Shown piece by piece: positions 1 through 64,000 of a DNA stretch of 64,000 nucleotides. Both the position numbers and the translations under genes were made by a program. Numbering within the stretch: the stretch's first letter is position 1; every line of letters starts with the position of its first letter. The notes beneath the pieces were generated by a model. It saw only the letters and a program-made list of their open reading frames with translations. It was not told the DNA's origin and searched no databases. Origin of the DNA: Gemmatimonadota bacterium (GTDB lineage: Bacteria; Gemmatimonadota; Gemmatimonadetes; Gemmatimonadales; Gemmatimonadaceae); assembly GCA_040389905.1 (NCBI GenBank), contig JAZJZK010000018.1, positions 24,868 to 88,867 on the forward strand, written 5' to 3'.

Positions 1-312
1 CAGCGGGGTCGCCGACGAGTGCTGCGGCCCGCTGTTCACACCGAGCAGCGGATGTCCGGCAGTGCGCCTGCAGCTGCACGTACGTCGCGAGCACCATGGC
101 GCCTCCGCCGACCAGGCTGTGCGCGATGTTCCTGTGGTGAGACGAGACGGCCGGCTCGAGAACGTCCGGAAGAACGCCGCCGATATGACCACCCAGGCCG
201 CCGGCGAAGATCTCCATCGCCAGTCGGATAGGGTCCGTCGTCGGCGCGACCAATGCGGCTGCTCCGGCTCCGATCAGAATTCCTGCATTCGAATGTTCGA
301 GACGACCGGCAT
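1..312 (-). CDS. YdjM-like metal-dependent membrane hydrolase, partial (runs off window), apparent 1-nt frameshift at codon 2-3
   Basis: Hand translation gives GRLEHSNAGILIGAGAAALVA...GGVLPDVLEPAVSSHHRNIAHS (LPD..HR..HS motif). A GGGGAG RBS precedes the ATG at 312, which is 1 nt out of frame. Absent from the ORF track. Confidence 0.7.
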
Positions 313-477
313 CAGGCGCGCTCCCCGAGTCGAAGGCGGTTGTCCGAGCTTGTGTAGTCCGGTATCGTGCGCACGTAGTCGTCAGCCTTGTTGCTGCAGG
401 TGATGCGAATGCTCATGGATACGCTCGCTCTGAAAGAGTTTCTGGAGGCCACCTGCGCCGTGCCGCAGCCCGCTAGT

Positions 478-497
478 CGTTAAGTGAACGATTAACG
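478..497. promoter_or_regulatory. Operator box A (CGTTAAGTGAACGATTAACG)
   Basis: AT-rich imperfect palindrome, 17/20 identical to 1601-1620. Confidence 0.6.
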
Positions 498-541
498 CAG
501 TGCGGCTAGCTGCGCAAGGCCTGCGTGCTCGCAGCGGCTAA

Positions 542-1255
542 TCAGAGAAGCGGCTGGTTCTCGGTGACGAATTTGCCACGCTCAAGGGCGATGGCCATGG
601 TCTCACGCGACACGCCGAAGGCCCTGAAGAGGGGCTCGAAGCCGTTTCGCACCTGCACCGCGAGCCGGACTGCGTGCTGACGGAGACTTTCTGAGCGCGA
701 CTCCCATTCCGGAGTGCGCCAGGCCACAGGGGCAAGCCCGAAGCGCGACTCGAACTCCAGCCGAAGGACCACGGGCTGAATCAACAGCGCCGCGGCGAAT
801 CGGTTTGCCTGCCACTCCTCAGGAGCGACCGCGCGCCCTGGGCTTGGGAAGATCGCCCTATTCAGGGACGTCAAACACTCCACAGCGCCTGCCTCGGCGA
901 ACAAGTCGAGTTCCTCAGCCTGTGCCAAGTACAGCGGCCGATGCAGCTCCCAGTGTCCGATCTCATGCGCGAGCGTGAACCGGTACCGCCCATCCGTGCC
1001 TGGCATCTTGAGCGACCGGCTCAGCTCAATGCGGCCGCGGCGAGGATACATCCGCCCCAAGATGACATCCCCGTTCTCGCTCCCGAGGTCGCACTCGTCG
1101 TCGAACGACATGTTCTCGCGCTCGCAGAGATAGTCGTAGAGGAGCGTCTCTAGATCGACCTTGGGGGTCTCAGCGCACGACATGCCAAGAGCCCTCGCGC
1201 GAAGCTGCTCCGCCTTGAGCTCGATCTCGTCTTCGCGCAACCACGGAAAATGCAC
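542..1255 (-). CDS. ImmA/IrrE family Zn metallopeptidase
   Basis: RYRFTLAHEIGHW (HExxH) and EWQANRFAAALL motifs. Confidence 0.92.
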   Translation of the reverse strand: MHFPWLREDEIELKAEQLRARALGMSCAETPKVDLETLLYDYLCERENMSFDDECDLGSENGDVILGRMYPRRGRIELSRSLKMPGTDGRYRFTLAHEIGHWELHRPLYLAQAEELDLFAEAGAVECLTSLNRAIFPSPGRAVAPEEWQANRFAAALLIQPVVLRLEFESRFGLAPVAWRTPEWESRSESLRQHAVRLAVQVRNGFEPLFRAFGVSRETMAIALERGKFVTENQPLL

Positions 1256-1267
1256 GCCTCTTCGCCT

Positions 1268-1585
1268 CTAATCTTTCCGCAGCTGCTGGCGCTGCTCCTC
1301 GGGAGACATGGCTTTGACTCTACGGTACAGCGCGAGTTCAGCCGCTGAGTTGGGAGCCAGATCACTCGGCAATTTTCTGGCGAGTGCAAAGACCTCGTCT
1401 GGATCTACCTCGAGTTCTCTGGCTATCGCTCTCAGAGTGTCTTCGGAGGCCGGCGGGGGATCGTCATCGAGCTCGAGCTGTGTGAGAAAGGGCGCAGACC
1501 GCTGAATCTTGCGCGCAAACTCGCGCAACCCGTCACCACGCTCAAGGCGGCGTTCGCGTATGAACTTGCCCAGCTCCGAAGACAC
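1268..1585 (-). CDS. XRE-family HTH repressor
   Basis: LGKFIRERRLERGDGLREFARKIQRSAPFLTQLE; sits directly upstream of the IrrE gene. Confidence 0.9.
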   Translation of the reverse strand: MSSELGKFIRERRLERGDGLREFARKIQRSAPFLTQLELDDDPPPASEDTLRAIARELEVDPDEVFALARKLPSDLAPNSAAELALYRRVKAMSPEEQRQQLRKD

Positions 1586-1600
1586 TATTCAGCCTCTAAT

Positions 1601-1620
1601 CGTTCAGTGAACACTTAACG
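1601..1620. promoter_or_regulatory. Operator box B (CGTTCAGTGAACACTTAACG)
   Basis: 15 nt upstream of the XRE start; near copy of box A. Confidence 0.6.
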
Positions 1621-1772
1621 TTACGCTGCGGCGAGTCATTCCGCGAGCGCCTGAAGTTCGTTCGTTTGGCGGCGCAGAGAACCCATGACGAACGAGCGGG
1701 CAGTCGTCTGAATTCGGGCGATAGGTGCTGCGACAATTGAAAACCGCGGGACGTCTCGACGGCTGGCGCCTG

Positions 1773-1809
1773 AGAATAAGCGGGCGAACATCTAGTGATG
1801 TTCGCCCGC
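1773..1809 (-). terminator. Intrinsic terminator after TA operon
   Basis: Perfect 13-bp stem 1780-1792/1797-1809, followed by TTATTCT on the minus strand. Confidence 0.7.
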
Positions 1810-1826
1810 CTGTGTCTTGGCCGCCG

Positions 1827-2246
1827 CTAGGCGTTTTGCGCGCGGCGACTGGTCTTTGCCGTCTTCTTGGCGATAGCGCGCCCGGGCCGGCGTCTCGCGC
1901 GGGCGACTGTCTTCGGCTTCTCGAAGGTGACTTTGATGCGCTCGCCCACGGCAATGGCGATCCGTCGAAGCATTGCTAGCGAGTGCCCCTCATAGTTCGC
2001 GTCTTCGAGACGTGCAATCACCGACTGGGTGGTACCTACCCGCATGGCCAACTCCTTCTGCGTGAGCTTGTACCGTTCACGCAGAGCATAGATCTCCTGG
2101 GCCACCTCGTTCGCCTCTGTGGCATCAGCTACCGCCTCGACCCAACCCTCCACGCCCGAGAAGAGTCGGTCGATTGCAGTAGCACCATCGTTCCGCAGGG
2201 CTGTATCCGTTTGACGAGAGGTCATCGAAGTAGTGGCAATGTTCAA
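1827..2246 (-). CDS. HigA-like XRE antitoxin
   Basis: LTQKELAMRVGTTQSVIARLEDANYEGHSL; 4-nt overlap with the toxin. Confidence 0.88.
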   Translation of the reverse strand: MNIATTSMTSRQTDTALRNDGATAIDRLFSGVEGWVEAVADATEANEVAQEIYALRERYKLTQKELAMRVGTTQSVIARLEDANYEGHSLAMLRRIAIAVGERIKVTFEKPKTVARARRRPGRAIAKKTAKTSRRAQNA

Positions 2247-2638
2247 GAGACGGTTGATTCAACGTACGTATGCTTCTTCGGGTCCTTCTCGAACTTCTCC
2301 TTGTACTCCGCGGCGGTAGAAATGTCGTTGGAGTCGACTTCGCCTTCCTTCGTGCAACCAAGAGCAAGGACGGCGACGCCTGAGCCAGCGAAGAAGTAGA
2401 GCACTCGGTAGTTCACCGTTCCGACTCGAGCTCGGAGCTCGTGAATCCCACCAGCGAGTGGCGCCGCGATTGGGCGCCGCAAGCCATGTCCCTCACGAGC
2501 CAACATCTCGATCAAGCTCTTCACACGAGCTGCGGCCTTGAGGTTCTGCTTCTTGCTCGGGCGGGTGAGCGTGATGAGCCAGTCATGAAACGGGACAACA
2601 CCTTTTGATTCCTGGTACAGCAGTATGCTACACGGCAT
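2243..2638 (-). CDS. RelE/HigB-like toxin (Gp49/DUF891 type)
   Basis: LRRPIAAPLAGGIHELRARVGTVNYRVLYFF; start moved to ATG 2638, which has a GGAG RBS. Confidence 0.88.
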   Translation of the reverse strand: MPCSILLYQESKGVVPFHDWLITLTRPSKKQNLKAAARVKSLIEMLAREGHGLRRPIAAPLAGGIHELRARVGTVNYRVLYFFAGSGVAVLALGCTKEGEVDSNDISTAAEYKEKFEKDPKKHTYVESTVS

Positions 2639-2654
2639 CAATCCGGCTCCTGAT

Positions 2655-2683
2655 ATGATATCGCATATTTGCGATTCCCGCAA
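2655..2683 (-). promoter_or_regulatory. Sigma70 promoter with operator palindrome for the TA operon
   Basis: TTGCGG-17-TATCAT, with ATCGCA-TATT-TGCGAT (2660-2675) in the spacer. Confidence 0.6.
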
Positions 2684-2717
2684 CCCTTGGAACCGTGACC
2701 CGCTCGGTAGGCAGATT

Positions 2718-2745
2718 CAATTTTGCAGCAGCGGCTGCAAAATTG
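2718..2745. repeat. Perfect 12-bp inverted repeat
   Basis: CAATTTTGCAGC-AGCG-GCTGCAAAATTG. Confidence 0.8.
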
Positions 2746-3240
2746 TAACTCTCTAATCCATCAGCATTTGCGAAACTGGATATTCCAGCTCCGCACGGTT
2801 CTGCGACCGGGGTGCGAACGCCGGCGCGGTGGATCTCCGCGGCACGAGTCAGTCACCTTGTCGCGAAAGGACACACTCGGCCCGCGGCCAGCATCGAGGC
2901 GCGGCGTGTTCGGTATCATGCGCATCACGACGTCAACGCGGCGCGCAACGCTTCACCTGACTGAGACGGACGGGTCGGGCAAGCTCATTAGCGAGCGGAC
3001 GAGTCCAAGAAGAACCCCGTGTAGACCCTGAGGGCGCTCCCAGGAGTCAGCCGCGTGGCGTCGTAACTAAACGCGGGAGCGCAATTCCAGGGGCGGGCCT
3101 AGTGGGACTGCCCGGCCTTGGTGTCAGGAAGGCGGCTGTGAGCTCGAGGCGTTGAGCGCCGTGGGACACCAAGTCCCTTCATCGTCCCATGCTTGGGACG
3201 TATGCCGCCCCTGCCGTGAGCGATGGGACCAGCGAGTCTG

Positions 3241-3531
3241 TCAGGGCGCCTTCCCGTATTTCGCGATGTCGTCGTGCGGAACGATGTCGACGAAATAGAC
3301 GGTCTGGTTCTTCGTTCGAAAGACGACGCGGTCTCCATCATTTGCGCGCGCTTCGTTGTAATACTTGTCCGGCTCGATGGGTTTGATGCGCATGCCAGGC
3401 GTCGGTTGGCTCTTCACCAGCGCCATGACAACTTTATCAATTCCCTTCTGCTCTGCAGCCTGAAAGTTCGGATAGCTCCTGTCCCACTGATCCGAGAATT
3501 CAGCGTTGAAGAAGGGCTTCCTTGCACCCAT
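3241..3531 (-). CDS. RelE/ParE-like toxin
   Basis: 96 aa, PTPGMRIKPI...EARANDGDRVVF...IVPHD; starts 2 nt after the AbrB gene. Confidence 0.7.
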   Translation of the reverse strand: MGARKPFFNAEFSDQWDRSYPNFQAAEQKGIDKVVMALVKSQPTPGMRIKPIEPDKYYNEARANDGDRVVFRTKNQTVYFVDIVPHDDIAKYGKAP

Positions 3532-3533
3532 CC

Positions 3534-3860
3534 TTAGCGGGACTCGTCGCGTGTCCTCGCGCGCCCGCTCTTCAGCGAGTCAAGATGACGCTGCGTCATC
3601 TCCTCGCCCTCCGTGCGCGTAGAACGGCCCTCCGCGAAGCTGGCCTCCGCGCGCTGCAGCCGCGCTCGGCCCTCGGGTCCGTGATACCAGAGCTGGTCTC
3701 GAGGAATGACCACTGACGGAACGAGCTCGAAAGCACCGTCATCAGTCCGCTCCACCCGGAGCTGTGTATCCGCCGCGATTCCAAGCTCCTCCCGCATCTC
3801 ACGTGGGATGGTCGTCCGACCCTTTGGGTCGACCGTCAGATAGCCAATAGTGCGGCCCAT
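3534..3860 (-). CDS. AbrB/MazE-family antitoxin
   Basis: TVDPKGRTTIPREMREELGI. Confidence 0.88.
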   Translation of the reverse strand: MGRTIGYLTVDPKGRTTIPREMREELGIAADTQLRVERTDDGAFELVPSVVIPRDQLWYHGPEGRARLQRAEASFAEGRSTRTEGEEMTQRHLDSLKSGRARTRDESR

Positions 3861-3890
3861 AGGATATTCTCCGTTGCGGTATTATTCCTC

Positions 3891-3925
3891 AGTGGGATTA
3901 TACCACTTTGGTCCGAATGCGTCAA
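3891..3925 (-). promoter_or_regulatory. Near-consensus sigma70 promoter with operator over the -10
   Basis: TTGACG-17-TATAAT with extended TG; palindrome AGTGG-N7-CCACT at 3891-3907. Confidence 0.75.
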
Positions 3926-4035
3926 TCCCTCCTAAGCGGTGAACTGAGACCTAGAGCCACATCCTCCCTCGCTGCGTGGAATGAACTATCAAACGGAGGT
4001 CATTATCCGGCCCGCGGCGCGACTGCCTGTAGCCG

Positions 4036-4057
4036 TGGTACACCACTTGGTGTACCA
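4036..4057. promoter_or_regulatory. Palindromic operator
   Basis: TGGTACACCA-CT-TGGTGTACCA, perfect 10-bp arms upstream of the gene at 4102. Confidence 0.65.
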
Positions 4058-4101
4058 TACCTACAATGGTCAGCTTCACGATCAATGGGTTGGAGTCATG
4101 C

Positions 4102-4713
4102 ATGTCTAAGCTCAAGATTTGGCATCAGGGTGAACAATCAGAAGCGCTGTGTCCCACCTGCAAGGTCTGGCGCGAAACGACGTTCTGGTACCGCCCGTTC
4201 CTGCTCGAGAAGTCAGGGATCGAAGTCCCCGATGTCCTCGTGGGCGTCTGCAGCGAATGCAAAGAGGCCATCGACTTGCCACACCAGTCGACGCCGAAGT
4301 TGAAGGAGGCGCTCCGCAAGGAGCCCTGTCGCGTAGATGCGCGCATTCCAAAGGAGCTCCGTGATGTCATCGGTGTTCTGGCGACGGACTTCGGTGGGGA
4401 GCCTGAGCCCTTCGCCGGCGGCGTGCTGCGCTACTACATGCGGGAAATGACTGACGACCCGGCGCTTGCGAAGCGGATCGGCATGCTCTCGACATCTGGC
4501 GATGCTGGAGGTACACCCGGTGGCCGCCTGGCATTCCGCATGGACAAGCGCCTTCTGGATAAGGCACTGGCGTCGCTGCACGGCGCAAAGCCGGGCGACA
4601 AATCAGCTCTCGTTCGTGGAATCATTGTAGCTGCCAAGCACGACGCCTATGACAAGCCGAACAAGGCTCGACTGAGCGCCTTGAGGGCTATCGCGGCCGC
4701 GGCAACGGTGTAG
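4102..4713 (+). CDS. MqsA/YgiT-type zinc-ribbon protein with probable tandem RHH-like C-terminus
   Basis: CPTC...VPDVLVGVCSEC; segments RVDARIPKELRDVI and RLAFRMDKRLLDKA...KSALVRGII. Confidence 0.65.
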   Translation: MSKLKIWHQGEQSEALCPTCKVWRETTFWYRPFLLEKSGIEVPDVLVGVCSECKEAIDLPHQSTPKLKEALRKEPCRVDARIPKELRDVIGVLATDFGGEPEPFAGGVLRYYMREMTDDPALAKRIGMLSTSGDAGGTPGGRLAFRMDKRLLDKALASLHGAKPGDKSALVRGIIVAAKHDAYDKPNKARLSALRAIAAAATV

Positions 4714-4748
4714 ATCGTTTCGACCGGTAGCGCCTTTCTGCCGAGCAG

Positions 4749-5498
4749 CTAAATGCCGGCGAGCTCGCGCCCGAAGGCCGTTGGCGAGAGCATGTGTGCC
4801 CGGCCCTGCGTCTCGGCCTGAAGCACGCCGCGATGCACGAGCGCGTGCGCGGCCGCATGAATTGCAAGGCTGGTCGCGCCGAGTTGTTCTCTGAGCGCCT
4901 TGGCACTGACGGGCTGCGATAGCGTGTGGGCGACGATCTCGGCCTCGAGGCCGGGTCCTAGGGCTGCACGGAGCCGAAGCTCCGGGCAATTCTCGAGGAT
5001 GGCGGCTGTTGGACGGATGGCGTCGTACCGGAGCGTGATATCATCCTGCCACAGCCCCCACCGCGTGAAGAGCGGAAGCGATTCCGCGCGGACTAACGTA
5101 GCAAGCGCCGGCGTCGACTCAGCGATATGAAATAGCGGACGCGCCGGAGACAGGGCTCGAGCGTGCCCCGCAGCGGCAACGAGACGGATCGCGATGGGTG
5201 ATTCCTTTGCCGCGACCGAGAGCAGCGAACCTGCAACGGCTCGGGATACGGGATCGAGCGCCTTCAATGCAAGGCGCAGACGGCGGAGGTCGACCCATGA
5301 CCCGTGCCTCGCGAGCCAGCTGGCGGCAATCCAATACAGGCTTGCCTCATCCCGAGCCACGCGTGCCGTATCAGCGATCAGCTCTTCGATCATCACGGGC
5401 CGCAGGCTTCGACGTCCAGTGAGTTCCCCACCAACCCGGGTCCATTGGCTGGCGACGATATCCCCTCGCTCGGTCGCTTCGCTGTCTTCACCGCTCAC
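4749..5498 (-). CDS. Hypothetical protein with C-terminal winged HTH
   Basis: PVSAKALREQLGATSLAIHAAAHALVHRGVL...GRAHMLS; GGGG RBS. Confidence 0.6.
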   Translation of the reverse strand: MSGEDSEATERGDIVASQWTRVGGELTGRRSLRPVMIEELIADTARVARDEASLYWIAASWLARHGSWVDLRRLRLALKALDPVSRAVAGSLLSVAAKESPIAIRLVAAAGHARALSPARPLFHIAESTPALATLVRAESLPLFTRWGLWQDDITLRYDAIRPTAAILENCPELRLRAALGPGLEAEIVAHTLSQPVSAKALREQLGATSLAIHAAAHALVHRGVLQAETQGRAHMLSPTAFGRELAGI

Positions 5499-5689
5499 TC
5501 GGTGTCCCCCTGTCCAGACGGTCGCTGCGTTGCGCGCGCGACGCTGTGCGCACCCGCTTGCCTTCCTCTTGCGGCCGATGAACGGGAAAGAGCGAAGTAC
5601 GCGGAATCCATTGGGCGTTCAATGACGCGATCAGCGCCTCGTGACACGGAAGAACGAACATGGACGAGCGACGCCGGCGCGCTCCCATA

Positions 5690-5938
5690 TCAGCTGTATG
5701 CACCGCTCCAATTCATCTCAAGGAGCGCCCGGCAACGCCGATAGCCCCCAGGACGTCGTAACAGCGTAGCAGGCGACAAATTGCGAAGGCGGACATTGGG
5801 AGTCTTGAGCCAATCATCAACAAATGCTTCGAAGTCGAATTGAGACGCGTCAGGATGTCCACCAAGCATGTACTTCATCCGCTGAATGAGCTTCTTGCGT
5901 TCCTTGCGTCGACCTCGTGAACTCCAGCGAGTACCCAT
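5690..5938 (-). CDS. MbcA/ParS/Xre antitoxin C-terminal domain protein (DUF2384-like), no RES toxin
   Basis: DWLKTPNVRLRNLSPATLL...LLEMNWSGAYS. Confidence 0.7.
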   Translation of the reverse strand: MGTRWSSRGRRKERKKLIQRMKYMLGGHPDASQFDFEAFVDDWLKTPNVRLRNLSPATLLRRPGGYRRCRALLEMNWSGAYS

Positions 5939-6013
5939 AGCCTATCGCTCCTTGACTGGCCCGTTCACGGCCGCATCTCGCCGCTACGGGGCTCCTCATT
6001 GGTGCGAAGGGCG

Positions 6014-6508
6014 CTACTCATCGACATCGTCGTCGCACATCACGTGGCGCACCAACTCCGCAACAGCTTCCACCTCGCCCTCGAACAGGCAGTCCATCCC
6101 AGTGCGCCCCCCTAGCGCCACCTGATATTCCAGAAGAAGAGGGGTGAGAAGGTCCGGAGAGATCATCTCACGAACTCTTCTCATGAGCGCTGGCATGAGT
6201 GGGCAGACAGCTTCGGGCTGTCCGCCCTGAGAGGGCTGGAACTGCCCTGCGGGGTACTCCCACACTCCGGGAATCACCGGCAGCGCGAGCAGCCGATCCT
6301 CGTTCCGCCATAGCTCCAACGTCTCCTCGGTCACGCCTAGCCTGCCGGCTGTTTGGGCGTGCGTCCAAAGGCCGCCAGTCGCGTTCAACGCGCGCGCTAG
6401 GGCAGCGCCACAATGCGCCGATGCGTCATCGAGGATGGCTTGCTCGCGCGCAGTCATACCCAAGAAGCCTCTTGGCTCGTCATCCCCTCCACTCCACGTG
6501 GTGCTCAT
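6014..6508 (-). CDS. HTH + MbcA/ParS-like antitoxin-type protein (Rv2175c-like)
   Basis: GGLWTHAQTAGRLGVT...RLLAL...YPAGQF...LGGRTGMDCL; ATGA overlap with the integrase. Confidence 0.6.
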   Translation of the reverse strand: MSTTWSGGDDEPRGFLGMTAREQAILDDASAHCGAALARALNATGGLWTHAQTAGRLGVTEETLELWRNEDRLLALPVIPGVWEYPAGQFQPSQGGQPEAVCPLMPALMRRVREMISPDLLTPLLLEYQVALGGRTGMDCLFEGEVEAVAELVRHVMCDDDVDE

Positions 6509-7992
6509 GAACCGACTCCACTTTCGTACGTTTGACCCCGCACGAGCACTCGCAGATCGCGAGCCCCGCTACGGCGCCGGTCTACCTCGTCGTGCAGATA
6601 AATCCGCTTCCGCGTATCTGAGTGCTGGGTCCATCCGCCAAGTGTGTTCTTGACCTTGTCGTCATCGCTCAGTATTTCGGCGAGGTCGACCGACGCCCTA
6701 CGGACGCCATACCAACCACGGCCCTCTTTCGACGAAATGCCGGCGACTGTCTCGAGTACGTGGAACTGCTCAAGCGCAGTCCTCCGATCCATCACACTGT
6801 GCGATTTCCTCGGGTTGCACTTGCCTTCTCGTAGCTTGCCACCGGGAAACATCGGATAGTTGGCGAGCTTTCCGCGCCGATACATGTCCTCATAGAGCGA
6901 GAGGTGCCCCTCAGTCAGCATAAGGTCGATGATGCCTCGGTCGCCTTCGGAGAGCACGACCGTTTCACCCGGTTTCCCACGACGCCCACGCACTATGAAC
7001 GTGCCGAATGGCGCCACGGGAGAACTGGAGAGGTCAAGGCTTTTCCGCGATACTCGAAGTCCTTGACCCGCGCGGAGCTCGCCGGCGAGCAACATGGCGA
7101 GGCGAATTCGAGGGTCGATCTTCGAACTGAGGTCGTAGACAGCCTTCCATAGCGCGACCAGCTCAGACGCAGAGTGGCGCAGACGAGTCACCTCAACCGT
7201 GCTGTCGGTGCGCTCCTCCCAATTCTGGTAGACCGTTTCCCGCCACTTCTTCGGCGGTAAGAGGCATTCCTTGCTCACCTTCTTTTCCGTCCGCAGGAAC
7301 GCCGCGACCGCATACAAGGAGCTCACCACGACTTCCATCCATCGCGGACCTCCCGACTCATCGCGAATGAACCTGTCAGCCAGAGTTTGCACGAGCTTCG
7401 TCACTCGGCTCTCCGTAACGTCCTCCCACGCGGTGTTCCGTCCCAACACGTCCTCGATCACCTTTGAGGCGCGCTCACACTCCTTGCTGTGACGGGTGGG
7501 CGATGGGTATTTGCCACCAATGTCGGCGAACGCCAGCTTGAACCCCTGCGATAGCGTAAGGGGCTTGTCGTTCTTCTGATTTGCGGACTCCTGGGCTGGA
7601 TCAGTGCCGGCTGCGAGGAGGTTATGAAGCCGCTTTGCGGCCTGCTCGGCCACGCGGACCTTTCCTGCATCGAGCGCCAAAGATCGGACGTCGAGGGGAG
7701 CGCTGTCCGAGGCCACGCGCAGCGGCAGCTTCCGCACGGTGTACGCGGTCGGCTCACCGAGCGCGATGTGCAGCGGCCGTTTGGTGCGCTTGTCACGGCC
7801 ATCCGCCGATGGCGGTGTGAAGCGGACGTAAACAACCCCGCGCCGGTCCCAACGCTCATACACGTGCACGGTGTTTGTGCGCTGTCCAAGTTTGCACGTC
7901 CACTCGCCAGGGATCGTGCCCGCTTCCTCGACAGCACACACACCCTTGTCCACGGCTGGTGTGAGTGCGCGCTTCTTCATGCTGCTGCCCAT
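6505..7992 (-). CDS. Divergent tyrosine recombinase/integrase
   Basis: Catalytic pattern R (ELRAGQ), K (RGKPG), YGVRR for HxxR, LGGW, Y (KRIY); GAGGAG RBS. Confidence 0.8.
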   Translation of the reverse strand: MGSSMKKRALTPAVDKGVCAVEEAGTIPGEWTCKLGQRTNTVHVYERWDRRGVVYVRFTPPSADGRDKRTKRPLHIALGEPTAYTVRKLPLRVASDSAPLDVRSLALDAGKVRVAEQAAKRLHNLLAAGTDPAQESANQKNDKPLTLSQGFKLAFADIGGKYPSPTRHSKECERASKVIEDVLGRNTAWEDVTESRVTKLVQTLADRFIRDESGGPRWMEVVVSSLYAVAAFLRTEKKVSKECLLPPKKWRETVYQNWEERTDSTVEVTRLRHSASELVALWKAVYDLSSKIDPRIRLAMLLAGELRAGQGLRVSRKSLDLSSSPVAPFGTFIVRGRRGKPGETVVLSEGDRGIIDLMLTEGHLSLYEDMYRRGKLANYPMFPGGKLREGKCNPRKSHSVMDRRTALEQFHVLETVAGISSKEGRGWYGVRRASVDLAEILSDDDKVKNTLGGWTQHSDTRKRIYLHDEVDRRRSGARDLRVLVRGQTYESGVGS

Positions 7993-8375
7993 AGCTCCTC
8001 TAGGTCATCGCGGTGAATTTCCCATACGCGCCCGCATTTACTGCTTCGGGCCAGTTTCCCCTTCTTCTTTTTCCGCGCGAGCCTGTGCTTCACGGTGCTC
8101 TCGGGCCTACCAGCGAGAACGGCAACGTCCGCGACGCTCAACCACTCATTCGTCCGCGCGGCCTCGTCGAGCGCGCGCGCCAGTTCTGAGCAGTGATGCG
8201 CGAGGGTCGTACGCGCACTGCTGTCGGGGGCAAGCCTCACGAGGACCGCCAACTCATGTCTCATCGTCCGCAACAACGCATCGAGCGGCGCGGAGGCGAG
8301 GTATCGCCTCCCCGTGGCAAGGCCGGGAGGCGCGTTATGTGGTGGATCGACTTTCGGACGCTGATTGTGACGCAT
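7977..8375 (-). CDS. Excisionase-like HTH protein (start uncertain)
   Basis: EWLSVADVAVLAGRPESTVKHRL...KCGRVWEIHRDDL; overlaps the integrase start. Confidence 0.65.
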   Translation of the reverse strand: MRHNQRPKVDPPHNAPPGLATGRRYLASAPLDALLRTMRHELAVLVRLAPDSSARTTLAHHCSELARALDEAARTNEWLSVADVAVLAGRPESTVKHRLARKKKKGKLARSSKCGRVWEIHRDDLEELWAAA

Positions 8376-8922
8376 GAGACGGAGGCCTGTGCTCCCGTGC
8401 CTGAAGGCAGTCGTCCGAGGAGTTGTCCTCTGGCACCGTGCACGATCAGACCTGGAAGCGATCTGACCCGATTGTAGGGCGGACTTTTGGCACCGGCCAT
8501 TTTCTTCTACAATCTTCAACAATTGGCCAGACGCACCCCTCTGCCTTTCGCTGTCACGCGCGTGGACCCGCGCGTCCGCGTCGGCGAGACACCCCTGTGC
8601 GCCGGCGTTCCAGTGTCCCCCGATAGCCGGATCTGACGTGCTGGTGGCACGCTCGACGAAGGTCGCGTGGCGTCGTCCTTGGTGATCACAACTGATTGTC
8701 CGACTTCCATAGGATGTCATCCTGCGCCTCGAGGTGCCGCACTTCGGTGCACTAGAGGAGACGTCGGGAGGGCACCCCGTCTCCCCCTCAGTACAGGCGA
8801 GGAGCACGGCGCCACCCGCGCCGGTGTTCCCTCAAGCCGTTCACGGATATGGGCCGCGGCCGGAGCGCCTAGGAGGCTGCGGATGGCGCGCGAATGCGCC
8901 ATCCACCTTTTGATTCGACAAC

Positions 8923-9240
8923 ATGAGCCGCATCCGTCGCCTGCCCACAGTGCTGGTGGACTCAGAGTCCTTCGCTCAGGAAGTGCGCCTCTTACTGTCG
9001 CGAGGGCGTCTCACTCAGCACGAGTACGACGTGCTGTACTTCGCGGTAATCGTTCGGCGCGCCGAGGACAACTCGTTGAAGCGCATTGCATCCATGGTAC
9101 GCCGTGAGACCGGCGCCGCGCGTCTGCTGACCGATCTCGATCCGTTGAGTCGCGTTCGATTCACAGAGAATGAGATTCGCACGCTACTACGCCGTGGAGT
9201 AACAATCCTACGACAGGAGGGATTGGTTTCGGGAGAATAG
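8923..9240 (+). CDS. Hypothetical protein, possibly DNA-binding
   Basis: Protein-like composition; LTQHEYDVL...IRTLLRRGVTILR loosely resembles sigma region 4. Confidence 0.5.
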   Translation: MSRIRRLPTVLVDSESFAQEVRLLLSRGRLTQHEYDVLYFAVIVRRAEDNSLKRIASMVRRETGAARLLTDLDPLSRVRFTENEIRTLLRRGVTILRQEGLVSGE

Positions 9241-9401
9241 GGCGGCGCATCCGAGACGCCAACCTCGGAGGGGCGACTCCCTAATGTGGGTGCCCGTTTT
9301 GAGAGAGCTCACCGCGCTTGGGACTCAGCAGTCAACGAGCAATGGCCACCACCGCGCGGTTCGCTCGGCGATTCTCTCTCTCCTGCTACTACCGCCGCGC
9401 C

Positions 9402-10547
9402 TCAGTCCTCTTCACGGCGCCACACCTCGTCTTTTCGGAAGCTGCTAAGGCCGACCATCAATTCGTCAAACTGACGAGCGGAGAGAGCCTCGACGCCGTC
9501 AGGTAATATCAATGCGCATCCTAGACTCTTACCAATCCCAGCTAGGACGTATTCACCGTCCGGCAACGACCTAGCGGCGGCGGCGAGGACTGGCCCTAGC
9601 AGTCCGCAGAAGAGTGTCCACGCCTCATCTGGATGCATTTGGACAATCGGAACCTTTGGCCGCTTCGGCATCCATGATCCGTCGATCTGTTTCTCCGCGA
9701 ACTCTTCGCCCGCCTTGTCGAGCTCGCGTTGCCTTGCGTTGTGCACGGCTGCACTGAGCGCGCCTACGCGCTCCCGCGCCACGATCTGCGGCTCAACTCG
9801 TCTCGCGGACGGGGTCACGTCCAAGGCGACGCGGGTTTTTGCTCGCACCGCATCGAGCAGTTGCGCTTCCGACATAGCTCGAACCGCCGACCAATCCATC
9901 ACGTCGCCAGAGCCAATCACTCCGGCAGATCGAAAGTCCGCCTCCTCGAGCGCAGAGGCCACGCTCAGTGCCCGGCTCACGTTTGCCGCCTCCCGGTCGA
10001 GCCACACTGCGAAGGCCGACTGGAGAGCGTCGTCATTCTCGAGTTGATACCGCCGCCAGACTTCGCGAAGTAGGCGGGCGCGCTCCCAGTAGGAGCCTCC
10101 CCTCACGTTGAGAAGCTCCATCCAGGCGAGCACACGTGCCTCAAGGTCGGATGCTTCGACGAGGCGCGCGATGAGCGTTGGTGGTGAGCCCACAGCCGTG
10201 CGCTCGCCTGACGCTCCGGCGACACCTTTGTTGTTGATGGTCTCCCAGGCAGCAAGCCAGCGAGATCCAGCTATGACCTCGTAGCGTGCTTCCTCACCTG
10301 CTGGCGGCGGCACTAGGCGAACGATTATTGGGTCTTGCTGGCCAGCCGCAGCTTTCTGTATCTCGGTGTCGATTTCCCGTTCCTGCCAGTCTCGCGTCAG
10401 CCAGGGCGCCATGAGAAGCGCATCAAAGGGGAGCTGGATCAGAGGGGCGTGCTCGCTTCGGCGAGCGAGAACTGCACGGGGGCTAGGGGGAGTGGGAGCC
10501 CCGCTGGAGGTAGGCTCCGTGGTCGCTTTTGTGCTCTTTCGCGTCAA
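9402..10547 (-). CDS. ParB/RepB-like protein, divergent
   Basis: QDPIIVR...YEVIAGSRWLAA and HTH QSAFAVWLDREAANVSRAL. Confidence 0.7.
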   Translation of the reverse strand: MTRKSTKATTEPTSSGAPTPPSPRAVLARRSEHAPLIQLPFDALLMAPWLTRDWQEREIDTEIQKAAAGQQDPIIVRLVPPPAGEEARYEVIAGSRWLAAWETINNKGVAGASGERTAVGSPPTLIARLVEASDLEARVLAWMELLNVRGGSYWERARLLREVWRRYQLENDDALQSAFAVWLDREAANVSRALSVASALEEADFRSAGVIGSGDVMDWSAVRAMSEAQLLDAVRAKTRVALDVTPSARRVEPQIVARERVGALSAAVHNARQRELDKAGEEFAEKQIDGSWMPKRPKVPIVQMHPDEAWTLFCGLLGPVLAAAARSLPDGEYVLAGIGKSLGCALILPDGVEALSARQFDELMVGLSSFRKDEVWRREED

Positions 10548-10863
10548 TGAGTCCGCCTTTGGCCTTCAAGGTTTAAGAATGCGTGCGGGAAACATAGCGT
10601 TGGCAATTGGGCGGCCATCGAATATCGGGGGCAATCGCGGTACTTTTGCTGTGGCCGCCACCTTGAGCCCCTCTTGAGGCCGGCTGCCCGGCTTTACCTG
10701 AACAGCGCGAGCTCGATGCATGTTGAGCCCGCACCAGGCTGCGTCGTAGCTATCCACATCTTCGTGACTATCGGCTGCGACTTCGCGTTCCAATTTGCGC
10801 GACGGCCGCGTACGTCCGTCCAGTCCCGACATCCACTTTCTTACATCTGAGAGACATAACTGC

Positions 10864-11109
10864 ATGGCATCCGCCTCTCCGCCGACCCCGTCCCTGCTGC
10901 GTCGCGTCAATTTGACGGAGGCCGGCAAAGGAGCTTGGCGGATACTACTCGAGCCAGAAAAGCGACGGTATCGCGTCGTGCACAGTCGCACAAAGTCGTC
11001 ATACACTGTGTTCTACGGCACACGCACCCAGCGATCCGTCGAGGCAGCGGAGGTACACGCCACAGCTTTGTGCGCTGCGCTCAACGCGATCAAGGCGAAG
11101 CGCGCCTAG
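10864..11109 (+). CDS. Hypothetical protein
   Basis: Globular-looking 81-aa ORF. Confidence 0.45.
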   Translation: MASASPPTPSLLRRVNLTEAGKGAWRILLEPEKRRYRVVHSRTKSSYTVFYGTRTQRSVEAAEVHATALCAALNAIKAKRA

Positions 11110-11148
11110 CTGACTATTGAAACCCCTTGGCACTCTCGGAGAACCCAC

Positions 11149-11910
11149 GTGCACAACGGGATGTACTGGCGCCACGTCTTCCGAGATTCCTTCGTCAAAG
11201 AGATTCGCGCTTTCCACGACGTCACGCTTCGGCGTTTTCTTCCGACCTTCGATAACCTCGAGGCAGAAGCAGACGCTGTCACCGCGGCAGAGTACGAGCG
11301 ACTCGGCCAATGCTCTGGGGGCGATGGCGATAGTGGATACGACATGGCTGACGCGGCGGAGGACGCGCACGAGGAAGGACTCGAGCACTACCAGCGACTG
11401 ACCTCGGTCCGGCAAGGTCTGCTCAATCTCGTCGCGACCGGTCTATATCATCTCTTCGAGCAGCAAGCCGGCACATTCACGCGTCGGCAACTCCTCACAG
11501 TTCATGAGGAGCGCAACGAGGCCTTCATGCGGCCCCTCTTTAAGGGCAGCCGCATGATGGCCGAGATGAACGCGCGTCTCCTCAAGGAGGGCATCGACCC
11601 GTCGCAATTGCCGACCTGGCACAAGGTTGATGAGCTTCGGCTTGTAGCGAACACGATCAAGCACGGACCCGGAGGCTCCGCCCAAGATCTCTATGCGCTG
11701 GCGCCGCTTCTCTTCACTTCCCCCGATTTTCGCCCTGGGATGCCATTCGCTGACATGGGGCTACGTCGCCTAGCCTCGGCGCCGAAGATGCCTCGCGTTG
11801 ATCGCCCGCTCGGCGGGGAGGATATCTATATCACCGCCGAAGAGCTCACTGCGTATTGTGAGTCGCTCGTGGCATTCTGGCATGATCTCGGGGATGCAAT
11901 CGCGAACTAA
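11149..11910 (+). CDS. Hypothetical all-alpha protein, HEPN-like
   Basis: LYHLFEQ...ELRLVANTIKHG resembles the HEPN Rx4-6H region. Confidence 0.55.
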   Translation: MHNGMYWRHVFRDSFVKEIRAFHDVTLRRFLPTFDNLEAEADAVTAAEYERLGQCSGGDGDSGYDMADAAEDAHEEGLEHYQRLTSVRQGLLNLVATGLYHLFEQQAGTFTRRQLLTVHEERNEAFMRPLFKGSRMMAEMNARLLKEGIDPSQLPTWHKVDELRLVANTIKHGPGGSAQDLYALAPLLFTSPDFRPGMPFADMGLRRLASAPKMPRVDRPLGGEDIYITAEELTAYCESLVAFWHDLGDAIAN

Positions 11911-12439
11911 GTTCGCACCCGAGCATCAACTTGTTGCCACTAGGGTTTCGACTTTGCGCGCGCTGTAGGGCTGTCTCTTCGGGCCAAAGCCCGACGAGCG
12001 GCGCGTTGAGCTTCCGTCTTCTCGTCCTCAGCGGCGGTGGCTAGATCTGCCACCCCCTGCGCAATCTCCGATGCGTCAACGGCACGAAGCTCGTCGACTC
12101 CGGGAGTGGCCCCTGACGGCTCGGGCGCATTGCGGACTTTCTCGACTGACCCGCTTTGGTGGCGTGGCGTCATGGACGTGTGTGGCGTGAGTCGCTTTTC
12201 GAAAGCTAGCCGGTGGTGAAGCGAAGCGTGGGAATACTTCGCTGCGCCGCCTCGCCGTAGAAAGACGATTGAGACCTGTAGCCATCCGCCTCACACGCGT
12301 ACCGGGGTGAGCGAGGCGGCCGCCTTCTCGACGCCCAATTGTTCAAGGACAGCCCCTCTGTTCAAGACGGGGTCTGCTGCACGCGCGATCTTCCGTCCTC
12401 GCGCTTGACGCGCAGGCATCACGCACACTCGGGGTACCT

Positions 12440-12967
12440 ATGATCGCACACACCGGAGAATTGCCCGCACGCGCTTCGCGACCGGCAAACAGCCACAAGG
12501 CTCCTCCAATGATGGCGGGCCTGCTTGGCTCCCTCGTCTTCGTTCTCGTGCTCGGCGCACTTCTCTACTCAAGCGGCCTCGCCAACGCTCGTTCGATGGA
12601 TCGGTCCCGGGAGGCGACACCAAGCGTATATGCGAGTCTCGGCCACCGCCGGTCGCATAACCATCGCTATTTTGCCGAGGTCACTGCGACTACGGCGCTC
12701 AAGGTTGGGGAGCGTCAGCGTTGGACGTTTCGTCTGAATCGACACAACGGCAGTCGCGTCTCAGATGCGACAGTCATCGCATTGGCATTGATGCCCGAAA
12801 CCGGCACACGCGCCACCGTGCAGCCCCGCGTTTCATATGCCGGCGGGGGCGTATACACCATCGACGACGTCATGTTCTCTCGGCATGGCTGGTGGACTCT
12901 TGCCCTCATTGTTGACGGCAAGGCCGGCATAGATAGCCTCGCCTTCAACATCATTCTCCCCGAGTAG
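12440..12967 (+). CDS. YtkA/FixH-like membrane-anchored Ig-fold protein
   Basis: N-terminal TM; MPE...PRVS..GGGVY...FSRHGWW...GIDSLAFNI. Confidence 0.65.
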   Translation: MIAHTGELPARASRPANSHKAPPMMAGLLGSLVFVLVLGALLYSSGLANARSMDRSREATPSVYASLGHRRSHNHRYFAEVTATTALKVGERQRWTFRLNRHNGSRVSDATVIALALMPETGTRATVQPRVSYAGGGVYTIDDVMFSRHGWWTLALIVDGKAGIDSLAFNIILPE

Positions 12968-13052
12968 CAGAAAGCGCTAGCGAGAGGACCGGAGCTCCGA
13001 GTGACTGTACGGTCGCGTTCGTGCCATTTGCTCGTCACACGCGTAGCCCTGG

Positions 13053-13559
13053 CTACCGACGTCGTCGAAAGTGCAGCGCTGCATCACGCACCATTGCACG
13101 CGTACACCAGCGCGCGTAGAATCGCCCGGCCACATGCCCCAAAATGCGGGGAAACCCGTTTTGGGGCAGCTCGTAGTCAATAGCGATGCGCAGGGACGTG
13201 CCTTCCCCCACCATGCGCAGTTCCAAGTCCATGCGGTACGCGCCAATGACGAGAATCTTTGGTTCACCCACGGTCTCCCATCGCTTTCGCCGCGGCGGAT
13301 TGTAGTCGACGATGACCGCATCGACGCCAAGGTGCATACCTAGGACTGTTCCGCCGAGGTGGAGACGTGACCCGATCCGCTGCCCGCGCGCATCGTCCGT
13401 CACGATTTCCATTCGACTTCCTCCCATCATCCACGAGCGGTTGGCCATGTGGAGGGATAGGTGCGCCGGGTCATCCAAGAAGGCGAATGCCTCGGTCGGC
13501 GAGGCGTCGAGGACGCCTTCGTATTCCTCATGCCTGGTGTACCGTGCACCCTCTGTCAC
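13053..13559 (-). CDS. SRPBCC family protein
   Basis: ASPTEAFAFLDDPAHLSLHM...WETVGEPKILVIGAY; GTG start assumed. Confidence 0.7.
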   Translation of the reverse strand: MTEGARYTRHEEYEGVLDASPTEAFAFLDDPAHLSLHMANRSWMMGGSRMEIVTDDARGQRIGSRLHLGGTVLGMHLGVDAVIVDYNPPRRKRWETVGEPKILVIGAYRMDLELRMVGEGTSLRIAIDYELPQNGFPRILGHVAGRFYARWCTRAMVRDAALHFRRRR

Positions 13560-13599
13560 GAGTGGTGTAGACTCACGCCGGGCCCTTGTCTCGTTGCTT

Positions 13600-16500
13600 C
13601 TACGATGCGGGGATGACAATTGCCGCCTCCTTGATCGACTCGGTGCGCGCGGTGTGCTGCACCCGCGTGGATAGCGCGCGCTCTTTCCAGAGGGAATAGA
13701 TCGCCGGAATGACGACGAGAGTGAGCACCGTGGACGATAGCATTCCACCGACCATTGGAGCGGCAACGCGCTTCATGACGTCGGCGCCCGCCCCTTGGCT
13801 CCACAGAATCGGGATGAGCCCCGCCATGATTGCGGTTACTGTCATGATCTTGGGTCGCACGCGCTCTACCGCACCATGCTCCACGGCGGCATCGACGTCA
13901 CTTACACTGTGCACTTCGCTGCGACTCACGCGGGCCCGATACTCGTGGTCGAGGTAGATCAGCATGATGACCCCCGTCTCCGCGGCGACTCCGGCGAGTG
14001 CGATGAAGCCGATGGCCACCGCCACGCTCATGTTGTAGTCAAGGAGCCACATGAGCCACACGCCGCCCACCAGCGCAAACGGCAGGGAGAGCATGACGAT
14101 TGCGCTCTCCGCCACACTTCGGAAATTCCAATACAGCAAACCGAAGATGATGAGGAGCGTGAAGGGCACAACGAAGCGCAGCCGCTGATTGGCACGCTGC
14201 AGTGATTCAAACTGTCCTGACCATTCGAGGCGATATCCCGTGGGGAGTGTCAGCTTACGCTCCAACAACTCCTTTGCCTCGGCGACGTAGCCTCCGACGT
14301 CCCTGCCCTGCACGTCGACGTAGACGATGTTGTTGAGGTAGGCGTTCTCGGACTTTATGAGCGTCGATCCCCGCGTCACCGCGATTCGCGCGAGCTCAGC
14401 GAGTGCGACCTGTGCGCCACCAGGCGTCGCCACAAGGATGCTTCCGATTTGTTCGGGACTCTCGCGCAGCTCACGGGGGTATCTCACGAGCACTGAGTAG
14501 CGCTCGCGTCCCTCGATGACTTGACCGACCTCCATGCCGCCTGCGGCCGTAGAAAGCGCCATCTGTACGTCACCCACGGTCATGCCATAGCGGGCCGCCG
14601 CATCTCGGTCGATAGTGACATCGAGATACTTGCCTCCGACGGCGCGTTCTGCGAATACGGTGTTGGTGCCCGCCACCGAAGGCAGCAATCCTTCAATCGA
14701 CTTGCCGATGGCGTCGAGCGTATCGAGGCTCGGGCCGAACAGCTTGATCCCCACGGGGGTTTTGATGCCTGTGGTCAGCATGTCGAGGCGATTCTTGATC
14801 GGCATGCTCCACATGTTGCCAACCCCAGGCGTCCTCACGCGCGCATTCGCTTCACCGACAATGGAGTCGTAAGTCACGCCGGGCCGCCATTCGGACTTGT
14901 CCTTCAGAATGGCGATGGTTTCGATCATCGACATTGGCGCCATGTCGGTTGCGCTCTCGGCACGTCCAATCTTGCCAAGTACCATGCGAACCTCGGGAAT
15001 ACTTGCGATGGCGGCGTCCCGTTGCTGCAGGATCTGCTTTGCTTGAGTAGCACCGACGCCCGGGAAGAGCGAGGGCATGTCCATGAGCGACCCTTCATTG
15101 AGCGGCGGCATGAATTCGCTCCCGATCCTCCTCCACGGCAGAATCGTCACCACGAGCAGCACACCTGCTGCAGCAATCGTGGGCCAACGATTCCGTAGCA
15201 CGAAATGGATTATTGGTCGATAGAGTCGGATTAGAACTCGATTCACCGGATTCGAGGCTTCCGGCTTTACACCCTTCCGAATGGTCAGCCCCATCAACAC
15301 CGGCACGAGGGTGATCGACAGTATCGCTGCCGCGGCCATCGACAGTGTCTTCGTCCATGCCAGCGGCTTGAAGAGCCGTCCCTCCTGCGCTTCGAGCGCG
15401 AACACAGGGATGAACGACACCGTGATGATGAGAAGCGAGACGAACAGGGAGGGGCCGACCTCCTTGCATGAATCGACGACGAGCGCCCAATGCTCCCGCG
15501 GCGAGCCCTCGCTCTCGTTGCGCTCCATGTGCTTGTGGAGGTTTTCGACTTGGACGATAGCCGCGTCGATCATGGCGCCTATGGCGATGGCAATCCCTCC
15601 GAGCGACATGATGTTGGCGCTGAGGCCGATGCCGCGCATCGCCAGGAACGCCATGAGGATGCCAATCGGCAGCGTGATGATCGCGACGAGGGCGCTGGTC
15701 CCATGCAGCAGGAAGATCACCGTGACCATTGCGACGATGATCGACTCCTCGACGAGCTTCTCACGCAGCGTCGCTATAGCGTGCGCGATAAGTCCGGATC
15801 GGTCGTACCCTTCCACGAAGACGACGCCCTTCGGCAGCGCCTTCTGAACTTCGGCCATCTTGGCCTTCACCCCGTCAATCACATCGACGGGGTTTTCGCC
15901 GTAGCGCATAACGACCCAGCCAGTCACGATCTCGCCTTTGCCATCGAGATCTGTAATGCCTCGGCGGATGTCAGGACCTACCTGCACGTTCGCGACGTCG
16001 CCGACTGTGACCGGCGAACCCCCCGCGCCGCTGCCGATTGCCACTTTCCGGATATCGGCGACGGCCTGAAATCGTCCTCGCCCGCGGATGACGTACTCAG
16101 ATCCGCCCATCTCCAGCACGCGGCCGCCAACGTCCTCGTTCGATGCGCGTACCGCTTCACTCACTCTCGATACCGGGATGCCATACGCCAAGAGCTTCGC
16201 CGGATCGACTTCAACCTGATATTGCTTTTCAAACCCGCCGAGCGACGCGATTTCCGCGACTCCCTTCACCGCGGTGAGGGCCGGCCGCACGGTCCAGTCC
16301 TGAAGCGCACGTAGCTCGGCAAGATTTCGCTTTCCCGTGGTGTCTGTCAGGATGTACTGCATGACCCAGCCGACGCCCGTCGCGTCGGGGCCGAGCATTG
16401 GCATGGAGCCAACTGGGAGCTTGCCTGTGACTCCGTTCAGATACTCGAGCACACGCGAGCGCGCCCAGTAGAGATCCGTGCCATCCTCGAAAACGATGTA

Positions 16501-16779
16501 GACCGCCGACAGCCCGAACTGACTCATGCCACGCACGAACTTCATGCGCGGCACTTTCAGCATTTCAGTAGAAAGCGGATACGTGACCTGGTCTTCGACG
16601 GTCTGCGGCGCCTGACCGGGCCACTGAGTCATCACGATGACTTGAACGTCGGATAGATCCGGAATGGCGTCCACGGGGGTGCGAAGCATCGCAAAGGTTC
16701 CGGCGATGCTTACTGCGACGGTCCCAAGGATGACTGCGAGCTTGTGGGTAACCGACCACTCGATGATGCGTTTAAGCAT
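13600..16779 (-). CDS. cusA: CusA/CzcA heavy-metal RND transporter (Cu/Ag)
   Basis: DAIPDLSDVQVI, GAMIDAAI, ERVRPKIMT; 1059 aa. Confidence 0.95.
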   Translation of the reverse strand: MLKRIIEWSVTHKLAVILGTVAVSIAGTFAMLRTPVDAIPDLSDVQVIVMTQWPGQAPQTVEDQVTYPLSTEMLKVPRMKFVRGMSQFGLSAVYIVFEDGTDLYWARSRVLEYLNGVTGKLPVGSMPMLGPDATGVGWVMQYILTDTTGKRNLAELRALQDWTVRPALTAVKGVAEIASLGGFEKQYQVEVDPAKLLAYGIPVSRVSEAVRASNEDVGGRVLEMGGSEYVIRGRGRFQAVADIRKVAIGSGAGGSPVTVGDVANVQVGPDIRRGITDLDGKGEIVTGWVVMRYGENPVDVIDGVKAKMAEVQKALPKGVVFVEGYDRSGLIAHAIATLREKLVEESIIVAMVTVIFLLHGTSALVAIITLPIGILMAFLAMRGIGLSANIMSLGGIAIAIGAMIDAAIVQVENLHKHMERNESEGSPREHWALVVDSCKEVGPSLFVSLLIITVSFIPVFALEAQEGRLFKPLAWTKTLSMAAAAILSITLVPVLMGLTIRKGVKPEASNPVNRVLIRLYRPIIHFVLRNRWPTIAAAGVLLVVTILPWRRIGSEFMPPLNEGSLMDMPSLFPGVGATQAKQILQQRDAAIASIPEVRMVLGKIGRAESATDMAPMSMIETIAILKDKSEWRPGVTYDSIVGEANARVRTPGVGNMWSMPIKNRLDMLTTGIKTPVGIKLFGPSLDTLDAIGKSIEGLLPSVAGTNTVFAERAVGGKYLDVTIDRDAAARYGMTVGDVQMALSTAAGGMEVGQVIEGRERYSVLVRYPRELRESPEQIGSILVATPGGAQVALAELARIAVTRGSTLIKSENAYLNNIVYVDVQGRDVGGYVAEAKELLERKLTLPTGYRLEWSGQFESLQRANQRLRFVVPFTLLIIFGLLYWNFRSVAESAIVMLSLPFALVGGVWLMWLLDYNMSVAVAIGFIALAGVAAETGVIMLIYLDHEYRARVSRSEVHSVSDVDAAVEHGAVERVRPKIMTVTAIMAGLIPILWSQGAGADVMKRVAAPMVGGMLSSTVLTLVVIPAIYSLWKERALSTRVQHTARTESIKEAAIVIPAS

Positions 16780-16785
16780 GGGCGG

Positions 16786-18066
16786 CTACCTCTTCGGGGT
16801 GACAGTTGCCGGCATCGGCATTTCCTTCATGTCCCCTTTGTCGCTTGCCCCGCCGGCTGCACCGCCACCTGGCTGGCCGAGCATCGACTTCATCACCTCA
16901 CCGAGATTCGACTCCGAGTCGAGGAGGAACTGCGCTGAGGTGACGACTCGGTTCCCCGCCTCGAGTCCGGACACGATCTCGGTGAACTCGCCTGCCGTGC
17001 GACCGACCTGCACATCCATGGGCATTAGCTCACCCTTGCCCATGTCCATGAAGACCACGTTTCGCTCCCCCGTGCGCAGGAGGGCACTGCTTGGCACGGT
17101 GAGGGCTGATCGGCTTGGGGTCAGGAGCCTCACGGTGGCATACATCCCGGGCTTGAGGGCGCCTCCCGGATTCGCAAGAGTGACGCGTGCGCGCACGCCT
17201 CGCGTCATGGAGTCGAGGGTTGGGTAGACGTACGCGACCGAACCCTTGAGAGCGCGATCCGGTAGCCCGGCGACTTGGATGTCGGCGCCTGAGCCAATCC
17301 GTACTCCCGGTGCGTCAGTCTCGCGTAGCTGCACATCAATCCAGACACCACTGAGATCAGCAACGGTGAAGAGCGCCTCGCCGGCCGTTATCGCCTGGCC
17401 TTGAAGCACTCGCTTTTCGGTCACTACTCCGGTCACAGGCGCGAAGAGCGTGAGGGTGCGGCGGATCTGGCCAGTCCGCTCGATGTCGTCGATTTGCCGC
17501 TCCGAAATGTCGAGGAGCCTCAGCCTGCGGCGAGACGCGGCCACAAGGTCGTTCGTATTTCCAGGAACACCCGGCACAGCGCTTCGGCCCATATCGCGCT
17601 GCAACTGCACCGACAGCAACAGTTCCTGCTGCGCCGCGATGAGGTCAGTGGAATACAGCTCGAGCATCGGTTGCCCGCGCGACACCGGTTGACCAGTCGC
17701 GTTGACATACAGCTTTTCAACGAACCCTCCGATCTTTGGCGCCACTTGCGCGATGCGGGTCTCGTCGAGAGCCACTACGCCAGTGGTGCGAGTTTCGGCG
17801 GTCAATGCGCGCACTTCGGCTGTGCCGAACGTGATGCCAAACTGACGTATCTGCTCTGCGGTGAACCGCACTGACCCGTCCGACGCCGTCGTCATTCCTC
17901 CCATCCCCGCCATTCCTTGCGCGGGCGCAGCGGCAGCCGACTTCGTATCGCCCTCGGCGCCCCTGGCGAGGATAGCCCAGAGTGCTATTGCCACCACGAT
18001 GGAGGCACCAACCACACCGAACAGGCGAAGCTTCGCCCGACGCGTTGCAAACTGCTCCTTAGTCAT
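16786..18066 (-). CDS. cusB: CusB-type periplasmic adaptor
   Basis: GFVEKLY, LKPGMYATV, SAQFLLDSES; Met-rich ends. Confidence 0.92.
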   Translation of the reverse strand: MTKEQFATRRAKLRLFGVVGASIVVAIALWAILARGAEGDTKSAAAAPAQGMAGMGGMTTASDGSVRFTAEQIRQFGITFGTAEVRALTAETRTTGVVALDETRIAQVAPKIGGFVEKLYVNATGQPVSRGQPMLELYSTDLIAAQQELLLSVQLQRDMGRSAVPGVPGNTNDLVAASRRRLRLLDISERQIDDIERTGQIRRTLTLFAPVTGVVTEKRVLQGQAITAGEALFTVADLSGVWIDVQLRETDAPGVRIGSGADIQVAGLPDRALKGSVAYVYPTLDSMTRGVRARVTLANPGGALKPGMYATVRLLTPSRSALTVPSSALLRTGERNVVFMDMGKGELMPMDVQVGRTAGEFTEIVSGLEAGNRVVTSAQFLLDSESNLGEVMKSMLGQPGGGAAGGASDKGDMKEMPMPATVTPKR

Positions 18067-19493
18067 TTCAACACCTCTGTGCCAACCACGCGCTCGAGCG
18101 CAGCGACCCTCGTCGCGAAGTCGCTCAGAGCGCGGAAGTATTCGGTTTCATAGCTGAAGACGGTCGCCTGGTTCTCGAGGACCGCGAGGAACTCCGCCTT
18201 TCCCGTTTGATAGCTGCTCACGGACGACATCATCGCGGCGCGCCCCTGCGGCAGGATCGCTTTGACCGTGAGCGCAAGCCGTGTTCGTTCACGCTCGATC
18301 TCGGCGACGAGTCGGGTGACCTCGGCGCGAACTGCATTTGTCCGAGCCGCCCGGTCAGCAGTCGCAGCGTGGAGCAGCGCCGTCGACTCGATCACCTGCT
18401 GATCCTGCTTGCGCCCTTTGAAGACGGCGAGAGGAAAACTGACCGTCGCGCTCACCATGTCCGGCAACCCGCCGCTGCGTTGTCCGTACTGAAGAGACAG
18501 GTCGACGTCCGGGAGCGACGCCTTGCGTGCGAGTTCAAGCTTTGCACGCTGGACGGCGATCATCGCCTCCTGTTCGCGCAGCTCGGGGCTGGCCTGAACC
18601 GCAGCGCTCTGCAATTCTTCAAGCGAGCGCAGTGGAGAGTCGGCAGCGCGGGCGCCGAGAGCGGCCGAGGTAAAACGAATCACATCGGCTGACGTGCCTA
18701 CCGCCGCGCGAGCGAGACGCTCTGGCACCGCGAGCGGCGGGACTTCCGTCGCGACAGGTCGGTCGAGCACGCCATTCAAAAGTGCGACCGCCGCGTGACG
18801 CTGCTCGATCAGCTCGGACGCGGTTTCCGCGAGTCGCGTCGCCTCGACGCGAGCGCGCAAAACGTCCTGTTGTCCAGCGCTACCAAGTCCGTAGCGCGCC
18901 TCAGCGACCTTGATGAGGCCAGCGAGCACGTCTCGGTTGCGGTCAACAATTGTCAGCGCTTGGTCGATGAACGCGATGTCGTACCACGCGGCCTTCACGT
19001 CGTACTCGACCTGCCGCCGTACGACATCAACCGACGCGCGCGCTACGGCTACTTCGAGCTCCGCGCCGAGTCGCGCGAGCGGCCGCTTGCCCGGAAAAGG
19101 AAGCGTCTGACTAACGCCGACCATTCGCATGGTCATCTCGTCAGGCCCACTCGGGCTCGCCATCGCATCGCCGCCACCGCCGGGTCCTCGCCCGAGCGGT
19201 TGGTTGATGATCCCGAGCATCAGCATGGGATCAGCGAGCGCTGCGGCCGGGCCTACTCGTGCACGCGCAGCGTCGATGCGTGACCCGGCCGCACGTATCG
19301 CCGGATTGATGGCGAGGGCCAGCGCGACCAGTGAATCAAGAGTCGGAGCGTCGGAAGGCTCGTCGACTGGTCGCCCTGCTGCGCTCGCGCTCGTAGGTGG
19401 AGTCGTTGCACGAACCGAGGATTGGGCAACGACTGGGGTTGCCTGCAGAACGCCGGCGAGGATCGCGCCGACGAATAGGTAGCGGGTACGCAT
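18063..19493 (-). CDS. TolC/CusC outer-membrane efflux protein
   Basis: Signal peptide; VSQTLPFPGKR; OEP repeats; first gene of the CBA operon. Confidence 0.9.
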   Translation of the reverse strand: MRTRYLFVGAILAGVLQATPVVAQSSVRATTPPTSASAAGRPVDEPSDAPTLDSLVALALAINPAIRAAGSRIDAARARVGPAAALADPMLMLGIINQPLGRGPGGGGDAMASPSGPDEMTMRMVGVSQTLPFPGKRPLARLGAELEVAVARASVDVVRRQVEYDVKAAWYDIAFIDQALTIVDRNRDVLAGLIKVAEARYGLGSAGQQDVLRARVEATRLAETASELIEQRHAAVALLNGVLDRPVATEVPPLAVPERLARAAVGTSADVIRFTSAALGARAADSPLRSLEELQSAAVQASPELREQEAMIAVQRAKLELARKASLPDVDLSLQYGQRSGGLPDMVSATVSFPLAVFKGRKQDQQVIESTALLHAATADRAARTNAVRAEVTRLVAEIERERTRLALTVKAILPQGRAAMMSSVSSYQTGKAEFLAVLENQATVFSYETEYFRALSDFATRVAALERVVGTEVLK

Positions 19494-19618
19494 GGGTTCC
19501 TGAGCGAGAGTCCACGGCAGCTCGCACCGACGCGTCCCCGAGCGGGCACGCGAGCGCGAACGCCAGCTCCCTCACGCCCGAATTCGGACGGATTGAGCTG
19601 ACAGGCAGATGACGCGGA

Positions 19619-19984
19619 CTACGCTCGCGGAGGAGGGAGCTCTGGTGCGCGGGAGATTGACGTCGGCTCAAGCAGTTCAAGCGTCATCCGTACCTCTGGG
19701 ACGCGTTGAGCCTGGAGCGCTGTAACCGAGGCGACCGTGATCGCCGTGGGCGCGCACGGCGCCATTGCGTTGCAGCCGCTCGGCGCCCAAGGAAATTCGC
19801 ACGGGCGATTGCCGCGGTCCGGGGTCGCACCCTCGTCGCCACCTGGCATGGTCATCCCTGCCATCGCAACAGCACCCGCTGCACCACTCTCGCGCATCAC
19901 GCACGCGTAGCCGCCAACCACCAGCATGAGCTGGAAGAGGACGAGCAACATAAAGACGGCGACTGGACGGCGAGCGCGGCGCAT
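19619..19984 (-). CDS. CutF/DUF2946-like secreted leader protein
   Basis: Signal peptide, Met/Cys-rich core, C-terminal RAPELPPPRA; directly upstream of cusC. Confidence 0.7.
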   Translation of the reverse strand: MRRARRPVAVFMLLVLFQLMLVVGGYACVMRESGAAGAVAMAGMTMPGGDEGATPDRGNRPCEFPWAPSGCNAMAPCAPTAITVASVTALQAQRVPEVRMTLELLEPTSISRAPELPPPRA

Positions 19985-20152
19985 GAGGAGAAAGGTATAT
20001 CCGGTCATGGTGACGGGTAGCGGGAGAGTCCCCACCGGACTGTCCGGTCTTCCCCCTCTACACATTTGGCCGCAATCACAGCATTTTACGAGCCATAAAG
20101 TAGCGTGACCGACGGTTGTTGTAGTTGCCTCTCCCAAGGACGGAGAAGAGCC

Positions 20153-22300
20153 ATGAACGAGGATTCAGCGCCGCAGGCGAGTGAGCATGGTGATCATCAC
20201 GCTATGCAAGGCGGGTCCCACGCTCCGATCACGAATGGGGACGCAGGTGGCCGAGGCACGTCCGAGGCTCCGTCCTCCACCCATGACGTTCACTCTGGGC
20301 ATGATGGACACCCCGGCGGAGGCTCCGGAGGCAGCCACGACAAGCACGCGGGACACTCGGTGGCGATGTTCCGTAGCAAGTTCTGGCTGACGTTGCTTCT
20401 CACCGTCCCGACGATGGTGTGGGGCGAGATGATTCCGAGTGTGCTGCACTTCACCCCGCCAGCGGTACCAGGCGCGCGGTGGATTCCGATGATTTTCGGC
20501 ACCGCGGTCTACTTCTACGGTGGCTGGGTTTTCGTGAAGGGCGCATGGCGGGAGGTCACTGAGCGCAAGCCTGGGATGATGACGCTGATCTCCCTAGCCA
20601 TTACCGTCGCATTCCTCTTCAGCGCCGCAGTGGCGCTCGGCTTCAATGCGATGCCGCTGTGGTGGGAGCTCTCGTCGCTCGTGACGATCATGCTGTTCGG
20701 CCACTGGATGGAGATGCGCTCCATCTCGCAGGCGCAGGGCGCCTTGAGTGAGTTGGCGAAGCTCCTTCCTGATACCGCCACGCGGCTCGACAACGGAACA
20801 CCTGTCGACGTGCCTCTCTCGAACCTCAAGGAGGGCGACCTCCTGCTCGTCCGGCCGGGGGCGAGGATCCCGGCAGACGGCGTCGTACGCGAGGGAAAGG
20901 GCGCGGTGAACGAGTCGATGATCACGGGGGAATCGCGCCCGGTTGAAAAGGTCGAGTCGGACACCGTCATCGCAGGCACGGTGAACGGCGAAGGATCGCT
21001 TCGCGTGGAGGTGACCAAGACGGGGGAGCGGACAGCCCTCGCCGGCATCATGCGGCTCGTAGAGCAAGCGCAGCAATCGCGCTCACGCGCACAGGTGCTC
21101 GCAGATCGGGCCGCGTTCTACCTGACCATCGTAGCCGTCACGTCAGCGATCCTCACGGGAATCGTCTGGGTGTTTCTGGGAGCGAGCGCGTCGTTCACCG
21201 TTGAGCGCGTTGTAACGGTACTCGTGATTGCATGCCCTCACGCGCTCGGCCTCGCCGTACCGCTTGTCGTTGCGATTTCAACGACAATCGGCGCTCGCAA
21301 TGGCCTACTTGTCCGCGACCGGCGCGGGCTCGAGGAGGCGCGCAACATCACAACGGTCGTTTTCGACAAGACTGGAACGCTGACCCTCGGCCAGCACCGC
21401 GTGACCTCGATGAAGACCAGTGGGTTGAGCGATGACGCCGCGCTCCGCCTCGCCGCGGCCGTCGATCAGGATGCGGAGCATTCTGTCGCGCGCGCCATCG
21501 TCGCGAGCGCTGCCGAGCGCAAACTCGCGCTGCCTACGACGTCCGACTTCCGTGCCGTCCCAGGCTATGGCGTGACGGCCACCGTTGAAGGCCGGGCACT
21601 CGCAGCCGGTGGACCAAACCTGCTCAAGAAACTCGGAGCCGAGCCGCCGCTGGCGATGCGCGACTTCGTCCAAGCGGCCAGCGATAACGGCGACGGCATT
21701 GTGTATCTAGTGGAAGGCACCACTGTGCTTGCATCGTTCGCCGTCGCGGATGCGATTCGCCCCGAGGCCGCGGAGGCGATCAAGCGTCTGCATTCGCGCG
21801 GGATCGACATCGTCATGTTGACGGGCGATGCAAAGCCTGTCGCGGAAGCGGTCGCTCAGCAGCTCGGGATCGACACCGTAATCGCGCAGGTGCTGCCCGA
21901 GGAGAAGGCCGACAAGATCAAATCACTGCAGGCCAGCGGGAAGTCGGTGCTCATGGTCGGCGACGGCGTGAACGACGCGCCGGCCCTATTGACAGCCAAC
22001 GTTGGCGTAGCCATCGGTGCCGGCACGGACGTCGCCGTCGAGGCGGGCGATATTGTTCTCGTGCGGAGCGATCCCAGGGACGTGCCGCGCATTATCGCGC
22101 TCAGCGCGGCAACGTATCGCAAGATGATCCAGAATCTATGGTGGGCGGCGGGATACAACATTGTGGCAATCCCGCTCGCCGCAGGCGTATTGGAACGATG
22201 GGGATTCGTGTTGAGTCCCGCGGTCGGCGCGGTGCTAATGTCCCTCAGCACGATTGTGGTCGCCATCAACGCACAGCTTCTGCGGCGAACTCCCCTGTAG
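20153..22300 (+). CDS. copB: P1B-3 copper-exporting P-type ATPase
   Basis: His-rich N-terminus, TGES, CPH, DKTGT, GDGVND, YN and MSLST. Confidence 0.92.
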   Translation: MNEDSAPQASEHGDHHAMQGGSHAPITNGDAGGRGTSEAPSSTHDVHSGHDGHPGGGSGGSHDKHAGHSVAMFRSKFWLTLLLTVPTMVWGEMIPSVLHFTPPAVPGARWIPMIFGTAVYFYGGWVFVKGAWREVTERKPGMMTLISLAITVAFLFSAAVALGFNAMPLWWELSSLVTIMLFGHWMEMRSISQAQGALSELAKLLPDTATRLDNGTPVDVPLSNLKEGDLLLVRPGARIPADGVVREGKGAVNESMITGESRPVEKVESDTVIAGTVNGEGSLRVEVTKTGERTALAGIMRLVEQAQQSRSRAQVLADRAAFYLTIVAVTSAILTGIVWVFLGASASFTVERVVTVLVIACPHALGLAVPLVVAISTTIGARNGLLVRDRRGLEEARNITTVVFDKTGTLTLGQHRVTSMKTSGLSDDAALRLAAAVDQDAEHSVARAIVASAAERKLALPTTSDFRAVPGYGVTATVEGRALAAGGPNLLKKLGAEPPLAMRDFVQAASDNGDGIVYLVEGTTVLASFAVADAIRPEAAEAIKRLHSRGIDIVMLTGDAKPVAEAVAQQLGIDTVIAQVLPEEKADKIKSLQASGKSVLMVGDGVNDAPALLTANVGVAIGAGTDVAVEAGDIVLVRSDPRDVPRIIALSAATYRKMIQNLWWAAGYNIVAIPLAAGVLERWGFVLSPAVGAVLMSLSTIVVAINAQLLRRTPL

Positions 22301-22395
22301 CTGCCATTGTCGCGTGCACTGCGCTTTGACTTCCTGCGCGGGTCTTTTTGCGCGGTCACTCATGGAAGCGCGCGGGTGAGCCATGTCGCCGACCT

Positions 22396-23310
22396 CTAAT
22401 CGGCCCACTTAGCCAACCATGATCCTTCAGGCCACGCAAGCTTCACCTCGGCTTCGGGGTCCGCTTTCGACGCGGCCATGCTCTCCGCTAGCGCGTGACG
22501 TTTGCCCTGAAGCTCTTTGATCCGCGCCGCCACGGCCGGAAGGTCAAAGTTGCCGACAGCCACTTGATCCTCAATCCAACGTGAGGCAGCGAGCTCCTTG
22601 TTCAGAACAGGGTTCAGCTCATCGTCTTTGAATAGTCCCACCGCCTCAGCCTCGTCGTTCCTCCCCTCGTCTTGCAAGTCAATAATGTAGTCCGTTACGC
22701 CCACGTCCACCGCGCGCAACGTGTAGAGATAGAGCGCGTGAAGTTCACACTGCTTCTCGGTCTGCTCGTCGAACGCAAATAGGGAGTGCGCCATCGCAAC
22801 AAGACATGACGATGTACAGACCGAGACCAGCCACTTCGTGAACAAGGACTGGTTCAGTGCTTCGTCAGGCAACTCGCGCGCAGACTCGGACACCAAGTGC
22901 CGCCACGCTTCGACATGTCGCGTCTCCCGCGAGATGCGAAACAGGCTCCCCCAGTGGTCCCGCGAGAGAATCAGCCGAATCGTCAATTCTCTCTGTGCAC
23001 TACGAGAAGGACATGCGGCGATTTCATCCGTCGCCGTCTTCAGGGAGTCGCGCCAGTTCTCAACGAGAGAACGTCCACCGAAGCCTACGCCTTCATACAT
23101 GGCGTGGAGCAGATCCTCGGGTATTGGAGGGCTCTTGAGGAACTGCGCAACGAAGGAGTGTAGCTCGGCGCCGGAATAGGGGCGCCCCAATAGTTTCGTA
23201 ATCCAAATTGGCATTGCCGTCCCGGTGAGCTGCTCTTGAACTCCAAGGCGAATCTCCGACCGCGCGGACAGCTTGGCAATGTCTGTGGCCGTTTCCCCAC
23301 CTCCTGTCAT
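22396..23310 (-). CDS. Hypothetical protein
   Basis: 304-aa ORF with protein-like composition; no motif recognised. Confidence 0.6.
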   Translation of the reverse strand: MTGGGETATDIAKLSARSEIRLGVQEQLTGTAMPIWITKLLGRPYSGAELHSFVAQFLKSPPIPEDLLHAMYEGVGFGGRSLVENWRDSLKTATDEIAACPSRSAQRELTIRLILSRDHWGSLFRISRETRHVEAWRHLVSESARELPDEALNQSLFTKWLVSVCTSSCLVAMAHSLFAFDEQTEKQCELHALYLYTLRAVDVGVTDYIIDLQDEGRNDEAEAVGLFKDDELNPVLNKELAASRWIEDQVAVGNFDLPAVAARIKELQGKRHALAESMAASKADPEAEVKLAWPEGSWLAKWAD

Positions 23311-23374
23311 TCGGTTTCTAAACGACGACTATCGCCGACGGATGCGGTGTTCACCTCGCCTTTCAGCCGCCACG

Positions 23375-24124
23375 CTAGGCCTCGCGCGAAGAGCGACGGA
23401 ACGACACAGCAATTTCGTCTCTCTGGCGTTCGGGCAATGTCTCGATTTTGACAGCGAACTGTCGGCGAAGAGTATTCTGCGCGCGCTGAAAGCGACGCTT
23501 CGCGCCGGATCTCGTCGTACCGAAGATCCGCGCGATCTCGGTCCAGTCCTGCCCCGCGACCAGCCGCCACCACAATAGGGCAGCCGCGGGTTCCGGCATT
23601 TGATCGTACGTCTCCACCGCGAGCCGCAACATCTCTTCGCGCGCCGTCGAGAACTCTTCGCGTCCGCCAATGCTCTCCTGGAAGGTCTCGCTGACGATGA
23701 CTCTGCTCAGCTCCGTTGAGATTGCTCTCGCCGCGAGGCCACTGCCTGGAGATCTGAGCATGTCGATAAGCACACGTCGTGCAGAGACCAGAGCCCATTG
23801 CATGAGCTGACCGACAGTTGTGGCTGTGCACTGCCGGTAGCTGCGGGCTAGATGGAATAGTGTTTCTTGTGCGACGTCCGCGGCGATTTCCTCCGAGTCG
23901 GCGAACCTACCGAGGCGGGCGACGGCGAACCGCTTGATCGGTTGATACAGCTCGGTCAGGAGCCGTTCGAGTGATGATTCTGCCTCGCGACCGCCGTCCT
24001 GCGCTTTGACCAGGCACCGAACGAGCGCGTGCGCATGGAGGTCTCCTTTTCCACCCCGCGATGCACCCGGTGCGCGTTCCGTATTCCTTTGCGTTGCGCG
24101 CCTGTGTCCAGTGTTCGTGCTCAT
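23375..24124 (-). CDS. ECF-type sigma-70 factor
   Basis: ADVAQETL, WALVSARRVLIDMLR, WTEIARIFGTTRSGAKRRFQRA. Confidence 0.85.
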   Translation of the reverse strand: MSTNTGHRRATQRNTERAPGASRGGKGDLHAHALVRCLVKAQDGGREAESSLERLLTELYQPIKRFAVARLGRFADSEEIAADVAQETLFHLARSYRQCTATTVGQLMQWALVSARRVLIDMLRSPGSGLAARAISTELSRVIVSETFQESIGGREEFSTAREEMLRLAVETYDQMPEPAAALLWWRLVAGQDWTEIARIFGTTRSGAKRRFQRAQNTLRRQFAVKIETLPERQRDEIAVSFRRSSREA

Positions 24125-24600
24125 GGGCCCATCTCCGCTCTGCGGCTGAGACCAATGGTCTCAGTCGGAGCAGAGTACCTGGCCAAGGGAGCGTCCCCGT
24201 CCAAGGCGCCGACTCCGGCACTCTCGACCGTTGCAGTATCTGGCCACTTCGATGCGGGAGCATGCGGCGCGGCGAGTGCCGCTCGAAGCGCAGAGCCAAT
24301 TGCAGGCGCCTGGGATGGGTGGTCCATGTGTTCCCCTGTCTGGCGCCCTTCACGCCCGGCTGGAGCCGGCTGTGGCGATCTGCCGGTGCATCCGGCTCGC
24401 CTCGCGGGAAGAAGCGCGTGCAGACCGGAGGACGGATCTCTGGCACCCCGACGGGGCCTTCCCCGAGTTGGCGAGCCGGGGCCACTGGGGCCGCATTCCG
24501 CGTTTCGAGCGCCAATTTTGCTGGCGCTGTTGGCGGAGGCAGGACTGCCATCCTGTTGCCCTTGGCGTACTTAGCGACAGACCCCCTCTACCTCGCCTTG

Positions 24601-24645
24601 TTCGGGAGCAGGAGGTCGCTGGTTCAAATCCAGTCGCCCCGACCA
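24601..24645 (+). other. att site: 3' fragment of tRNA-Pro(CGG)
   Basis: TTCGGGA GCAGG AGGTC GCTGGTTCAAATCCAGT CGCCCCG ACCA; no D-arm or 5' acceptor strand upstream. Confidence 0.88.
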
Positions 24646-24672
24646 TTGTAAGTTGTGAAAATGCAATGACAT

Positions 24673-24716
24673 ACAAAGTCCCCTGACTGCACGCAGTCAG
24701 GGGACTTTGTCTTTTT
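24673..24716 (+). terminator. Intrinsic terminator downstream of the tRNA fragment
   Basis: Perfect 18-bp inverted repeat followed by CTTTTT. Confidence 0.85.
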
Positions 24717-24780
24717 CGGTATCGCAATGCACTACCCGCGATCCGTGCAACCACAGCAGCGGTTGACGAATATCAGTCTG

Positions 24781-25398
24781 TTAGCGCACCCCGATCGAGA
24801 TGCCGCCGTGGAACAGATTGGCGCCAAGTTGCTCGGACGTCCGGATGCCATTTGCCGTCGCATTCCCTGCGGCCGCGCGATTGTACTCGACATACGGCGT
24901 CAATACGACGCGCCCAGACAGTGGCAGATCCCACCCAGCGCCCGCCACCAGTCCGAGCCCCGACGACTTCACCGTTGTCGTCGGGACAGCGGTCCGCCGA
25001 ATCTCCTCGTTGATGAAACTGCCGCCGCCACCGGCCTTCACGAAAAGACCGGACCCCGATTGCGGATACAGTTTCCCGACCACGTTGGCGAAGATGAGGC
25101 GGAGCGTGCCCGTCCCATTCACACTGTTGTAGTCCTTCATCCACCCACTCAACTCGCCGGCAATCACGAACTGTGAGCTCACGCCGATGCCAAGGCTCGC
25201 CGAGCCTGTCACGTTCGACTCACGCGACGACTTGCATGAGGCACACGAGAGCGACGCCGAGCCGCCGCCCACGCCGATCGAGGCGCTGATCGTACCGGCC
25301 TTCGGCGCCGCGGATTGAGCCGCCATAGGTGCAGCTGGAAGCAGCATCAACACGGCAGCGGCGAGGCCACGCATGGAACCGTAACTGCGACGCAACAT
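24781..25398 (-). CDS. Outer-membrane beta-barrel protein (8-strand type)
   Basis: Signal peptide, alternating beta strands, GAGWDLPL, C-terminal HGGISIGVR. Confidence 0.8.
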   Translation of the reverse strand: MLRRSYGSMRGLAAAVLMLLPAAPMAAQSAAPKAGTISASIGVGGGSASLSCASCKSSRESNVTGSASLGIGVSSQFVIAGELSGWMKDYNSVNGTGTLRLIFANVVGKLYPQSGSGLFVKAGGGGSFINEEIRRTAVPTTTVKSSGLGLVAGAGWDLPLSGRVVLTPYVEYNRAAAGNATANGIRTSEQLGANLFHGGISIGVR

Positions 25399-25437
25399 GG
25401 AAGATCCTCTATGAATTGCCATCGATGACATCGGCGG

Positions 25438-27990
25438 CTACGGGTTGACAGTGAGTACGACGGCGTTGCTGGTGCCACCACCAAAGGTCGTGACGGTGAC
25501 GTTGTGGCCACCGAGCGTCGCGCCCGCCGAGATCGTGAGCGATACGGTGAGCGACGTGCTGCTGTTGAAGGTCACGCCATTCACGGTAACACCGCTGCCG
25601 TCAACCACGACGACCGTGGAGGCATTCACGAAGTTCGTTCCTGTCAACGTCACGGTGGCATTCGTACCGCGGGTCACCGTGTTTGGCGTGACGGAGGCGA
25701 GTGTCGGCGGTGGCGGGAGCACGTCGAAGTTGACGGCGTTGCTGGTTCCCGCCGGCGTCGTGACCGTCACCGAACGACCGCCAAGCGGGGCGCCCGCGTC
25801 GATCGTGAACCGTGCGCCCATTGACGTCGCGCTGTTGACGACGATGCTGTCCACCGTCACGCCGATACCGGAAACGTTGATCCCGGTGTTTCCCGAAACG
25901 AAGTTCACACCGTCGAAGCTCACAGGAAGGGTCGTCCCGCGGTAACCGACGTCTGGAGAAATACCAACGAGCGCCGATGAGGTCGGATTCACCGTGAAGG
26001 TGACTGCGGCGCTGGTGCCGCCCGCTGTGGTGACCGACACGTTACGACCGCCGAGTGTCGCGTCGCTCGCGAGGGTAAACGTTGCCGTAATGGACGTCGC
26101 GCTATTGACGACGACGTTGCTGACCGTCACACCCGTTCCATCAACCGCAACCGTCGATCCGCCCGTCACGAAGCCGGAGCCGGTCAGCGTCACGCCAACC
26201 GACGTGCCCTGCACCGCACCGTTCGGTGCGATCGCCGTCAGGTCGGGGAACGGAGGGTTGACGACGAAGGGCTGCGCCCCGCTGGTACCACCGGGCGTCG
26301 TGACAGTCACATTGTGCGCGCCGGCGGTCGCATTCGCGGCGATGACGAAGCTCGCGGTCAGCGTCGTTGGGCCGGTCACGGCCACAGTCTGCACGGCGAT
26401 TCCCACGCCGTCGACGGACACCGTCGTTGCACCATTGATGAAGTTGGTGCCGGTGAGTGAGACCGCAACGGTGGAATTCTGGAGGCCGCCGCCTGGCGAG
26501 ACGGTGACGAGTGTCGGAGCCGCCGGGGTGACACTGAACGTGCCAGCCGCACTCGTCCCCGCGGACGTCGTGACGGTAACGCCGTGCGCGCCGAGTGTCG
26601 CGCCCGCGTCGACCGTAAAGATCGCGCTGAGGGATGTCGTCCCCGTCACGGTGACACTGCTGACGGTGACGCCGATCCCATCGACAACGACGGTCGCGCC
26701 GCCCGCGAAGTTGGTGCCAATGATCGTCACCGGCACCGCCGTCCCGACGACGCCGCTCCTCGGCGTGATCGAGGTGATCGTCGGGGTTCCTGGAACGACG
26801 GCAAAACCCGCCGTGCCGCTTGTGCCACCCGCGGTCGCCACGCGCACATTGCGCACGCCAACCGGTGCCGCTGCTGAGGCGGAAAAGCTCGCGGTCAACG
26901 TGGTGGCATTCGAGACGTTGACGCTGTTGATCGTCACACCGAAGCCGTCGATCGTGACCGTCGTGGCGCCAGCGACGAAGTTCGTCCCCGTCAAAGTCAC
27001 CAGTGTTGCAGCCCCCTGCGCCACGGTGCTCGGGAAAACCCCGGAGAGCGTCGGCGGAGGCGGAATGATGGTAAAGATCCTCGAAGCACTCGTACCACCG
27101 CCGGTCGTGACGGTCACGTCGCGGTCGCCGAGTGCAGCACCTGTCGCCACGATGAAGGACGCGGTCATCGTGCTCGGATTCACCACGGTCACTGCGGTCA
27201 CGGTGACTCCGGCACCGGAGACCAGGACGCTGGTGTTGCCGGCCACGAAATTCGTACCGGTGAGCGTGACGGTCTGGGTCGTGCCCGTCACTCCCGTGAT
27301 CGGCGAAAGGCCGGTGAGCGTTGGCGCTGGAGGAATGACGCTGAACTGCCGCGAGCCGGTCGACCCGCCGGCGGTCGTCGCCGTAACGTTGTGTGCACCA
27401 AGCGTCGCACCCGCTGCGATGGCAAAGGTCGCGGTAATGGACGTCGAGCTCGTGAACACGACATTCGATGTCGTGATCCCGGCACCGTCCACGAGAACGG
27501 TGGTGGCGCCCGGAAGGAAATTCGACCCGGTCAGGACGACGTTCTGATTCGTGCCCTGAATCCCCACGTCGGGCGACAGGCTGGTCAGCGTCGGGGCGAG
27601 TGGCAGCACCGTAAACGGGGCCGAGGTGCTCGTACCGCCAGCGGTCGCGATCGTCACCCCGTGCGCGCCAAGTGAGGCAGTTGGCGCGATCGCGAGCGTC
27701 GCAGTGAAGCTCGTGGGACTGGTGACGTTGACGTTGCTGACCGTGATCCCGTCGCCAACGGGAGTGACCGAGGCGCCACTCAGGACGAAGTTCGTCCCGA
27801 TCACGGTGACGTTCACCGACGTCCCGACCACGCCCGAATTAGGGCTGATACTGGTGATCGCGGGAGTGGGGATCGGGGCGAGCAAGTCGCCGCTGGCGAC
27901 GCAGGAGCCGACGAGGGTGCTCGCGAGAACGACCAGCGCGAGTGTACGGATTCGGGTCAGAAGCTCGGAGCGACCAGTTCGATGGATCAT
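25438..27990 (-). CDS. Lipoprotein made of nine IPT/TIG Ig-like repeats
   Basis: Lipobox LVGSC; nine ~90-aa units PTLT.ISP...VTLTGTNF...VTVTTAGGTS. Confidence 0.88.
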   Translation of the reverse strand: MIHRTGRSELLTRIRTLALVVLASTLVGSCVASGDLLAPIPTPAITSISPNSGVVGTSVNVTVIGTNFVLSGASVTPVGDGITVSNVNVTSPTSFTATLAIAPTASLGAHGVTIATAGGTSTSAPFTVLPLAPTLTSLSPDVGIQGTNQNVVLTGSNFLPGATTVLVDGAGITTSNVVFTSSTSITATFAIAAGATLGAHNVTATTAGGSTGSRQFSVIPPAPTLTGLSPITGVTGTTQTVTLTGTNFVAGNTSVLVSGAGVTVTAVTVVNPSTMTASFIVATGAALGDRDVTVTTGGGTSASRIFTIIPPPPTLSGVFPSTVAQGAATLVTLTGTNFVAGATTVTIDGFGVTINSVNVSNATTLTASFSASAAAPVGVRNVRVATAGGTSGTAGFAVVPGTPTITSITPRSGVVGTAVPVTIIGTNFAGGATVVVDGIGVTVSSVTVTGTTSLSAIFTVDAGATLGAHGVTVTTSAGTSAAGTFSVTPAAPTLVTVSPGGGLQNSTVAVSLTGTNFINGATTVSVDGVGIAVQTVAVTGPTTLTASFVIAANATAGAHNVTVTTPGGTSGAQPFVVNPPFPDLTAIAPNGAVQGTSVGVTLTGSGFVTGGSTVAVDGTGVTVSNVVVNSATSITATFTLASDATLGGRNVSVTTAGGTSAAVTFTVNPTSSALVGISPDVGYRGTTLPVSFDGVNFVSGNTGINVSGIGVTVDSIVVNSATSMGARFTIDAGAPLGGRSVTVTTPAGTSNAVNFDVLPPPPTLASVTPNTVTRGTNATVTLTGTNFVNASTVVVVDGSGVTVNGVTFNSSTSLTVSLTISAGATLGGHNVTVTTFGGGTSNAVVLTVNP

Positions 27991-28464
27991 CGCGTTGCGG
28001 GCGGCCTGGGAGGAATGTCGGCGCGCCGCGGAAGGCGGACGCCGAGTGAGTAAGAAAGTGCACGAGCGTTACGGACGTCCGCAACGCGCCTACTAAGGAA
28101 TTCTAATGCGCAGTGCACGTGTCTACCCGCGCGTTTCATGCCGCGAGACCTGAGGCGAGGTCGGCTGTGGATTCCAGTAGCTACCCGCGGCAATCCTAAT
28201 GGCTCTGCCGGGACGGACGATGGAAGGGCGGTTGGCGGGATTCTTTGCGGATTCTTTGCGTGCGTTGCACTCGCACGCGCCGATATTTCTCGGCGTCGCT
28301 CGTTCGGACGAGAGGTGGTGGGCCTTTCGGCGGACATCTGGTTGGCGATGTCTTTGGCGGCGCTGGCGTGGCTTGCCTGTAGGAGGTCTGGTTGCGCCAG
28401 TGTTGTCGATCGTCCGTCGCACAGTCCATCGTGCGGCGGACGTTTCGCGTTGCAGGCCCGCCGC

Positions 28465-29793
28465 TCAGGCGCGGTCGCGGTTGGTCCCTTCGTGCCATCG
28501 GCGCTCGTTGGGCGCCCTGAGGCTCAGCAGGCCTGCGCGGAACTGCCGCATCCGTGTGCGCCAGGAGGCAGATGCATTGGTCGGGCGACCATGGGGCGCA
28601 GGCCATACGAGGCGCTGGATACGGTGAAGAAACCCGTCCACACCACGCACCCACATGACTTGGCGCAAGAAGCCGATCTCGTCGATGACGCCCCCGGCTG
28701 GGGTGAGTCGCGCGACGGTATGTCGGGCGGCCCAGGTCGATGCTCGCTCTCCGAGCGCTAGCGCTCGGGGGTCGATCGTGCCGGGAGCGAGGGCCTCGGC
28801 GAGGACAAACGCCGGATAGGTGTAGTGCGCCACACGCAATGACGCCATCTGGGCGAGAATGCCGTCCCAATCGAGCCCATCACGCATCTGCACCGACCTG
28901 ACGATACTCACGATTTCGTAGAGCCGAAGCAGGCGACTCGACCCAAGCTCCGCCGAGCAGTGACACGCCAGCATGATGATGAGCGCATCTGGTTGGAGCA
29001 CACGCATGCGAACACCCGCCAACTCGAATGGCTCTGTCCTGAGGAGTAGTGGGTCGAGCTTGGCGACGGCACCGCGATGGAACACACGAACGAGTGAGGT
29101 ATGGAGTTCCAGTTCCCATTTCGTATACGCATCAGCCACTTCGACCGAGTGGATTGTGTCATCGATCCCGACGGCAATCCACTCCTGCTTGTGCGCCTCG
29201 GTGGGCGTGCCGGAGGGGCGAAACTCCGCCGATCGCAGCGCCTCTTCCGCCGCCTCGCGAAGGCGTTCGTCCACCCAGATATCCACGTCGGCCATTCGTC
29301 GCGCAGCCGGATCCTCGAAGTACGCGCGCGACGTGTGCAGTCCTTTCAGCGCGACCGGTACGACCCCATGTCGGATCAGGGCGTCCAGGGCGGGATGAAG
29401 CTCGCGTTCGATGCGGGCGTTGCGGCGCCGGGAGTGTTCGAGGTGTGCCCGCATCCGCGCCTCGACGGCGGGCTCGGCGGACAGCCGCCCCGTGAGGATC
29501 CAGTGACCGAGGAGCGGACCCATGCCGGTCGTGTGGGCCGCGATCGCCAGCGCGTAGGTCTCGTGGTGGCGCTGGGGATCCATTTGAACGCGCGACATTC
29601 CCCGAAGCATCTCGGCGGTCACCCGCTGAATCTCCTGCGCGGCACGGACTCGGGCCGGCTCGCTCAGTCCAGGCCACAACCATGACGGGTCCTTGCTCGC
29701 ATCGAAGCGTTGGAGACGCCGCGCAAGATCCGCGAGCGCTTCCGGGTCGCACAGTGCAGCATCGTCATCCGGATGCGCGGTCGTGGAGGCCAT
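28465..29793 (-). CDS. Nucleotidyltransferase family protein (NTP_transf_5-like)
   Basis: LKGLH...RRMADVDIWV...ELELH. Confidence 0.85.
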   Translation of the reverse strand: MASTTAHPDDDAALCDPEALADLARRLQRFDASKDPSWLWPGLSEPARVRAAQEIQRVTAEMLRGMSRVQMDPQRHHETYALAIAAHTTGMGPLLGHWILTGRLSAEPAVEARMRAHLEHSRRRNARIERELHPALDALIRHGVVPVALKGLHTSRAYFEDPAARRMADVDIWVDERLREAAEEALRSAEFRPSGTPTEAHKQEWIAVGIDDTIHSVEVADAYTKWELELHTSLVRVFHRGAVAKLDPLLLRTEPFELAGVRMRVLQPDALIIMLACHCSAELGSSRLLRLYEIVSIVRSVQMRDGLDWDGILAQMASLRVAHYTYPAFVLAEALAPGTIDPRALALGERASTWAARHTVARLTPAGGVIDEIGFLRQVMWVRGVDGFLHRIQRLVWPAPHGRPTNASASWRTRMRQFRAGLLSLRAPNERRWHEGTNRDRA

Positions 29794-29875
29794 TGTCAAA
29801 GTTGCACACGCCGTCGTCCGTTCGTAACATGGCGCGTGAACCATATGCATGTACTCCAGTTGGCTCGATGACGGC

Positions 29876-30996
29876 ATGAGAATCGTCATGCTGGGGTTGC
29901 GGGGCCTTCATCCCGATCTCGAAATCGGTGGTTTCGACACGGCGTTTGCGGAGATTGCGCCTCGGCTTGTCGCTCGTGGCCACAGTGTCATCATCTACTG
30001 TCGGGCGAACGCACATTCCCTGGAGCGGCGACCGGCGGAAGAAAACGGGGTGACGCTCGAGTACATGCCCTCGCCGGGAGGGAAGAACTACGCCGCGATC
30101 GTGTCGACGCTGCTCGCCGTGCTGCATGCGTTCACGGCGAAGCGGTACGACGTGTGGTTCTTCGTGAACGTCGGCATGGGGCATCATGCCGCATTGGCGC
30201 GGTTGTCGGGTCGCCCCGTTGTCATGAACGTGGACGGGTTGGATTGGACGCGAGGCAAGTGGGGGCCCATTGCGCGCTTCTACTTTCAGTCGGCCGCGCG
30301 GTCGGCGGTCCGCTTCTGCTCCGCGCTGATCACCGATGCGGTGGCCATGCAGGAGTACTACCGCGAGCGGCTCGGACGCGAAACCGAGATGATCGCCTAC
30401 GGCGCCGAGATCGGCGATTCGCGCTGCGCGGGGAAGATCGCAGCGTTCGGAATTGCGCCGCGCGAGTACCACCTGATCGTCAGTCGGTTCATTCCCGAAA
30501 ACTCGCTCATCGAGATGCTCGAGGGCTTCCGGCAATCGGGGACGTCGAAGCGGCTGGTGGTCGTCGGCAACGCGAGCTACGAAGACTCATATCAGGTTCG
30601 GCTGCGCGAGATCGCGGCGTCCGATGAGCGGATCATCATGGTGGGATTGGTGAAGGATCAATCGGTGCTGCGGGAGCTCTGGTGTAATTGTTCGGTGTAC
30701 ATGCACGGACACTCGGTGGGAGGAACGAACCCGCATTGCTGCGCGCGATGGGGTTTGGAAGCTGCGTGCTTGCACTGGACACGGTGTTCAACCGCGAGGC
30801 GCTCGGCGGATCGGGGCGGTACTTCACGGATTCCGCGGACTTGACCGAGCAACTCGACGAGCTGGAGGAGGACAGCGCGACGGTCAACCGCCTCCGACGT
30901 TGCGCTCAAGCGCGTGCGCGCGCGGAGTACGATTGGGAGCGGGTCACGGACAGGTACGAGCAGCTCTTTGAAACGATGGTCCGCATATCTGAGTAA
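29876..30996 (+). CDS. GT4 glycosyltransferase (DUF1972-type), frameshifted near 30733
   Basis: GGFDT, NVDGLDW.RGKW, RFIPEN, HGHSVGGTNP, then ALLRAMG continues in another frame. Confidence 0.85.
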
Positions 30997-31017
30997 CATC
31001 AGCAGGTCACTTCACGA

Positions 31018-32412
31018 TCATAGATGCGCGCGCGCAGCTCGGCGCGCCGACCAGATCGTCGGGGCTGCGGCCAGGGCAGCGTAGATCATCGTCTGCATGA
31101 TCCATCGGTCCGTCGTGAAGAGAGCGATCAAGAGCGCCGCTCCCTGCACGATCACGGTGCCGGTGAAGGCGACCACGGGTTGGGCCGGAGCGTGAGGGAG
31201 CGACCGTCGCACTACGACGGTGCCGGACGCCAACGTGAGCGCACCCGCCAGCGAGACTGCTCCGGCGACGCTCCAGAGGGGCACGCCGGCGTAGAGTGAT
31301 GCGCCGACCGTGAGTGCCACAAAGGCCACGCCGATCAACTCGACAACGAGCTGTCGACGCACCAGCGCACAGGATTGGAGCGTGCACACGATGACGACGT
31401 GAATCCCAACCCAGAACGGAAGCCCCAGCGTCAGCGACCGGACGATCGGTAGTGCCGAACCATAGAGCGGCAAGGTTCGAGCGACGACGTGCTCGAACAA
31501 TGGCTCCGCGACCAGCGCTGCGCCGAAACCCGCCGCAATCAGATAGAAGAATTCACCGAGAAAGCGTGCTCGGTCCTCGACGGGCCGTCGCGCGGCGTGT
31601 GAAAGCGCGACGCGAGAGACTGCCTGGGTTGCCGAGTTCGCGGCGACGCCCGCGGTCGACGCGAATCCGTAGAGCGCGAAGTCGGTGATGGGGGACGCGA
31701 CACTGACGAGCAGCCGGTCTACCGACTGCGCGAGGACCGCCGCGTAGCTCGCGCCGAGCACAGGAAGTCCAGCACCGACGAGCGTTCCCAGCTTCAACGG
31801 ACTAGCGGGCGCCTCGGCCTCGCGCCGTATCCGAAGAATGCAGGACGCGCCATAGATGGCCGAAATGGCGAAGGAGGCGATGTAGAGCGCCAGAACCTGC
31901 GTGAGTACGTGGGATGAGAAGACGAACAGCCCTGCGACGAAAAGGATGGGCGCGGTGATCATGACTCGTCCGGCGCGCCTGAAGTCCCCCGCGGCCTGCA
32001 GTGCATAGCAACAGAGGGCGACGACATTCGCGAACAGTGCGCACACGACAATGGCGATGAGGAACGTGCGCACGAGCGGGCCGGAAAACGCCGCGAGGGA
32101 GGAAACCGCGACCACGAGGGCGAGCTCGATCGCCAACAGCCAGCGCACCACGCGGCGCCATTCTCGTGCGATCAACCCGGGTGATTCTCCCGCCCAGCGG
32201 AGAAACGCCCCATCGGCCAGTCCGAAGTGCAGGACACCGATCTGCGAGACAAAGGTGAGGAACAGCCGATAGTGTCCATAGGTAGGCACGTCGAGTTGGC
32301 GTGGGATCAGGAACACCTGCACCACGCTGAGGCCCGCCGCACCGAAAATCGCGCCGCCATAACGAAGGAGATCGCGCCGCAAACCGACGCGCGCGACTGT
32401 CGTCTTCGGCAC
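31018..32412 (-). CDS. Wzx-like polysaccharide flippase
   Basis: Many TM segments; YGHYRLF...LHFGLADG; VDRLLVS...FALYGFA. Confidence 0.85.
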   Translation of the reverse strand: MPKTTVARVGLRRDLLRYGGAIFGAAGLSVVQVFLIPRQLDVPTYGHYRLFLTFVSQIGVLHFGLADGAFLRWAGESPGLIAREWRRVVRWLLAIELALVVAVSSLAAFSGPLVRTFLIAIVVCALFANVVALCCYALQAAGDFRRAGRVMITAPILFVAGLFVFSSHVLTQVLALYIASFAISAIYGASCILRIRREAEAPASPLKLGTLVGAGLPVLGASYAAVLAQSVDRLLVSVASPITDFALYGFASTAGVAANSATQAVSRVALSHAARRPVEDRARFLGEFFYLIAAGFGAALVAEPLFEHVVARTLPLYGSALPIVRSLTLGLPFWVGIHVVIVCTLQSCALVRRQLVVELIGVAFVALTVGASLYAGVPLWSVAGAVSLAGALTLASGTVVVRRSLPHAPAQPVVAFTGTVIVQGAALLIALFTTDRWIMQTMIYAALAAAPTIWSARRAARAHL

Positions 32413-32430
32413 TATCTTGGGCTCGCCGAC

Positions 32431-33798
32431 ATGACTGCGCCCTTCCTTGCCCTGCTGTCACTCCTCGCGATCACGGCCACGCTCGCTGCGGTCCGGTGGC
32501 GTCGCGCGCTTTTCATGGCGCTTCCATTTCTCGTGGCCATGAACGGCGTGCCGATCCGCGCTGGTGGACTCTCCATACGACTGGACCAGGTGGCGGCCAG
32601 CTTGCTGTCCATTGCCCTCGCGTGTGAACTCCTCTCCGGCAAGCGGACACTTCGGCTCGACGCAACGACATGGTATCTCGCCGCCATCCTCGCGGTGAAT
32701 GTCGTCGCGAGCGCGTTGCATTCCCCGGCCTTCGGGTACAGCCTCGCGCAGTGCGCGAATCTGGCTTCGGCATGGATCACGTATCCGATCGTCATCATGT
32801 ATCTGGATTCGCCGGAGGAGCTGGAGCTGTTCTTCACACGGTGTATGTGGGCCGGGTTTGCTGCAACCACCGCCGGCGTCGCCGCGTTCGTTCTTGGTGT
32901 CGCGGGTGTTCCGGTCGGCGGCGCGGAAGTCAGCACGCGCGCGGCCGAGTCGTTCGCGGTGCCGTATGGTGCGTTCGGCACGATGGTCGAACCGAACATC
33001 TTCGGGAGCTACGCTGGCGCATATCTCCTGCTGGCGACAGCGATGTTCATGGTGAAGTCAGCGGATGAGACGCCTCGAAGGGAACGACTGCTGTATGCGC
33101 TCGCCTGTTCGTCGGCGCTTGCGCTCGTGGTCTCGTTCACGCGATCCGCGTGGCTCGCGGTGGTGGTCGCCGCGCTCATCGTGCTGGTGCCCTCGGCGCG
33201 ACGTCTTGGCTTTCGCGCGCACCGGCTCATCGCGCCCGCCATCGCCCTGGTCGTTTGCCTCATTGTGCTTCTCCTGCTGCCGGGGGACGCGGGTGCATTT
33301 TTTCGCTTCAAGGCGATGAATCTCGTGAACATCGCTTCTCCAACCGCCGCGACACGTGTGGTCATCTTCGCCCTCGCGCTCCAGCAAAGCGCCGCACATC
33401 CAATCATCGGATGGGGCACGTTCACGTTCGCGGCAATCGTTGCCGAGGGCGCCGATTTCGCCCGCTACGAAGGGTGGCGCAATCTCTGGGTGGGAAACTA
33501 TCTGCTGCTTGCGCTCCATGACACGGGTGTGATCGGCCTCGGTCTGTGGATCGGAATGCTCTCGTCGATCGTCGCTCCGGGGTTCCGCGCCGTTCGGCGG
33601 CTGTCGGAGACCAATCCCGTGCTCGCGCGGCGCGCGCTCGCGCTGCTGGCATCGATCGCCAGCCTCCTCGTCGCCTATCTTTCGACGAGCGCGTTCACGC
33701 TGGCCTTCTTCTGGCTGATCGCCGGAGTCCTTGCCGCGCACGGCCGGCTCGCCAACCGGCTGGCGTCCCCAGCGCCCGCCGTGACAGACTCCGAATGA
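32431..33798 (+). CDS. Wzy polymerase / O-antigen ligase family
   Basis: EPNIFG, SFTRSAWLA, HPIIGWG, DTGVIGL. Confidence 0.85.
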   Translation: MTAPFLALLSLLAITATLAAVRWRRALFMALPFLVAMNGVPIRAGGLSIRLDQVAASLLSIALACELLSGKRTLRLDATTWYLAAILAVNVVASALHSPAFGYSLAQCANLASAWITYPIVIMYLDSPEELELFFTRCMWAGFAATTAGVAAFVLGVAGVPVGGAEVSTRAAESFAVPYGAFGTMVEPNIFGSYAGAYLLLATAMFMVKSADETPRRERLLYALACSSALALVVSFTRSAWLAVVVAALIVLVPSARRLGFRAHRLIAPAIALVVCLIVLLLLPGDAGAFFRFKAMNLVNIASPTAATRVVIFALALQQSAAHPIIGWGTFTFAAIVAEGADFARYEGWRNLWVGNYLLLALHDTGVIGLGLWIGMLSSIVAPGFRAVRRLSETNPVLARRALALLASIASLLVAYLSTSAFTLAFFWLIAGVLAAHGRLANRLASPAPAVTDSE

Positions 33799-34967
33799 TT
33801 CACATGCGCAGCCGCCTCAAGCGCTTGGCTGCGCTGATCGCCGACGGCCTCCTCTCGGCGGTGGGGCCTGCGCTGTGGCCACGGATACCAACGCGCGCAC
33901 TCCCGTCGTCGCCGCGAGTGCTGCTCATTCGCTGCGATCACATCGGCGACGCCGCGATGGCGACCGCCGTCCTGCCGTATCTGCGTGAGGTCCTCGAGCC
34001 GGAAGTGATCGATGTATTGGCCGGCCCGTGGGCGGCGGCACTCTTCGCATCGCGTGCCGAGGTCGATCGGGTCATGAGTTACGCAGCGCCGTGGTGGAGC
34101 AGCGCACGGGGCGCCGGCGTCATCGATCGAGTAAGACAGTGGGTTCGACTGCCGGGCGTCATTCGGCAGATTCGCGCCGGGCGGTACGACGTCGGCATCG
34201 ATCTTCGCGGCGACTTGCGGCAGATCGTCTTCTTCCTCGGCCTCGGAGGAATCCCGATTCGCGCCGGCACCGATCGCACTGGTGGACGGAGCGTGCTGAC
34301 CCACGCGTGGCCCTTCGACGCAGCGCGTCACGATGTCGACAAGAACTTCGCGATGATCGCCATGCTCGCGGGGGCGAGCGAGAAAGCGGCGGTCCGGGTC
34401 CGACGCAACCCGCATGACGTACGTATTCCCGCCGAGCCGCCACCAATGTTGCGAGAACGATTGGCGCAACCGTCTGAGTCGCTGCGCTACATGGTCCTTG
34501 CGATGCGCGGATCGGCACCCAATCGCGCGTGGCCCGCCACGCATGCCGCGATCGTCGCTGATGGCGTCCGCGAGATGGGATTCTCGGTCGTTCTCGTTGG
34601 ATCCGCAGCGGATGCGTCCTTCGCGAAGGAGGTCGGCGATGCAGCACGGCGAAGTGTCATCGACCTGACCGGACGGACCGCGATCAGTGATCTCGATGCC
34701 GTATTCACCGGTGCAACCGCGACGATTGCCGTCGATTCCGGCCCGATGCACTTGGCCTCGGCGGCAGGATGTCCGGTGATCGCGCTCTTTGGGCCCGGCG
34801 ACGCGCGGACGTGTGGGCCGTGGTCAGACCGAACGATGGTATTGCGGAGTGACGTTCCCTGTGTCTGTCGGAATCCGCAGTGTGACTTCACCAGCGGACC
34901 GGGACGCTGCATGCGGTCGATCGAGCCCGAAGCGGTGCTGACCGCCGTCAGGCAGATCGTGCGTTGA
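33795..34967 (+). CDS. GT9 glycosyltransferase
   Basis: DHIGD, DLTGRT, DSGPMHLA, ALFGP. Confidence 0.9.
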   Translation: MIHMRSRLKRLAALIADGLLSAVGPALWPRIPTRALPSSPRVLLIRCDHIGDAAMATAVLPYLREVLEPEVIDVLAGPWAAALFASRAEVDRVMSYAAPWWSSARGAGVIDRVRQWVRLPGVIRQIRAGRYDVGIDLRGDLRQIVFFLGLGGIPIRAGTDRTGGRSVLTHAWPFDAARHDVDKNFAMIAMLAGASEKAAVRVRRNPHDVRIPAEPPPMLRERLAQPSESLRYMVLAMRGSAPNRAWPATHAAIVADGVREMGFSVVLVGSAADASFAKEVGDAARRSVIDLTGRTAISDLDAVFTGATATIAVDSGPMHLASAAGCPVIALFGPGDARTCGPWSDRTMVLRSDVPCVCRNPQCDFTSGPGRCMRSIEPEAVLTAVRQIVR

Positions 34968-35955
34968 CTGCCGGCGTACGCTCGCGATACAGCGCGATCG
35001 CGCAGGCGAGCGCGAATCCCAACATCGCCGCCGCGACCGAGATGACGGCCGTGTATCGGGGCATCGCGGCAACGAGGCCTTCAGGAGGGTCGAGCACCGT
35101 GATCACCGGCGTATTGCGGACCGCTTCGATGCTCGCGAGCTCGTACCGTTGGGCGACCGTGGTATAGATCTGTTGGGCCAGCGAGACGCGGCGTTGCAAC
35201 TCGCTTTCGCGAGTGGCCAAGCGGGGAGAGCGCGAGAAATCGATGTTGGTGGCGCGAAATTCCGCGAGGGCATTCTCGGCGCGGCGGAGCGAATCGAGGG
35301 ATCCGGCGGCACGGGTTGCGGTGAACTCGCGCTCAGCGCCTGCCTGCGTCTGACGACGGCGAAGATTGAAATCGTTGACGAGGTCGAGCAGGCGCCGCGC
35401 AACAAGGGCCGACAAACGGCGATTCTTGGTTTTCACACGAAAGCGGACGACGCCCGTTGGACGATCGACCGTGACCGAGAGGGCTCGCTTCGAAAGACGG
35501 TTCATCGCGTCGATTTCGCGATCTCCCTGTGTCTTGCCGTCGCCATCGAAGTACTCCACCAAGGTGCCGGCAAACGGCTTTCCGTCGTACTCACCCACGC
35601 TGCTCGCATCGAAGCGCGTCGTGACGATGGCGTGGAGCAGCGCATTCGACGTCAGGAGGTCGCCGTAGAACTGCGGGCCGAGCGAGGCACTCCCCGATGC
35701 GATGGCGCTGAGCGCCGGAATGCCGAGCTGGGAGGCAATCGCACTGAGGCTCCCCGCCGTCCCACTCGCCGAACTCGGCTCGGTGGAGAGGAATGCGGCG
35801 CGCGCGGCGAAGTCGCGACGCCGGAGCAGGTTCGCACCCATCGCCGTCAGGCCGAATACGAGGGGAAGGGAGATGATGAGCCGAGCGTGCCGTCGCAAAG
35901 CACGAAGGTAGCCGGACAACAGCGCCGCGCCGTCCCGCGCTTCGTCAACGCTCAT
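34948..35955 (-). CDS. Wzz/GumC-like polysaccharide co-polymerase
   Basis: Two terminal TMs, coiled coil, ITVLDPP; no tyrosine-kinase domain. Confidence 0.8.
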   Translation of the reverse strand: MSVDEARDGAALLSGYLRALRRHARLIISLPLVFGLTAMGANLLRRRDFAARAAFLSTEPSSASGTAGSLSAIASQLGIPALSAIASGSASLGPQFYGDLLTSNALLHAIVTTRFDASSVGEYDGKPFAGTLVEYFDGDGKTQGDREIDAMNRLSKRALSVTVDRPTGVVRFRVKTKNRRLSALVARRLLDLVNDFNLRRRQTQAGAEREFTATRAAGSLDSLRRAENALAEFRATNIDFSRSPRLATRESELQRRVSLAQQIYTTVAQRYELASIEAVRNTPVITVLDPPEGLVAAMPRYTAVISVAAAMLGFALACAIALYRERTPAVNARSA

Positions 35956-38549
35956 GGACGGTACAGGATGGCGACGAGCGTCACGAGGCCGCCGATGATC
36001 TGCGCGATCACTCCGAGACGGGCGATCGTGTCCGGATGCTCTGTGGGATCCTTCTCGGTGACCATCACCGTTGCGCCGGCACGCGGCACCGGCACGTCAT
36101 CAGGCCGAAGTGTTCGTGTAACAAGGCTCTCGACGGTGCCGTCGGGCTGGGTCACGTACGATCGGCTGATTTCGGCGGAGCGACTCGGTCCGCCCGCCGC
36201 GCGTACGTAGTACAGCAGATCCGCGCCGGGGACGTACGCAACGCCACGCGGCGCGTTCACCGCGCCCTGTACCTCGACAATCGCGGTGAACTGTGGAAGA
36301 TGAATGGAATCGCCATCTTGCAGCACGAGATTGTCGCGAAACGTTGCGTCGCGAATAACCTGCGCGAGGTCGATGCCCACGCGCCCGACCCGACCAGTGC
36401 GTCGATAGAAGGCTACGCCATTCGGATATGCACTCTGCGTAAGTCCGCCCGCGCGCGCGAGTAGGTCACTCAGCCGATCCTGTTTTCCCGTGAGCGTGTA
36501 CGTACCGGGATAGCGAACCTCTCCAGTCAGCGCAACGCGGCGCGGCGGGGCCCAATCTGGTTGCGCAAGAATGAGGACGTTGTCGAAAGGACGAAGCATC
36601 ACCTCGGGCCGCGCGGCGAGGGCACGGCTCGGCGTGGAGACGTTATCGCCGCTCAGCGGCATCAGATATGACGAGTCGAGACGCACGCGTACGGTTTCGG
36701 CCAGCCGTCCGCCGTCGCGCGATACTGGAAGGCGCGCGATCTCCGCTTCACCAACGTCCGCACTTTCGGTGAGTCCGCCGGCGAGTAGTATCGCGTCGCG
36801 GATCGTCATGCCTTCGCGAAAAGTGAAACGACCCGGTTTGCGGACGGCACCTGTGATCGCGAGATAGGACACGGGCCGCAGCTCGGTTACGGAAAACACG
36901 CGAATCTCATCGTCTTCGCGGAGGAGGAAGTCGTCGGTGATGCGGCCGCTACTATCGGCGAACGAGGTGCGGAGTTGCACGCGCGTGGAGTCCGAGGCGC
37001 GAAGCCGCGAAACCAACACCTGCCCGAGAAAGGCGTCCGGTTTGATGCCGCCCGCGAGTCGCACGGCATCGGAAAGACGCATGCCGGGCGTGAGTCCCAC
37101 CGACCCTGGACTCCAGACGTTCCCGTTGACGGCAACGCGACGACCCACGCGACTACTGACCGCGAAGACCTGAATCACGTCTCCGGGTTCCATGGGGTAT
37201 GCCGGGCCAAACCCGGAGGTGAATTGGTCGGAAGCAATATCGATGATGACCCTGGCGCGGTCCGTGGTGTCGCGTTGTGCGGGCGGAAGCACGCGAGAGA
37301 TTTGCACGCGTCGCCGCACGGCATTGGCGGTGAACCCGCCAGCGGCGCGGATCGCGTCCGCCAGCGTCTCGCCGCGACGAAGCTCGTACGTCGCAGGCCG
37401 GACCACCTCACCATGCAGCCGCACACGGGGGCCATGCACCGGTACGAAGATCACGTCGCCTGATTGCAGTCGCGGATCGTGCGATGCATCGGCGCGCAAG
37501 AGGTAGTCGTACAGATCGAGGGTATCGACCAACTTGTTGCCGCGCCGAATCTCGACCCTCCGCATGCTGCCCGTGCGCCGCGGTCCACCTGCGGCGTACA
37601 GCGCCGTGAGCGCGGTACCTGCGCTCGACACGCGATAACTCCCGGGTTGGACGACGTCGCCGAGTACGACGACCTGATTCGTGTGGAGGCGTGCGAGGTT
37701 CAGGGAAAAGTGCGTCGTGGCGCCGGCACCGCGGTGAAGCCCGGAGAAGACCCGGCCCAGCCGTGGGTACAGAATGTCCTCGAGCTGGCCGAGTGTGAGG
37801 TTTGCGACAGCGATCTCGCCAACCCCGGGAACGACGATGAAGCCTTCGCGGGTGACGTCGAGTGTGAACGTGCGTTCTGCATCACCCGTGATGATGAGTA
37901 CGATTCGATCGCCGGCACCGAGACGGTAGCTGGCGTCGACTGGCCCGGTGAGATTTGCGTCGAACTGTGTTGTCGCGCCATCGAAGACGTTCGCGCCGAA
38001 GATAGTAAACCCGCTGTCAACAACCGGCCGCCGCGTCGCGGACAGGACGCGCGCTCCCCGAATTGGGCGTCCGAGTGAGTCGACGATGGTCTCTGCGGAG
38101 TCGCTCAAGGTCAGATCGAGAGCAGAATCACGACCAGCAACTGCTGCGTCCGACGCGAGGGGTCGGCGACCCTTCAGCAGCTGGCGCAATTCGGCGGTAT
38201 CGCCCGAGTCGGCAATGCCCAGCGCCGCGATGGCATCGAGCACTTCAACCGACGCCGTGGTGGCGGCCGTCGAGTCACCACCGGTGCGCAGTGGACGGAC
38301 ATAGGCGTCGAGAAGGTTCTCGGGGTACCCGGCGTTCCGCAGCCGTGCGCGAATCTGATCGGGGGTGAGTCCACTCGACGCAAGCTCTCGGCGCACCTGC
38401 GCGACGAGGTCGGGCCGCGTCTCGAGAATGCGCCGCGCCTGATCGGGAGACGGCAGGGGCGTTTGTGCGCCCACGATCGGCGCGGCGAGCACCAGCATCG
38501 AAACGGCAATGACGCGGGCGCGCGCCACCACGCCAGAAAAGCACTTCAT
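35952..38549 (-). CDS. Polysaccharide export protein with multiple SLBB domains (Wza/KpsD-like)
   Basis: YRLGAGD, repeated GEV..PG.Y and LAGG motifs. Confidence 0.9.
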   Translation of the reverse strand: MKCFSGVVARARVIAVSMLVLAAPIVGAQTPLPSPDQARRILETRPDLVAQVRRELASSGLTPDQIRARLRNAGYPENLLDAYVRPLRTGGDSTAATTASVEVLDAIAALGIADSGDTAELRQLLKGRRPLASDAAVAGRDSALDLTLSDSAETIVDSLGRPIRGARVLSATRRPVVDSGFTIFGANVFDGATTQFDANLTGPVDASYRLGAGDRIVLIITGDAERTFTLDVTREGFIVVPGVGEIAVANLTLGQLEDILYPRLGRVFSGLHRGAGATTHFSLNLARLHTNQVVVLGDVVQPGSYRVSSAGTALTALYAAGGPRRTGSMRRVEIRRGNKLVDTLDLYDYLLRADASHDPRLQSGDVIFVPVHGPRVRLHGEVVRPATYELRRGETLADAIRAAGGFTANAVRRRVQISRVLPPAQRDTTDRARVIIDIASDQFTSGFGPAYPMEPGDVIQVFAVSSRVGRRVAVNGNVWSPGSVGLTPGMRLSDAVRLAGGIKPDAFLGQVLVSRLRASDSTRVQLRTSFADSSGRITDDFLLREDDEIRVFSVTELRPVSYLAITGAVRKPGRFTFREGMTIRDAILLAGGLTESADVGEAEIARLPVSRDGGRLAETVRVRLDSSYLMPLSGDNVSTPSRALAARPEVMLRPFDNVLILAQPDWAPPRRVALTGEVRYPGTYTLTGKQDRLSDLLARAGGLTQSAYPNGVAFYRRTGRVGRVGIDLAQVIRDATFRDNLVLQDGDSIHLPQFTAIVEVQGAVNAPRGVAYVPGADLLYYVRAAGGPSRSAEISRSYVTQPDGTVESLVTRTLRPDDVPVPRAGATVMVTEKDPTEHPDTIARLGVIAQIIGGLVTLVAILYRP

Positions 38550-38645
38550 CAGCAAGTGGTTTGGCCATGAGGAAGGAGCACCGTCAATGTACGGCTGCGC
38601 ATGCACCCTCGGCTAGAAACTGCGGATCGGACAAGTCGCGGAGCA

Positions 38646-39560
38646 TCATCCGGCGTTGGTTGCATTTTCGACCACCGCGTGAAGAAGGTTGAGCGCATCG
38701 GCCGGCCGCGACGTCAGCGTCAACCGCCAGCCTCCGTGAGCCGAGAGCAGTCGCGCGACATCGCGGTGGCGCTGCGGAAAACGGTCGAAGCCCGGTGCGA
38801 GTTGCTCGTGGAGCTCACGTTCAAGCACGTGTGCATCGACTCGCGCGAGTGAGGCGGTCGCTCCGCGCGCGAGCACGCACAGCGTGACGCCCGACGAGGC
38901 CATCCAAACCTGGGTGCCCGGTTGTTCGAGGGGGACCGAGACCTTCTCCGCCCCGTCCGTGATCAGTCGCGCGCGAGGAGGGCCGCCCCACACTCGCATC
39001 GTCGGGTCTTGCTGCACCCAGACGTGATCGTCGCTCAGCACCGCGATTCCCATGCGGTGCGCCATGTGTGCGAGGGTGCTCTTGCCCATGCCGCTACCAC
39101 CCGCGAGCAGGATGGCGCGTTCTTCGTGAAGAAGCCCCGCCGCGTGAATGGGATGCCGGTCGAAATGGGCGAGCAGCGAGAAGGTGATCGCGTCGAGAAA
39201 CTCGAGAGGAAAGCGAGGATCTTCCACGAGCGCGGGGCTCACGTGCGCCATACTCTCTCGACGCAACGGATCTGCGAGCCCAACACTATCCGCACTCTCG
39301 ACCAGGAGTCGGCCGTCACCCAGATCGAGGTGCTCGATCATGTTCGCTCCATGTGCGGCCGAGGCGTCGCCGCGTACAGCGATGCGTACGGCGACCGATT
39401 CGGTTACGAGCGTTCCGTTCCCAAGCGCGTTCAGCCAACCACCAAAGCGATCGTTCACGAGTCGCATGACGTGCTCGCTGTTCGATTCGAAGCGAACCGC
39501 GATGCCGAGCACAGGCAGTGTGGTCGCGAATGGCAGCGCTGGCCATCGAATCATATGCAT
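38646..39560 (-). CDS. HPr-kinase-like P-loop kinase
   Basis: IHAAG...LAGGSGMGKSTL...VLSDD. Confidence 0.85.
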   Translation of the reverse strand: MHMIRWPALPFATTLPVLGIAVRFESNSEHVMRLVNDRFGGWLNALGNGTLVTESVAVRIAVRGDASAAHGANMIEHLDLGDGRLLVESADSVGLADPLRRESMAHVSPALVEDPRFPLEFLDAITFSLLAHFDRHPIHAAGLLHEERAILLAGGSGMGKSTLAHMAHRMGIAVLSDDHVWVQQDPTMRVWGGPPRARLITDGAEKVSVPLEQPGTQVWMASSGVTLCVLARGATASLARVDAHVLERELHEQLAPGFDRFPQRHRDVARLLSAHGGWRLTLTSRPADALNLLHAVVENATNAG

Positions 39561-40651
39561 ATCTCCGCGAACATCGTTTCGAACGCCGCCGCGGTGGCGT
39601 CAGCGTCGAACGCGAGTGCACGAGCCTGTGCCGCGCGGGCGATCGCCAATCGTCGGGGCTCGTCGGCAAGTAGTGCGATTGTCTCTCGTGCAAGCGCCGT
39701 GGCATCACGCACGGGCACGGCAACGGCGGCGTACGGGGCCCAATCGGTGAAGTGTCCTACCGCCGTTCCCACACTCGGAACGCCGGCAATCGCCGCCTCG
39801 AGCAACACCATCGGCTCGGCTTCGTGTCGCGAGGAGACGATCAGCACATCCGCTGAATCCATGAGGGCGCGGAGCGATTGCCTGTCGAGCACTCCATGCC
39901 AGCGAACGATGTCGCGAAGCGCTTGCGCGTGCGACGACTGCTGGAGCGCGCCATTCATGGTGTCGAGCCCCACGACATCGAGTGTGAAGTCCAGGCCATC
40001 ATCGCGCATACGGACGGCGGCAGCGAGAAGCACCGCCTGGTCCTTGACGGGCCGCAAGTCGCCGACGTGGAGGAGTCGCGCGCGGCGGCGTGTATCTCGT
40101 GCTCGAACAACAGCGAGCGGCCATCGATCCGTCGCAACACCGAAAGGAATGAGCTGTGCTTGCACCCCGATTGCCCGCGCAGTATGGGCGAGATGGTGGG
40201 ACGGGACAGTCACTCGTGTCGCTCCGCGCAACGCGACGCGAAGTTCGAAGCGGCCACGGCGCGTCGACCGCAGGCCGTAGCCAATCTCCGGCATCGTGAC
40301 GAGCTCCCCGCCAGTGCAGTGAAAAGCGACTGGCACTCGAAACAACCAACCGAGAAGTGCTCCGTATGTACCGCCCCAGCCGAAGATCCCTTGGATGACC
40401 CGGAAGCTTGACGCACGATGCTCCTCGCGAAACGCCCTGAGGAGTCGCCCGCGCCATCCACGCCCCGGGCCGACATTGTGAATCGTCGCGCCGAGCAGTT
40501 CCCACTCGGCGGGTCGAGGCTCCTGGTTGAACGAGAAGACGTGCACCTCGTGGCGGCGTGCGAGTCGTTCGAGCAGCCAGAGAACAGCGGGAATCACGTG
40601 CACGCTCCCGCTTCGGTCCACGCCACCGTGAATGAGGATGGCGATCTTCAC
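39551..40651 (-). CDS. GT4 glycosyltransferase
   Basis: VKDQ, SRHEAEPMVLLEA; GTGA overlap with the upstream stop. Confidence 0.88.
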   Translation of the reverse strand: MKIAILIHGGVDRSGSVHVIPAVLWLLERLARRHEVHVFSFNQEPRPAEWELLGATIHNVGPGRGWRGRLLRAFREEHRASSFRVIQGIFGWGGTYGALLGWLFRVPVAFHCTGGELVTMPEIGYGLRSTRRGRFELRVALRGATRVTVPSHHLAHTARAIGVQAQLIPFGVATDRWPLAVVRARDTRRRARLLHVGDLRPVKDQAVLLAAAVRMRDDGLDFTLDVVGLDTMNGALQQSSHAQALRDIVRWHGVLDRQSLRALMDSADVLIVSSRHEAEPMVLLEAAIAGVPSVGTAVGHFTDWAPYAAVAVPVRDATALARETIALLADEPRRLAIARAAQARALAFDADATAAAFETMFAEICI

Positions 40652-41829
40652 GGCAGCGAAAGTCCCGGTTCCGCGTCGCGTCGCAGATGCGCCAGGCATT
40701 TGCGCGCAATCAGCTTTTTTCTTCCGTCGAGGGACGCCTCGACGACCGGTATGCCGCAGTGCTCGAACCAATCGGCAAAATCGGGATCGGCGACCGCGGG
40801 GACACCGGCGCGTACGACGGCGCGAATGTCGCTTCTGGTCGTTCCGAGCAGCGCTCCGCATGGATTGCCGGATGCAGGCAGGATGATGCAGTCCGCCCGG
40901 TGGCGCGAGGTCAGTTCGCCAGCCCGAGGTGCACGCAGGACGCGCGCAGCATCGGTCGTCACCAGTTGAAACAACTCGGCAGGCGTGAGGTCGCTGCATG
41001 CCTGCGCCACGCGGAGTTCTTCCAGGAGATCTCGCGACCCCGTGAGGCGAGAGTCCGTACCGAGTGCGAGACGCCCTGCGTTGAAGAGCCTGCGAGCATC
41101 GAGCGTCCGACCGAACATCGAGCGGTTGCTCGACGGGCACCATATGACAGCGGCCCGTGCCCCGATCACGCGATCGACGTCGCGCTCGGAAAGTCCAACA
41201 CCGTGAACGAGTACGGTGTTGGATGCGAGGCATCCCAAGGCTTCCAGCTGCTCGAGTTCCGCCGCGGCGATGTCATCGATGCCTTCGGCCAGGTGAATGA
41301 TCCACGGCATGGACGCCGAGGTCGCGTTGAAGCTTTCGAGAACGGCTGGCCCGTATCGAGGCCGGTGGCCGGGGCTGGACGCACCGAGGCCGAGTGAGTG
41401 ACACCATCCGAATTCCTTCAGTAATTCCGCGGGGAAGCTCGGATCGGCGAGCGCGACGTGCCACGGATCGTGATGAGCGACGGTCGTGGCTCCGGCCAGA
41501 ATATTCTTTACCCCCCCCTGCCAATACCGTTCGTGGCGCGTCATCGCAGTAAGGGCGCCAGGCGCCTCAGCAAGCGTTTGCGACCAGGCGTCGATCCACT
41601 GGTAGCTGTTTGCGAACGGCGGCAAATGCTCCAGCGGCGCAATGCCATTCAGGTGGAGGTGATCGTGTGCATTGATGAGGCCTGGCAAGATCATGTGATC
41701 GTGCAGATCAATCCGTAGAGCACCAGCACGAGGTGCGCCACCAACGACTCCGTCGCTGAACGCGAGCGACTTCGCCACAACGCCATCGGGTGTAACCACC
41801 CGGGCATTGTCGAGAATGATCGCGCTCAC
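40648..41829 (-). CDS. Amidohydrolase / deaminase (SsnA/MtaD-like)
   Basis: PGLINAHDHL, HLAEG, LVHGV, LGTDS. Confidence 0.88.
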   Translation of the reverse strand: MSAIILDNARVVTPDGVVAKSLAFSDGVVGGAPRAGALRIDLHDHMILPGLINAHDHLHLNGIAPLEHLPPFANSYQWIDAWSQTLAEAPGALTAMTRHERYWQGGVKNILAGATTVAHHDPWHVALADPSFPAELLKEFGWCHSLGLGASSPGHRPRYGPAVLESFNATSASMPWIIHLAEGIDDIAAAELEQLEALGCLASNTVLVHGVGLSERDVDRVIGARAAVIWCPSSNRSMFGRTLDARRLFNAGRLALGTDSRLTGSRDLLEELRVAQACSDLTPAELFQLVTTDAARVLRAPRAGELTSRHRADCIILPASGNPCGALLGTTRSDIRAVVRAGVPAVADPDFADWFEHCGIPVVEASLDGRKKLIARKCLAHLRRDAEPGLSLP

Positions 41830-41850
41830 CTGGCCCGGTGCCTCAGTGTG

Positions 41851-42807
41851 TCAGGCAAGGGATTGCACGGGGCGCGCTCGGCGCGCCAGCCATTCGCCGT
41901 ACATTCCACTCACATGCGCCAGTTGCCGGCTCGTTTGACCTTTCTCACTCGCAACGGTGCAGACGAAAAGCACGTGAGAGCCAATGCGATGTGCGTCAGT
42001 CACCGTGAGCTCTCGCACCAAACCAGGCTGCGCGAGCACTGGAAGGCCGAACAGATCCGAAGGACGAACAGCCACTGGTATTGAAGCAAACTCGATACTC
42101 CGCATGTGATGCTGCTTGCCGAGTGCATAGACTTCCCTGTGCAACGCGGCGGGAGCGCCACTCATCGCAATTCGACGCGAATCCTCCATCACCGCAATCG
42201 ATGCACTCGTTGCGCGCAGCGTCAGGAGATACTCGCCTGAAGAAAGCGAACCAACGAGATCCATCGGGAACAGGTTCGTGCTCGTATCATTGGCGACGCC
42301 GACGAGAAACACCGGCCGCGCAACGATGTAATACGCGTTGAGGCAGCGCAGATCCCTCGCCGACATCCTGAGACGATCGCCGCGTGCTGCCGATCGACTC
42401 GCGTGGCGCGCAGCCAGCAGGTACCGCCACCATCGAATCGGCGGCGACACACACCGGTTGTGACATCCGGTCGTCTCGACCAGAAGCAAGACGCCCTGTG
42501 AGAGGGAGACCCTTCCGGTGACGCTCAGGTGAATGGATGCGAGCGCAACGGCGGCTTCCTTCGCGTCGAAGATGTCCAGCCTCAGCGGCATACCAGGCGT
42601 CGTATTGCCGATGACAGTGGGATCGACATGCAACCCTATCATGAAGGGGCGGAGCGAGACGGGAACGTGCGCTGAAGAAACGTCGAGCGCACCCACGGGA
42701 AGACCGTGGAGCACGACACGAACCTCGGGCTGCCGCTCGTCAGGGAGTGCAATTGGCATGTGACGAAGGTCCCTGCCATTTCTGATCAAGCGCAGAAACC
42801 CGATCAC
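41851..42807 (-). CDS. Flavin-reductase-like (split-barrel) protein
   Basis: RPVFLV...NLFPMDL...IGSHVLF. Confidence 0.6.
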   Translation of the reverse strand: MIGFLRLIRNGRDLRHMPIALPDERQPEVRVVLHGLPVGALDVSSAHVPVSLRPFMIGLHVDPTVIGNTTPGMPLRLDIFDAKEAAVALASIHLSVTGRVSLSQGVLLLVETTGCHNRCVSPPIRWWRYLLAARHASRSAARGDRLRMSARDLRCLNAYYIVARPVFLVGVANDTSTNLFPMDLVGSLSSGEYLLTLRATSASIAVMEDSRRIAMSGAPAALHREVYALGKQHHMRSIEFASIPVAVRPSDLFGLPVLAQPGLVRELTVTDAHRIGSHVLFVCTVASEKGQTSRQLAHVSGMYGEWLARRARPVQSLA

Positions 42808-43505
42808 CGCGATTTCCTTAGAACAAGCGTGACGAAGTTGCTCGCGCCGCCGTCGCGCACTTCATCGACGGCGAGCGTAAAACAAGGTTGCGCCATCCTC
42901 CGCAGTGAACGCGAAAAGTGGCGGTACGTCGTCACTGCTCCATCGACCTTGATCGATCCCGTCCAGACAGATGTCGCAGCTCCCCTCCACCACCAGAGCT
43001 TCTTCATGTCCCGGCGGTAGAACGGATTGAGCACACTGGCGATTACCGCTCCGTCGCGCACCATGTACCGCTCCAGCAGCCGCAGCAGGGGATTCAAGTC
43101 GCGAAAGTGATTCAGTACCGCAAAATTGGCTGCCACGGCGGTGACGGGACCCGTGCGCTCCAACATTGCGATCAGGTTGTCCAGATCGCCGTCGACCGGC
43201 GCAATCACTCCTGCGGCAATCTCCGCCGCGCAACGCGTCCTCAAGAGATTGACCATGCCACGGGATATGTCATAGGCAATGACCTGATGACCTCGCGCCG
43301 CGTACCAAGCGGCGTCAATACCGGTGCCGCACCCGAAATCGAGCAACGTTCCCCGTGGGCCAGCGATCGCGGAGACACGCCGACAGAACGCCTCTCGCGC
43401 GGTGACGTTCCTCGCGACACCGTCGACGTCTGCGTCATACCGTGCGGCGATGGCGTCGTAATACCTCGCCGTCTGTTCTGCCTCTTCACGCGTACCGTAC
43501 GTCAC
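42804..43505 (-). CDS. Class I SAM methyltransferase
   Basis: LLDFGCGTGID, NFAVLNH. Confidence 0.88.
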   Translation of the reverse strand: MTYGTREEAEQTARYYDAIAARYDADVDGVARNVTAREAFCRRVSAIAGPRGTLLDFGCGTGIDAAWYAARGHQVIAYDISRGMVNLLRTRCAAEIAAGVIAPVDGDLDNLIAMLERTGPVTAVAANFAVLNHFRDLNPLLRLLERYMVRDGAVIASVLNPFYRRDMKKLWWWRGAATSVWTGSIKVDGAVTTYRHFSRSLRRMAQPCFTLAVDEVRDGGASNFVTLVLRKSR

Positions 43506-44566
43506 TATTCCCGACCGTCGGTCAATGACAGCGTGCAAACACACGTGCGACAGATCGCGTTCCGCTCAACGTCGAGCCCAGCCCTCCATTCGATCGCTGC
43601 CGACGAATTGAGAATGGCGACGAGACTCCCGGACTCGTGAATGTTTCCGAGCGGCGCCTGAAAGAAACACGGCCGCACGGTGCCATCAGACTCGATCACG
43701 CTCGACACCCACGGCGCGTTACACCGGTTGGGATGAAACACGTCGTGGCCACGGAGCGCCGCGTAGTACTGGCTCAGGCGCCACCGTAGTTTTTCCGGCG
43801 ACTCCGCGATGAAGCCGGACGCAAACTCCGCCGCGAACTCCGATTCGAGCGCGTCGATCTCGCGCGACAATGCAGCGATCTCCGACGGCTCGAGTGCCAC
43901 GGGACGGACGCTTTCGTCTGTCCATCCGCCGGGATGATTGAATGCGTCGCTCGTAACATCCGCCGCGAGGAAGCTGATGCGATCGAGCGACAATGAACGC
44001 GCTGCGTCCACCGTTGCCCGCAACTGATCGTGATTGGCGCGCTGCACCGTACAGCGACCCGAGATGCGGACGGTTGCGTCCGCGGCCTTCACGGCGGCGA
44101 CGCCGCGCGCGAGACGCTCGTACGCGCGCGGCACGTTGCGAATTCGATCGTGGATGGCCTCTGGTCCGTCCAGGCTCACCACGACATCGTCACACCGTTT
44201 GACCAGCTCGGCGGCATGCCGCTCGAGGAGAAGACCCGTGCTCAGGATCGAAATGCCGACGCCCGCCGTGCGCAGCAGATCGCAAAATTCCCAGAGATGC
44301 GAATGCATCAGCGCCTCTCCGCCGCTCAGAACAACCCGACGCACGCCGAGCGCGCGCCATTCATCGATCCACTTCGCAATGTCCGATGCGGCGAGTTCGG
44401 ACTTCGTGGTCGACCGCCAGATGTCGCACATCATGCAGCGACAGTTGCAGCGACTGTGCGGAAAGAGAATGAGAATCGGTAACTGCGTAATGGGATCCAC
44501 GCGCGGGAGTGCCACGTCTCGCTGTTCCAGTGGCGCGGGAGTCGGCCTCGGATCGAGTATCGTCAT
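43505..44566 (-). CDS. Radical SAM enzyme with SPASM/Twitch domain
   Basis: CNCRCMMC, SGGE, CNAPW...DGTVRPC...CRTCVC. Confidence 0.9.
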   Translation of the reverse strand: MTILDPRPTPAPLEQRDVALPRVDPITQLPILILFPHSRCNCRCMMCDIWRSTTKSELAASDIAKWIDEWRALGVRRVVLSGGEALMHSHLWEFCDLLRTAGVGISILSTGLLLERHAAELVKRCDDVVVSLDGPEAIHDRIRNVPRAYERLARGVAAVKAADATVRISGRCTVQRANHDQLRATVDAARSLSLDRISFLAADVTSDAFNHPGGWTDESVRPVALEPSEIAALSREIDALESEFAAEFASGFIAESPEKLRWRLSQYYAALRGHDVFHPNRCNAPWVSSVIESDGTVRPCFFQAPLGNIHESGSLVAILNSSAAIEWRAGLDVERNAICRTCVCTLSLTDGRE

Positions 44567-45678
44567 CGGACGAGCGCCGCGTATGCGTCGCCCAGTTGCC
44601 GTCCGATCGCGTCATAGGTCAGTGCATCGTCGAATCGCGCCCTCACGACAACGCGCAACGCGGCCTTGTCGCGCGACGCCCACTGGATGATCGCGTTGCC
44701 CAGCGCGGGCGCATCGCCCACAGGCGTCAGTGACCCGGCATCGCCCACAATCCGTCGCGCCGACGGAATGTCCGTGACCAAGGGCGTGGCGCCCGCCGCA
44801 ATCGCCTCGAGCAAGGCGAGACTCCCTCCTTCACGATGACTGGTTTGGACAAAAAAGTCGGCCGACCGCGCTCGCAGTTCGATCTCATCGCGCGGCCGCG
44901 TGCCGAGCAGCGTGACGCGGTCCTTAAGTAGAGTGGAGCTCGCGATCCGCGCCTGTACCTGCTCGAGCAGTGGCGCCTCGCCGAAGCAGCACCAGAGCTG
45001 CAATCCGGGCAGTGCCTTCACCGCATGCTCCACGGCGCTGAGCATCATCATCGGATCCTTGTTCGCATCGAGGCGGCCGCACCAGAAGAGACAGGGGTCG
45101 CCGAACATCCCCGTCAGCTGTCGTGCCGTGTCGCGGTCGCCGACGGCAAAGTCACTGGAACCGCTGAGCACTTCGAAGATGGGGAGCTTTTCCCGAAGAA
45201 TTCGCGCGTTCTTCCACGGTATCGCCTGGTCGCGCGAAGTGAACGTCGCCCCCGCGAGTACGCCGTGCGCCCACCGCCATGCGGCGACTCGCCAGCCCGA
45301 TGGCAACTGGTTTCCGCGGTCCTGCACGACGATCGGCGCACCGCGCACGGCGCGCGACAAGGGGCGCATCGCACGGGGGAAGTTGAGACCTTGCACGTGG
45401 ACAACGTCAGGACGCAGCAACGACACGATGTCCATAACGCGACTCCACTCTCGGTGCGCGCCAGCGACAAAATGAAATGGAACGCCGTCGCGCTCGATCA
45501 TCTCGGACCGGTGTGCGGTCTGCACGACCGTCACGTCAATGCCCGCGCGCGCCGTTGCTGCGGCCATCGCGGGAAGCAGGGGCCACGCGTGCAGCAACGC
45601 CGCCCCGTCGCGCTGCTGAGGATCCGCAAAAAGACTGAGCTGCACGACGCGAAGTCTGGGCAACCGCGGCGAGGTCAT
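44563..45678 (-). CDS. GT4 glycosyltransferase
   Basis: GRLDANKDP, SHREGGSLALLEA. Confidence 0.88.
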   Translation of the reverse strand: MTSPRLPRLRVVQLSLFADPQQRDGAALLHAWPLLPAMAAATARAGIDVTVVQTAHRSEMIERDGVPFHFVAGAHREWSRVMDIVSLLRPDVVHVQGLNFPRAMRPLSRAVRGAPIVVQDRGNQLPSGWRVAAWRWAHGVLAGATFTSRDQAIPWKNARILREKLPIFEVLSGSSDFAVGDRDTARQLTGMFGDPCLFWCGRLDANKDPMMMLSAVEHAVKALPGLQLWCCFGEAPLLEQVQARIASSTLLKDRVTLLGTRPRDEIELRARSADFFVQTSHREGGSLALLEAIAAGATPLVTDIPSARRIVGDAGSLTPVGDAPALGNAIIQWASRDKAALRVVVRARFDDALTYDAIGRQLGDAYAALVR

Positions 45679-46349
45679 CGCTCCGAGCCCTCGGACTTGC
45701 GCAGCAGGCGTGCTGCGACCAACGGCGACCCGAATTGGGCAGTGTAGGCGGAGAGGCGCCCCGCCTCCTCATAGTAGTGTCGCACCGTCGGGCCAACATG
45801 TCCCATCACGTGCCGCTCGACGTGGAGCCCCACGGCGCGCGCTGCGCGCTGGTGCGCGAGATCGTCATGCACGAAATGCTCGAGCTCACGCGGGACGCCA
45901 TCGGCATCCACGAAGGTTCTCCGATGCCCGGCGGCGATCGCCTCCGGAGCAATGTCGGTCACGATCACCCGGCCGCCCGGCACACAGACGCGCGAAAGTT
46001 CAGCGTAGGCCGCAACGACGTCGTACACGTGCCCAATCATGAGACGGCACCAAACGATATCGAACGCGCACTCGGCAAGGGGAAGCGCGCAGACATCCGC
46101 GACGACGAGCGTGCGCGCGTCCTTCGCCGCGGCGAGCATGTCGAGCGACAGATCCACGCCAATCGCGATCGCGGCATTCGTCTCACGTAACCGGCGCGCG
46201 GTTCCGCATCCAACGTCGAGCAGCGCACATGCCGCCGTCGCAACGTGCAGTGCGGCGACCGTTTCATTCTCGAGATGACTCACCACGGTTTCCTGCTCGT
46301 AGTGCGCCGCCCACAACGCATATCCTTCTCGTGCGGTGAGCACGCTCAC
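45675..46349 (-). CDS. Class I SAM methyltransferase (BioC-like)
   Basis: EGYALWAAHY, LDVGCGT; GTGA overlap. Confidence 0.85.
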   Translation of the reverse strand: MSVLTAREGYALWAAHYEQETVVSHLENETVAALHVATAACALLDVGCGTARRLRETNAAIAIGVDLSLDMLAAAKDARTLVVADVCALPLAECAFDIVWCRLMIGHVYDVVAAYAELSRVCVPGGRVIVTDIAPEAIAAGHRRTFVDADGVPRELEHFVHDDLAHQRAARAVGLHVERHVMGHVGPTVRHYYEEAGRLSAYTAQFGSPLVAARLLRKSEGSER

Positions 46350-47872
46350 GCTGAACCAACGTTCGCGATCGTCGCCGGGGCTCGCAGGTGGCCGTACGCT
46401 TGCGCATCGGGTGGCGCCCGATGTGCGAGCCGCCGAACGAGACGCAACATGCGCGGATCGGCATAGTGGCCGGTTGACCAACGGCGCGCGGCGAGCACCC
46501 GGCCAAGGGCCTTTCCCCAGTCCGCCGTCTTGGCATCCTGCACCGAGGGAAATCGGCTCTTGAGCACCATCTCGAAATCGGTCACCTTCGCCTTGAGACG
46601 CGTATCCATCCACGGCACGAGGGGATCTTCGTGCGTCATCCAGGCAACCCACTCCGGCTCGATCCATTCGTCGAGCGTCTGTGGCGTGGACGACACCGCG
46701 TCGACGTTACCGTACGTCCCGCGGCGCTGCGGCGTCGGAGTGTAGAAATAGGTGATCAACTCCATCAGCGGATTGACGTGCTTCAGCCTCCGGATGAAGG
46801 CGAGCGTTTCATCGATTCCGCGCTCGGGATCATCGGGATCGCCGAACACGAATGAGAACTCAGGAATGACGCCGTGCGTACGTGACCGCGCTGCGACCTC
46901 GAGAATCTGCGCGGTCGTCGTTCCCTTGTTCATCTTCGCGAGCACCTCGTCCGAACCAGATTCCGCGCCGCAAAACACCATGGTCAGTCCGGCGCGCTTC
47001 AACAGCGTCCAGGTGTCGTCGGAGAATCGGGTCAGTGCGTCGACGCGCGCCTCACACCACCACTTGAGCCCCAACGGTATCAACCGCTCGGCGAGCTCGC
47101 GTGCGTGATCCTCCCTGACGAAGAAGTTGTTGTCGTAGAAATGCACGGAATCCATTCCGTGCTCGCGAGCGAGATACGTGAGATGCTCCACGGTGCGGGC
47201 AGGCGCCTGCATGCGTTCTCGGCTGCCGAACACGGAGATCACGCCGCAGAACTTGCAGCCGAAGGGACAGCCAATCGACGACTGATATACCCCTGATCGT
47301 CGTCCGAGAAACGTCGGCCGCAGATAGTCGGCAACAGCGATCTTGTGGTACGGCGGCGCCGGCAGCTCATCGGGTCCTTTCCAGTGACGCTCCCTCCCGA
47401 TCCAGTGGCTGCCGTCGGTCTCCCGAAAGCACAGCCCATCCACTGATCGAGCATCACGACTTCCAGCAAGCACGGCGAGCAACTCGACGATCGTTTCCTC
47501 GCCCTGCCCCCGAACGACCCAGTCGACGTATGACGCATTGAGGACTGGTGCGGGATAGAGACTCGGAAAGTTCCCGCCCCAGACGATGGCGACGTCTGGA
47601 TGACGCGCCTTCAATGCGCGCGCGAGCGGAACCGCGCTGACCAGCTGTGGACCTGGCATGACGGAGAACGCGGCGACCCTCACCGGATCGCCACGACGGG
47701 CACCCGCGTCGATATGTGCGGTCAGCTCCTCGAGGACGTCCACATCCGGCAGATTCCCGTCGACGATCTCCCAGTTCACCTCAGCAGGCAACGCCGCACC
47801 CACCGCCATGACTGACAGTGGAAAACGCCGATTCGAGGGGCGCGTGGCCCGCGGGTTTATGAGCAGGATCAT
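46346..47872 (-). CDS. B12-binding radical SAM enzyme
   Basis: Cobalamin domain (WGGNFPS, RGQGE), GCPFGCKFC, GAESGS. Confidence 0.92.
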   Translation of the reverse strand: MILLINPRATRPSNRRFPLSVMAVGAALPAEVNWEIVDGNLPDVDVLEELTAHIDAGARRGDPVRVAAFSVMPGPQLVSAVPLARALKARHPDVAIVWGGNFPSLYPAPVLNASYVDWVVRGQGEETIVELLAVLAGSRDARSVDGLCFRETDGSHWIGRERHWKGPDELPAPPYHKIAVADYLRPTFLGRRSGVYQSSIGCPFGCKFCGVISVFGSRERMQAPARTVEHLTYLAREHGMDSVHFYDNNFFVREDHARELAERLIPLGLKWWCEARVDALTRFSDDTWTLLKRAGLTMVFCGAESGSDEVLAKMNKGTTTAQILEVAARSRTHGVIPEFSFVFGDPDDPERGIDETLAFIRRLKHVNPLMELITYFYTPTPQRRGTYGNVDAVSSTPQTLDEWIEPEWVAWMTHEDPLVPWMDTRLKAKVTDFEMVLKSRFPSVQDAKTADWGKALGRVLAARRWSTGHYADPRMLRLVRRLAHRAPPDAQAYGHLRAPATIANVGSA

Positions 47873-48708
47873 CGAATGCTATCCGGCGCGGCCATTTCGG
47901 TGCGCTCGAACTCCAGCAGCACATGATCCCCGAAGACTGCCAGCGGTTTCGACACGACGCGGTCGAGCGCTTCGAGCACGCCGAGCGCGCGCGGATGCCG
48001 CGAGATCCATGGCTCCGCCGCACTGGGTGGCACGAACACGCCGATGCCGCGACGGCCGATATAGTGGAACCAAGGCTGGAACGCCCGACGGAAGTCGGCT
48101 GCGCGATGATAGCGTACGGTGAACTCCTGACCACCAAGTCGCGCATGCACATCGCCGGTGGCCAACCGCCGCACTGCCGCCTTGGGATCTCCCCTGATCA
48201 TCTGCACGACGAACTCGCCCGGCGAGCAGATACCGAACACGACGAGCAACACCCGAGCGCCGGGACGCAGTGCAATGGCTAGCCCGCGAGCGACTGACGT
48301 GAGCTGCGTGGTGCAATTGAGCGCAGCGAAGTTCGAGAACGCGCCGTCAAATCGTTGCGCACCGTCCACGCATACGGGCGAAAGATCCTCCGCGGAGGCG
48401 ACCACCGGCGTCTCGAGTCCGTACGGACGAACTTTTTCCGCGGCGATGCGGACCATCGAGGGTGATGGATCGGTGAGGAATACAGTGCGGCCGCGCTCGG
48501 CCAGCCAGGCGGCGTCCTCGCCAGTACCCCCGCCCAGCTCGAGCAATCTCGAACCGTTGGGAAAGGCCTCCACCAGTGCGGCCCGGACGGCACGACGCTG
48601 TGCTGAAACGCTCTCCCATGCGCCAAACCGGGCATCGAAGCGTTCGGCAACGGCGTCGAATGCCCGGACGGCGGGAGCCAGCTCAAGCGTCGACGCCGGC
48701 GACACCAT
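47869..48708 (-). CDS. Class I SAM methyltransferase
   Basis: LELGGGTGEDA, FSNFAALNC. Confidence 0.88.
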   Translation of the reverse strand: MVSPASTLELAPAVRAFDAVAERFDARFGAWESVSAQRRAVRAALVEAFPNGSRLLELGGGTGEDAAWLAERGRTVFLTDPSPSMVRIAAEKVRPYGLETPVVASAEDLSPVCVDGAQRFDGAFSNFAALNCTTQLTSVARGLAIALRPGARVLLVVFGICSPGEFVVQMIRGDPKAAVRRLATGDVHARLGGQEFTVRYHRAADFRRAFQPWFHYIGRRGIGVFVPPSAAEPWISRHPRALGVLEALDRVVSKPLAVFGDHVLLEFERTEMAAPDSIR

Positions 48709-50118
48709 TCAGCGATGGACCGCGGCGAGCGGTTCAGGTGACCGATGCGTGGCTTCGCGCGCCGCGAGCGCCGTCCACGCAGCATCGTCAGGGACCGACG
48801 ATCGCGCTTCTTCGTGGAGGAGGTCGCGAAGCTGACGATAAAAATCGGTCGTATACGTCCCATGAAAGAGCATCGCGAGGTCGTCTGTGTCCTGCCAATT
48901 CTGCTGAAGTCCGAGCTGCGCCTGCACCTTCGCGTGGAACTTCGTGCCTGGCAGTGGATACGCCACGCTGACGCCGACGTCGTCCGGTCGCTCCTCTCGG
49001 AGAAGATCACGAGTCAGCAGCACGTCGTCCCACGTCTCCGTGGGGTAGCCGAGTTGTAGAAACCAGCAGGCGCGAATGTCGTGCTGCTTGAGAGCGCGTG
49101 TTGCGGCACGGACTTCGCTGACGGTGGTACCCTTGTCCATCGCATCCAGGATTCGTTGCGAACCCGACTCCACGCCGATCCAGACTTCCTCGGCGCCGGC
49201 ACTCGCGAGCGCAGAAACCACCTCGGGACGAAGCAGGTCAGCGCGACATTGAATCATGAAGGGGATCCGTGCGTCGCGCGCACTCACTTCCGCCGCAAAG
49301 TGCGTGATCCACTGCGTCGTCAGGCCGAAAATATCATCCGCAAACCAGACATGGTCCGGGCAAACCTCGGTCTTGAGAAGCTGCATCTCCTCAGCAACGC
49401 TCTCTGGTGAACGCTGTGCGTACCTGCGTCCAAAGATGGGTTTCGCGCACCAGTTGCAGCCAAACGGACAGCCGCGCGACGTGACCATGTTCCAGGAGAA
49501 TCTTCCGTGCGCTCTCACCCACGCCGAGCGATACGCGTCGACATCGACGAGATCCCACGCAGGAAATGGCAGGGCATCGAGATCCTCCACACCTCTCGCG
49601 TGCGCCGTTGACCGGGCGACATCGTGGCCATCCCGAATGACGAGCCCGGGAATGCTCCCGAGTTTCGCGCTCTCCGCATGTCGCCAGGTGTCCGCAAGCG
49701 CGAGGAAACTCGCGTCGGCCTCCCCAGTGATGACCGCATCGGCACCAGCGTCGAGGTAGAGCGCTGGGTGGTCGGACGCGTCGGAACCGTTGACGGCGAC
49801 ACGGCAACCGGCGGCTTGTGCGGCAGAAACCATCGCAAGCGTCGTCTCGCGCGTGGCCACCGTGCACATCTTGGTGAGGTAGTTGAAGTTGTCCTCCAGA
49901 ATGCCGACGACGGCGGGTCGCAGGCGATGAACCAGCGCGACGAATTCATCAACGCCATTTGCCAGGGTCGCGTCGAAAAGCGCAACCTCGTGACCGGCGC
50001 TGCGGCACGACGCCGCTACCAGCAGCGTTGCCAGCGGCGCATACGGCTTCATTCGATCCAGCTGCTTCCGATCGTGCCGCAGGAAGAGCGAGCTAGCAAG
50101 AAGGATCATGTCGCTCAT
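48709..50118 (-). CDS. B12-binding radical SAM enzyme
   Basis: PLATL, TGEAD, SRGCPFGCNWC, GVESGSQRIL. Confidence 0.92.
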   Translation of the reverse strand: MSDMILLASSLFLRHDRKQLDRMKPYAPLATLLVAASCRSAGHEVALFDATLANGVDEFVALVHRLRPAVVGILEDNFNYLTKMCTVATRETTLAMVSAAQAAGCRVAVNGSDASDHPALYLDAGADAVITGEADASFLALADTWRHAESAKLGSIPGLVIRDGHDVARSTAHARGVEDLDALPFPAWDLVDVDAYRSAWVRAHGRFSWNMVTSRGCPFGCNWCAKPIFGRRYAQRSPESVAEEMQLLKTEVCPDHVWFADDIFGLTTQWITHFAAEVSARDARIPFMIQCRADLLRPEVVSALASAGAEEVWIGVESGSQRILDAMDKGTTVSEVRAATRALKQHDIRACWFLQLGYPTETWDDVLLTRDLLREERPDDVGVSVAYPLPGTKFHAKVQAQLGLQQNWQDTDDLAMLFHGTYTTDFYRQLRDLLHEEARSSVPDDAAWTALAAREATHRSPEPLAAVHR

Positions 50119-50251
50119 CTTGCGATTCGACGCAGGGCATTGTCAAACGAGGTGAAGGGTCTGAAGCCCGCACATACAGTCTCGAACGATCACGAGCCAC
50201 GCACTCACTTCATTTTCGGCAACGGCACGTCCCGACATGAGTCGGATGCCC

Positions 50252-50287
50252 AAAGCAAAGCGGGCATCCGGATTCCCGAATGCCCGC
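50252..50287 (-). terminator. Intrinsic terminator after cytochrome c
   Basis: GCGGGCATTCGG-GAAT-CCGGATGCCCGC-TTTGCTTT. Confidence 0.7.
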
Positions 50288-50314
50288 CAACCTTCGCCAT
50301 CCCGAGCGCAGCCG

Positions 50315-50764
50315 TTACTTGTGACTCAGGCTGTACACATACGCCGCGACCTGCTTGATCTGCTCATCGCTCAAATTCGACCCACCGCGCGGATTCATCG
50401 CGAATTGCGCAGTCGCGAGCTTGATCTTGTCCTTTGGTACGCCCGTCGTGACGATTTGCACGATTTCAGCGTAGGTGCCGGTGATCTGCGACCACGTGCC
50501 ATCGGTCAGGTCGGGAGCGCGCGGACCACCCTTCGCCTCCATGCCATGGCACCGCTGGCAGCTGCCCTTGTGGTAGATCGAGTCGCCCACCGCAATCATG
50601 GCGAGCGTGACGCCTGCGGGAAGCGCGGGTGTGGAGGAGGCAGCTGGCGCGGCGGCGGGCTGAGGCGCACTGGCGGGCGCCGGCGACGAAGCACTCGAGC
50701 ACGCAGTCGCCAGAACGCCAGCGACGGCAATGAGACTGACACGGGGAGAAAAACGAACCGGCAT
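50315..50764 (-). CDS. Monoheme c-type cytochrome lipoprotein
   Basis: Lipobox LATAC, CQRCH, distal Met in MNPRGG. Confidence 0.88.
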   Translation of the reverse strand: MPVRFSPRVSLIAVAGVLATACSSASSPAPASAPQPAAAPAASSTPALPAGVTLAMIAVGDSIYHKGSCQRCHGMEAKGGPRAPDLTDGTWSQITGTYAEIVQIVTTGVPKDKIKLATAQFAMNPRGGSNLSDEQIKQVAAYVYSLSHK

Positions 50765-50867
50765 CGGGGTCCCTCGGAAGGTGAAGTACGGGTAGTGCAC
50801 AGGGATGACGATAACTTCACTCAGCCCGCGCGCGGCGCAAGGGCGATTTTCTTGACGCCTCGGATCG

Positions 50868-52058
50868 CTATTTCGCCATCCGGTCGCGGCGATATGCGAT
50901 GAGGGCGGCCGCGTCCCGCAGGGCGACCTCGTCGCGCACAAGCGAAATGCGGAAGAAGCCGCGACCGCCGTCGCCGAATGCCACCCCTGGCGTGACCACG
51001 ATCCCATCGGTGTCGATGAGTGTCTTCACCCACTCCCAGTCGTCGACACCGGCCGGTACCGGGAGCCAGAGATACATCGACGCGGTCGGCACGGGTACAT
51101 CCCAACCAGCGGAGCGAAAAGACGCCACCATCGCGTCACGTCGGGTGCGGTAGGCGTCGACCGTGGAAGGTACCAATGTGGTTCGGTGATCGAGCGCAAA
51201 CGCCGCCGCGTGCTGAATCGAGGTGGGTGTTCCGTAGCCAACGTTCGTGCGGTAGGCGGCGAGTGCCTCGATCGCGTCGGAATTGCCGACCGCGAACCCG
51301 ACGCGCAACCCCGCCATGCTGAAGGTCTTCGAGAACGAGTGAAACTCGATCGTTACGTCGCGCGCGCCCTCGCATTCCAACGCACTTGGCGCGGCCGTGC
51401 CACCGAATGTCAGCTCGCTGTATGCCAGGTCGCTGACCAAAAGCAGCTCGTGCTCCCGCGCAAACTCGACCGCACGCTGGAGAAAGTCGAGCTCGACGCG
51501 CGCACCGGTGGGATTATTCGGGTAGTTGACGATCAGGACGCGAGCGCGGCGAGCATCCTCCGCGGAGATCGAATCCAGATCGAGGATGAAATCATCGGCG
51601 GCGCGCATCGGAACCCACCGAACGTCGGCACCGGCGAGCCACGCGGAGCGAGCGTAGACCGGATAGTAGATCTCCGGCACCAGGACGACGTCGCCCGGAC
51701 CGCACAGCGCCGTCACCAGTTGCGCCAATCCTTCCTTGGCGCCACTCAGCGCAATGGCTTCGGCCGGCCCGTCGACACTCACACCAAAGCGCGAGCGCAT
51801 GAAGCGCTCGATCGCCTCGAAATAGCGCGGATGGCCGCGAAAGGGCGGATACCCGTGCGTCGACGAATCGCGAGCTGCCATGTCAAGCGCGTCGAGAATC
51901 GCAGGAGCGATCGGAAGATCAGGCGAACCGATGCCGAGATCGGTCAGTGTCATCCCCGTTGCGCGCGCCGCCGCCTTCAGCCGATCGAGCTCGGCGAAGA
52001 CATACGGTGGCAGCTGTCGAAGGATTGCTGTCTGCTGCACGGATGCTGCTGTGGTCAC
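50868..52058 (-). CDS. PLP class I/II aminotransferase (DapL/AlaC-like)
   Basis: LPPYVF, NYPNNPTG, DLAY, SFSKTFSMAGLRVG. Confidence 0.9.
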   Translation of the reverse strand: MTTAASVQQTAILRQLPPYVFAELDRLKAAARATGMTLTDLGIGSPDLPIAPAILDALDMAARDSSTHGYPPFRGHPRYFEAIERFMRSRFGVSVDGPAEAIALSGAKEGLAQLVTALCGPGDVVLVPEIYYPVYARSAWLAGADVRWVPMRAADDFILDLDSISAEDARRARVLIVNYPNNPTGARVELDFLQRAVEFAREHELLLVSDLAYSELTFGGTAAPSALECEGARDVTIEFHSFSKTFSMAGLRVGFAVGNSDAIEALAAYRTNVGYGTPTSIQHAAAFALDHRTTLVPSTVDAYRTRRDAMVASFRSAGWDVPVPTASMYLWLPVPAGVDDWEWVKTLIDTDGIVVTPGVAFGDGGRGFFRISLVRDEVALRDAAALIAYRRDRMAK

Positions 52059-52119
52059 TGGTTGTCGGAAAAGATTTTTCGTATGTGCGCCGCGTCGGAC
52101 GTCCGCGAGAGCGCGAGCA

Positions 52120-52422
52120 TCAGCACACGCGTGCCTTCTGCGGATTGGCCGGACCATCTGCCCCGGCCATGTCGGATGGCCGCATCGAACCGGTGACGAC
52201 GAAACCGCTGAGATCAGGGCGCGCTCGCTGAAGCAGCGCAATGCGCCTCGAGAGTTCCAGCCAGCGCGCCGGCCCAATCGCCGAAGAGGAGACATTGAGG
52301 AACGCGGGGCCGATCCTTCCGCCCGTTCCTTTCACGCGAACGACTGGGCGCTGGGCGTGGGCGGCGCTCGCGGCGATGAGTGCGACGATGGTCGCGTACC
52401 GCCAGCTGCGGTGTCTAGTCAT
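52120..52422 (-). CDS. Small secreted hypothetical protein
   Basis: Signal peptide ending AAHA-Q. Confidence 0.45.
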   Translation of the reverse strand: MTRHRSWRYATIVALIAASAAHAQRPVVRVKGTGGRIGPAFLNVSSSAIGPARWLELSRRIALLQRARPDLSGFVVTGSMRPSDMAGADGPANPQKARVC

Positions 52423-52485
52423 CCGCGAAAGTTATCCGCGGGGTGAGGCTCGGGCCAACGAACGTACGCGAGTATTCAGTACAAC

Positions 52486-52690
52486 CACTGACGTACGAGG
52501 TACCTGGACCCGGGTACCCGGAATGGCATCCACCCCAAAAGGAGCCATGGACATACTCCAACGCATCGACCCAACGCCAAACACCGTTCCGAGGTTGCGG
52601 CCGGCGTTATTCGTGTTGCCGCTCTCGATGGCTCCTTTTGGCCGGTATGCCAGTCAGGGTACGTGGTACCAGGTACCTCGTACGTCTGTG
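52486..52690. repeat. ~200-bp rod-like hairpin element
   Basis: Nested arms: 18-bp perfect, 14/16, 14-bp perfect. Confidence 0.8.
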
Positions 52691-52707
52691 AAGAAAACTG
52701 TAACGAC

Positions 52708-53886
52708 TCAAAACAGGTATCCTAACCCGATGTATATCGCCGCCGTCGACTGCGATGAGTGCCCGACATCCGTCGTGACGACAAAGCTCGGCCCAATCGC
52801 GAGGTGCACGCCGCCCCCGTAGCCGAAATGCAAGTCGGACGCGATGGTCGACAGATCCAGTCCACTCGCCCACACCCTGCCCGCATCCGCGAACGTACTG
52901 AGCACGAGCCGCGTGTCGTGGCCGGCCAGACCGAAGCGCGCTGCCGACCAACGCAGCTCAGAGTTCGAGAATGCGATGCCCTTGCCGGCGTACCGATTGC
53001 GCGGAATGCCGCGAATCGACGACGCGCCGCCGAGCGCTTCGTCGTCCCTGTACGAGCTCTGGACAACGAACAGCTCGTTGAACGATGGATCGCCGCGCAC
53101 CGTCTGAACCACCACACGTTGCGCGAACGTCACGTCTGCGCCGAGGGGCACGAACTGTCGCACGCTCCCGGTGACACGCGTGAATACCTCGTCGCCGCCG
53201 GCAACACGTCCGGCACGCTGCACTAACAGTTCCGACCATGTACCCCGGTGAGTCCCGATCTCCTGATCGCGCGTGTCCAGTACCAGGCCGAGGCGCGCAT
53301 AGTTGGTGTTTCGTGACGGTAGCTCGGCGCGCCCAAACTGTTTCGCTACCAAGGTCGTTCCCGAATCGTACGGGACCGGATCGATGACGACGTTGTGCGA
53401 GCCGATTCCCGCCAGCATGCGCACCGATCGATGCCCGAGCTGATGCTGGAAATCGCCGTTCGCCTGAAGAACGGTTCGGCCGTAGCGATAGTAGTACGGG
53501 TTTGGTGACTTCGTCAGCATGGAGTCGGTGACCGTTGCGTTCCCGATGCCATAATACGGAGTCGAAAGTTGCTGCATGCGGGCGAGCGAACCGCCGAAAC
53601 GCCAGTCTCCTGGCAACAGATGCGGCGCGTCCAGAAATAACACAACGTCGCGACGCCCCTTCGTAGTGAAGAAGAGCGTGGGCTGGAGGCTGAACCGATA
53701 CGGGGCGACACCCGTGCCGTAGTCGTAAAACTGGAGGATCGCTCCATAGCCGAGGCCTTCGTCCGCATCGAAATTGAGCGCAGGCAGGCCGGTCAGGCTA
53801 CGGCCGGTTGGCGGTGGCGAAGCGCTCTGCGCTCCGGCGGTGCTCGATAGAATGAGAAGCGTGAGGACGAGCGTGGAAAGACGCAT
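52708..53886 (-). CDS. Omp85/BamA-TamA-type barrel without POTRA domains
   Basis: LGG.SSIRG...RYAG, ELRW, FADAGRVW, C-terminal LGYLF. Confidence 0.85.
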   Translation of the reverse strand: MRLSTLVLTLLILSSTAGAQSASPPPTGRSLTGLPALNFDADEGLGYGAILQFYDYGTGVAPYRFSLQPTLFFTTKGRRDVVLFLDAPHLLPGDWRFGGSLARMQQLSTPYYGIGNATVTDSMLTKSPNPYYYRYGRTVLQANGDFQHQLGHRSVRMLAGIGSHNVVIDPVPYDSGTTLVAKQFGRAELPSRNTNYARLGLVLDTRDQEIGTHRGTWSELLVQRAGRVAGGDEVFTRVTGSVRQFVPLGADVTFAQRVVVQTVRGDPSFNELFVVQSSYRDDEALGGASSIRGIPRNRYAGKGIAFSNSELRWSAARFGLAGHDTRLVLSTFADAGRVWASGLDLSTIASDLHFGYGGGVHLAIGPSFVVTTDVGHSSQSTAAIYIGLGYLF

Positions 53887-54022
53887 TGGTCGTTTCTCGG
53901 TTGGGTGTATGGACGTACCGCAATCTCGAGACACGGGGTCAATGCGCGGTCACCGCGCGGTCAACTCGCAATCCTTGAACCACTTAGAGTACGCGTAGTT
54001 CCGTTCGCTTTGTCGCCGTCTC

Positions 54023-56197
54023 CTATGGGTTGAAGATCTCCGTCAGCCTGGCGGCCGTCGCCAACTGGCGTGCTGTCAGCTCTACCTGAGCTGCTTCCTG
54101 CGTTGCCGCGACGCTCGTAAGCACCTCCTTCAGCGAGACCGCCGTCGCGATGTACAACAGCGGGATCCCGATCGAAGCACGATCCACCCAGTCTCCACGA
54201 TGGATGATCGCGGCCGGTCCGCCGAAGCTGCCCCACAGCGCACGCGAACGCGCCGCGTCGATGTGCCCTGACCCCGGCATCGGCAAGAGGTTGCTGCTCG
54301 CAACCACCGGCGCTCCAGCGATCTTGACCGCGAGTCCTTGCACCACGGCGTAAGGCTCGAGCCCCATCGCGCGCACGTAGTTTCCCGACGTCCGGGCAAC
54401 GTACACCGGCCGCTTCCCGAAATTGTCCTTCAGCAATTGGAGGACGAGCAGATCACCACGCGTGACCACGCCGTACTCGAGTTGCCGCGGGTCGACGATG
54501 GCGCGCAGCGTTTCGTGCTGAAAGACCTGAGGCGTACGCACGTCGATATAATCGGGAACCGCATCGAGCTCTGCCGACGAAAGGGAGAACACGGGCTGCG
54601 TCGGCATCGGCCACGTTCCATCTCGATACACCTTCGGACCGAGCTTGGCGTCGTACGGCACCTGCGCTCGGCGACGGAGCCCGCGCGCGAACCAGTCCGT
54701 TCCGAGGAGCGACGTGACCGCCACGGTGACGTCCTGTCGGACTCCCTCGACCTCCTGTGCATACCAGAGCGGAAACGTGTCGTTGTCGCCGAGCGTCACG
54801 AGCACTCCGTACGGCTCGACCGAGTTGAGGAGGTCGTGCGCCCACTCGCGTGTCGCCGTCTCGCCCGCACGGGAAGCGTCTCGCCAGTTGGTCGCCAGCG
54901 GGATCAAGCCGATGAACATGATGGGAAACGTCACGGCCCATCGCCGTGTTTCCGGCAACTCGAGGCGCTCCGCCGCCATCTTCCAGAGCGACGCCAACCC
55001 AAGCGCCGCCCAGACGCTCCATGTCGAAAAGCTCCAGAGGTAGAAGTAGTCGCGATCGCGAACCTCGCGCGCGACGTCGGTAAGCTCCGGTGACTGCGAA
55101 TGACCGTACTTGAAGTTCATGTAGTACACGAGTGCCACAGTCACCGTCACCACCAACGGCCCGAAGAACCAGAACGACAAGCCGTCGTATCGCCAGTGCG
55201 TGAATCCACCGAGTACGCCGAGCAGCAAGAAGCCCATTGCCAGAATCGACTGCGTCCGCGGCGATGATTCACCTGCGTCGCGGAGCCACTGCCACTTGAA
55301 GTACAACCACCACATTCCCATCTGCGCGCCGAAAGGCGCCTGTCGCACGGACAGATCAGGCTTGCCATACTGGTCGCGATTGATGTTGGCCATCAATCGC
55401 GTCACGGTCGTCTTCGAGAAGGTGCACCCAACGCCGATGCGATCGGCGCAACCAGTGGGCTCCCCTTCATTGAGTGCCGGGTGCCAGGCAGCACGAATCG
55501 GCTCGAATGCAAAGGGCGTCAGCCCGGCGCCCAGCGCCAGCGTGGTCGCGAGAATCAGCCGCCATCGCATGAGCATTCGCGGGCGCCGCACAATTACCGC
55601 AGTCGCCACCGCCGGCCCAACGAGCAGCCCAGCCGGATGATTCGTGTAGCCGAGGCCGATCAGATAACCAATCACGACGATCAGCTTGTCGGCGAACGGT
55701 CCGTCCGGGTCGTCGCACCAGAGTACCGTGAGCCATGAGACGATCGCAAAGAAGGCAAGCGATACGGTGTACACCTTTTCATTCACGACGCTCTGATTCC
55801 ACACCGTGAACGCGCATGCGCCAAGCAGGGCCGCGATGCACGCCGCAGCGATCCTCGGCCACCGCAGTTCAGACCAGGAGATCAGGACGCGCTCGGCGAC
55901 GAGAAACCAGATTGCCGCCGAAAACGCGCTGCAGACCGCCGCGAGCGCGTTGACTCGCATGGCGACCGAACCGATTGGCACCAGGGTCGCCACGCGCCCG
56001 AGCAGCACGAAGAACGGATTGCCGGGAGGATGCGGAATGCCGAGGGTGTACGCCGCGGTGATGTATTCACTGGCGTCCCACATTGCGGTGGTCGGCGCCA
56101 GTGTGGCGAGATACAGCGCGAGCACCGCCGCGCCGACGACCGCTGCGATGCCGTACGATGGCCGCGGCGCGGGCATGTGGACGGGGGGCTTCACCAT
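54023..56197 (-). CDS. DUF2723 / TMEM260-like membrane glycosyltransferase
   Basis: WDASEY...GIPHPPG, EVRDRDYF, GDNDTFPLWYAQEVEG. Confidence 0.88.
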   Translation of the reverse strand: MVKPPVHMPAPRPSYGIAAVVGAAVLALYLATLAPTTAMWDASEYITAAYTLGIPHPPGNPFFVLLGRVATLVPIGSVAMRVNALAAVCSAFSAAIWFLVAERVLISWSELRWPRIAAACIAALLGACAFTVWNQSVVNEKVYTVSLAFFAIVSWLTVLWCDDPDGPFADKLIVVIGYLIGLGYTNHPAGLLVGPAVATAVIVRRPRMLMRWRLILATTLALGAGLTPFAFEPIRAAWHPALNEGEPTGCADRIGVGCTFSKTTVTRLMANINRDQYGKPDLSVRQAPFGAQMGMWWLYFKWQWLRDAGESSPRTQSILAMGFLLLGVLGGFTHWRYDGLSFWFFGPLVVTVTVALVYYMNFKYGHSQSPELTDVAREVRDRDYFYLWSFSTWSVWAALGLASLWKMAAERLELPETRRWAVTFPIMFIGLIPLATNWRDASRAGETATREWAHDLLNSVEPYGVLVTLGDNDTFPLWYAQEVEGVRQDVTVAVTSLLGTDWFARGLRRRAQVPYDAKLGPKVYRDGTWPMPTQPVFSLSSAELDAVPDYIDVRTPQVFQHETLRAIVDPRQLEYGVVTRGDLLVLQLLKDNFGKRPVYVARTSGNYVRAMGLEPYAVVQGLAVKIAGAPVVASSNLLPMPGSGHIDAARSRALWGSFGGPAAIIHRGDWVDRASIGIPLLYIATAVSLKEVLTSVAATQEAAQVELTARQLATAARLTEIFNP

Positions 56198-56408
56198 GCG
56201 AGGATCACCGCGGGTACGAGGATGGCGTAGCCTGCAACGAGCAGGAGCGGCGCGAGGGTGGTCCCTCCGCGAATGAGGTCGGCGTAACCAATCGCCAACG
56301 CGGCGGCCGCGATCACGCGCAGGAGGAGCGCACGCCGTGCCGGCGCGACGTCAGGGAATCGCACCAGAGTACCTGATGAATTGTGAATGAGATGTGTCGC
56401 GAAGCGCG

Positions 56409-56987
56409 CTAGTTCGTCGCGCGCCCGACGTGCAGGATTGCGTAGCCTTGGTTTGCTGCTCCCGCGCGGGCACGCGGCTCACCGGCCCAACGGGTGTTGT
56501 CTACCATGATCGCGTACCGGTGCTCGCCGTCGTGCAGCGCCAAAGTCGCCGACCATTTCCCGGACTGCGGGTCACGACGCATCACGTTCGCCTCTGACCG
56601 CCAGCCATTGAAGTCGCCGACGACCGCGACCTGCTGCGCCGCGCTGTCGTCGAAGATCAGGCGAACGAGTCGCAGCGTGTCGCGCACACGATCGACGACC
56701 GAATCACCGATGACGACACTCGTCACCACACCGACATCCCGGGTCTGGCGTGCTGCCGATTCGATGCCGGACAGCGTCGTGATGGAGCCGATCCCGGCCG
56801 CAAGCGCCAGTCCGATGATCGAGTGCCGCGTCGTTCGACCAACGGGAAATGTGAGCGGACGACTCCTGACGCCATCGCTGGCCGCGGTGCGAATGCGATC
56901 CATGATCGCCGCCTTCGCTCGCTGGCTGGTGGGCACCGGTGCCCGCAGGGCAGCCGCAATGCGTCGTTCGAACTCCAGGTCAGACAC
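56409..56987 (-). CDS. Probable anti-sigma factor with CBM48 glycogen-binding domain
   Basis: Hydrophobic segment, then VAVVGDFNGW...W...L.DGEHRY..VD. Confidence 0.78.
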   Translation of the reverse strand: MSDLEFERRIAAALRAPVPTSQRAKAAIMDRIRTAASDGVRSRPLTFPVGRTTRHSIIGLALAAGIGSITTLSGIESAARQTRDVGVVTSVVIGDSVVDRVRDTLRLVRLIFDDSAAQQVAVVGDFNGWRSEANVMRRDPQSGKWSATLALHDGEHRYAIMVDNTRWAGEPRARAGAANQGYAILHVGRATN

Positions 56988-57513
56988 TCGAAACCTCCTT
57001 CAGTAGCGTGCGCAGGCGAGTGAACGCGCGCTGCACGCGCATCTTGAGCGCAGATTCGCCCGCACCGGTGATGCGGGACATTTCCTCATAGGTCAGCTCT
57101 TCCGAATAGCGGAGGACGATGGCCTCGCGCTGCTCCGGCGGGAGCTGCGCCAGTGCGTGATCCAGATCCGGCCAGACTTCATTGGTTGAATCCGTCCGTG
57201 CAAACAGCTCGGCATCCTTGATGTCGATATCCGCGAATACCGCCTCTCGGCGCACAACGCGAGCGAGAATCGTGCGGCACTGGTTGACGAGGATTCGCGT
57301 GAGCCACGCCGCGAACTGCTCACGGTCTTCGTAGCTGCCCAGCGCACGAAATGCGCGAAGAAACGCGTCCTGAATGGCCTCCTCGGCGTCCTCGCGGTTA
57401 CCCAGAATTCGAACGGCGATCCGCGCGCACCGGTCATAGTGGCGGTCGACGAGGCGCGAAAACGCCTCGACGTCGCCTGCAAGAACCTGTTGGATGATTG
57501 CGCGGTCTGTCAT
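56980..57513 (-). CDS. ECF sigma factor
   Basis: DAEEAIQDAF, WLTRILVNQC, YEEMS..TG...ALKMRVQRA. Confidence 0.92.
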   Translation of the reverse strand: MTDRAIIQQVLAGDVEAFSRLVDRHYDRCARIAVRILGNREDAEEAIQDAFLRAFRALGSYEDREQFAAWLTRILVNQCRTILARVVRREAVFADIDIKDAELFARTDSTNEVWPDLDHALAQLPPEQREAIVLRYSEELTYEEMSRITGAGESALKMRVQRAFTRLRTLLKEVSSV

Positions 57514-57682
57514 TCTGATTTCAACAACTAGGCGGGGACGACCATTCGTCACATCAGGGTTGCCGAGCGTTCCTTGTAGGCGGGCCGCCGGTCGGTTAAA
57601 CTACGGGTTCGCGTGTTCGCCTGCCTGCCCTCGAGGAGCGCATGCAGCGAAGGCTCGAGCGGGTGCGCAACGCGCCCGAACT

Positions 57683-57756
57683 GCGTGCGTAGCTCAGCTG
57701 GATAGAGCGCTTGCCTCCGGAGCAAGAGGTCGTGGGTTCGAATCCCGCCGCGCGCA
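57683..57756 (+). tRNA. tRNA-Arg(CCG), CCA not encoded
   Basis: Full cloverleaf; anticodon arm CTTGC-CTCCGGA-GCAAG; GTTCGAATC T-loop. Confidence 0.95.
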
Positions 57757-57957
57757 TTGTGACTGACGGCCCGCGCTGGCGGCGCTTGACAGCCCGCACC
57801 TGACGGGTGCTGGACGGCCCGCGGCCCTTGGCCGCTTGACGGATTGAGCTAGGGTCATTGTCGTTCTCCGTCCAGCGAGCGGGCAGCCCGCTGGTCCAGC
57901 CCTTGCGCTGCACACAGGCGATTCCCTCGTCCCTCCCGCAATTCCTCCCCTCGCTTG

Positions 57958-58920
57958 ATGGCGCGTCGGCTCTCTTGGTCTGACGTTCGGGGCGGCATCA
58001 TCGCCGCCTCCATCCTTGCCGTTGCCGCTGTGGCGACGCTCAGGTTCTCTCGCTTGGGCACCCTTCACGGCGACACCTTCATGATGTACGCACGTGTCGG
58101 CGAGGCGCGAGGAATCCTGAAGGGCTCCGAGGTGTGGCTCAGCGGCCAGAAAATCGGAAAGATCGTCTCCATCGAGTTCCGCTCGCCGACGGTGTCCGAC
58201 ACCGGGAATCGCGTGGAAATCGCCATGGAGGCGCTCGAGAAGTACCGAGGCAACATCCATCGCGATGCCGTCGCCCAGATTCGGCCGGGCGGAAGCTTCA
58301 TTGGTGCGCCGGTCATGTATCTGACCCCCGGCACCTCGGCGGCACCTGTGCTACAGCCGGGCGACAGCGTTACCACCCACCCCCAGGCCGATGTCGAGGG
58401 CGCGGCGAGCAAGTTCGGCGTCGCGTCGCGCGAGTTCCCTGTGATCATCAACAACTTCAAGTCGATCGCCGGCCATCTGTCATCCACGGAAGGAACGGTC
58501 GGCGCCTTTCTGAATAGCGGCACCGGTCCCGGTAGCGGGCAATTCCAGCGAACAGGGCGAGAGCTCGGGCGCCTCGGCAGCTCACTGCATACCGGCGGCA
58601 CAGTCTCCCTGGCGATGAACGGCAGTCTACAGGCGCGCGCCGGCCACGTGATGGCGCGAGCCGATTCGGTGCGGGCACTGCTCGCGTCGAACGAGACATC
58701 CCTCGGCCGGATGCGCCGGGATAGCTCGCTCATGAACGAAATTGGCGATATCCGGAACGAACTCTCGCTCGTCCAGGCACAACTCGACGGCTCGATGGGC
58801 ACGGCGGGGCGGGCCCTGCACGATTCCGCGGTCACGCACGCCATCGCCGACGCACAACGTCAGATGACGAGTCTCTTCGCCGACATGAAGAAGCATCCGT
58901 TCCGTTACATCAGATTCTGA
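57958..58920 (+). CDS. MlaD/MCE family protein
   Basis: TM then GILKGSEVWLSGQKIGKI; C-terminal KKHPFRY. Confidence 0.88.
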   Translation: MARRLSWSDVRGGIIAASILAVAAVATLRFSRLGTLHGDTFMMYARVGEARGILKGSEVWLSGQKIGKIVSIEFRSPTVSDTGNRVEIAMEALEKYRGNIHRDAVAQIRPGGSFIGAPVMYLTPGTSAAPVLQPGDSVTTHPQADVEGAASKFGVASREFPVIINNFKSIAGHLSSTEGTVGAFLNSGTGPGSGQFQRTGRELGRLGSSLHTGGTVSLAMNGSLQARAGHVMARADSVRALLASNETSLGRMRRDSSLMNEIGDIRNELSLVQAQLDGSMGTAGRALHDSAVTHAIADAQRQMTSLFADMKKHPFRYIRF

Positions 58921-58932
58921 TCACAACCGTAC

Positions 58933-58961
58933 TTGACCCTCCTCTGAGCCGCTTCTACCTT
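58933..58961 (+). promoter_or_regulatory. Sigma70 promoter of rho
   Basis: TTGACC-17-TACCTT. Confidence 0.55.
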
Positions 58962-59100
58962 CCCATGCCGCACGGGACCACCTCCCCCCCACCCGCCAAC
59001 GCACGTGGTGTGGCTCCCGTTGTTGTTCGCCGATCGTGCCGCCGCTCATCTCGTGCGTCCGGGCCGACCGCCGCGACCTCCTCCCGCGCTCGACCGCCCC

Positions 59101-60351
59101 GTGAACATCGCTGAACTCAAGCGAAAATCGATGCCCGAGCTGCATGACCTTGCCGAGTCGCTCGAGGTCGTCGCGCACGGACCGCTCGACCGTCAGGCGC
59201 TCATCTTTCGTGTCGAGCAGAAATTGCTCGACCAGCTCGTCCCGCTCGTCGGTGAAGGTGTCCTCGAGGTCCTGCCCGAGGGCTACGGATTCCTCAGAAG
59301 CCAGGACTGGAACTACCTCTACAGTCCCGACGACATCTACGTCTCGCCCTCCCAGATCAAGCGCTTCGATCTCCGCACCGGCGACACCGTGAGCGGACAG
59401 GTCCGGCCTCCCAAGGAATGGGAGAGGTACCTGGCACTGCTCAAGGTCGAAGGGGTCAACGGCGGCGAGCCGGACGCCGCCAAGGCACGGATCGAGTTCG
59501 ACAATCTGCGCCCGCGGTACCCGGACGGACGCATTCGGCTCGAAACGAGCGAAGGCGATCTGAGCATGCGCGTGATGGACCTCATCGCACCCATCGGGAA
59601 AGGCCAGCGCGGCCTCATTGTCGCGCCACCTCGCGCCGGAAAGACGATTCTCCTGCAGAAGCTCGCGAACGCCGTCGCGGAGAACTATCCGGAGGTCACG
59701 CTCATCGTGCTCCTCATCGATGAGCGTCCCGAGGAAGTCACCGACATGCAGAAGGTGGTGAGGGGGGAAGTCATCAGCTCGACCTTCGACGAAGAAGCGA
59801 CTCGGCACGTGCAGGTCGCCGACATGGTGATCGAAAAAGCCAAGCGTCTCGTCGAATCTGGACGCGACGTCGTCATCCTGCTCGACTCCATTACTCGGCT
59901 CGCACGCGCGCACAATTCGGTGATCCCGAGCGGCGGCAAGATCATGTCGGGAGGGCTCGACGCAAAAGCGATGGAGAAGCCGAAAAAGTTCTTCGGCGCA
60001 GCGCGCAACATCCAGGGCGGCGGATCGCTGACCATCATTGCCACGGCGCTCATCGAGACGGGCTCGCGCGCCGACGAAATGATCTTCGAAGAATTCAAGG
60101 GCACCGGCAACATGGAGCTGGTGCTGGCGCGCGAGATCGCCGAGCGTCGCATCTATCCCGCGATCGACATCAACCGCTCTGGTACGCGAAAGGAAGAGTT
60201 GCTGTTCACACCGGAAGAGCTCAATCGCGTGACGCTGCTCCGCACCTTTCTCGCCGACATGGCCGAGCCCGAAGCCATCGAATTCCTCCTCAAGCAGATG
60301 TCGCGGTCGAAGAACAACAAGGAGTTCTTCGTCCAGATGCGGGAAGGGTGA
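59101..60351 (+). CDS. rho: Transcription termination factor Rho
   Basis: [41 protein letters not shown]. Confidence 0.98.
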
Positions 60352-60845
60352 GTGCCGCCGTGCTGATGCCGGCGGTGCGCGCCCGGTGGATGGCCATCGA
60401 CTGGGGAGAGCGCCGGATCGGCCTCGCGATCAGCGACCCCACCGGCACCATCGCATCGCCCGCTGGCGTGATTGAACGACGCATCGGAAAGCGCGCGCCC
60501 GTGGCGGAACTCGTGCGGCGCGCAACGGCGCTCGAAGCGCTGGGCATCGTGATGGGGCTACCGCTCGACGGTGAGGGTGACGACACTCCGCGCTCGCTCG
60601 AGTGCCGCCGCGTCGCCGCCGAGTTGGCGCGCCGAACGTCGCTGCCGGTGGCGCTGCTCGACGAGCGCTTCACCACCGCCGTCGCCATGCGTGCGGTGCA
60701 CGAAATGGGCGGCTCCGCGCGCGGCCGAAAGGGAGAGGTCGACGCGCTCGCGGCGACGGTGCTGCTCCAGCAGGCGATGCGCATGCACGAGCTGCATACG
60801 ATCGATCCATCGGAGCTCGATCAGGACAATGCGACGGGCGCGTAG
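60348..60845 (+). CDS. ruvX: YqgF/RuvX nuclease
   Basis: [27 protein letters not shown]. Confidence 0.93.
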
Positions 60846-61875
60846 TATCGTCGTCGGCGTCATCGCGATCGCCGCGGTCGCGATCGCGGCGCCGATGACG
60901 TGTCATGACGTGAATGCCACCAACGTCAGAATCGTCGTGCCGAAGGGCGCAAATCTTCGCGTCACCGCGGAGTCGCTCTACGCCAATCATGTCATTCGTT
61001 TCCCGAGACTGTTTCGTGCGTATGGAATGGTGAAGGGGCACGATCGCTCGATTCGCGCCGGAACGTATGTGCTGCAGCCCGGCATGAGTTGGGGCGAGGT
61101 GCTCGACCTCCTCCGCGGTGGCAAGAGTCTGGAGGTGCGCATCACCATCCCTGAGGGATGGTCGCTCTCCCAGATCGTTCCACAGCTCGCGCGGGTGCTC
61201 GACGCGCCCGCGGATTCTGTCGAGGCAGCGGTACGCGACACGGCACTGCTCCACCGCCTCGATGTTCCTACGCCGACGCTCGAAGGCTATCTGTTCCCGG
61301 ACACGTATGTGTTTCCAGTTGGAACGTCACCCCGCGCGGCGGTGCGCCTCATGGTCGCGCGCTTCGAGCAGGTGTGGCAGCCGGAGTGGGACGGCATCCT
61401 TCAGCAGCGCGCGATCAACCGCAACGACGTGATGTCGCTGGCGGCCATTGTCGAAAAGGAAGCACGCCTGCCCGAGGAACGCCCCGTGATCGCCGCAGTC
61501 TATCTGAACCGCCTGCGGGTGGGGATGAGACTACAGGCAGATCCCACCGTGCAGTATGCGATGGGGCGGCATGTGACGCGCGTGTTTTACAAGGATCTCG
61601 AGATTGATTCGCCGTACAACACCTACAAGTACGCTGGGCTGCCTCCCGGGCCGATCGCATCACCGGGAAAACCGTCCATCGTGGCGGCGCTCAATCCCGC
61701 CAGCGTGAAGTACCTCTTTTTCGTCGCCTTCCCGGATGGTCACCACGAATTCACGGCAAGCCTCGCCCAGCATGACGCCGCGAAGGCCCGCGCTCGCCGC
61801 GCGTGGGATTCACTCGCCGCCACGCGCCGGGATTCAGTGCGGCCGGCGCCAGTGACTCCGGCGCAGAATCGCTGA
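60829..61875 (+). CDS. mltG: Endolytic transglycosylase
   Basis: EGYLFPDTY, IVEKE, LQADPT, SPYNTY..GLPPGPI. Confidence 0.95.
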   Translation: MRRARSIVVGVIAIAAVAIAAPMTCHDVNATNVRIVVPKGANLRVTAESLYANHVIRFPRLFRAYGMVKGHDRSIRAGTYVLQPGMSWGEVLDLLRGGKSLEVRITIPEGWSLSQIVPQLARVLDAPADSVEAAVRDTALLHRLDVPTPTLEGYLFPDTYVFPVGTSPRAAVRLMVARFEQVWQPEWDGILQQRAINRNDVMSLAAIVEKEARLPEERPVIAAVYLNRLRVGMRLQADPTVQYAMGRHVTRVFYKDLEIDSPYNTYKYAGLPPGPIASPGKPSIVAALNPASVKYLFFVAFPDGHHEFTASLAQHDAAKARARRAWDSLAATRRDSVRPAPVTPAQNR

Positions 61876-62513
61876 TGTCGGTCGCCGCGCACGTCGATCC
61901 GGCGTCGCTACGGCTGATCGCGATCACCGACTCGCTGCGCGATGGCATCGATGGGCTGGCCTCCCGCGCTGCGCGCGCGGTCCTCGGCGGCGCGACGATG
62001 ATCCAGGTACGTCTCGAACATGAGAGTCCCCGGACGCTCGTCGAGTCGGCGCGCGCCATTGTGCACGCCGTCGCGCCGGCCCCCGTACTGGTGAGCGCCA
62101 GAGCCGACGTCGCACTCGCGGCTGGCGCGCATGGCGTCTACTCCAGCGTGGACGACCTATCCCCCGCTATTCTGCGCCGTTTCGTTCCGGAGGGATTCAT
62201 CATCGGCGTGTCTCTCGGGAGCGAAGCTGACCTCACGCGAGTGACGGGCGCGGATTTCGTCGGCATCGGACCTCTGTTCAGCAGTGGCGCGTCCGGCGCT
62301 GCGGTCGGGCTCGGACTGGATCGATTCGCGGCGCTCGCGCGTCGTGCGGCACTGCCCGCTGTGGCGATCGGCGGTATCGCGGCAGACAATGTGCGCGACG
62401 TCATGCGCGCTGGCGCGTCCGGAGTCGCCGCGATCAGTGCGGTGTTCGCATCCAGCGATGCAATGGTCGCCGCGGCGGCGCTGTGTGCCGCGATGAAGGA
62501 CGCGCGCGCCTAG
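61875..62513 (+). CDS. thiE: Thiamine-phosphate synthase
   Basis: ITD, GATMIQVR, VAIGGI, GVAAISA. Confidence 0.8.
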   Translation: MSVAAHVDPASLRLIAITDSLRDGIDGLASRAARAVLGGATMIQVRLEHESPRTLVESARAIVHAVAPAPVLVSARADVALAAGAHGVYSSVDDLSPAILRRFVPEGFIIGVSLGSEADLTRVTGADFVGIGPLFSSGASGAAVGLGLDRFAALARRAALPAVAIGGIAADNVRDVMRAGASGVAAISAVFASSDAMVAAAALCAAMKDARA

Positions 62514-62543
62514 CATCGGGAAAGGCTGATGGGCTGGTCGGCG

Positions 62544-63368
62544 TCACCGTTCCGATCGGCGCGCCTCGTCCGATGCTGGCCGGCCTCGCGATCCGGTCCT
62601 GCCAGGACGCCAGCGAAAGATGACGTCGGGCACCCAGCTTTCATCCTTGCCCGTTCGTCGGTGCTGTGTCGGCTTACGCCACTTCGCGATGCGTTTTTCC
62701 TCCCGGCAAATCTCGGCAAAGACTGGGGGCAGGAGGAATAGGTCGAGCCATTCCGGGTCGAATTGCGATCCGCGACCCTCGAGGAGGATATCGTGCGCCT
62801 TCGTCACCGAGCGTCCATCACTGTATCGTCGATGATGCGTGATCGCGTCGAAGGTGTCCGCGATGGCGACGATGCGTGCGGCGATGGGAATGCGTCTCGC
62901 TTTCAGCCCACGCGGATAACCCGTTCCATTCCAGCGCTCATGGTGTGAGAGGATGCCAGCGGGAAGCTCCGGATAGAAGGCTGCCAGCGGCGCCAGCACG
63001 TCAGCGCCCCGTTGTGGATGGGTGGCGATCGCACGGCGTTCGGCGCGATTGAGCCGACTCGTCTCGTGGATGATGTCGAACAGGGCGTGATGGATCTTGC
63101 CGATGTCGTGGAAGAGCGCGACGCGTTCGATCTGGTGCTGCTCGTTGTCGCCAAGGCCTCCGGCGTCGGCGAGGATCAGCGCATAAGTCGCGACACGCCG
63201 CACGTGGGCGCCGGTGTCGGGGTCGTTGGCGTCGATGGCGTTGAGAAGGGATTCGAGCGCGGCGGCTCCGAAGCGTTCGGCGGTCTGCCTCGTTTTACGA
63301 TCGAATTCGAGTAAAGCGGTGGCGGCGACGGTGCCGACCGTTGCGACGACTGGTGTTGGAATGCGCAT
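62544..63368 (-). CDS. HD-GYP phosphodiesterase
   Basis: HDIGK, HHERWNGTGYP, ADTFDA, GSQFDP. Confidence 0.92.
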   Translation of the reverse strand: MRIPTPVVATVGTVAATALLEFDRKTRQTAERFGAAALESLLNAIDANDPDTGAHVRRVATYALILADAGGLGDNEQHQIERVALFHDIGKIHHALFDIIHETSRLNRAERRAIATHPQRGADVLAPLAAFYPELPAGILSHHERWNGTGYPRGLKARRIPIAARIVAIADTFDAITHHRRYSDGRSVTKAHDILLEGRGSQFDPEWLDLFLLPPVFAEICREEKRIAKWRKPTQHRRTGKDESWVPDVIFRWRPGRTGSRGRPASDEARRSER

Positions 63369-63444
63369 GCCGGACGGAAGGGCAAGCTTCGGTCCCGAAG
63401 ATCGTTCCGGATTGCTCCGGAGTGATGTGTCAGGGTAACGGTGA

Positions 63445-63566
63445 ATACCGATTGAGGAACGGATCTCACGGATGCGACGGAAACAGCCGGCTCGAAGACG
63501 CTTTGGCAGCTGCTTGATCCGGCGGTGATCCGTGGCATCCGTCTGATCCGTTCCTCAATTCGGTAT
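63445..63566. repeat. ~120-bp hairpin element with ACGGAT 9-mer periodic arms
   Basis: ~37-bp imperfect inverted arms 63445-63481 / 63529-63566. Confidence 0.8.
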
Positions 63567-63613
63567 GAGCGTCCCGAACGATTCAGTGGGCGCGGCAACG
63601 CCGACGATCGTGC

Positions 63614-63647
63614 AAACGAAAAAGCCCCAGCGCGAGTGCACTGGAGC
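63614..63647 (-). terminator. rRNA operon terminator
   Basis: GCTCCAGTGC-ACTC-GCGCTGGGGC-TTTTTCGTTT just after 5S. Confidence 0.8.
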
Positions 63648-63660
63648 CTTTTCTACGAGG

Positions 63661-63778
63661 TGCCGGCGATGGCCTACTCTCCCGCGTCCTCTCGGACGGA
63701 GTACCATCGGCGCTGTAGGGCTTAACGACCGTGTTCGGGATGGGAACGGGTGTGGCCCCTACGCTCTAATCGCCAGCG
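63661..63778 (-). rRNA. rrf: 5S rRNA
   Basis: CCCGTTCCCATCCCGAACACGG, GCCGATGGTACT, GGGAGAGTAGG on the minus strand. Confidence 0.96.
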
Positions 63779-63951
63779 ATATCTGATGTACTGCAATGTA
63801 GCGCGCGCACGCGGCCGGTACAGGCGCGCGTGTGCGCAAGAAAAAAGTGATGGACGAGGATGGTGTCACGTGGGAGACGGATCCAGCGTGCACGGGGTGC
63901 ACGTCGGATACGATGCTACGCGTACTCTGCGGTGATGTACTCCAATTGGGA

Positions 63952-64000
63952 GTAGTCAAGCCGCACGGGCGATTAGGACCGCTGCGCTCGGAGTCAATCG
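63952..64000 (-). rRNA. rrl: 23S rRNA, 3' end (partial)
   Basis: GTCAAGCCGCACGGGCGATTAG matches the reverse complement of the 23S terminus; positioned upstream of 5S. Confidence 0.85.

Follow-up and report, generated by a model that had tools for sequence, protein, structure and literature searches.

The locus considered here lies in a stretch of 64,000 nucleotides from a Gemmatimonadota bacterium (referred to below as the window), and it raises the question of what a run of cobalamin (B12)-domain radical SAM enzymes and methyltransferases produces beside genes for polysaccharide export. The block of genes for radical chemistry and methyl addition is real. The 13 co-oriented genes reported by the first-pass annotation are all found, in that order, on the minus strand (ORF positions; Pfam), and most neighbours overlap or abut, as had been claimed (10 of 12 junctions; gaps of 0, -4, -4, -4, -4, -40, -4, +21, -4, -10, +39 and -4). 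However, this run, which had been regarded as a single operon, is not the conserved unit. What is conserved is a cassette comprising two B12-domain radical SAM enzymes (rSAM_A and rSAM_B), methyltransferases, a methyltransferase/amidohydrolase pair, an HprK-like kinase, a nucleotidyltransferase-fold protein of the PF14907 family and optional GT4 glycosyltransferases. The core of this cassette scores below the cut-off for every curated NCBIfam family, in agreement with the earlier statement that no characterised product is known for this architecture, and no description of it or of its product was found in the literature searched. We tentatively propose, with slightly less than an even chance of being right, that the cassette builds a small unusual side group, which is attached, probably via phosphate, to the surface polysaccharide predicted to be exported by the neighbouring machinery.

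Gene content of the cassette

The core genes rSAM_A (48709..50118; Pfam, motifs, fold) and MT1 (47869..48708; Pfam), the latter encoding a class I SAM methyltransferase, are each present in 43 of 44 full-length close loci. The third core gene, rSAM_B (46346..47872; Pfam, alignment), served as the anchor for locus and distance counts; Pfam assigned both a B12-binding and a radical SAM domain to rSAM_A and to rSAM_B. MT2 (45675..46349), whose class I methyltransferase domain was likewise assigned by Pfam and whose best NCBIfam match is BioC, below cut-off, is the partner of a deaminase-type amidohydrolase (40648..41829; Pfam, NCBIfam, alignment) with conserved HDH, HxxE, H and D residues. These two genes were found in 34 of the 44 full-length close loci and in 33 of 44 close loci, respectively, and they are fused in 4 of 20 distant loci. 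An extra methyltransferase, MT4, adjoins MT1 in 38 of the 44 full-length close loci; it is missing from the window locus and was not found in G000.

The remaining enzymes of the run are accessory. GT4a (44563..45678; Pfam) is cassette-associated (26/44 full-length close loci), and GT4b (39551..40651; Pfam) is cassette-exclusive, being found in 35 of 54 genomes, in 34 of these within 30 kb of rSAM_B, and not found in the other 19; its nearest PDB likeness, which is weak, is to GT4s that act on small acceptors, BshA and MshA among them. MT3 (42804..43544; class I methyltransferase, Pfam) travels with a flavin-reductase-like gene (41851..42807; a weak Pfam match of 23 bits, below cut-off) seen in 7 of 44 close loci. 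The gene at 43505..44566, previously called rSAM-SPASM, matched both radical SAM and SPASM families in Pfam, but its auxiliary domain carries only five Cys (282, 300, 339, 342 and 344) and is thus presumably, by definition, of the shorter twitch type. This enzyme is present in 4/44 close and 13/20 distant loci, and its best PDB match, BlsE (E 4.6e-11), covers the core domain only.

The gene for the HprK-like P-loop kinase (38646..39560) is present in all 44 full-length close loci. Its label is based upon a match to NCBIfam HprK_rel_B (39 bits against a cut-off of 200) and a profile match to a solved HprK, and it possesses the His, GxSGxGKS and DD motifs. The PF14907 gene (28465..29889, minus strand; Pfam; start probably near 29793), which encodes an invariant DxD pair (D201/D203) in the alignment, was found in 46 of the 54 genomes, in 41 within 30 kb of rSAM_B. 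In the window it is located 17 kb away and brackets the glycan block, and in 4/4 flanks of close Gemmatimonadaceae (L116-L119) it adjoins that block at the priming transferase. Listed earlier as an adjacent nucleotidyltransferase, it is part of the core and not a bystander. The greater constancy of the kinase and nucleotidyltransferase, in comparison to the GT4s, the SPASM enzyme, MT3 and the flavin-reductase-like gene, had been overlooked.

Linkage to polysaccharide export genes

The cassette is common to Gemmatimonadota, Acidobacteriota and some Alphaproteobacteria. Among the matches listed (19 of 169 wza matches fell outside them), at least 21 of the 54 genomes had a wza within 30 kb of rSAM_B where 2.3 would be expected, and at least 13 had one within 15 kb (1.1 expected), although this enrichment overstates independence because the genomes were chosen for long contigs and are related to one another. 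In 33 of the 54 genomes no wza was seen within 30 kb among the matches listed, and many contigs are short. The conservation of the core and its linkage to polysaccharide export well above chance are thus borne out, whereas co-transcription with wza, which the phrase "wired into" an export operon had implied, is a local feature. Direct adjacency of the HprK-like gene and wza is seen in the window and four close loci (L017, L021, L024 and L080), the HprK-wza junction showed nothing resembling a terminator, and opposite-strand rml genes separate the two in L019, L025 and L043. In flanks of the Caulobacter BK020/Sphingomicrobium type, the cassette is split around an EPS cluster (6/6 fetched flanks); the run that includes wza and wzc begins with the MT2-amidohydrolase pair, some 25 kb away from the radical SAM genes.

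The cassette-adjacent wza genes form six groups (identity 51-82% within and at most 42% between groups), and this divergence in sequence is consistent with repeated recruitment. An orthologue of the window wza (67-75%) is present in 4 of 24 congeners, all of them cassette carriers, and in 0/14 non-carriers. The repeat-unit genes vary by host and include GT9, GT2 and acetyltransferase genes, a capsule-type dehydratase/epimerase with a DegT aminotransferase, or nucleotide-sugar genes with Wzi. Some loci also carry an S8 peptidase in an accessory ECF-sigma module.

In the window, components of the Wza, Wzz/Wzc and Wzy types are present (Poly_export/SLBB and Wzy_C over cut-off, GNVR weak). They comprise a long SLBB-repeat Wza/KpsD-type export protein (35952..38606, minus; Pfam, NCBIfam; start probably near 38550), a Wzz-like chain-length/co-polymerase protein (34948..35955, minus; GNVR below cut-off and EpsF matches), and a Wzy_C polymerase/ligase-like membrane protein (32431..33798, plus; Pfam) with orthologues in L116-L119. 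A GT9 glycosyltransferase (33804..34967, plus; Pfam) is variable among relatives. While the Wzy assignment of the first-pass annotation stands, its Wzx label is unverified, since neither Pfam nor NCBIfam recognises the multi-pass membrane protein concerned (31018..32412, minus), a putative flippase with orthologues in L117 and L113; moreover, the adjacent GT4c (29876..30996, plus; Cps2T-like, NCBIfam) is frameshifted near 30740, and no indel was seen there in contigs of run X1, which is possibly the source of the window DNA. A priming phosphoglycosyl transferase is absent from the window and present in 4/4 relatives' flanks, and homologues of it occur on contigs C27 and C8. Unlike GT4c and the priming transferase, the cassette ORFs are intact in the window genome. 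The glycan half of the window locus looks damaged, and the local polymer genes may be crippled.

The two B12-domain radical SAM enzymes

Cobalamin-dependent radical SAM enzymes are recognized by a downstream S/T motif together with GG and GE motifs (PMC9204698). In rSAM_B, which has a PF02310 score of 46 bits (cut-off 32.1) and a CX3CX2C motif (CPFGCKFC), the corresponding A-x-S/T, WGG and GQGE motifs are kept across the clade in the alignment. Its identity among relatives is 66-83%, and that of the radical enzymes in closer loci is 56-83%. The host encodes MetH, and a cobalamin riboswitch is located upstream of a BtuB-like gene.

The cobalamin pocket of rSAM_A is altered. In its clade GE is retained, GG is replaced by NG, HG or AG (NG in the window), the S/T is absent, and an inserted loop (EDNFNYLTKMC in the window) bears KMC in 27/27 tree members. 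Its predicted structure (pLDDT 87.8) is closest in fold to AprD4 (Z 29.5) and OxsB (Z 28.5) in comparisons of the model with PDB entries, its best PDB matches being weak (identity at most 22%); the top Foldseek E-value is to the protein methylase MgmA. With OxsB, the oxetanocin ring-contraction enzyme (PDB 5ul3/5ul4), rSAM_A shares the overall fold, a polar lower-axial residue (Asp76 aligned with Asn186) and a degenerate GG motif, but it differs in its low identity (18%), its inserted 10-residue conserved loop with an invariant Cys, and its gene context. Since OxsB likewise lacks a perfect GG, rSAM_A could still bind cobalamin. However, its altered pocket, together with nearest folds (AprD4 and OxsB) that are not methylases, makes it doubtful that both B12 enzymes C-methylate.

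Possible products of the cassette

Wzx/Wzy capsule and EPS loci may carry cassettes for side groups, such as that for the Campylobacter phosphoramidate, which includes a kinase, a nucleotidyltransferase, a hydrolase and methyltransferases. The present cassette resembles these in that an accessory set of genes, which would build and activate a substituent, lies beside export genes, but it consists of other protein families and employs radical SAM chemistry; no B12 radical SAM enzyme in a side-group or surface-glycan role was described in the literature searched. The B12 radical SAM gene TIGR04295, which we take to mark an uncharacterised cassette with glycan context (Rhizo-twelve oligosaccharide), is matched at 101 and 51 bits against a cut-off of 400, and its companion genes differ.

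From the observed gene content, conservation, linkage and catalytic motifs, we infer a pathway in which the HprK-like kinase would phosphorylate a hydroxyl on a building block, and the PF14907 protein, whose invariant DxD corresponds to the pair that PsmN needs, would, by analogy with PsmK/PsmN, activate the phosphate as a nucleotide or form a sugar-phosphate diester. With its cobalamin motifs intact, rSAM_B may C-methylate an unactivated carbon, rSAM_A may catalyse a radical reaction other than methylation, for instance a dehydration or a rearrangement, and MT1 and MT3 (MT4 in relatives) may add O- or N-methyl groups. MT2 would act coupled to the amidohydrolase, GT4a and GT4b, where present, would add or attach sugars, and the decorated polysaccharide would leave via the neighbouring predicted Wzy/Wzz/Wza machinery.

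The same wza and EPS linkage would also be expected if the enzymes modified the repeat-unit sugars or their nucleotide precursors to give C- or O-methylated backbone sugars, as was first suggested. According to the available part of one report, GenD1 and GenK, which belong to class B of the radical SAM enzymes, methylate carbons of sugars (PMC5461906); with no NDP-sugar dehydratase in the core, radical methylation would be the sole route to C-methyl sugars, and the presence of up to five paralogues of the B12-domain enzymes in one Acidobacteriota locus fits modification at several sites. However, since the repeat-unit enzymes differ strongly among hosts while the radical enzymes remain highly conserved, a side group of its own is likelier than the editing of one repeat sugar; this alternative, which also leaves the constant kinase and PF14907 pair without a function and sits poorly with an apparently non-methylating rSAM_A, is unlikely. 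A little less plausible again is that the cassette makes a glycolipid head group or a free glycoside resembling aminoglycosides or nucleosides, and that common regulation or mobility alone accounts for its position near EPS genes. The pairing of two B12 radical SAM enzymes with an N-methyltransferase and a phosphotransferase acting on sugars parallels gentamicin and apramycin tailoring (GenD1, GenK, GenN, GenP, AprD4/AprD3), so far as the accessible part of the source describes it (PMC5461906), and the nearest structures (AprD4, BlsE, BshA/MshA), an ABC-exporter family present in many loci and several loci without an export gene within 10 kb point the same way. Against this, the PDB similarities are all weak and identities to the gentamicin/apramycin enzymes are about 21%, the cassette is linked to Wza export genes and interleaved with EPS operons in several lineages, and no scaffold-forming enzyme is conserved; locus clustering and Pfam revealed no recurring aminocyclitol synthase, sugar aminotransferase or dehydrogenase, DegT being confined to the EPS block of one lineage.

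It is also quite improbable that the enzymes phosphorylate, phosphoglycosylate and methylate a peptide or protein whose gene lies elsewhere, as in paeninodin/pseudomycoidin or LPP clusters. As outlined in the accessible portions of two reports, an HprK-like kinase and a DxD NTP transferase form the tailoring pair of pseudomycoidin (PsmK/PsmN) and LPP RiPPs (LppK/LppN), with PadeK in paeninodin; PsmN requires its DxD pair to place a hexose on the phosphate made by PsmK (PMC6993621), and the characterised kinases phosphorylate peptide Ser and not sugars (PMC6993621, PMC13381572). Because the HprK and NTP transferase genes of true peptide clusters are, like ours, often located among polysaccharide genes (PMC13381572, in part), co-location alone is no proof of a glycan target, and the MgmA match of rSAM_A also favours a peptide or protein. 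However, among 1559 small ORFs from 101 loci no ORF of 20-120 aa is conserved except shadows of known genes, which upholds the earlier statement that no precursor peptide was recognised. Families for RRE/PqqD, lasso cyclase, lasso B2, asparagine synthetase or leader peptidase do not recur in the core. Three of five carrier genomes yielded no PqqD and the remaining two have it at an unlinked site. The cassette also differs from lasso and LPP clusters in its amidohydrolase, its several methyltransferases and its B12-domain radical SAM enzymes, which number two to five. Lastly, identity of the B12 enzymes with BchE or hopanoid enzymes of the HpnJ/HpnP type is largely refuted. JGI calls many homologues "anaerobic Mg-protoporphyrin IX monomethyl ester cyclase" and the best-scoring NCBIfam models are those for BchE and HpnJ, but the scores of 94-112 bits fall far short of the cut-offs, 481 and 578 (BchE, HpnJ, HpnR, TIGR04295, PhpK and AprD4 equivalogs all reach at most 112 bits, with cut-offs of 251-775), no bch or hpn neighbours occur in any annotated locus, and squalene-hopene cyclase was not found in 2/5 carriers and gave a weak partial match in G000.

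If the side-group proposal is correct, B12-dependent and related radical chemistry enters cell-surface glycan biosynthesis, the large uncharacterised HprK-like/PF14907 pair gains a general role in coupling through phosphate, and a family becomes available in which as many as five paralogous radical enzymes work on a single scaffold. Capsules carrying methyl groups or phosphodiester-linked substituents would have consequences for phage binding, for the hydrophobicity of the surface and for how microbial polysaccharide decays in soil. A broader version, which we consider rather unlikely, is a widespread pathway of soil and freshwater bacteria in which up to six radical SAM enzymes make a polymethylated or rearranged sugar-like unit that is transferred to many capsules by a kinase/nucleotidyltransferase phosphodiester module of the kind that lasso clusters apply to peptides, rSAM_A being a new radical SAM subclass whose conserved Cys-bearing loop replaces or ligates cobalamin. 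The side-group proposal is directly testable in cultured carriers of the cassette, which include Caulobacter sp. BK020 and S45, Sphingomonas sp. Root241, S. kyeonggiensis DS2008 and three Gluconacetobacter strains.

Composition and distribution of the cassette

The 13 genes extending from 34948 to 50118, all of them on the minus strand, are present as the first-pass annotation had described. They are tightly packed, with 10 of the 12 junctions overlapping or abutting (seven of the overlaps are of 4 bases), their GC content (0.61–0.66) does not differ from that of the flanks, and the ORFs of the cassette are intact. The six SAM enzymes of the window all score below NCBIfam cut-offs, and the common database name 'anaerobic Mg-protoporphyrin cyclase' rests on roughly 110 bits where the cut-off is 481. 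In the window an Rfam scan detected only a tRNA and 5S rRNA, no sigma-70 site emerged from the promoter scan, and terminators were no more numerous than chance would predict (9 versus 10.8 expected). The small-ORF search for a precursor peptide yielded only shadows of real genes, and neither such a peptide nor a linked PqqD was found.

When GTDB genomes were searched with rSAM_B, the B12-domain radical SAM enzyme at 46346..47872 (minus strand), 157 relatives were detected, of which the best 80 (66–83% identity) were analysed. These belonged to the Gemmatimonadota, Sphingomonadales, Caulobacter, Gluconacetobacter, Rhizomicrobium and one Vicinamibacterales record, and the named loci nearest to that of the window among these best 80 of 157 were from Gemmatimonadota MAGs, which makes this the probable phylum of the host. 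Members were counted in the 44 loci that span 20 kb or more, with custom HMMs built from the same loci and thresholds of our own choice. The HprK-like kinase was present in 44 of them, rSAM_A (the second B12-domain enzyme, 48709..50118, minus strand) and the methyltransferase MT1 in 43 each, MT4 in 38, the PF14907 nucleotidyltransferase in 35, MT2 in 34 and the amidohydrolase in 33. MT4, common as it is in the relatives, is missing from the window. Lower counts were obtained for GT4b (30 loci), GT4a (26), the flavin-reductase-like gene (7), the window's type of wza (5) and the twitch enzyme, a radical SAM protein with a short auxiliary domain at 43505..44566 on the minus strand (4). Of 54 whole genomes, picked from 100 loci for their long contigs, 46 gave a PF14907 match (41 of them no more than 30 kb from rSAM_B) and 35 gave one to GT4b (34 of them at such a distance). 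Based upon these counts, the core consists of rSAM_A-MT1-(MT4)-rSAM_B with the kinase and the nucleotidyltransferase, followed by the MT2-amidohydrolase pair. In four of 20 further loci the latter two genes form a fusion, and clusters with this fusion also occur in the Atlas, searches of which recovered only uncharacterised clusters.

The distribution is patchy: 10 of 24 congeners have an rSAM_A orthologue. With five candidates scored per genome and an E-value threshold of 1e-100, rSAM_B was detected in 9 of 301 genomes of the host's own phylum and in 23 of 301 from the phylum of genome G041, which we take to be Acidobacteriota from the order name in its record; in the class of genome G042, the centre genome was the sole carrier among 301. 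No rSAM_B match was found in plasmids (E 1e-30) or in viral contigs. Acidobacteriota-type loci have as many as five B12-domain paralogues, which fall into distinct clades, together with the twitch enzyme; in comparison with them, the window holds a reduced version.

Predicted activities of the cassette enzymes

The cobalamin motifs were defined according to PMC9204698. The downstream S/T, GG and GE motifs are all present in rSAM_B, which makes cobalamin-dependent C-methylation by this enzyme plausible. In rSAM_A, the S/T motif is absent, NG replaces GG and there is an inserted EDNFNF/YLTKMC loop, the KMC of which is shared by every one of the 27 members of the clade in the tree; the sister paralogue of rSAM_A that other loci carry has ordinary motifs. 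In the rSAM_A model (pLDDT 87.8) the inserted loop follows strand 70–74, and profile alignment places Asp76 at the position of the lower-axial Asn186 of OxsB. The best structural matches to this model were AprD4 (Z 29.5, rmsd 3.0, 420 aligned) and OxsB (Z 28.5, rmsd 3.5, 426 aligned), which were about equal and both ahead of MgmA, TsrM, CysS, and TokK, whereas MgmA ranked first by Foldseek E-value. AprD4 dehydrates a sugar diol (PMC5461906) and does not bind cobalamin (PMC12931638). As the fold is shared at about 20% identity and is no proof of function, non-methylating chemistry of rSAM_A is put forward as a lead only. There is a real chance that the cassette enzymes represent new enzymology. 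The host appears to salvage B12, judging from the presence of MetH and of a cobalamin riboswitch that lies upstream of a gene resembling BtuB but scoring under the TIGR01779 cut-off; CobS was not found in the host genome, which is 85% complete.

The window's HprK-like kinase retains the His, P-loop and DD motifs, and its PF14907 protein the invariant D201 and D203. Of PsmK and PsmN (PMC6993621), the former phosphorylates Ser, and the latter, with two essential Asp, is needed for a hexose on the PsmK-made phosphate. For the PF14907 protein, single-sequence structure prediction gave too poor a model for use (pLDDT 35), and comparison of its profile with the PDB found no relative. The family is also named in a phosphonate preprint, in an unrelated context.

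Linkage to polysaccharide export and the likely target

Of the 54 genomes, 21 have a PF02563 (wza) match no more than 30 kb from rSAM_B, where 2.3 would be expected, and 13 have one within 15 kb (1.1 expected); the expectation was derived from match number and genome size, and kin genomes are not independent. These distances use the listed matches, 19 of the 169 being unlisted, and genome G937, which is wza-positive by tblastn, is uncounted. The 20 cassette-adjacent wza proteins compared fall into six groups with a between-group identity of at most 42%. In all six fetched flanks of the Caulobacter BK020/Sphingomicrobium type, MT2 and the amidohydrolase head a co-oriented run that continues with a gene of 430–470 aa (the two scanned had no Pfam match at 1e-9), wza and wzc; some 25 kb, in which the EPS genes lie, separate this run from the radical SAM genes. 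In the close Gemmatimonadaceae flanks (L116–L119), the PF14907 gene abuts the glycan block at the priming transferase in four of four, and in three it is at the end opposite the radical SAM genes. Most genomes of the genus contain a wza paralogue (53–58%). A wza orthologue (67–75%) was present in 4 of 24 congeners, every one a cassette carrier, and in none of 14 non-carriers (one of which, G012, is unpublished data); six carriers were without it.

Counting against this link, in 33 of the 54 genomes none of the listed wza matches lies within 30 kb. In part of this group the neighbours include Wzy_C, Wzx, GT87, GT2 or sulfotransferase genes, and in others no export gene was seen. Direct adjacency of HprK and wza was seen only in the window, L017, L021, L024, and L080, and is broken by opposite-strand rml genes in L019, L025, and L043. 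The predicted co-transcription with wza is thus a local arrangement, and the proposed wiring of the cassette into an export operon is supported only in part.

The repeat-unit genes next to the cassette vary by host. In four close relatives they are GT9, GT2, GT4 and acetyltransferases, in the Caulobacter type capsule-type dehydratase/epimerase genes, a transketolase pair and a DegT aminotransferase, and in Rhizomicrobium nucleotide-sugar genes and Wzi. In contrast, the radical enzymes, including their C-terminal domains, are strongly conserved across hosts, which suggests that the cassette acts on a single conserved substrate of its own. By analogy, the constant kinase/PF14907 pair would be a possible means of attaching the product, and we consider an envelope glycan to be the likely target. 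In its workings the system most resembles a substituent cassette that is accessory to a Wzy-type polysaccharide locus. Paeninodin-type clusters share its tailoring pair and aminoglycoside tailoring has similar radical chemistry, but membership of the lasso/LPP, aminoglycoside, BchE, hopanoid or TIGR04295 systems failed on the features tested. A description of the cassette was not found in the literature searched, supplements and most subscription journals being outside its scope.

Two observations bear on this reading. LPP-type peptide clusters themselves lie amid polysaccharide genes (PMC13381572), and the kinase/PF14907 pair may serve generally to couple cargo to glycans, or its co-location may be uninformative. 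Further, the priming transferase, which in four of four relatives sits between the Cps2T-like gene GT4c and the PF14907 gene, is absent from the window's glycan block (homologues are on contigs C27 and C8), and GT4c (29876–30996) is frameshifted near 30740; contigs of run X1, which may be where this DNA came from and is not independent, showed no indel. The window's polymer half may be decaying, or it may borrow a priming enzyme; a dead polymer half beside a maintained cassette would favour an independent product.

Flanking genes

A tRNA-Pro 3' fragment at 24594–24653, missed by ARAGORN, matches the full tRNA-Pro on contig C12 at 97% over 60 nt and probably represents the attachment site that delimits a mobile region on the left, where genes for an IrrE-like peptidase, CusABC-like efflux and a heavy-metal P-type ATPase are found. 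An outer-membrane beta-barrel gene (24781–25431) adjoins one for an 850-aa protein with eight choice-of-anchor Z/IPT repeats (25438–27990). The block at 50315–57552 encodes a cytochrome c, an aminotransferase, Omp85, a TMEM260-like protein O-mannosyltransferase, a CBM48 protein and an ECF sigma factor, and parts of it also precede the cassette in L020, L021, L024, L034, and L080.

A cupredoxin gene is near the cassette in 11 of 44 and 3 of 20 loci. The cassette has such flanks in three lineages: cupredoxin with an unannotated porin-like gene and a TylF methyltransferase (L052, L057, L059, L061, L066, L067, L078, L082, L086, L088), cupredoxin with cytochrome c (L097, L098, L102) and MtrAB-type genes (L065, L081, L085, L093). 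As some lineages do show this link but the window does not, it was left out of the core. A Gfo/Idh/MocA oxidoreductase-2-hydroxyacid dehydrogenase fusion (~695 aa), often accompanied by an extra methyltransferase, flanks the cassette in L032, L046, L063, L067, L068, L075, and L083. An NAD-epimerase gene lies inside it in L019 (15345–16733) and L080 (11780–12937); Pfam gives Epimerase only, and its N-terminus looks similar to the UDP-sulfoquinovose synthase SqdB. In the distant loci L099 (7529–8506), L103 (13782–15353), and L115 (8286–9008), a conserved Pfam-less protein (~300 aa) with a DxD-like motif, possibly of GT-A fold, adjoins rSAM_B. RNA-repair genes (RtcB, RtcA, TROVE) are next to the cassette in L069 and L077.
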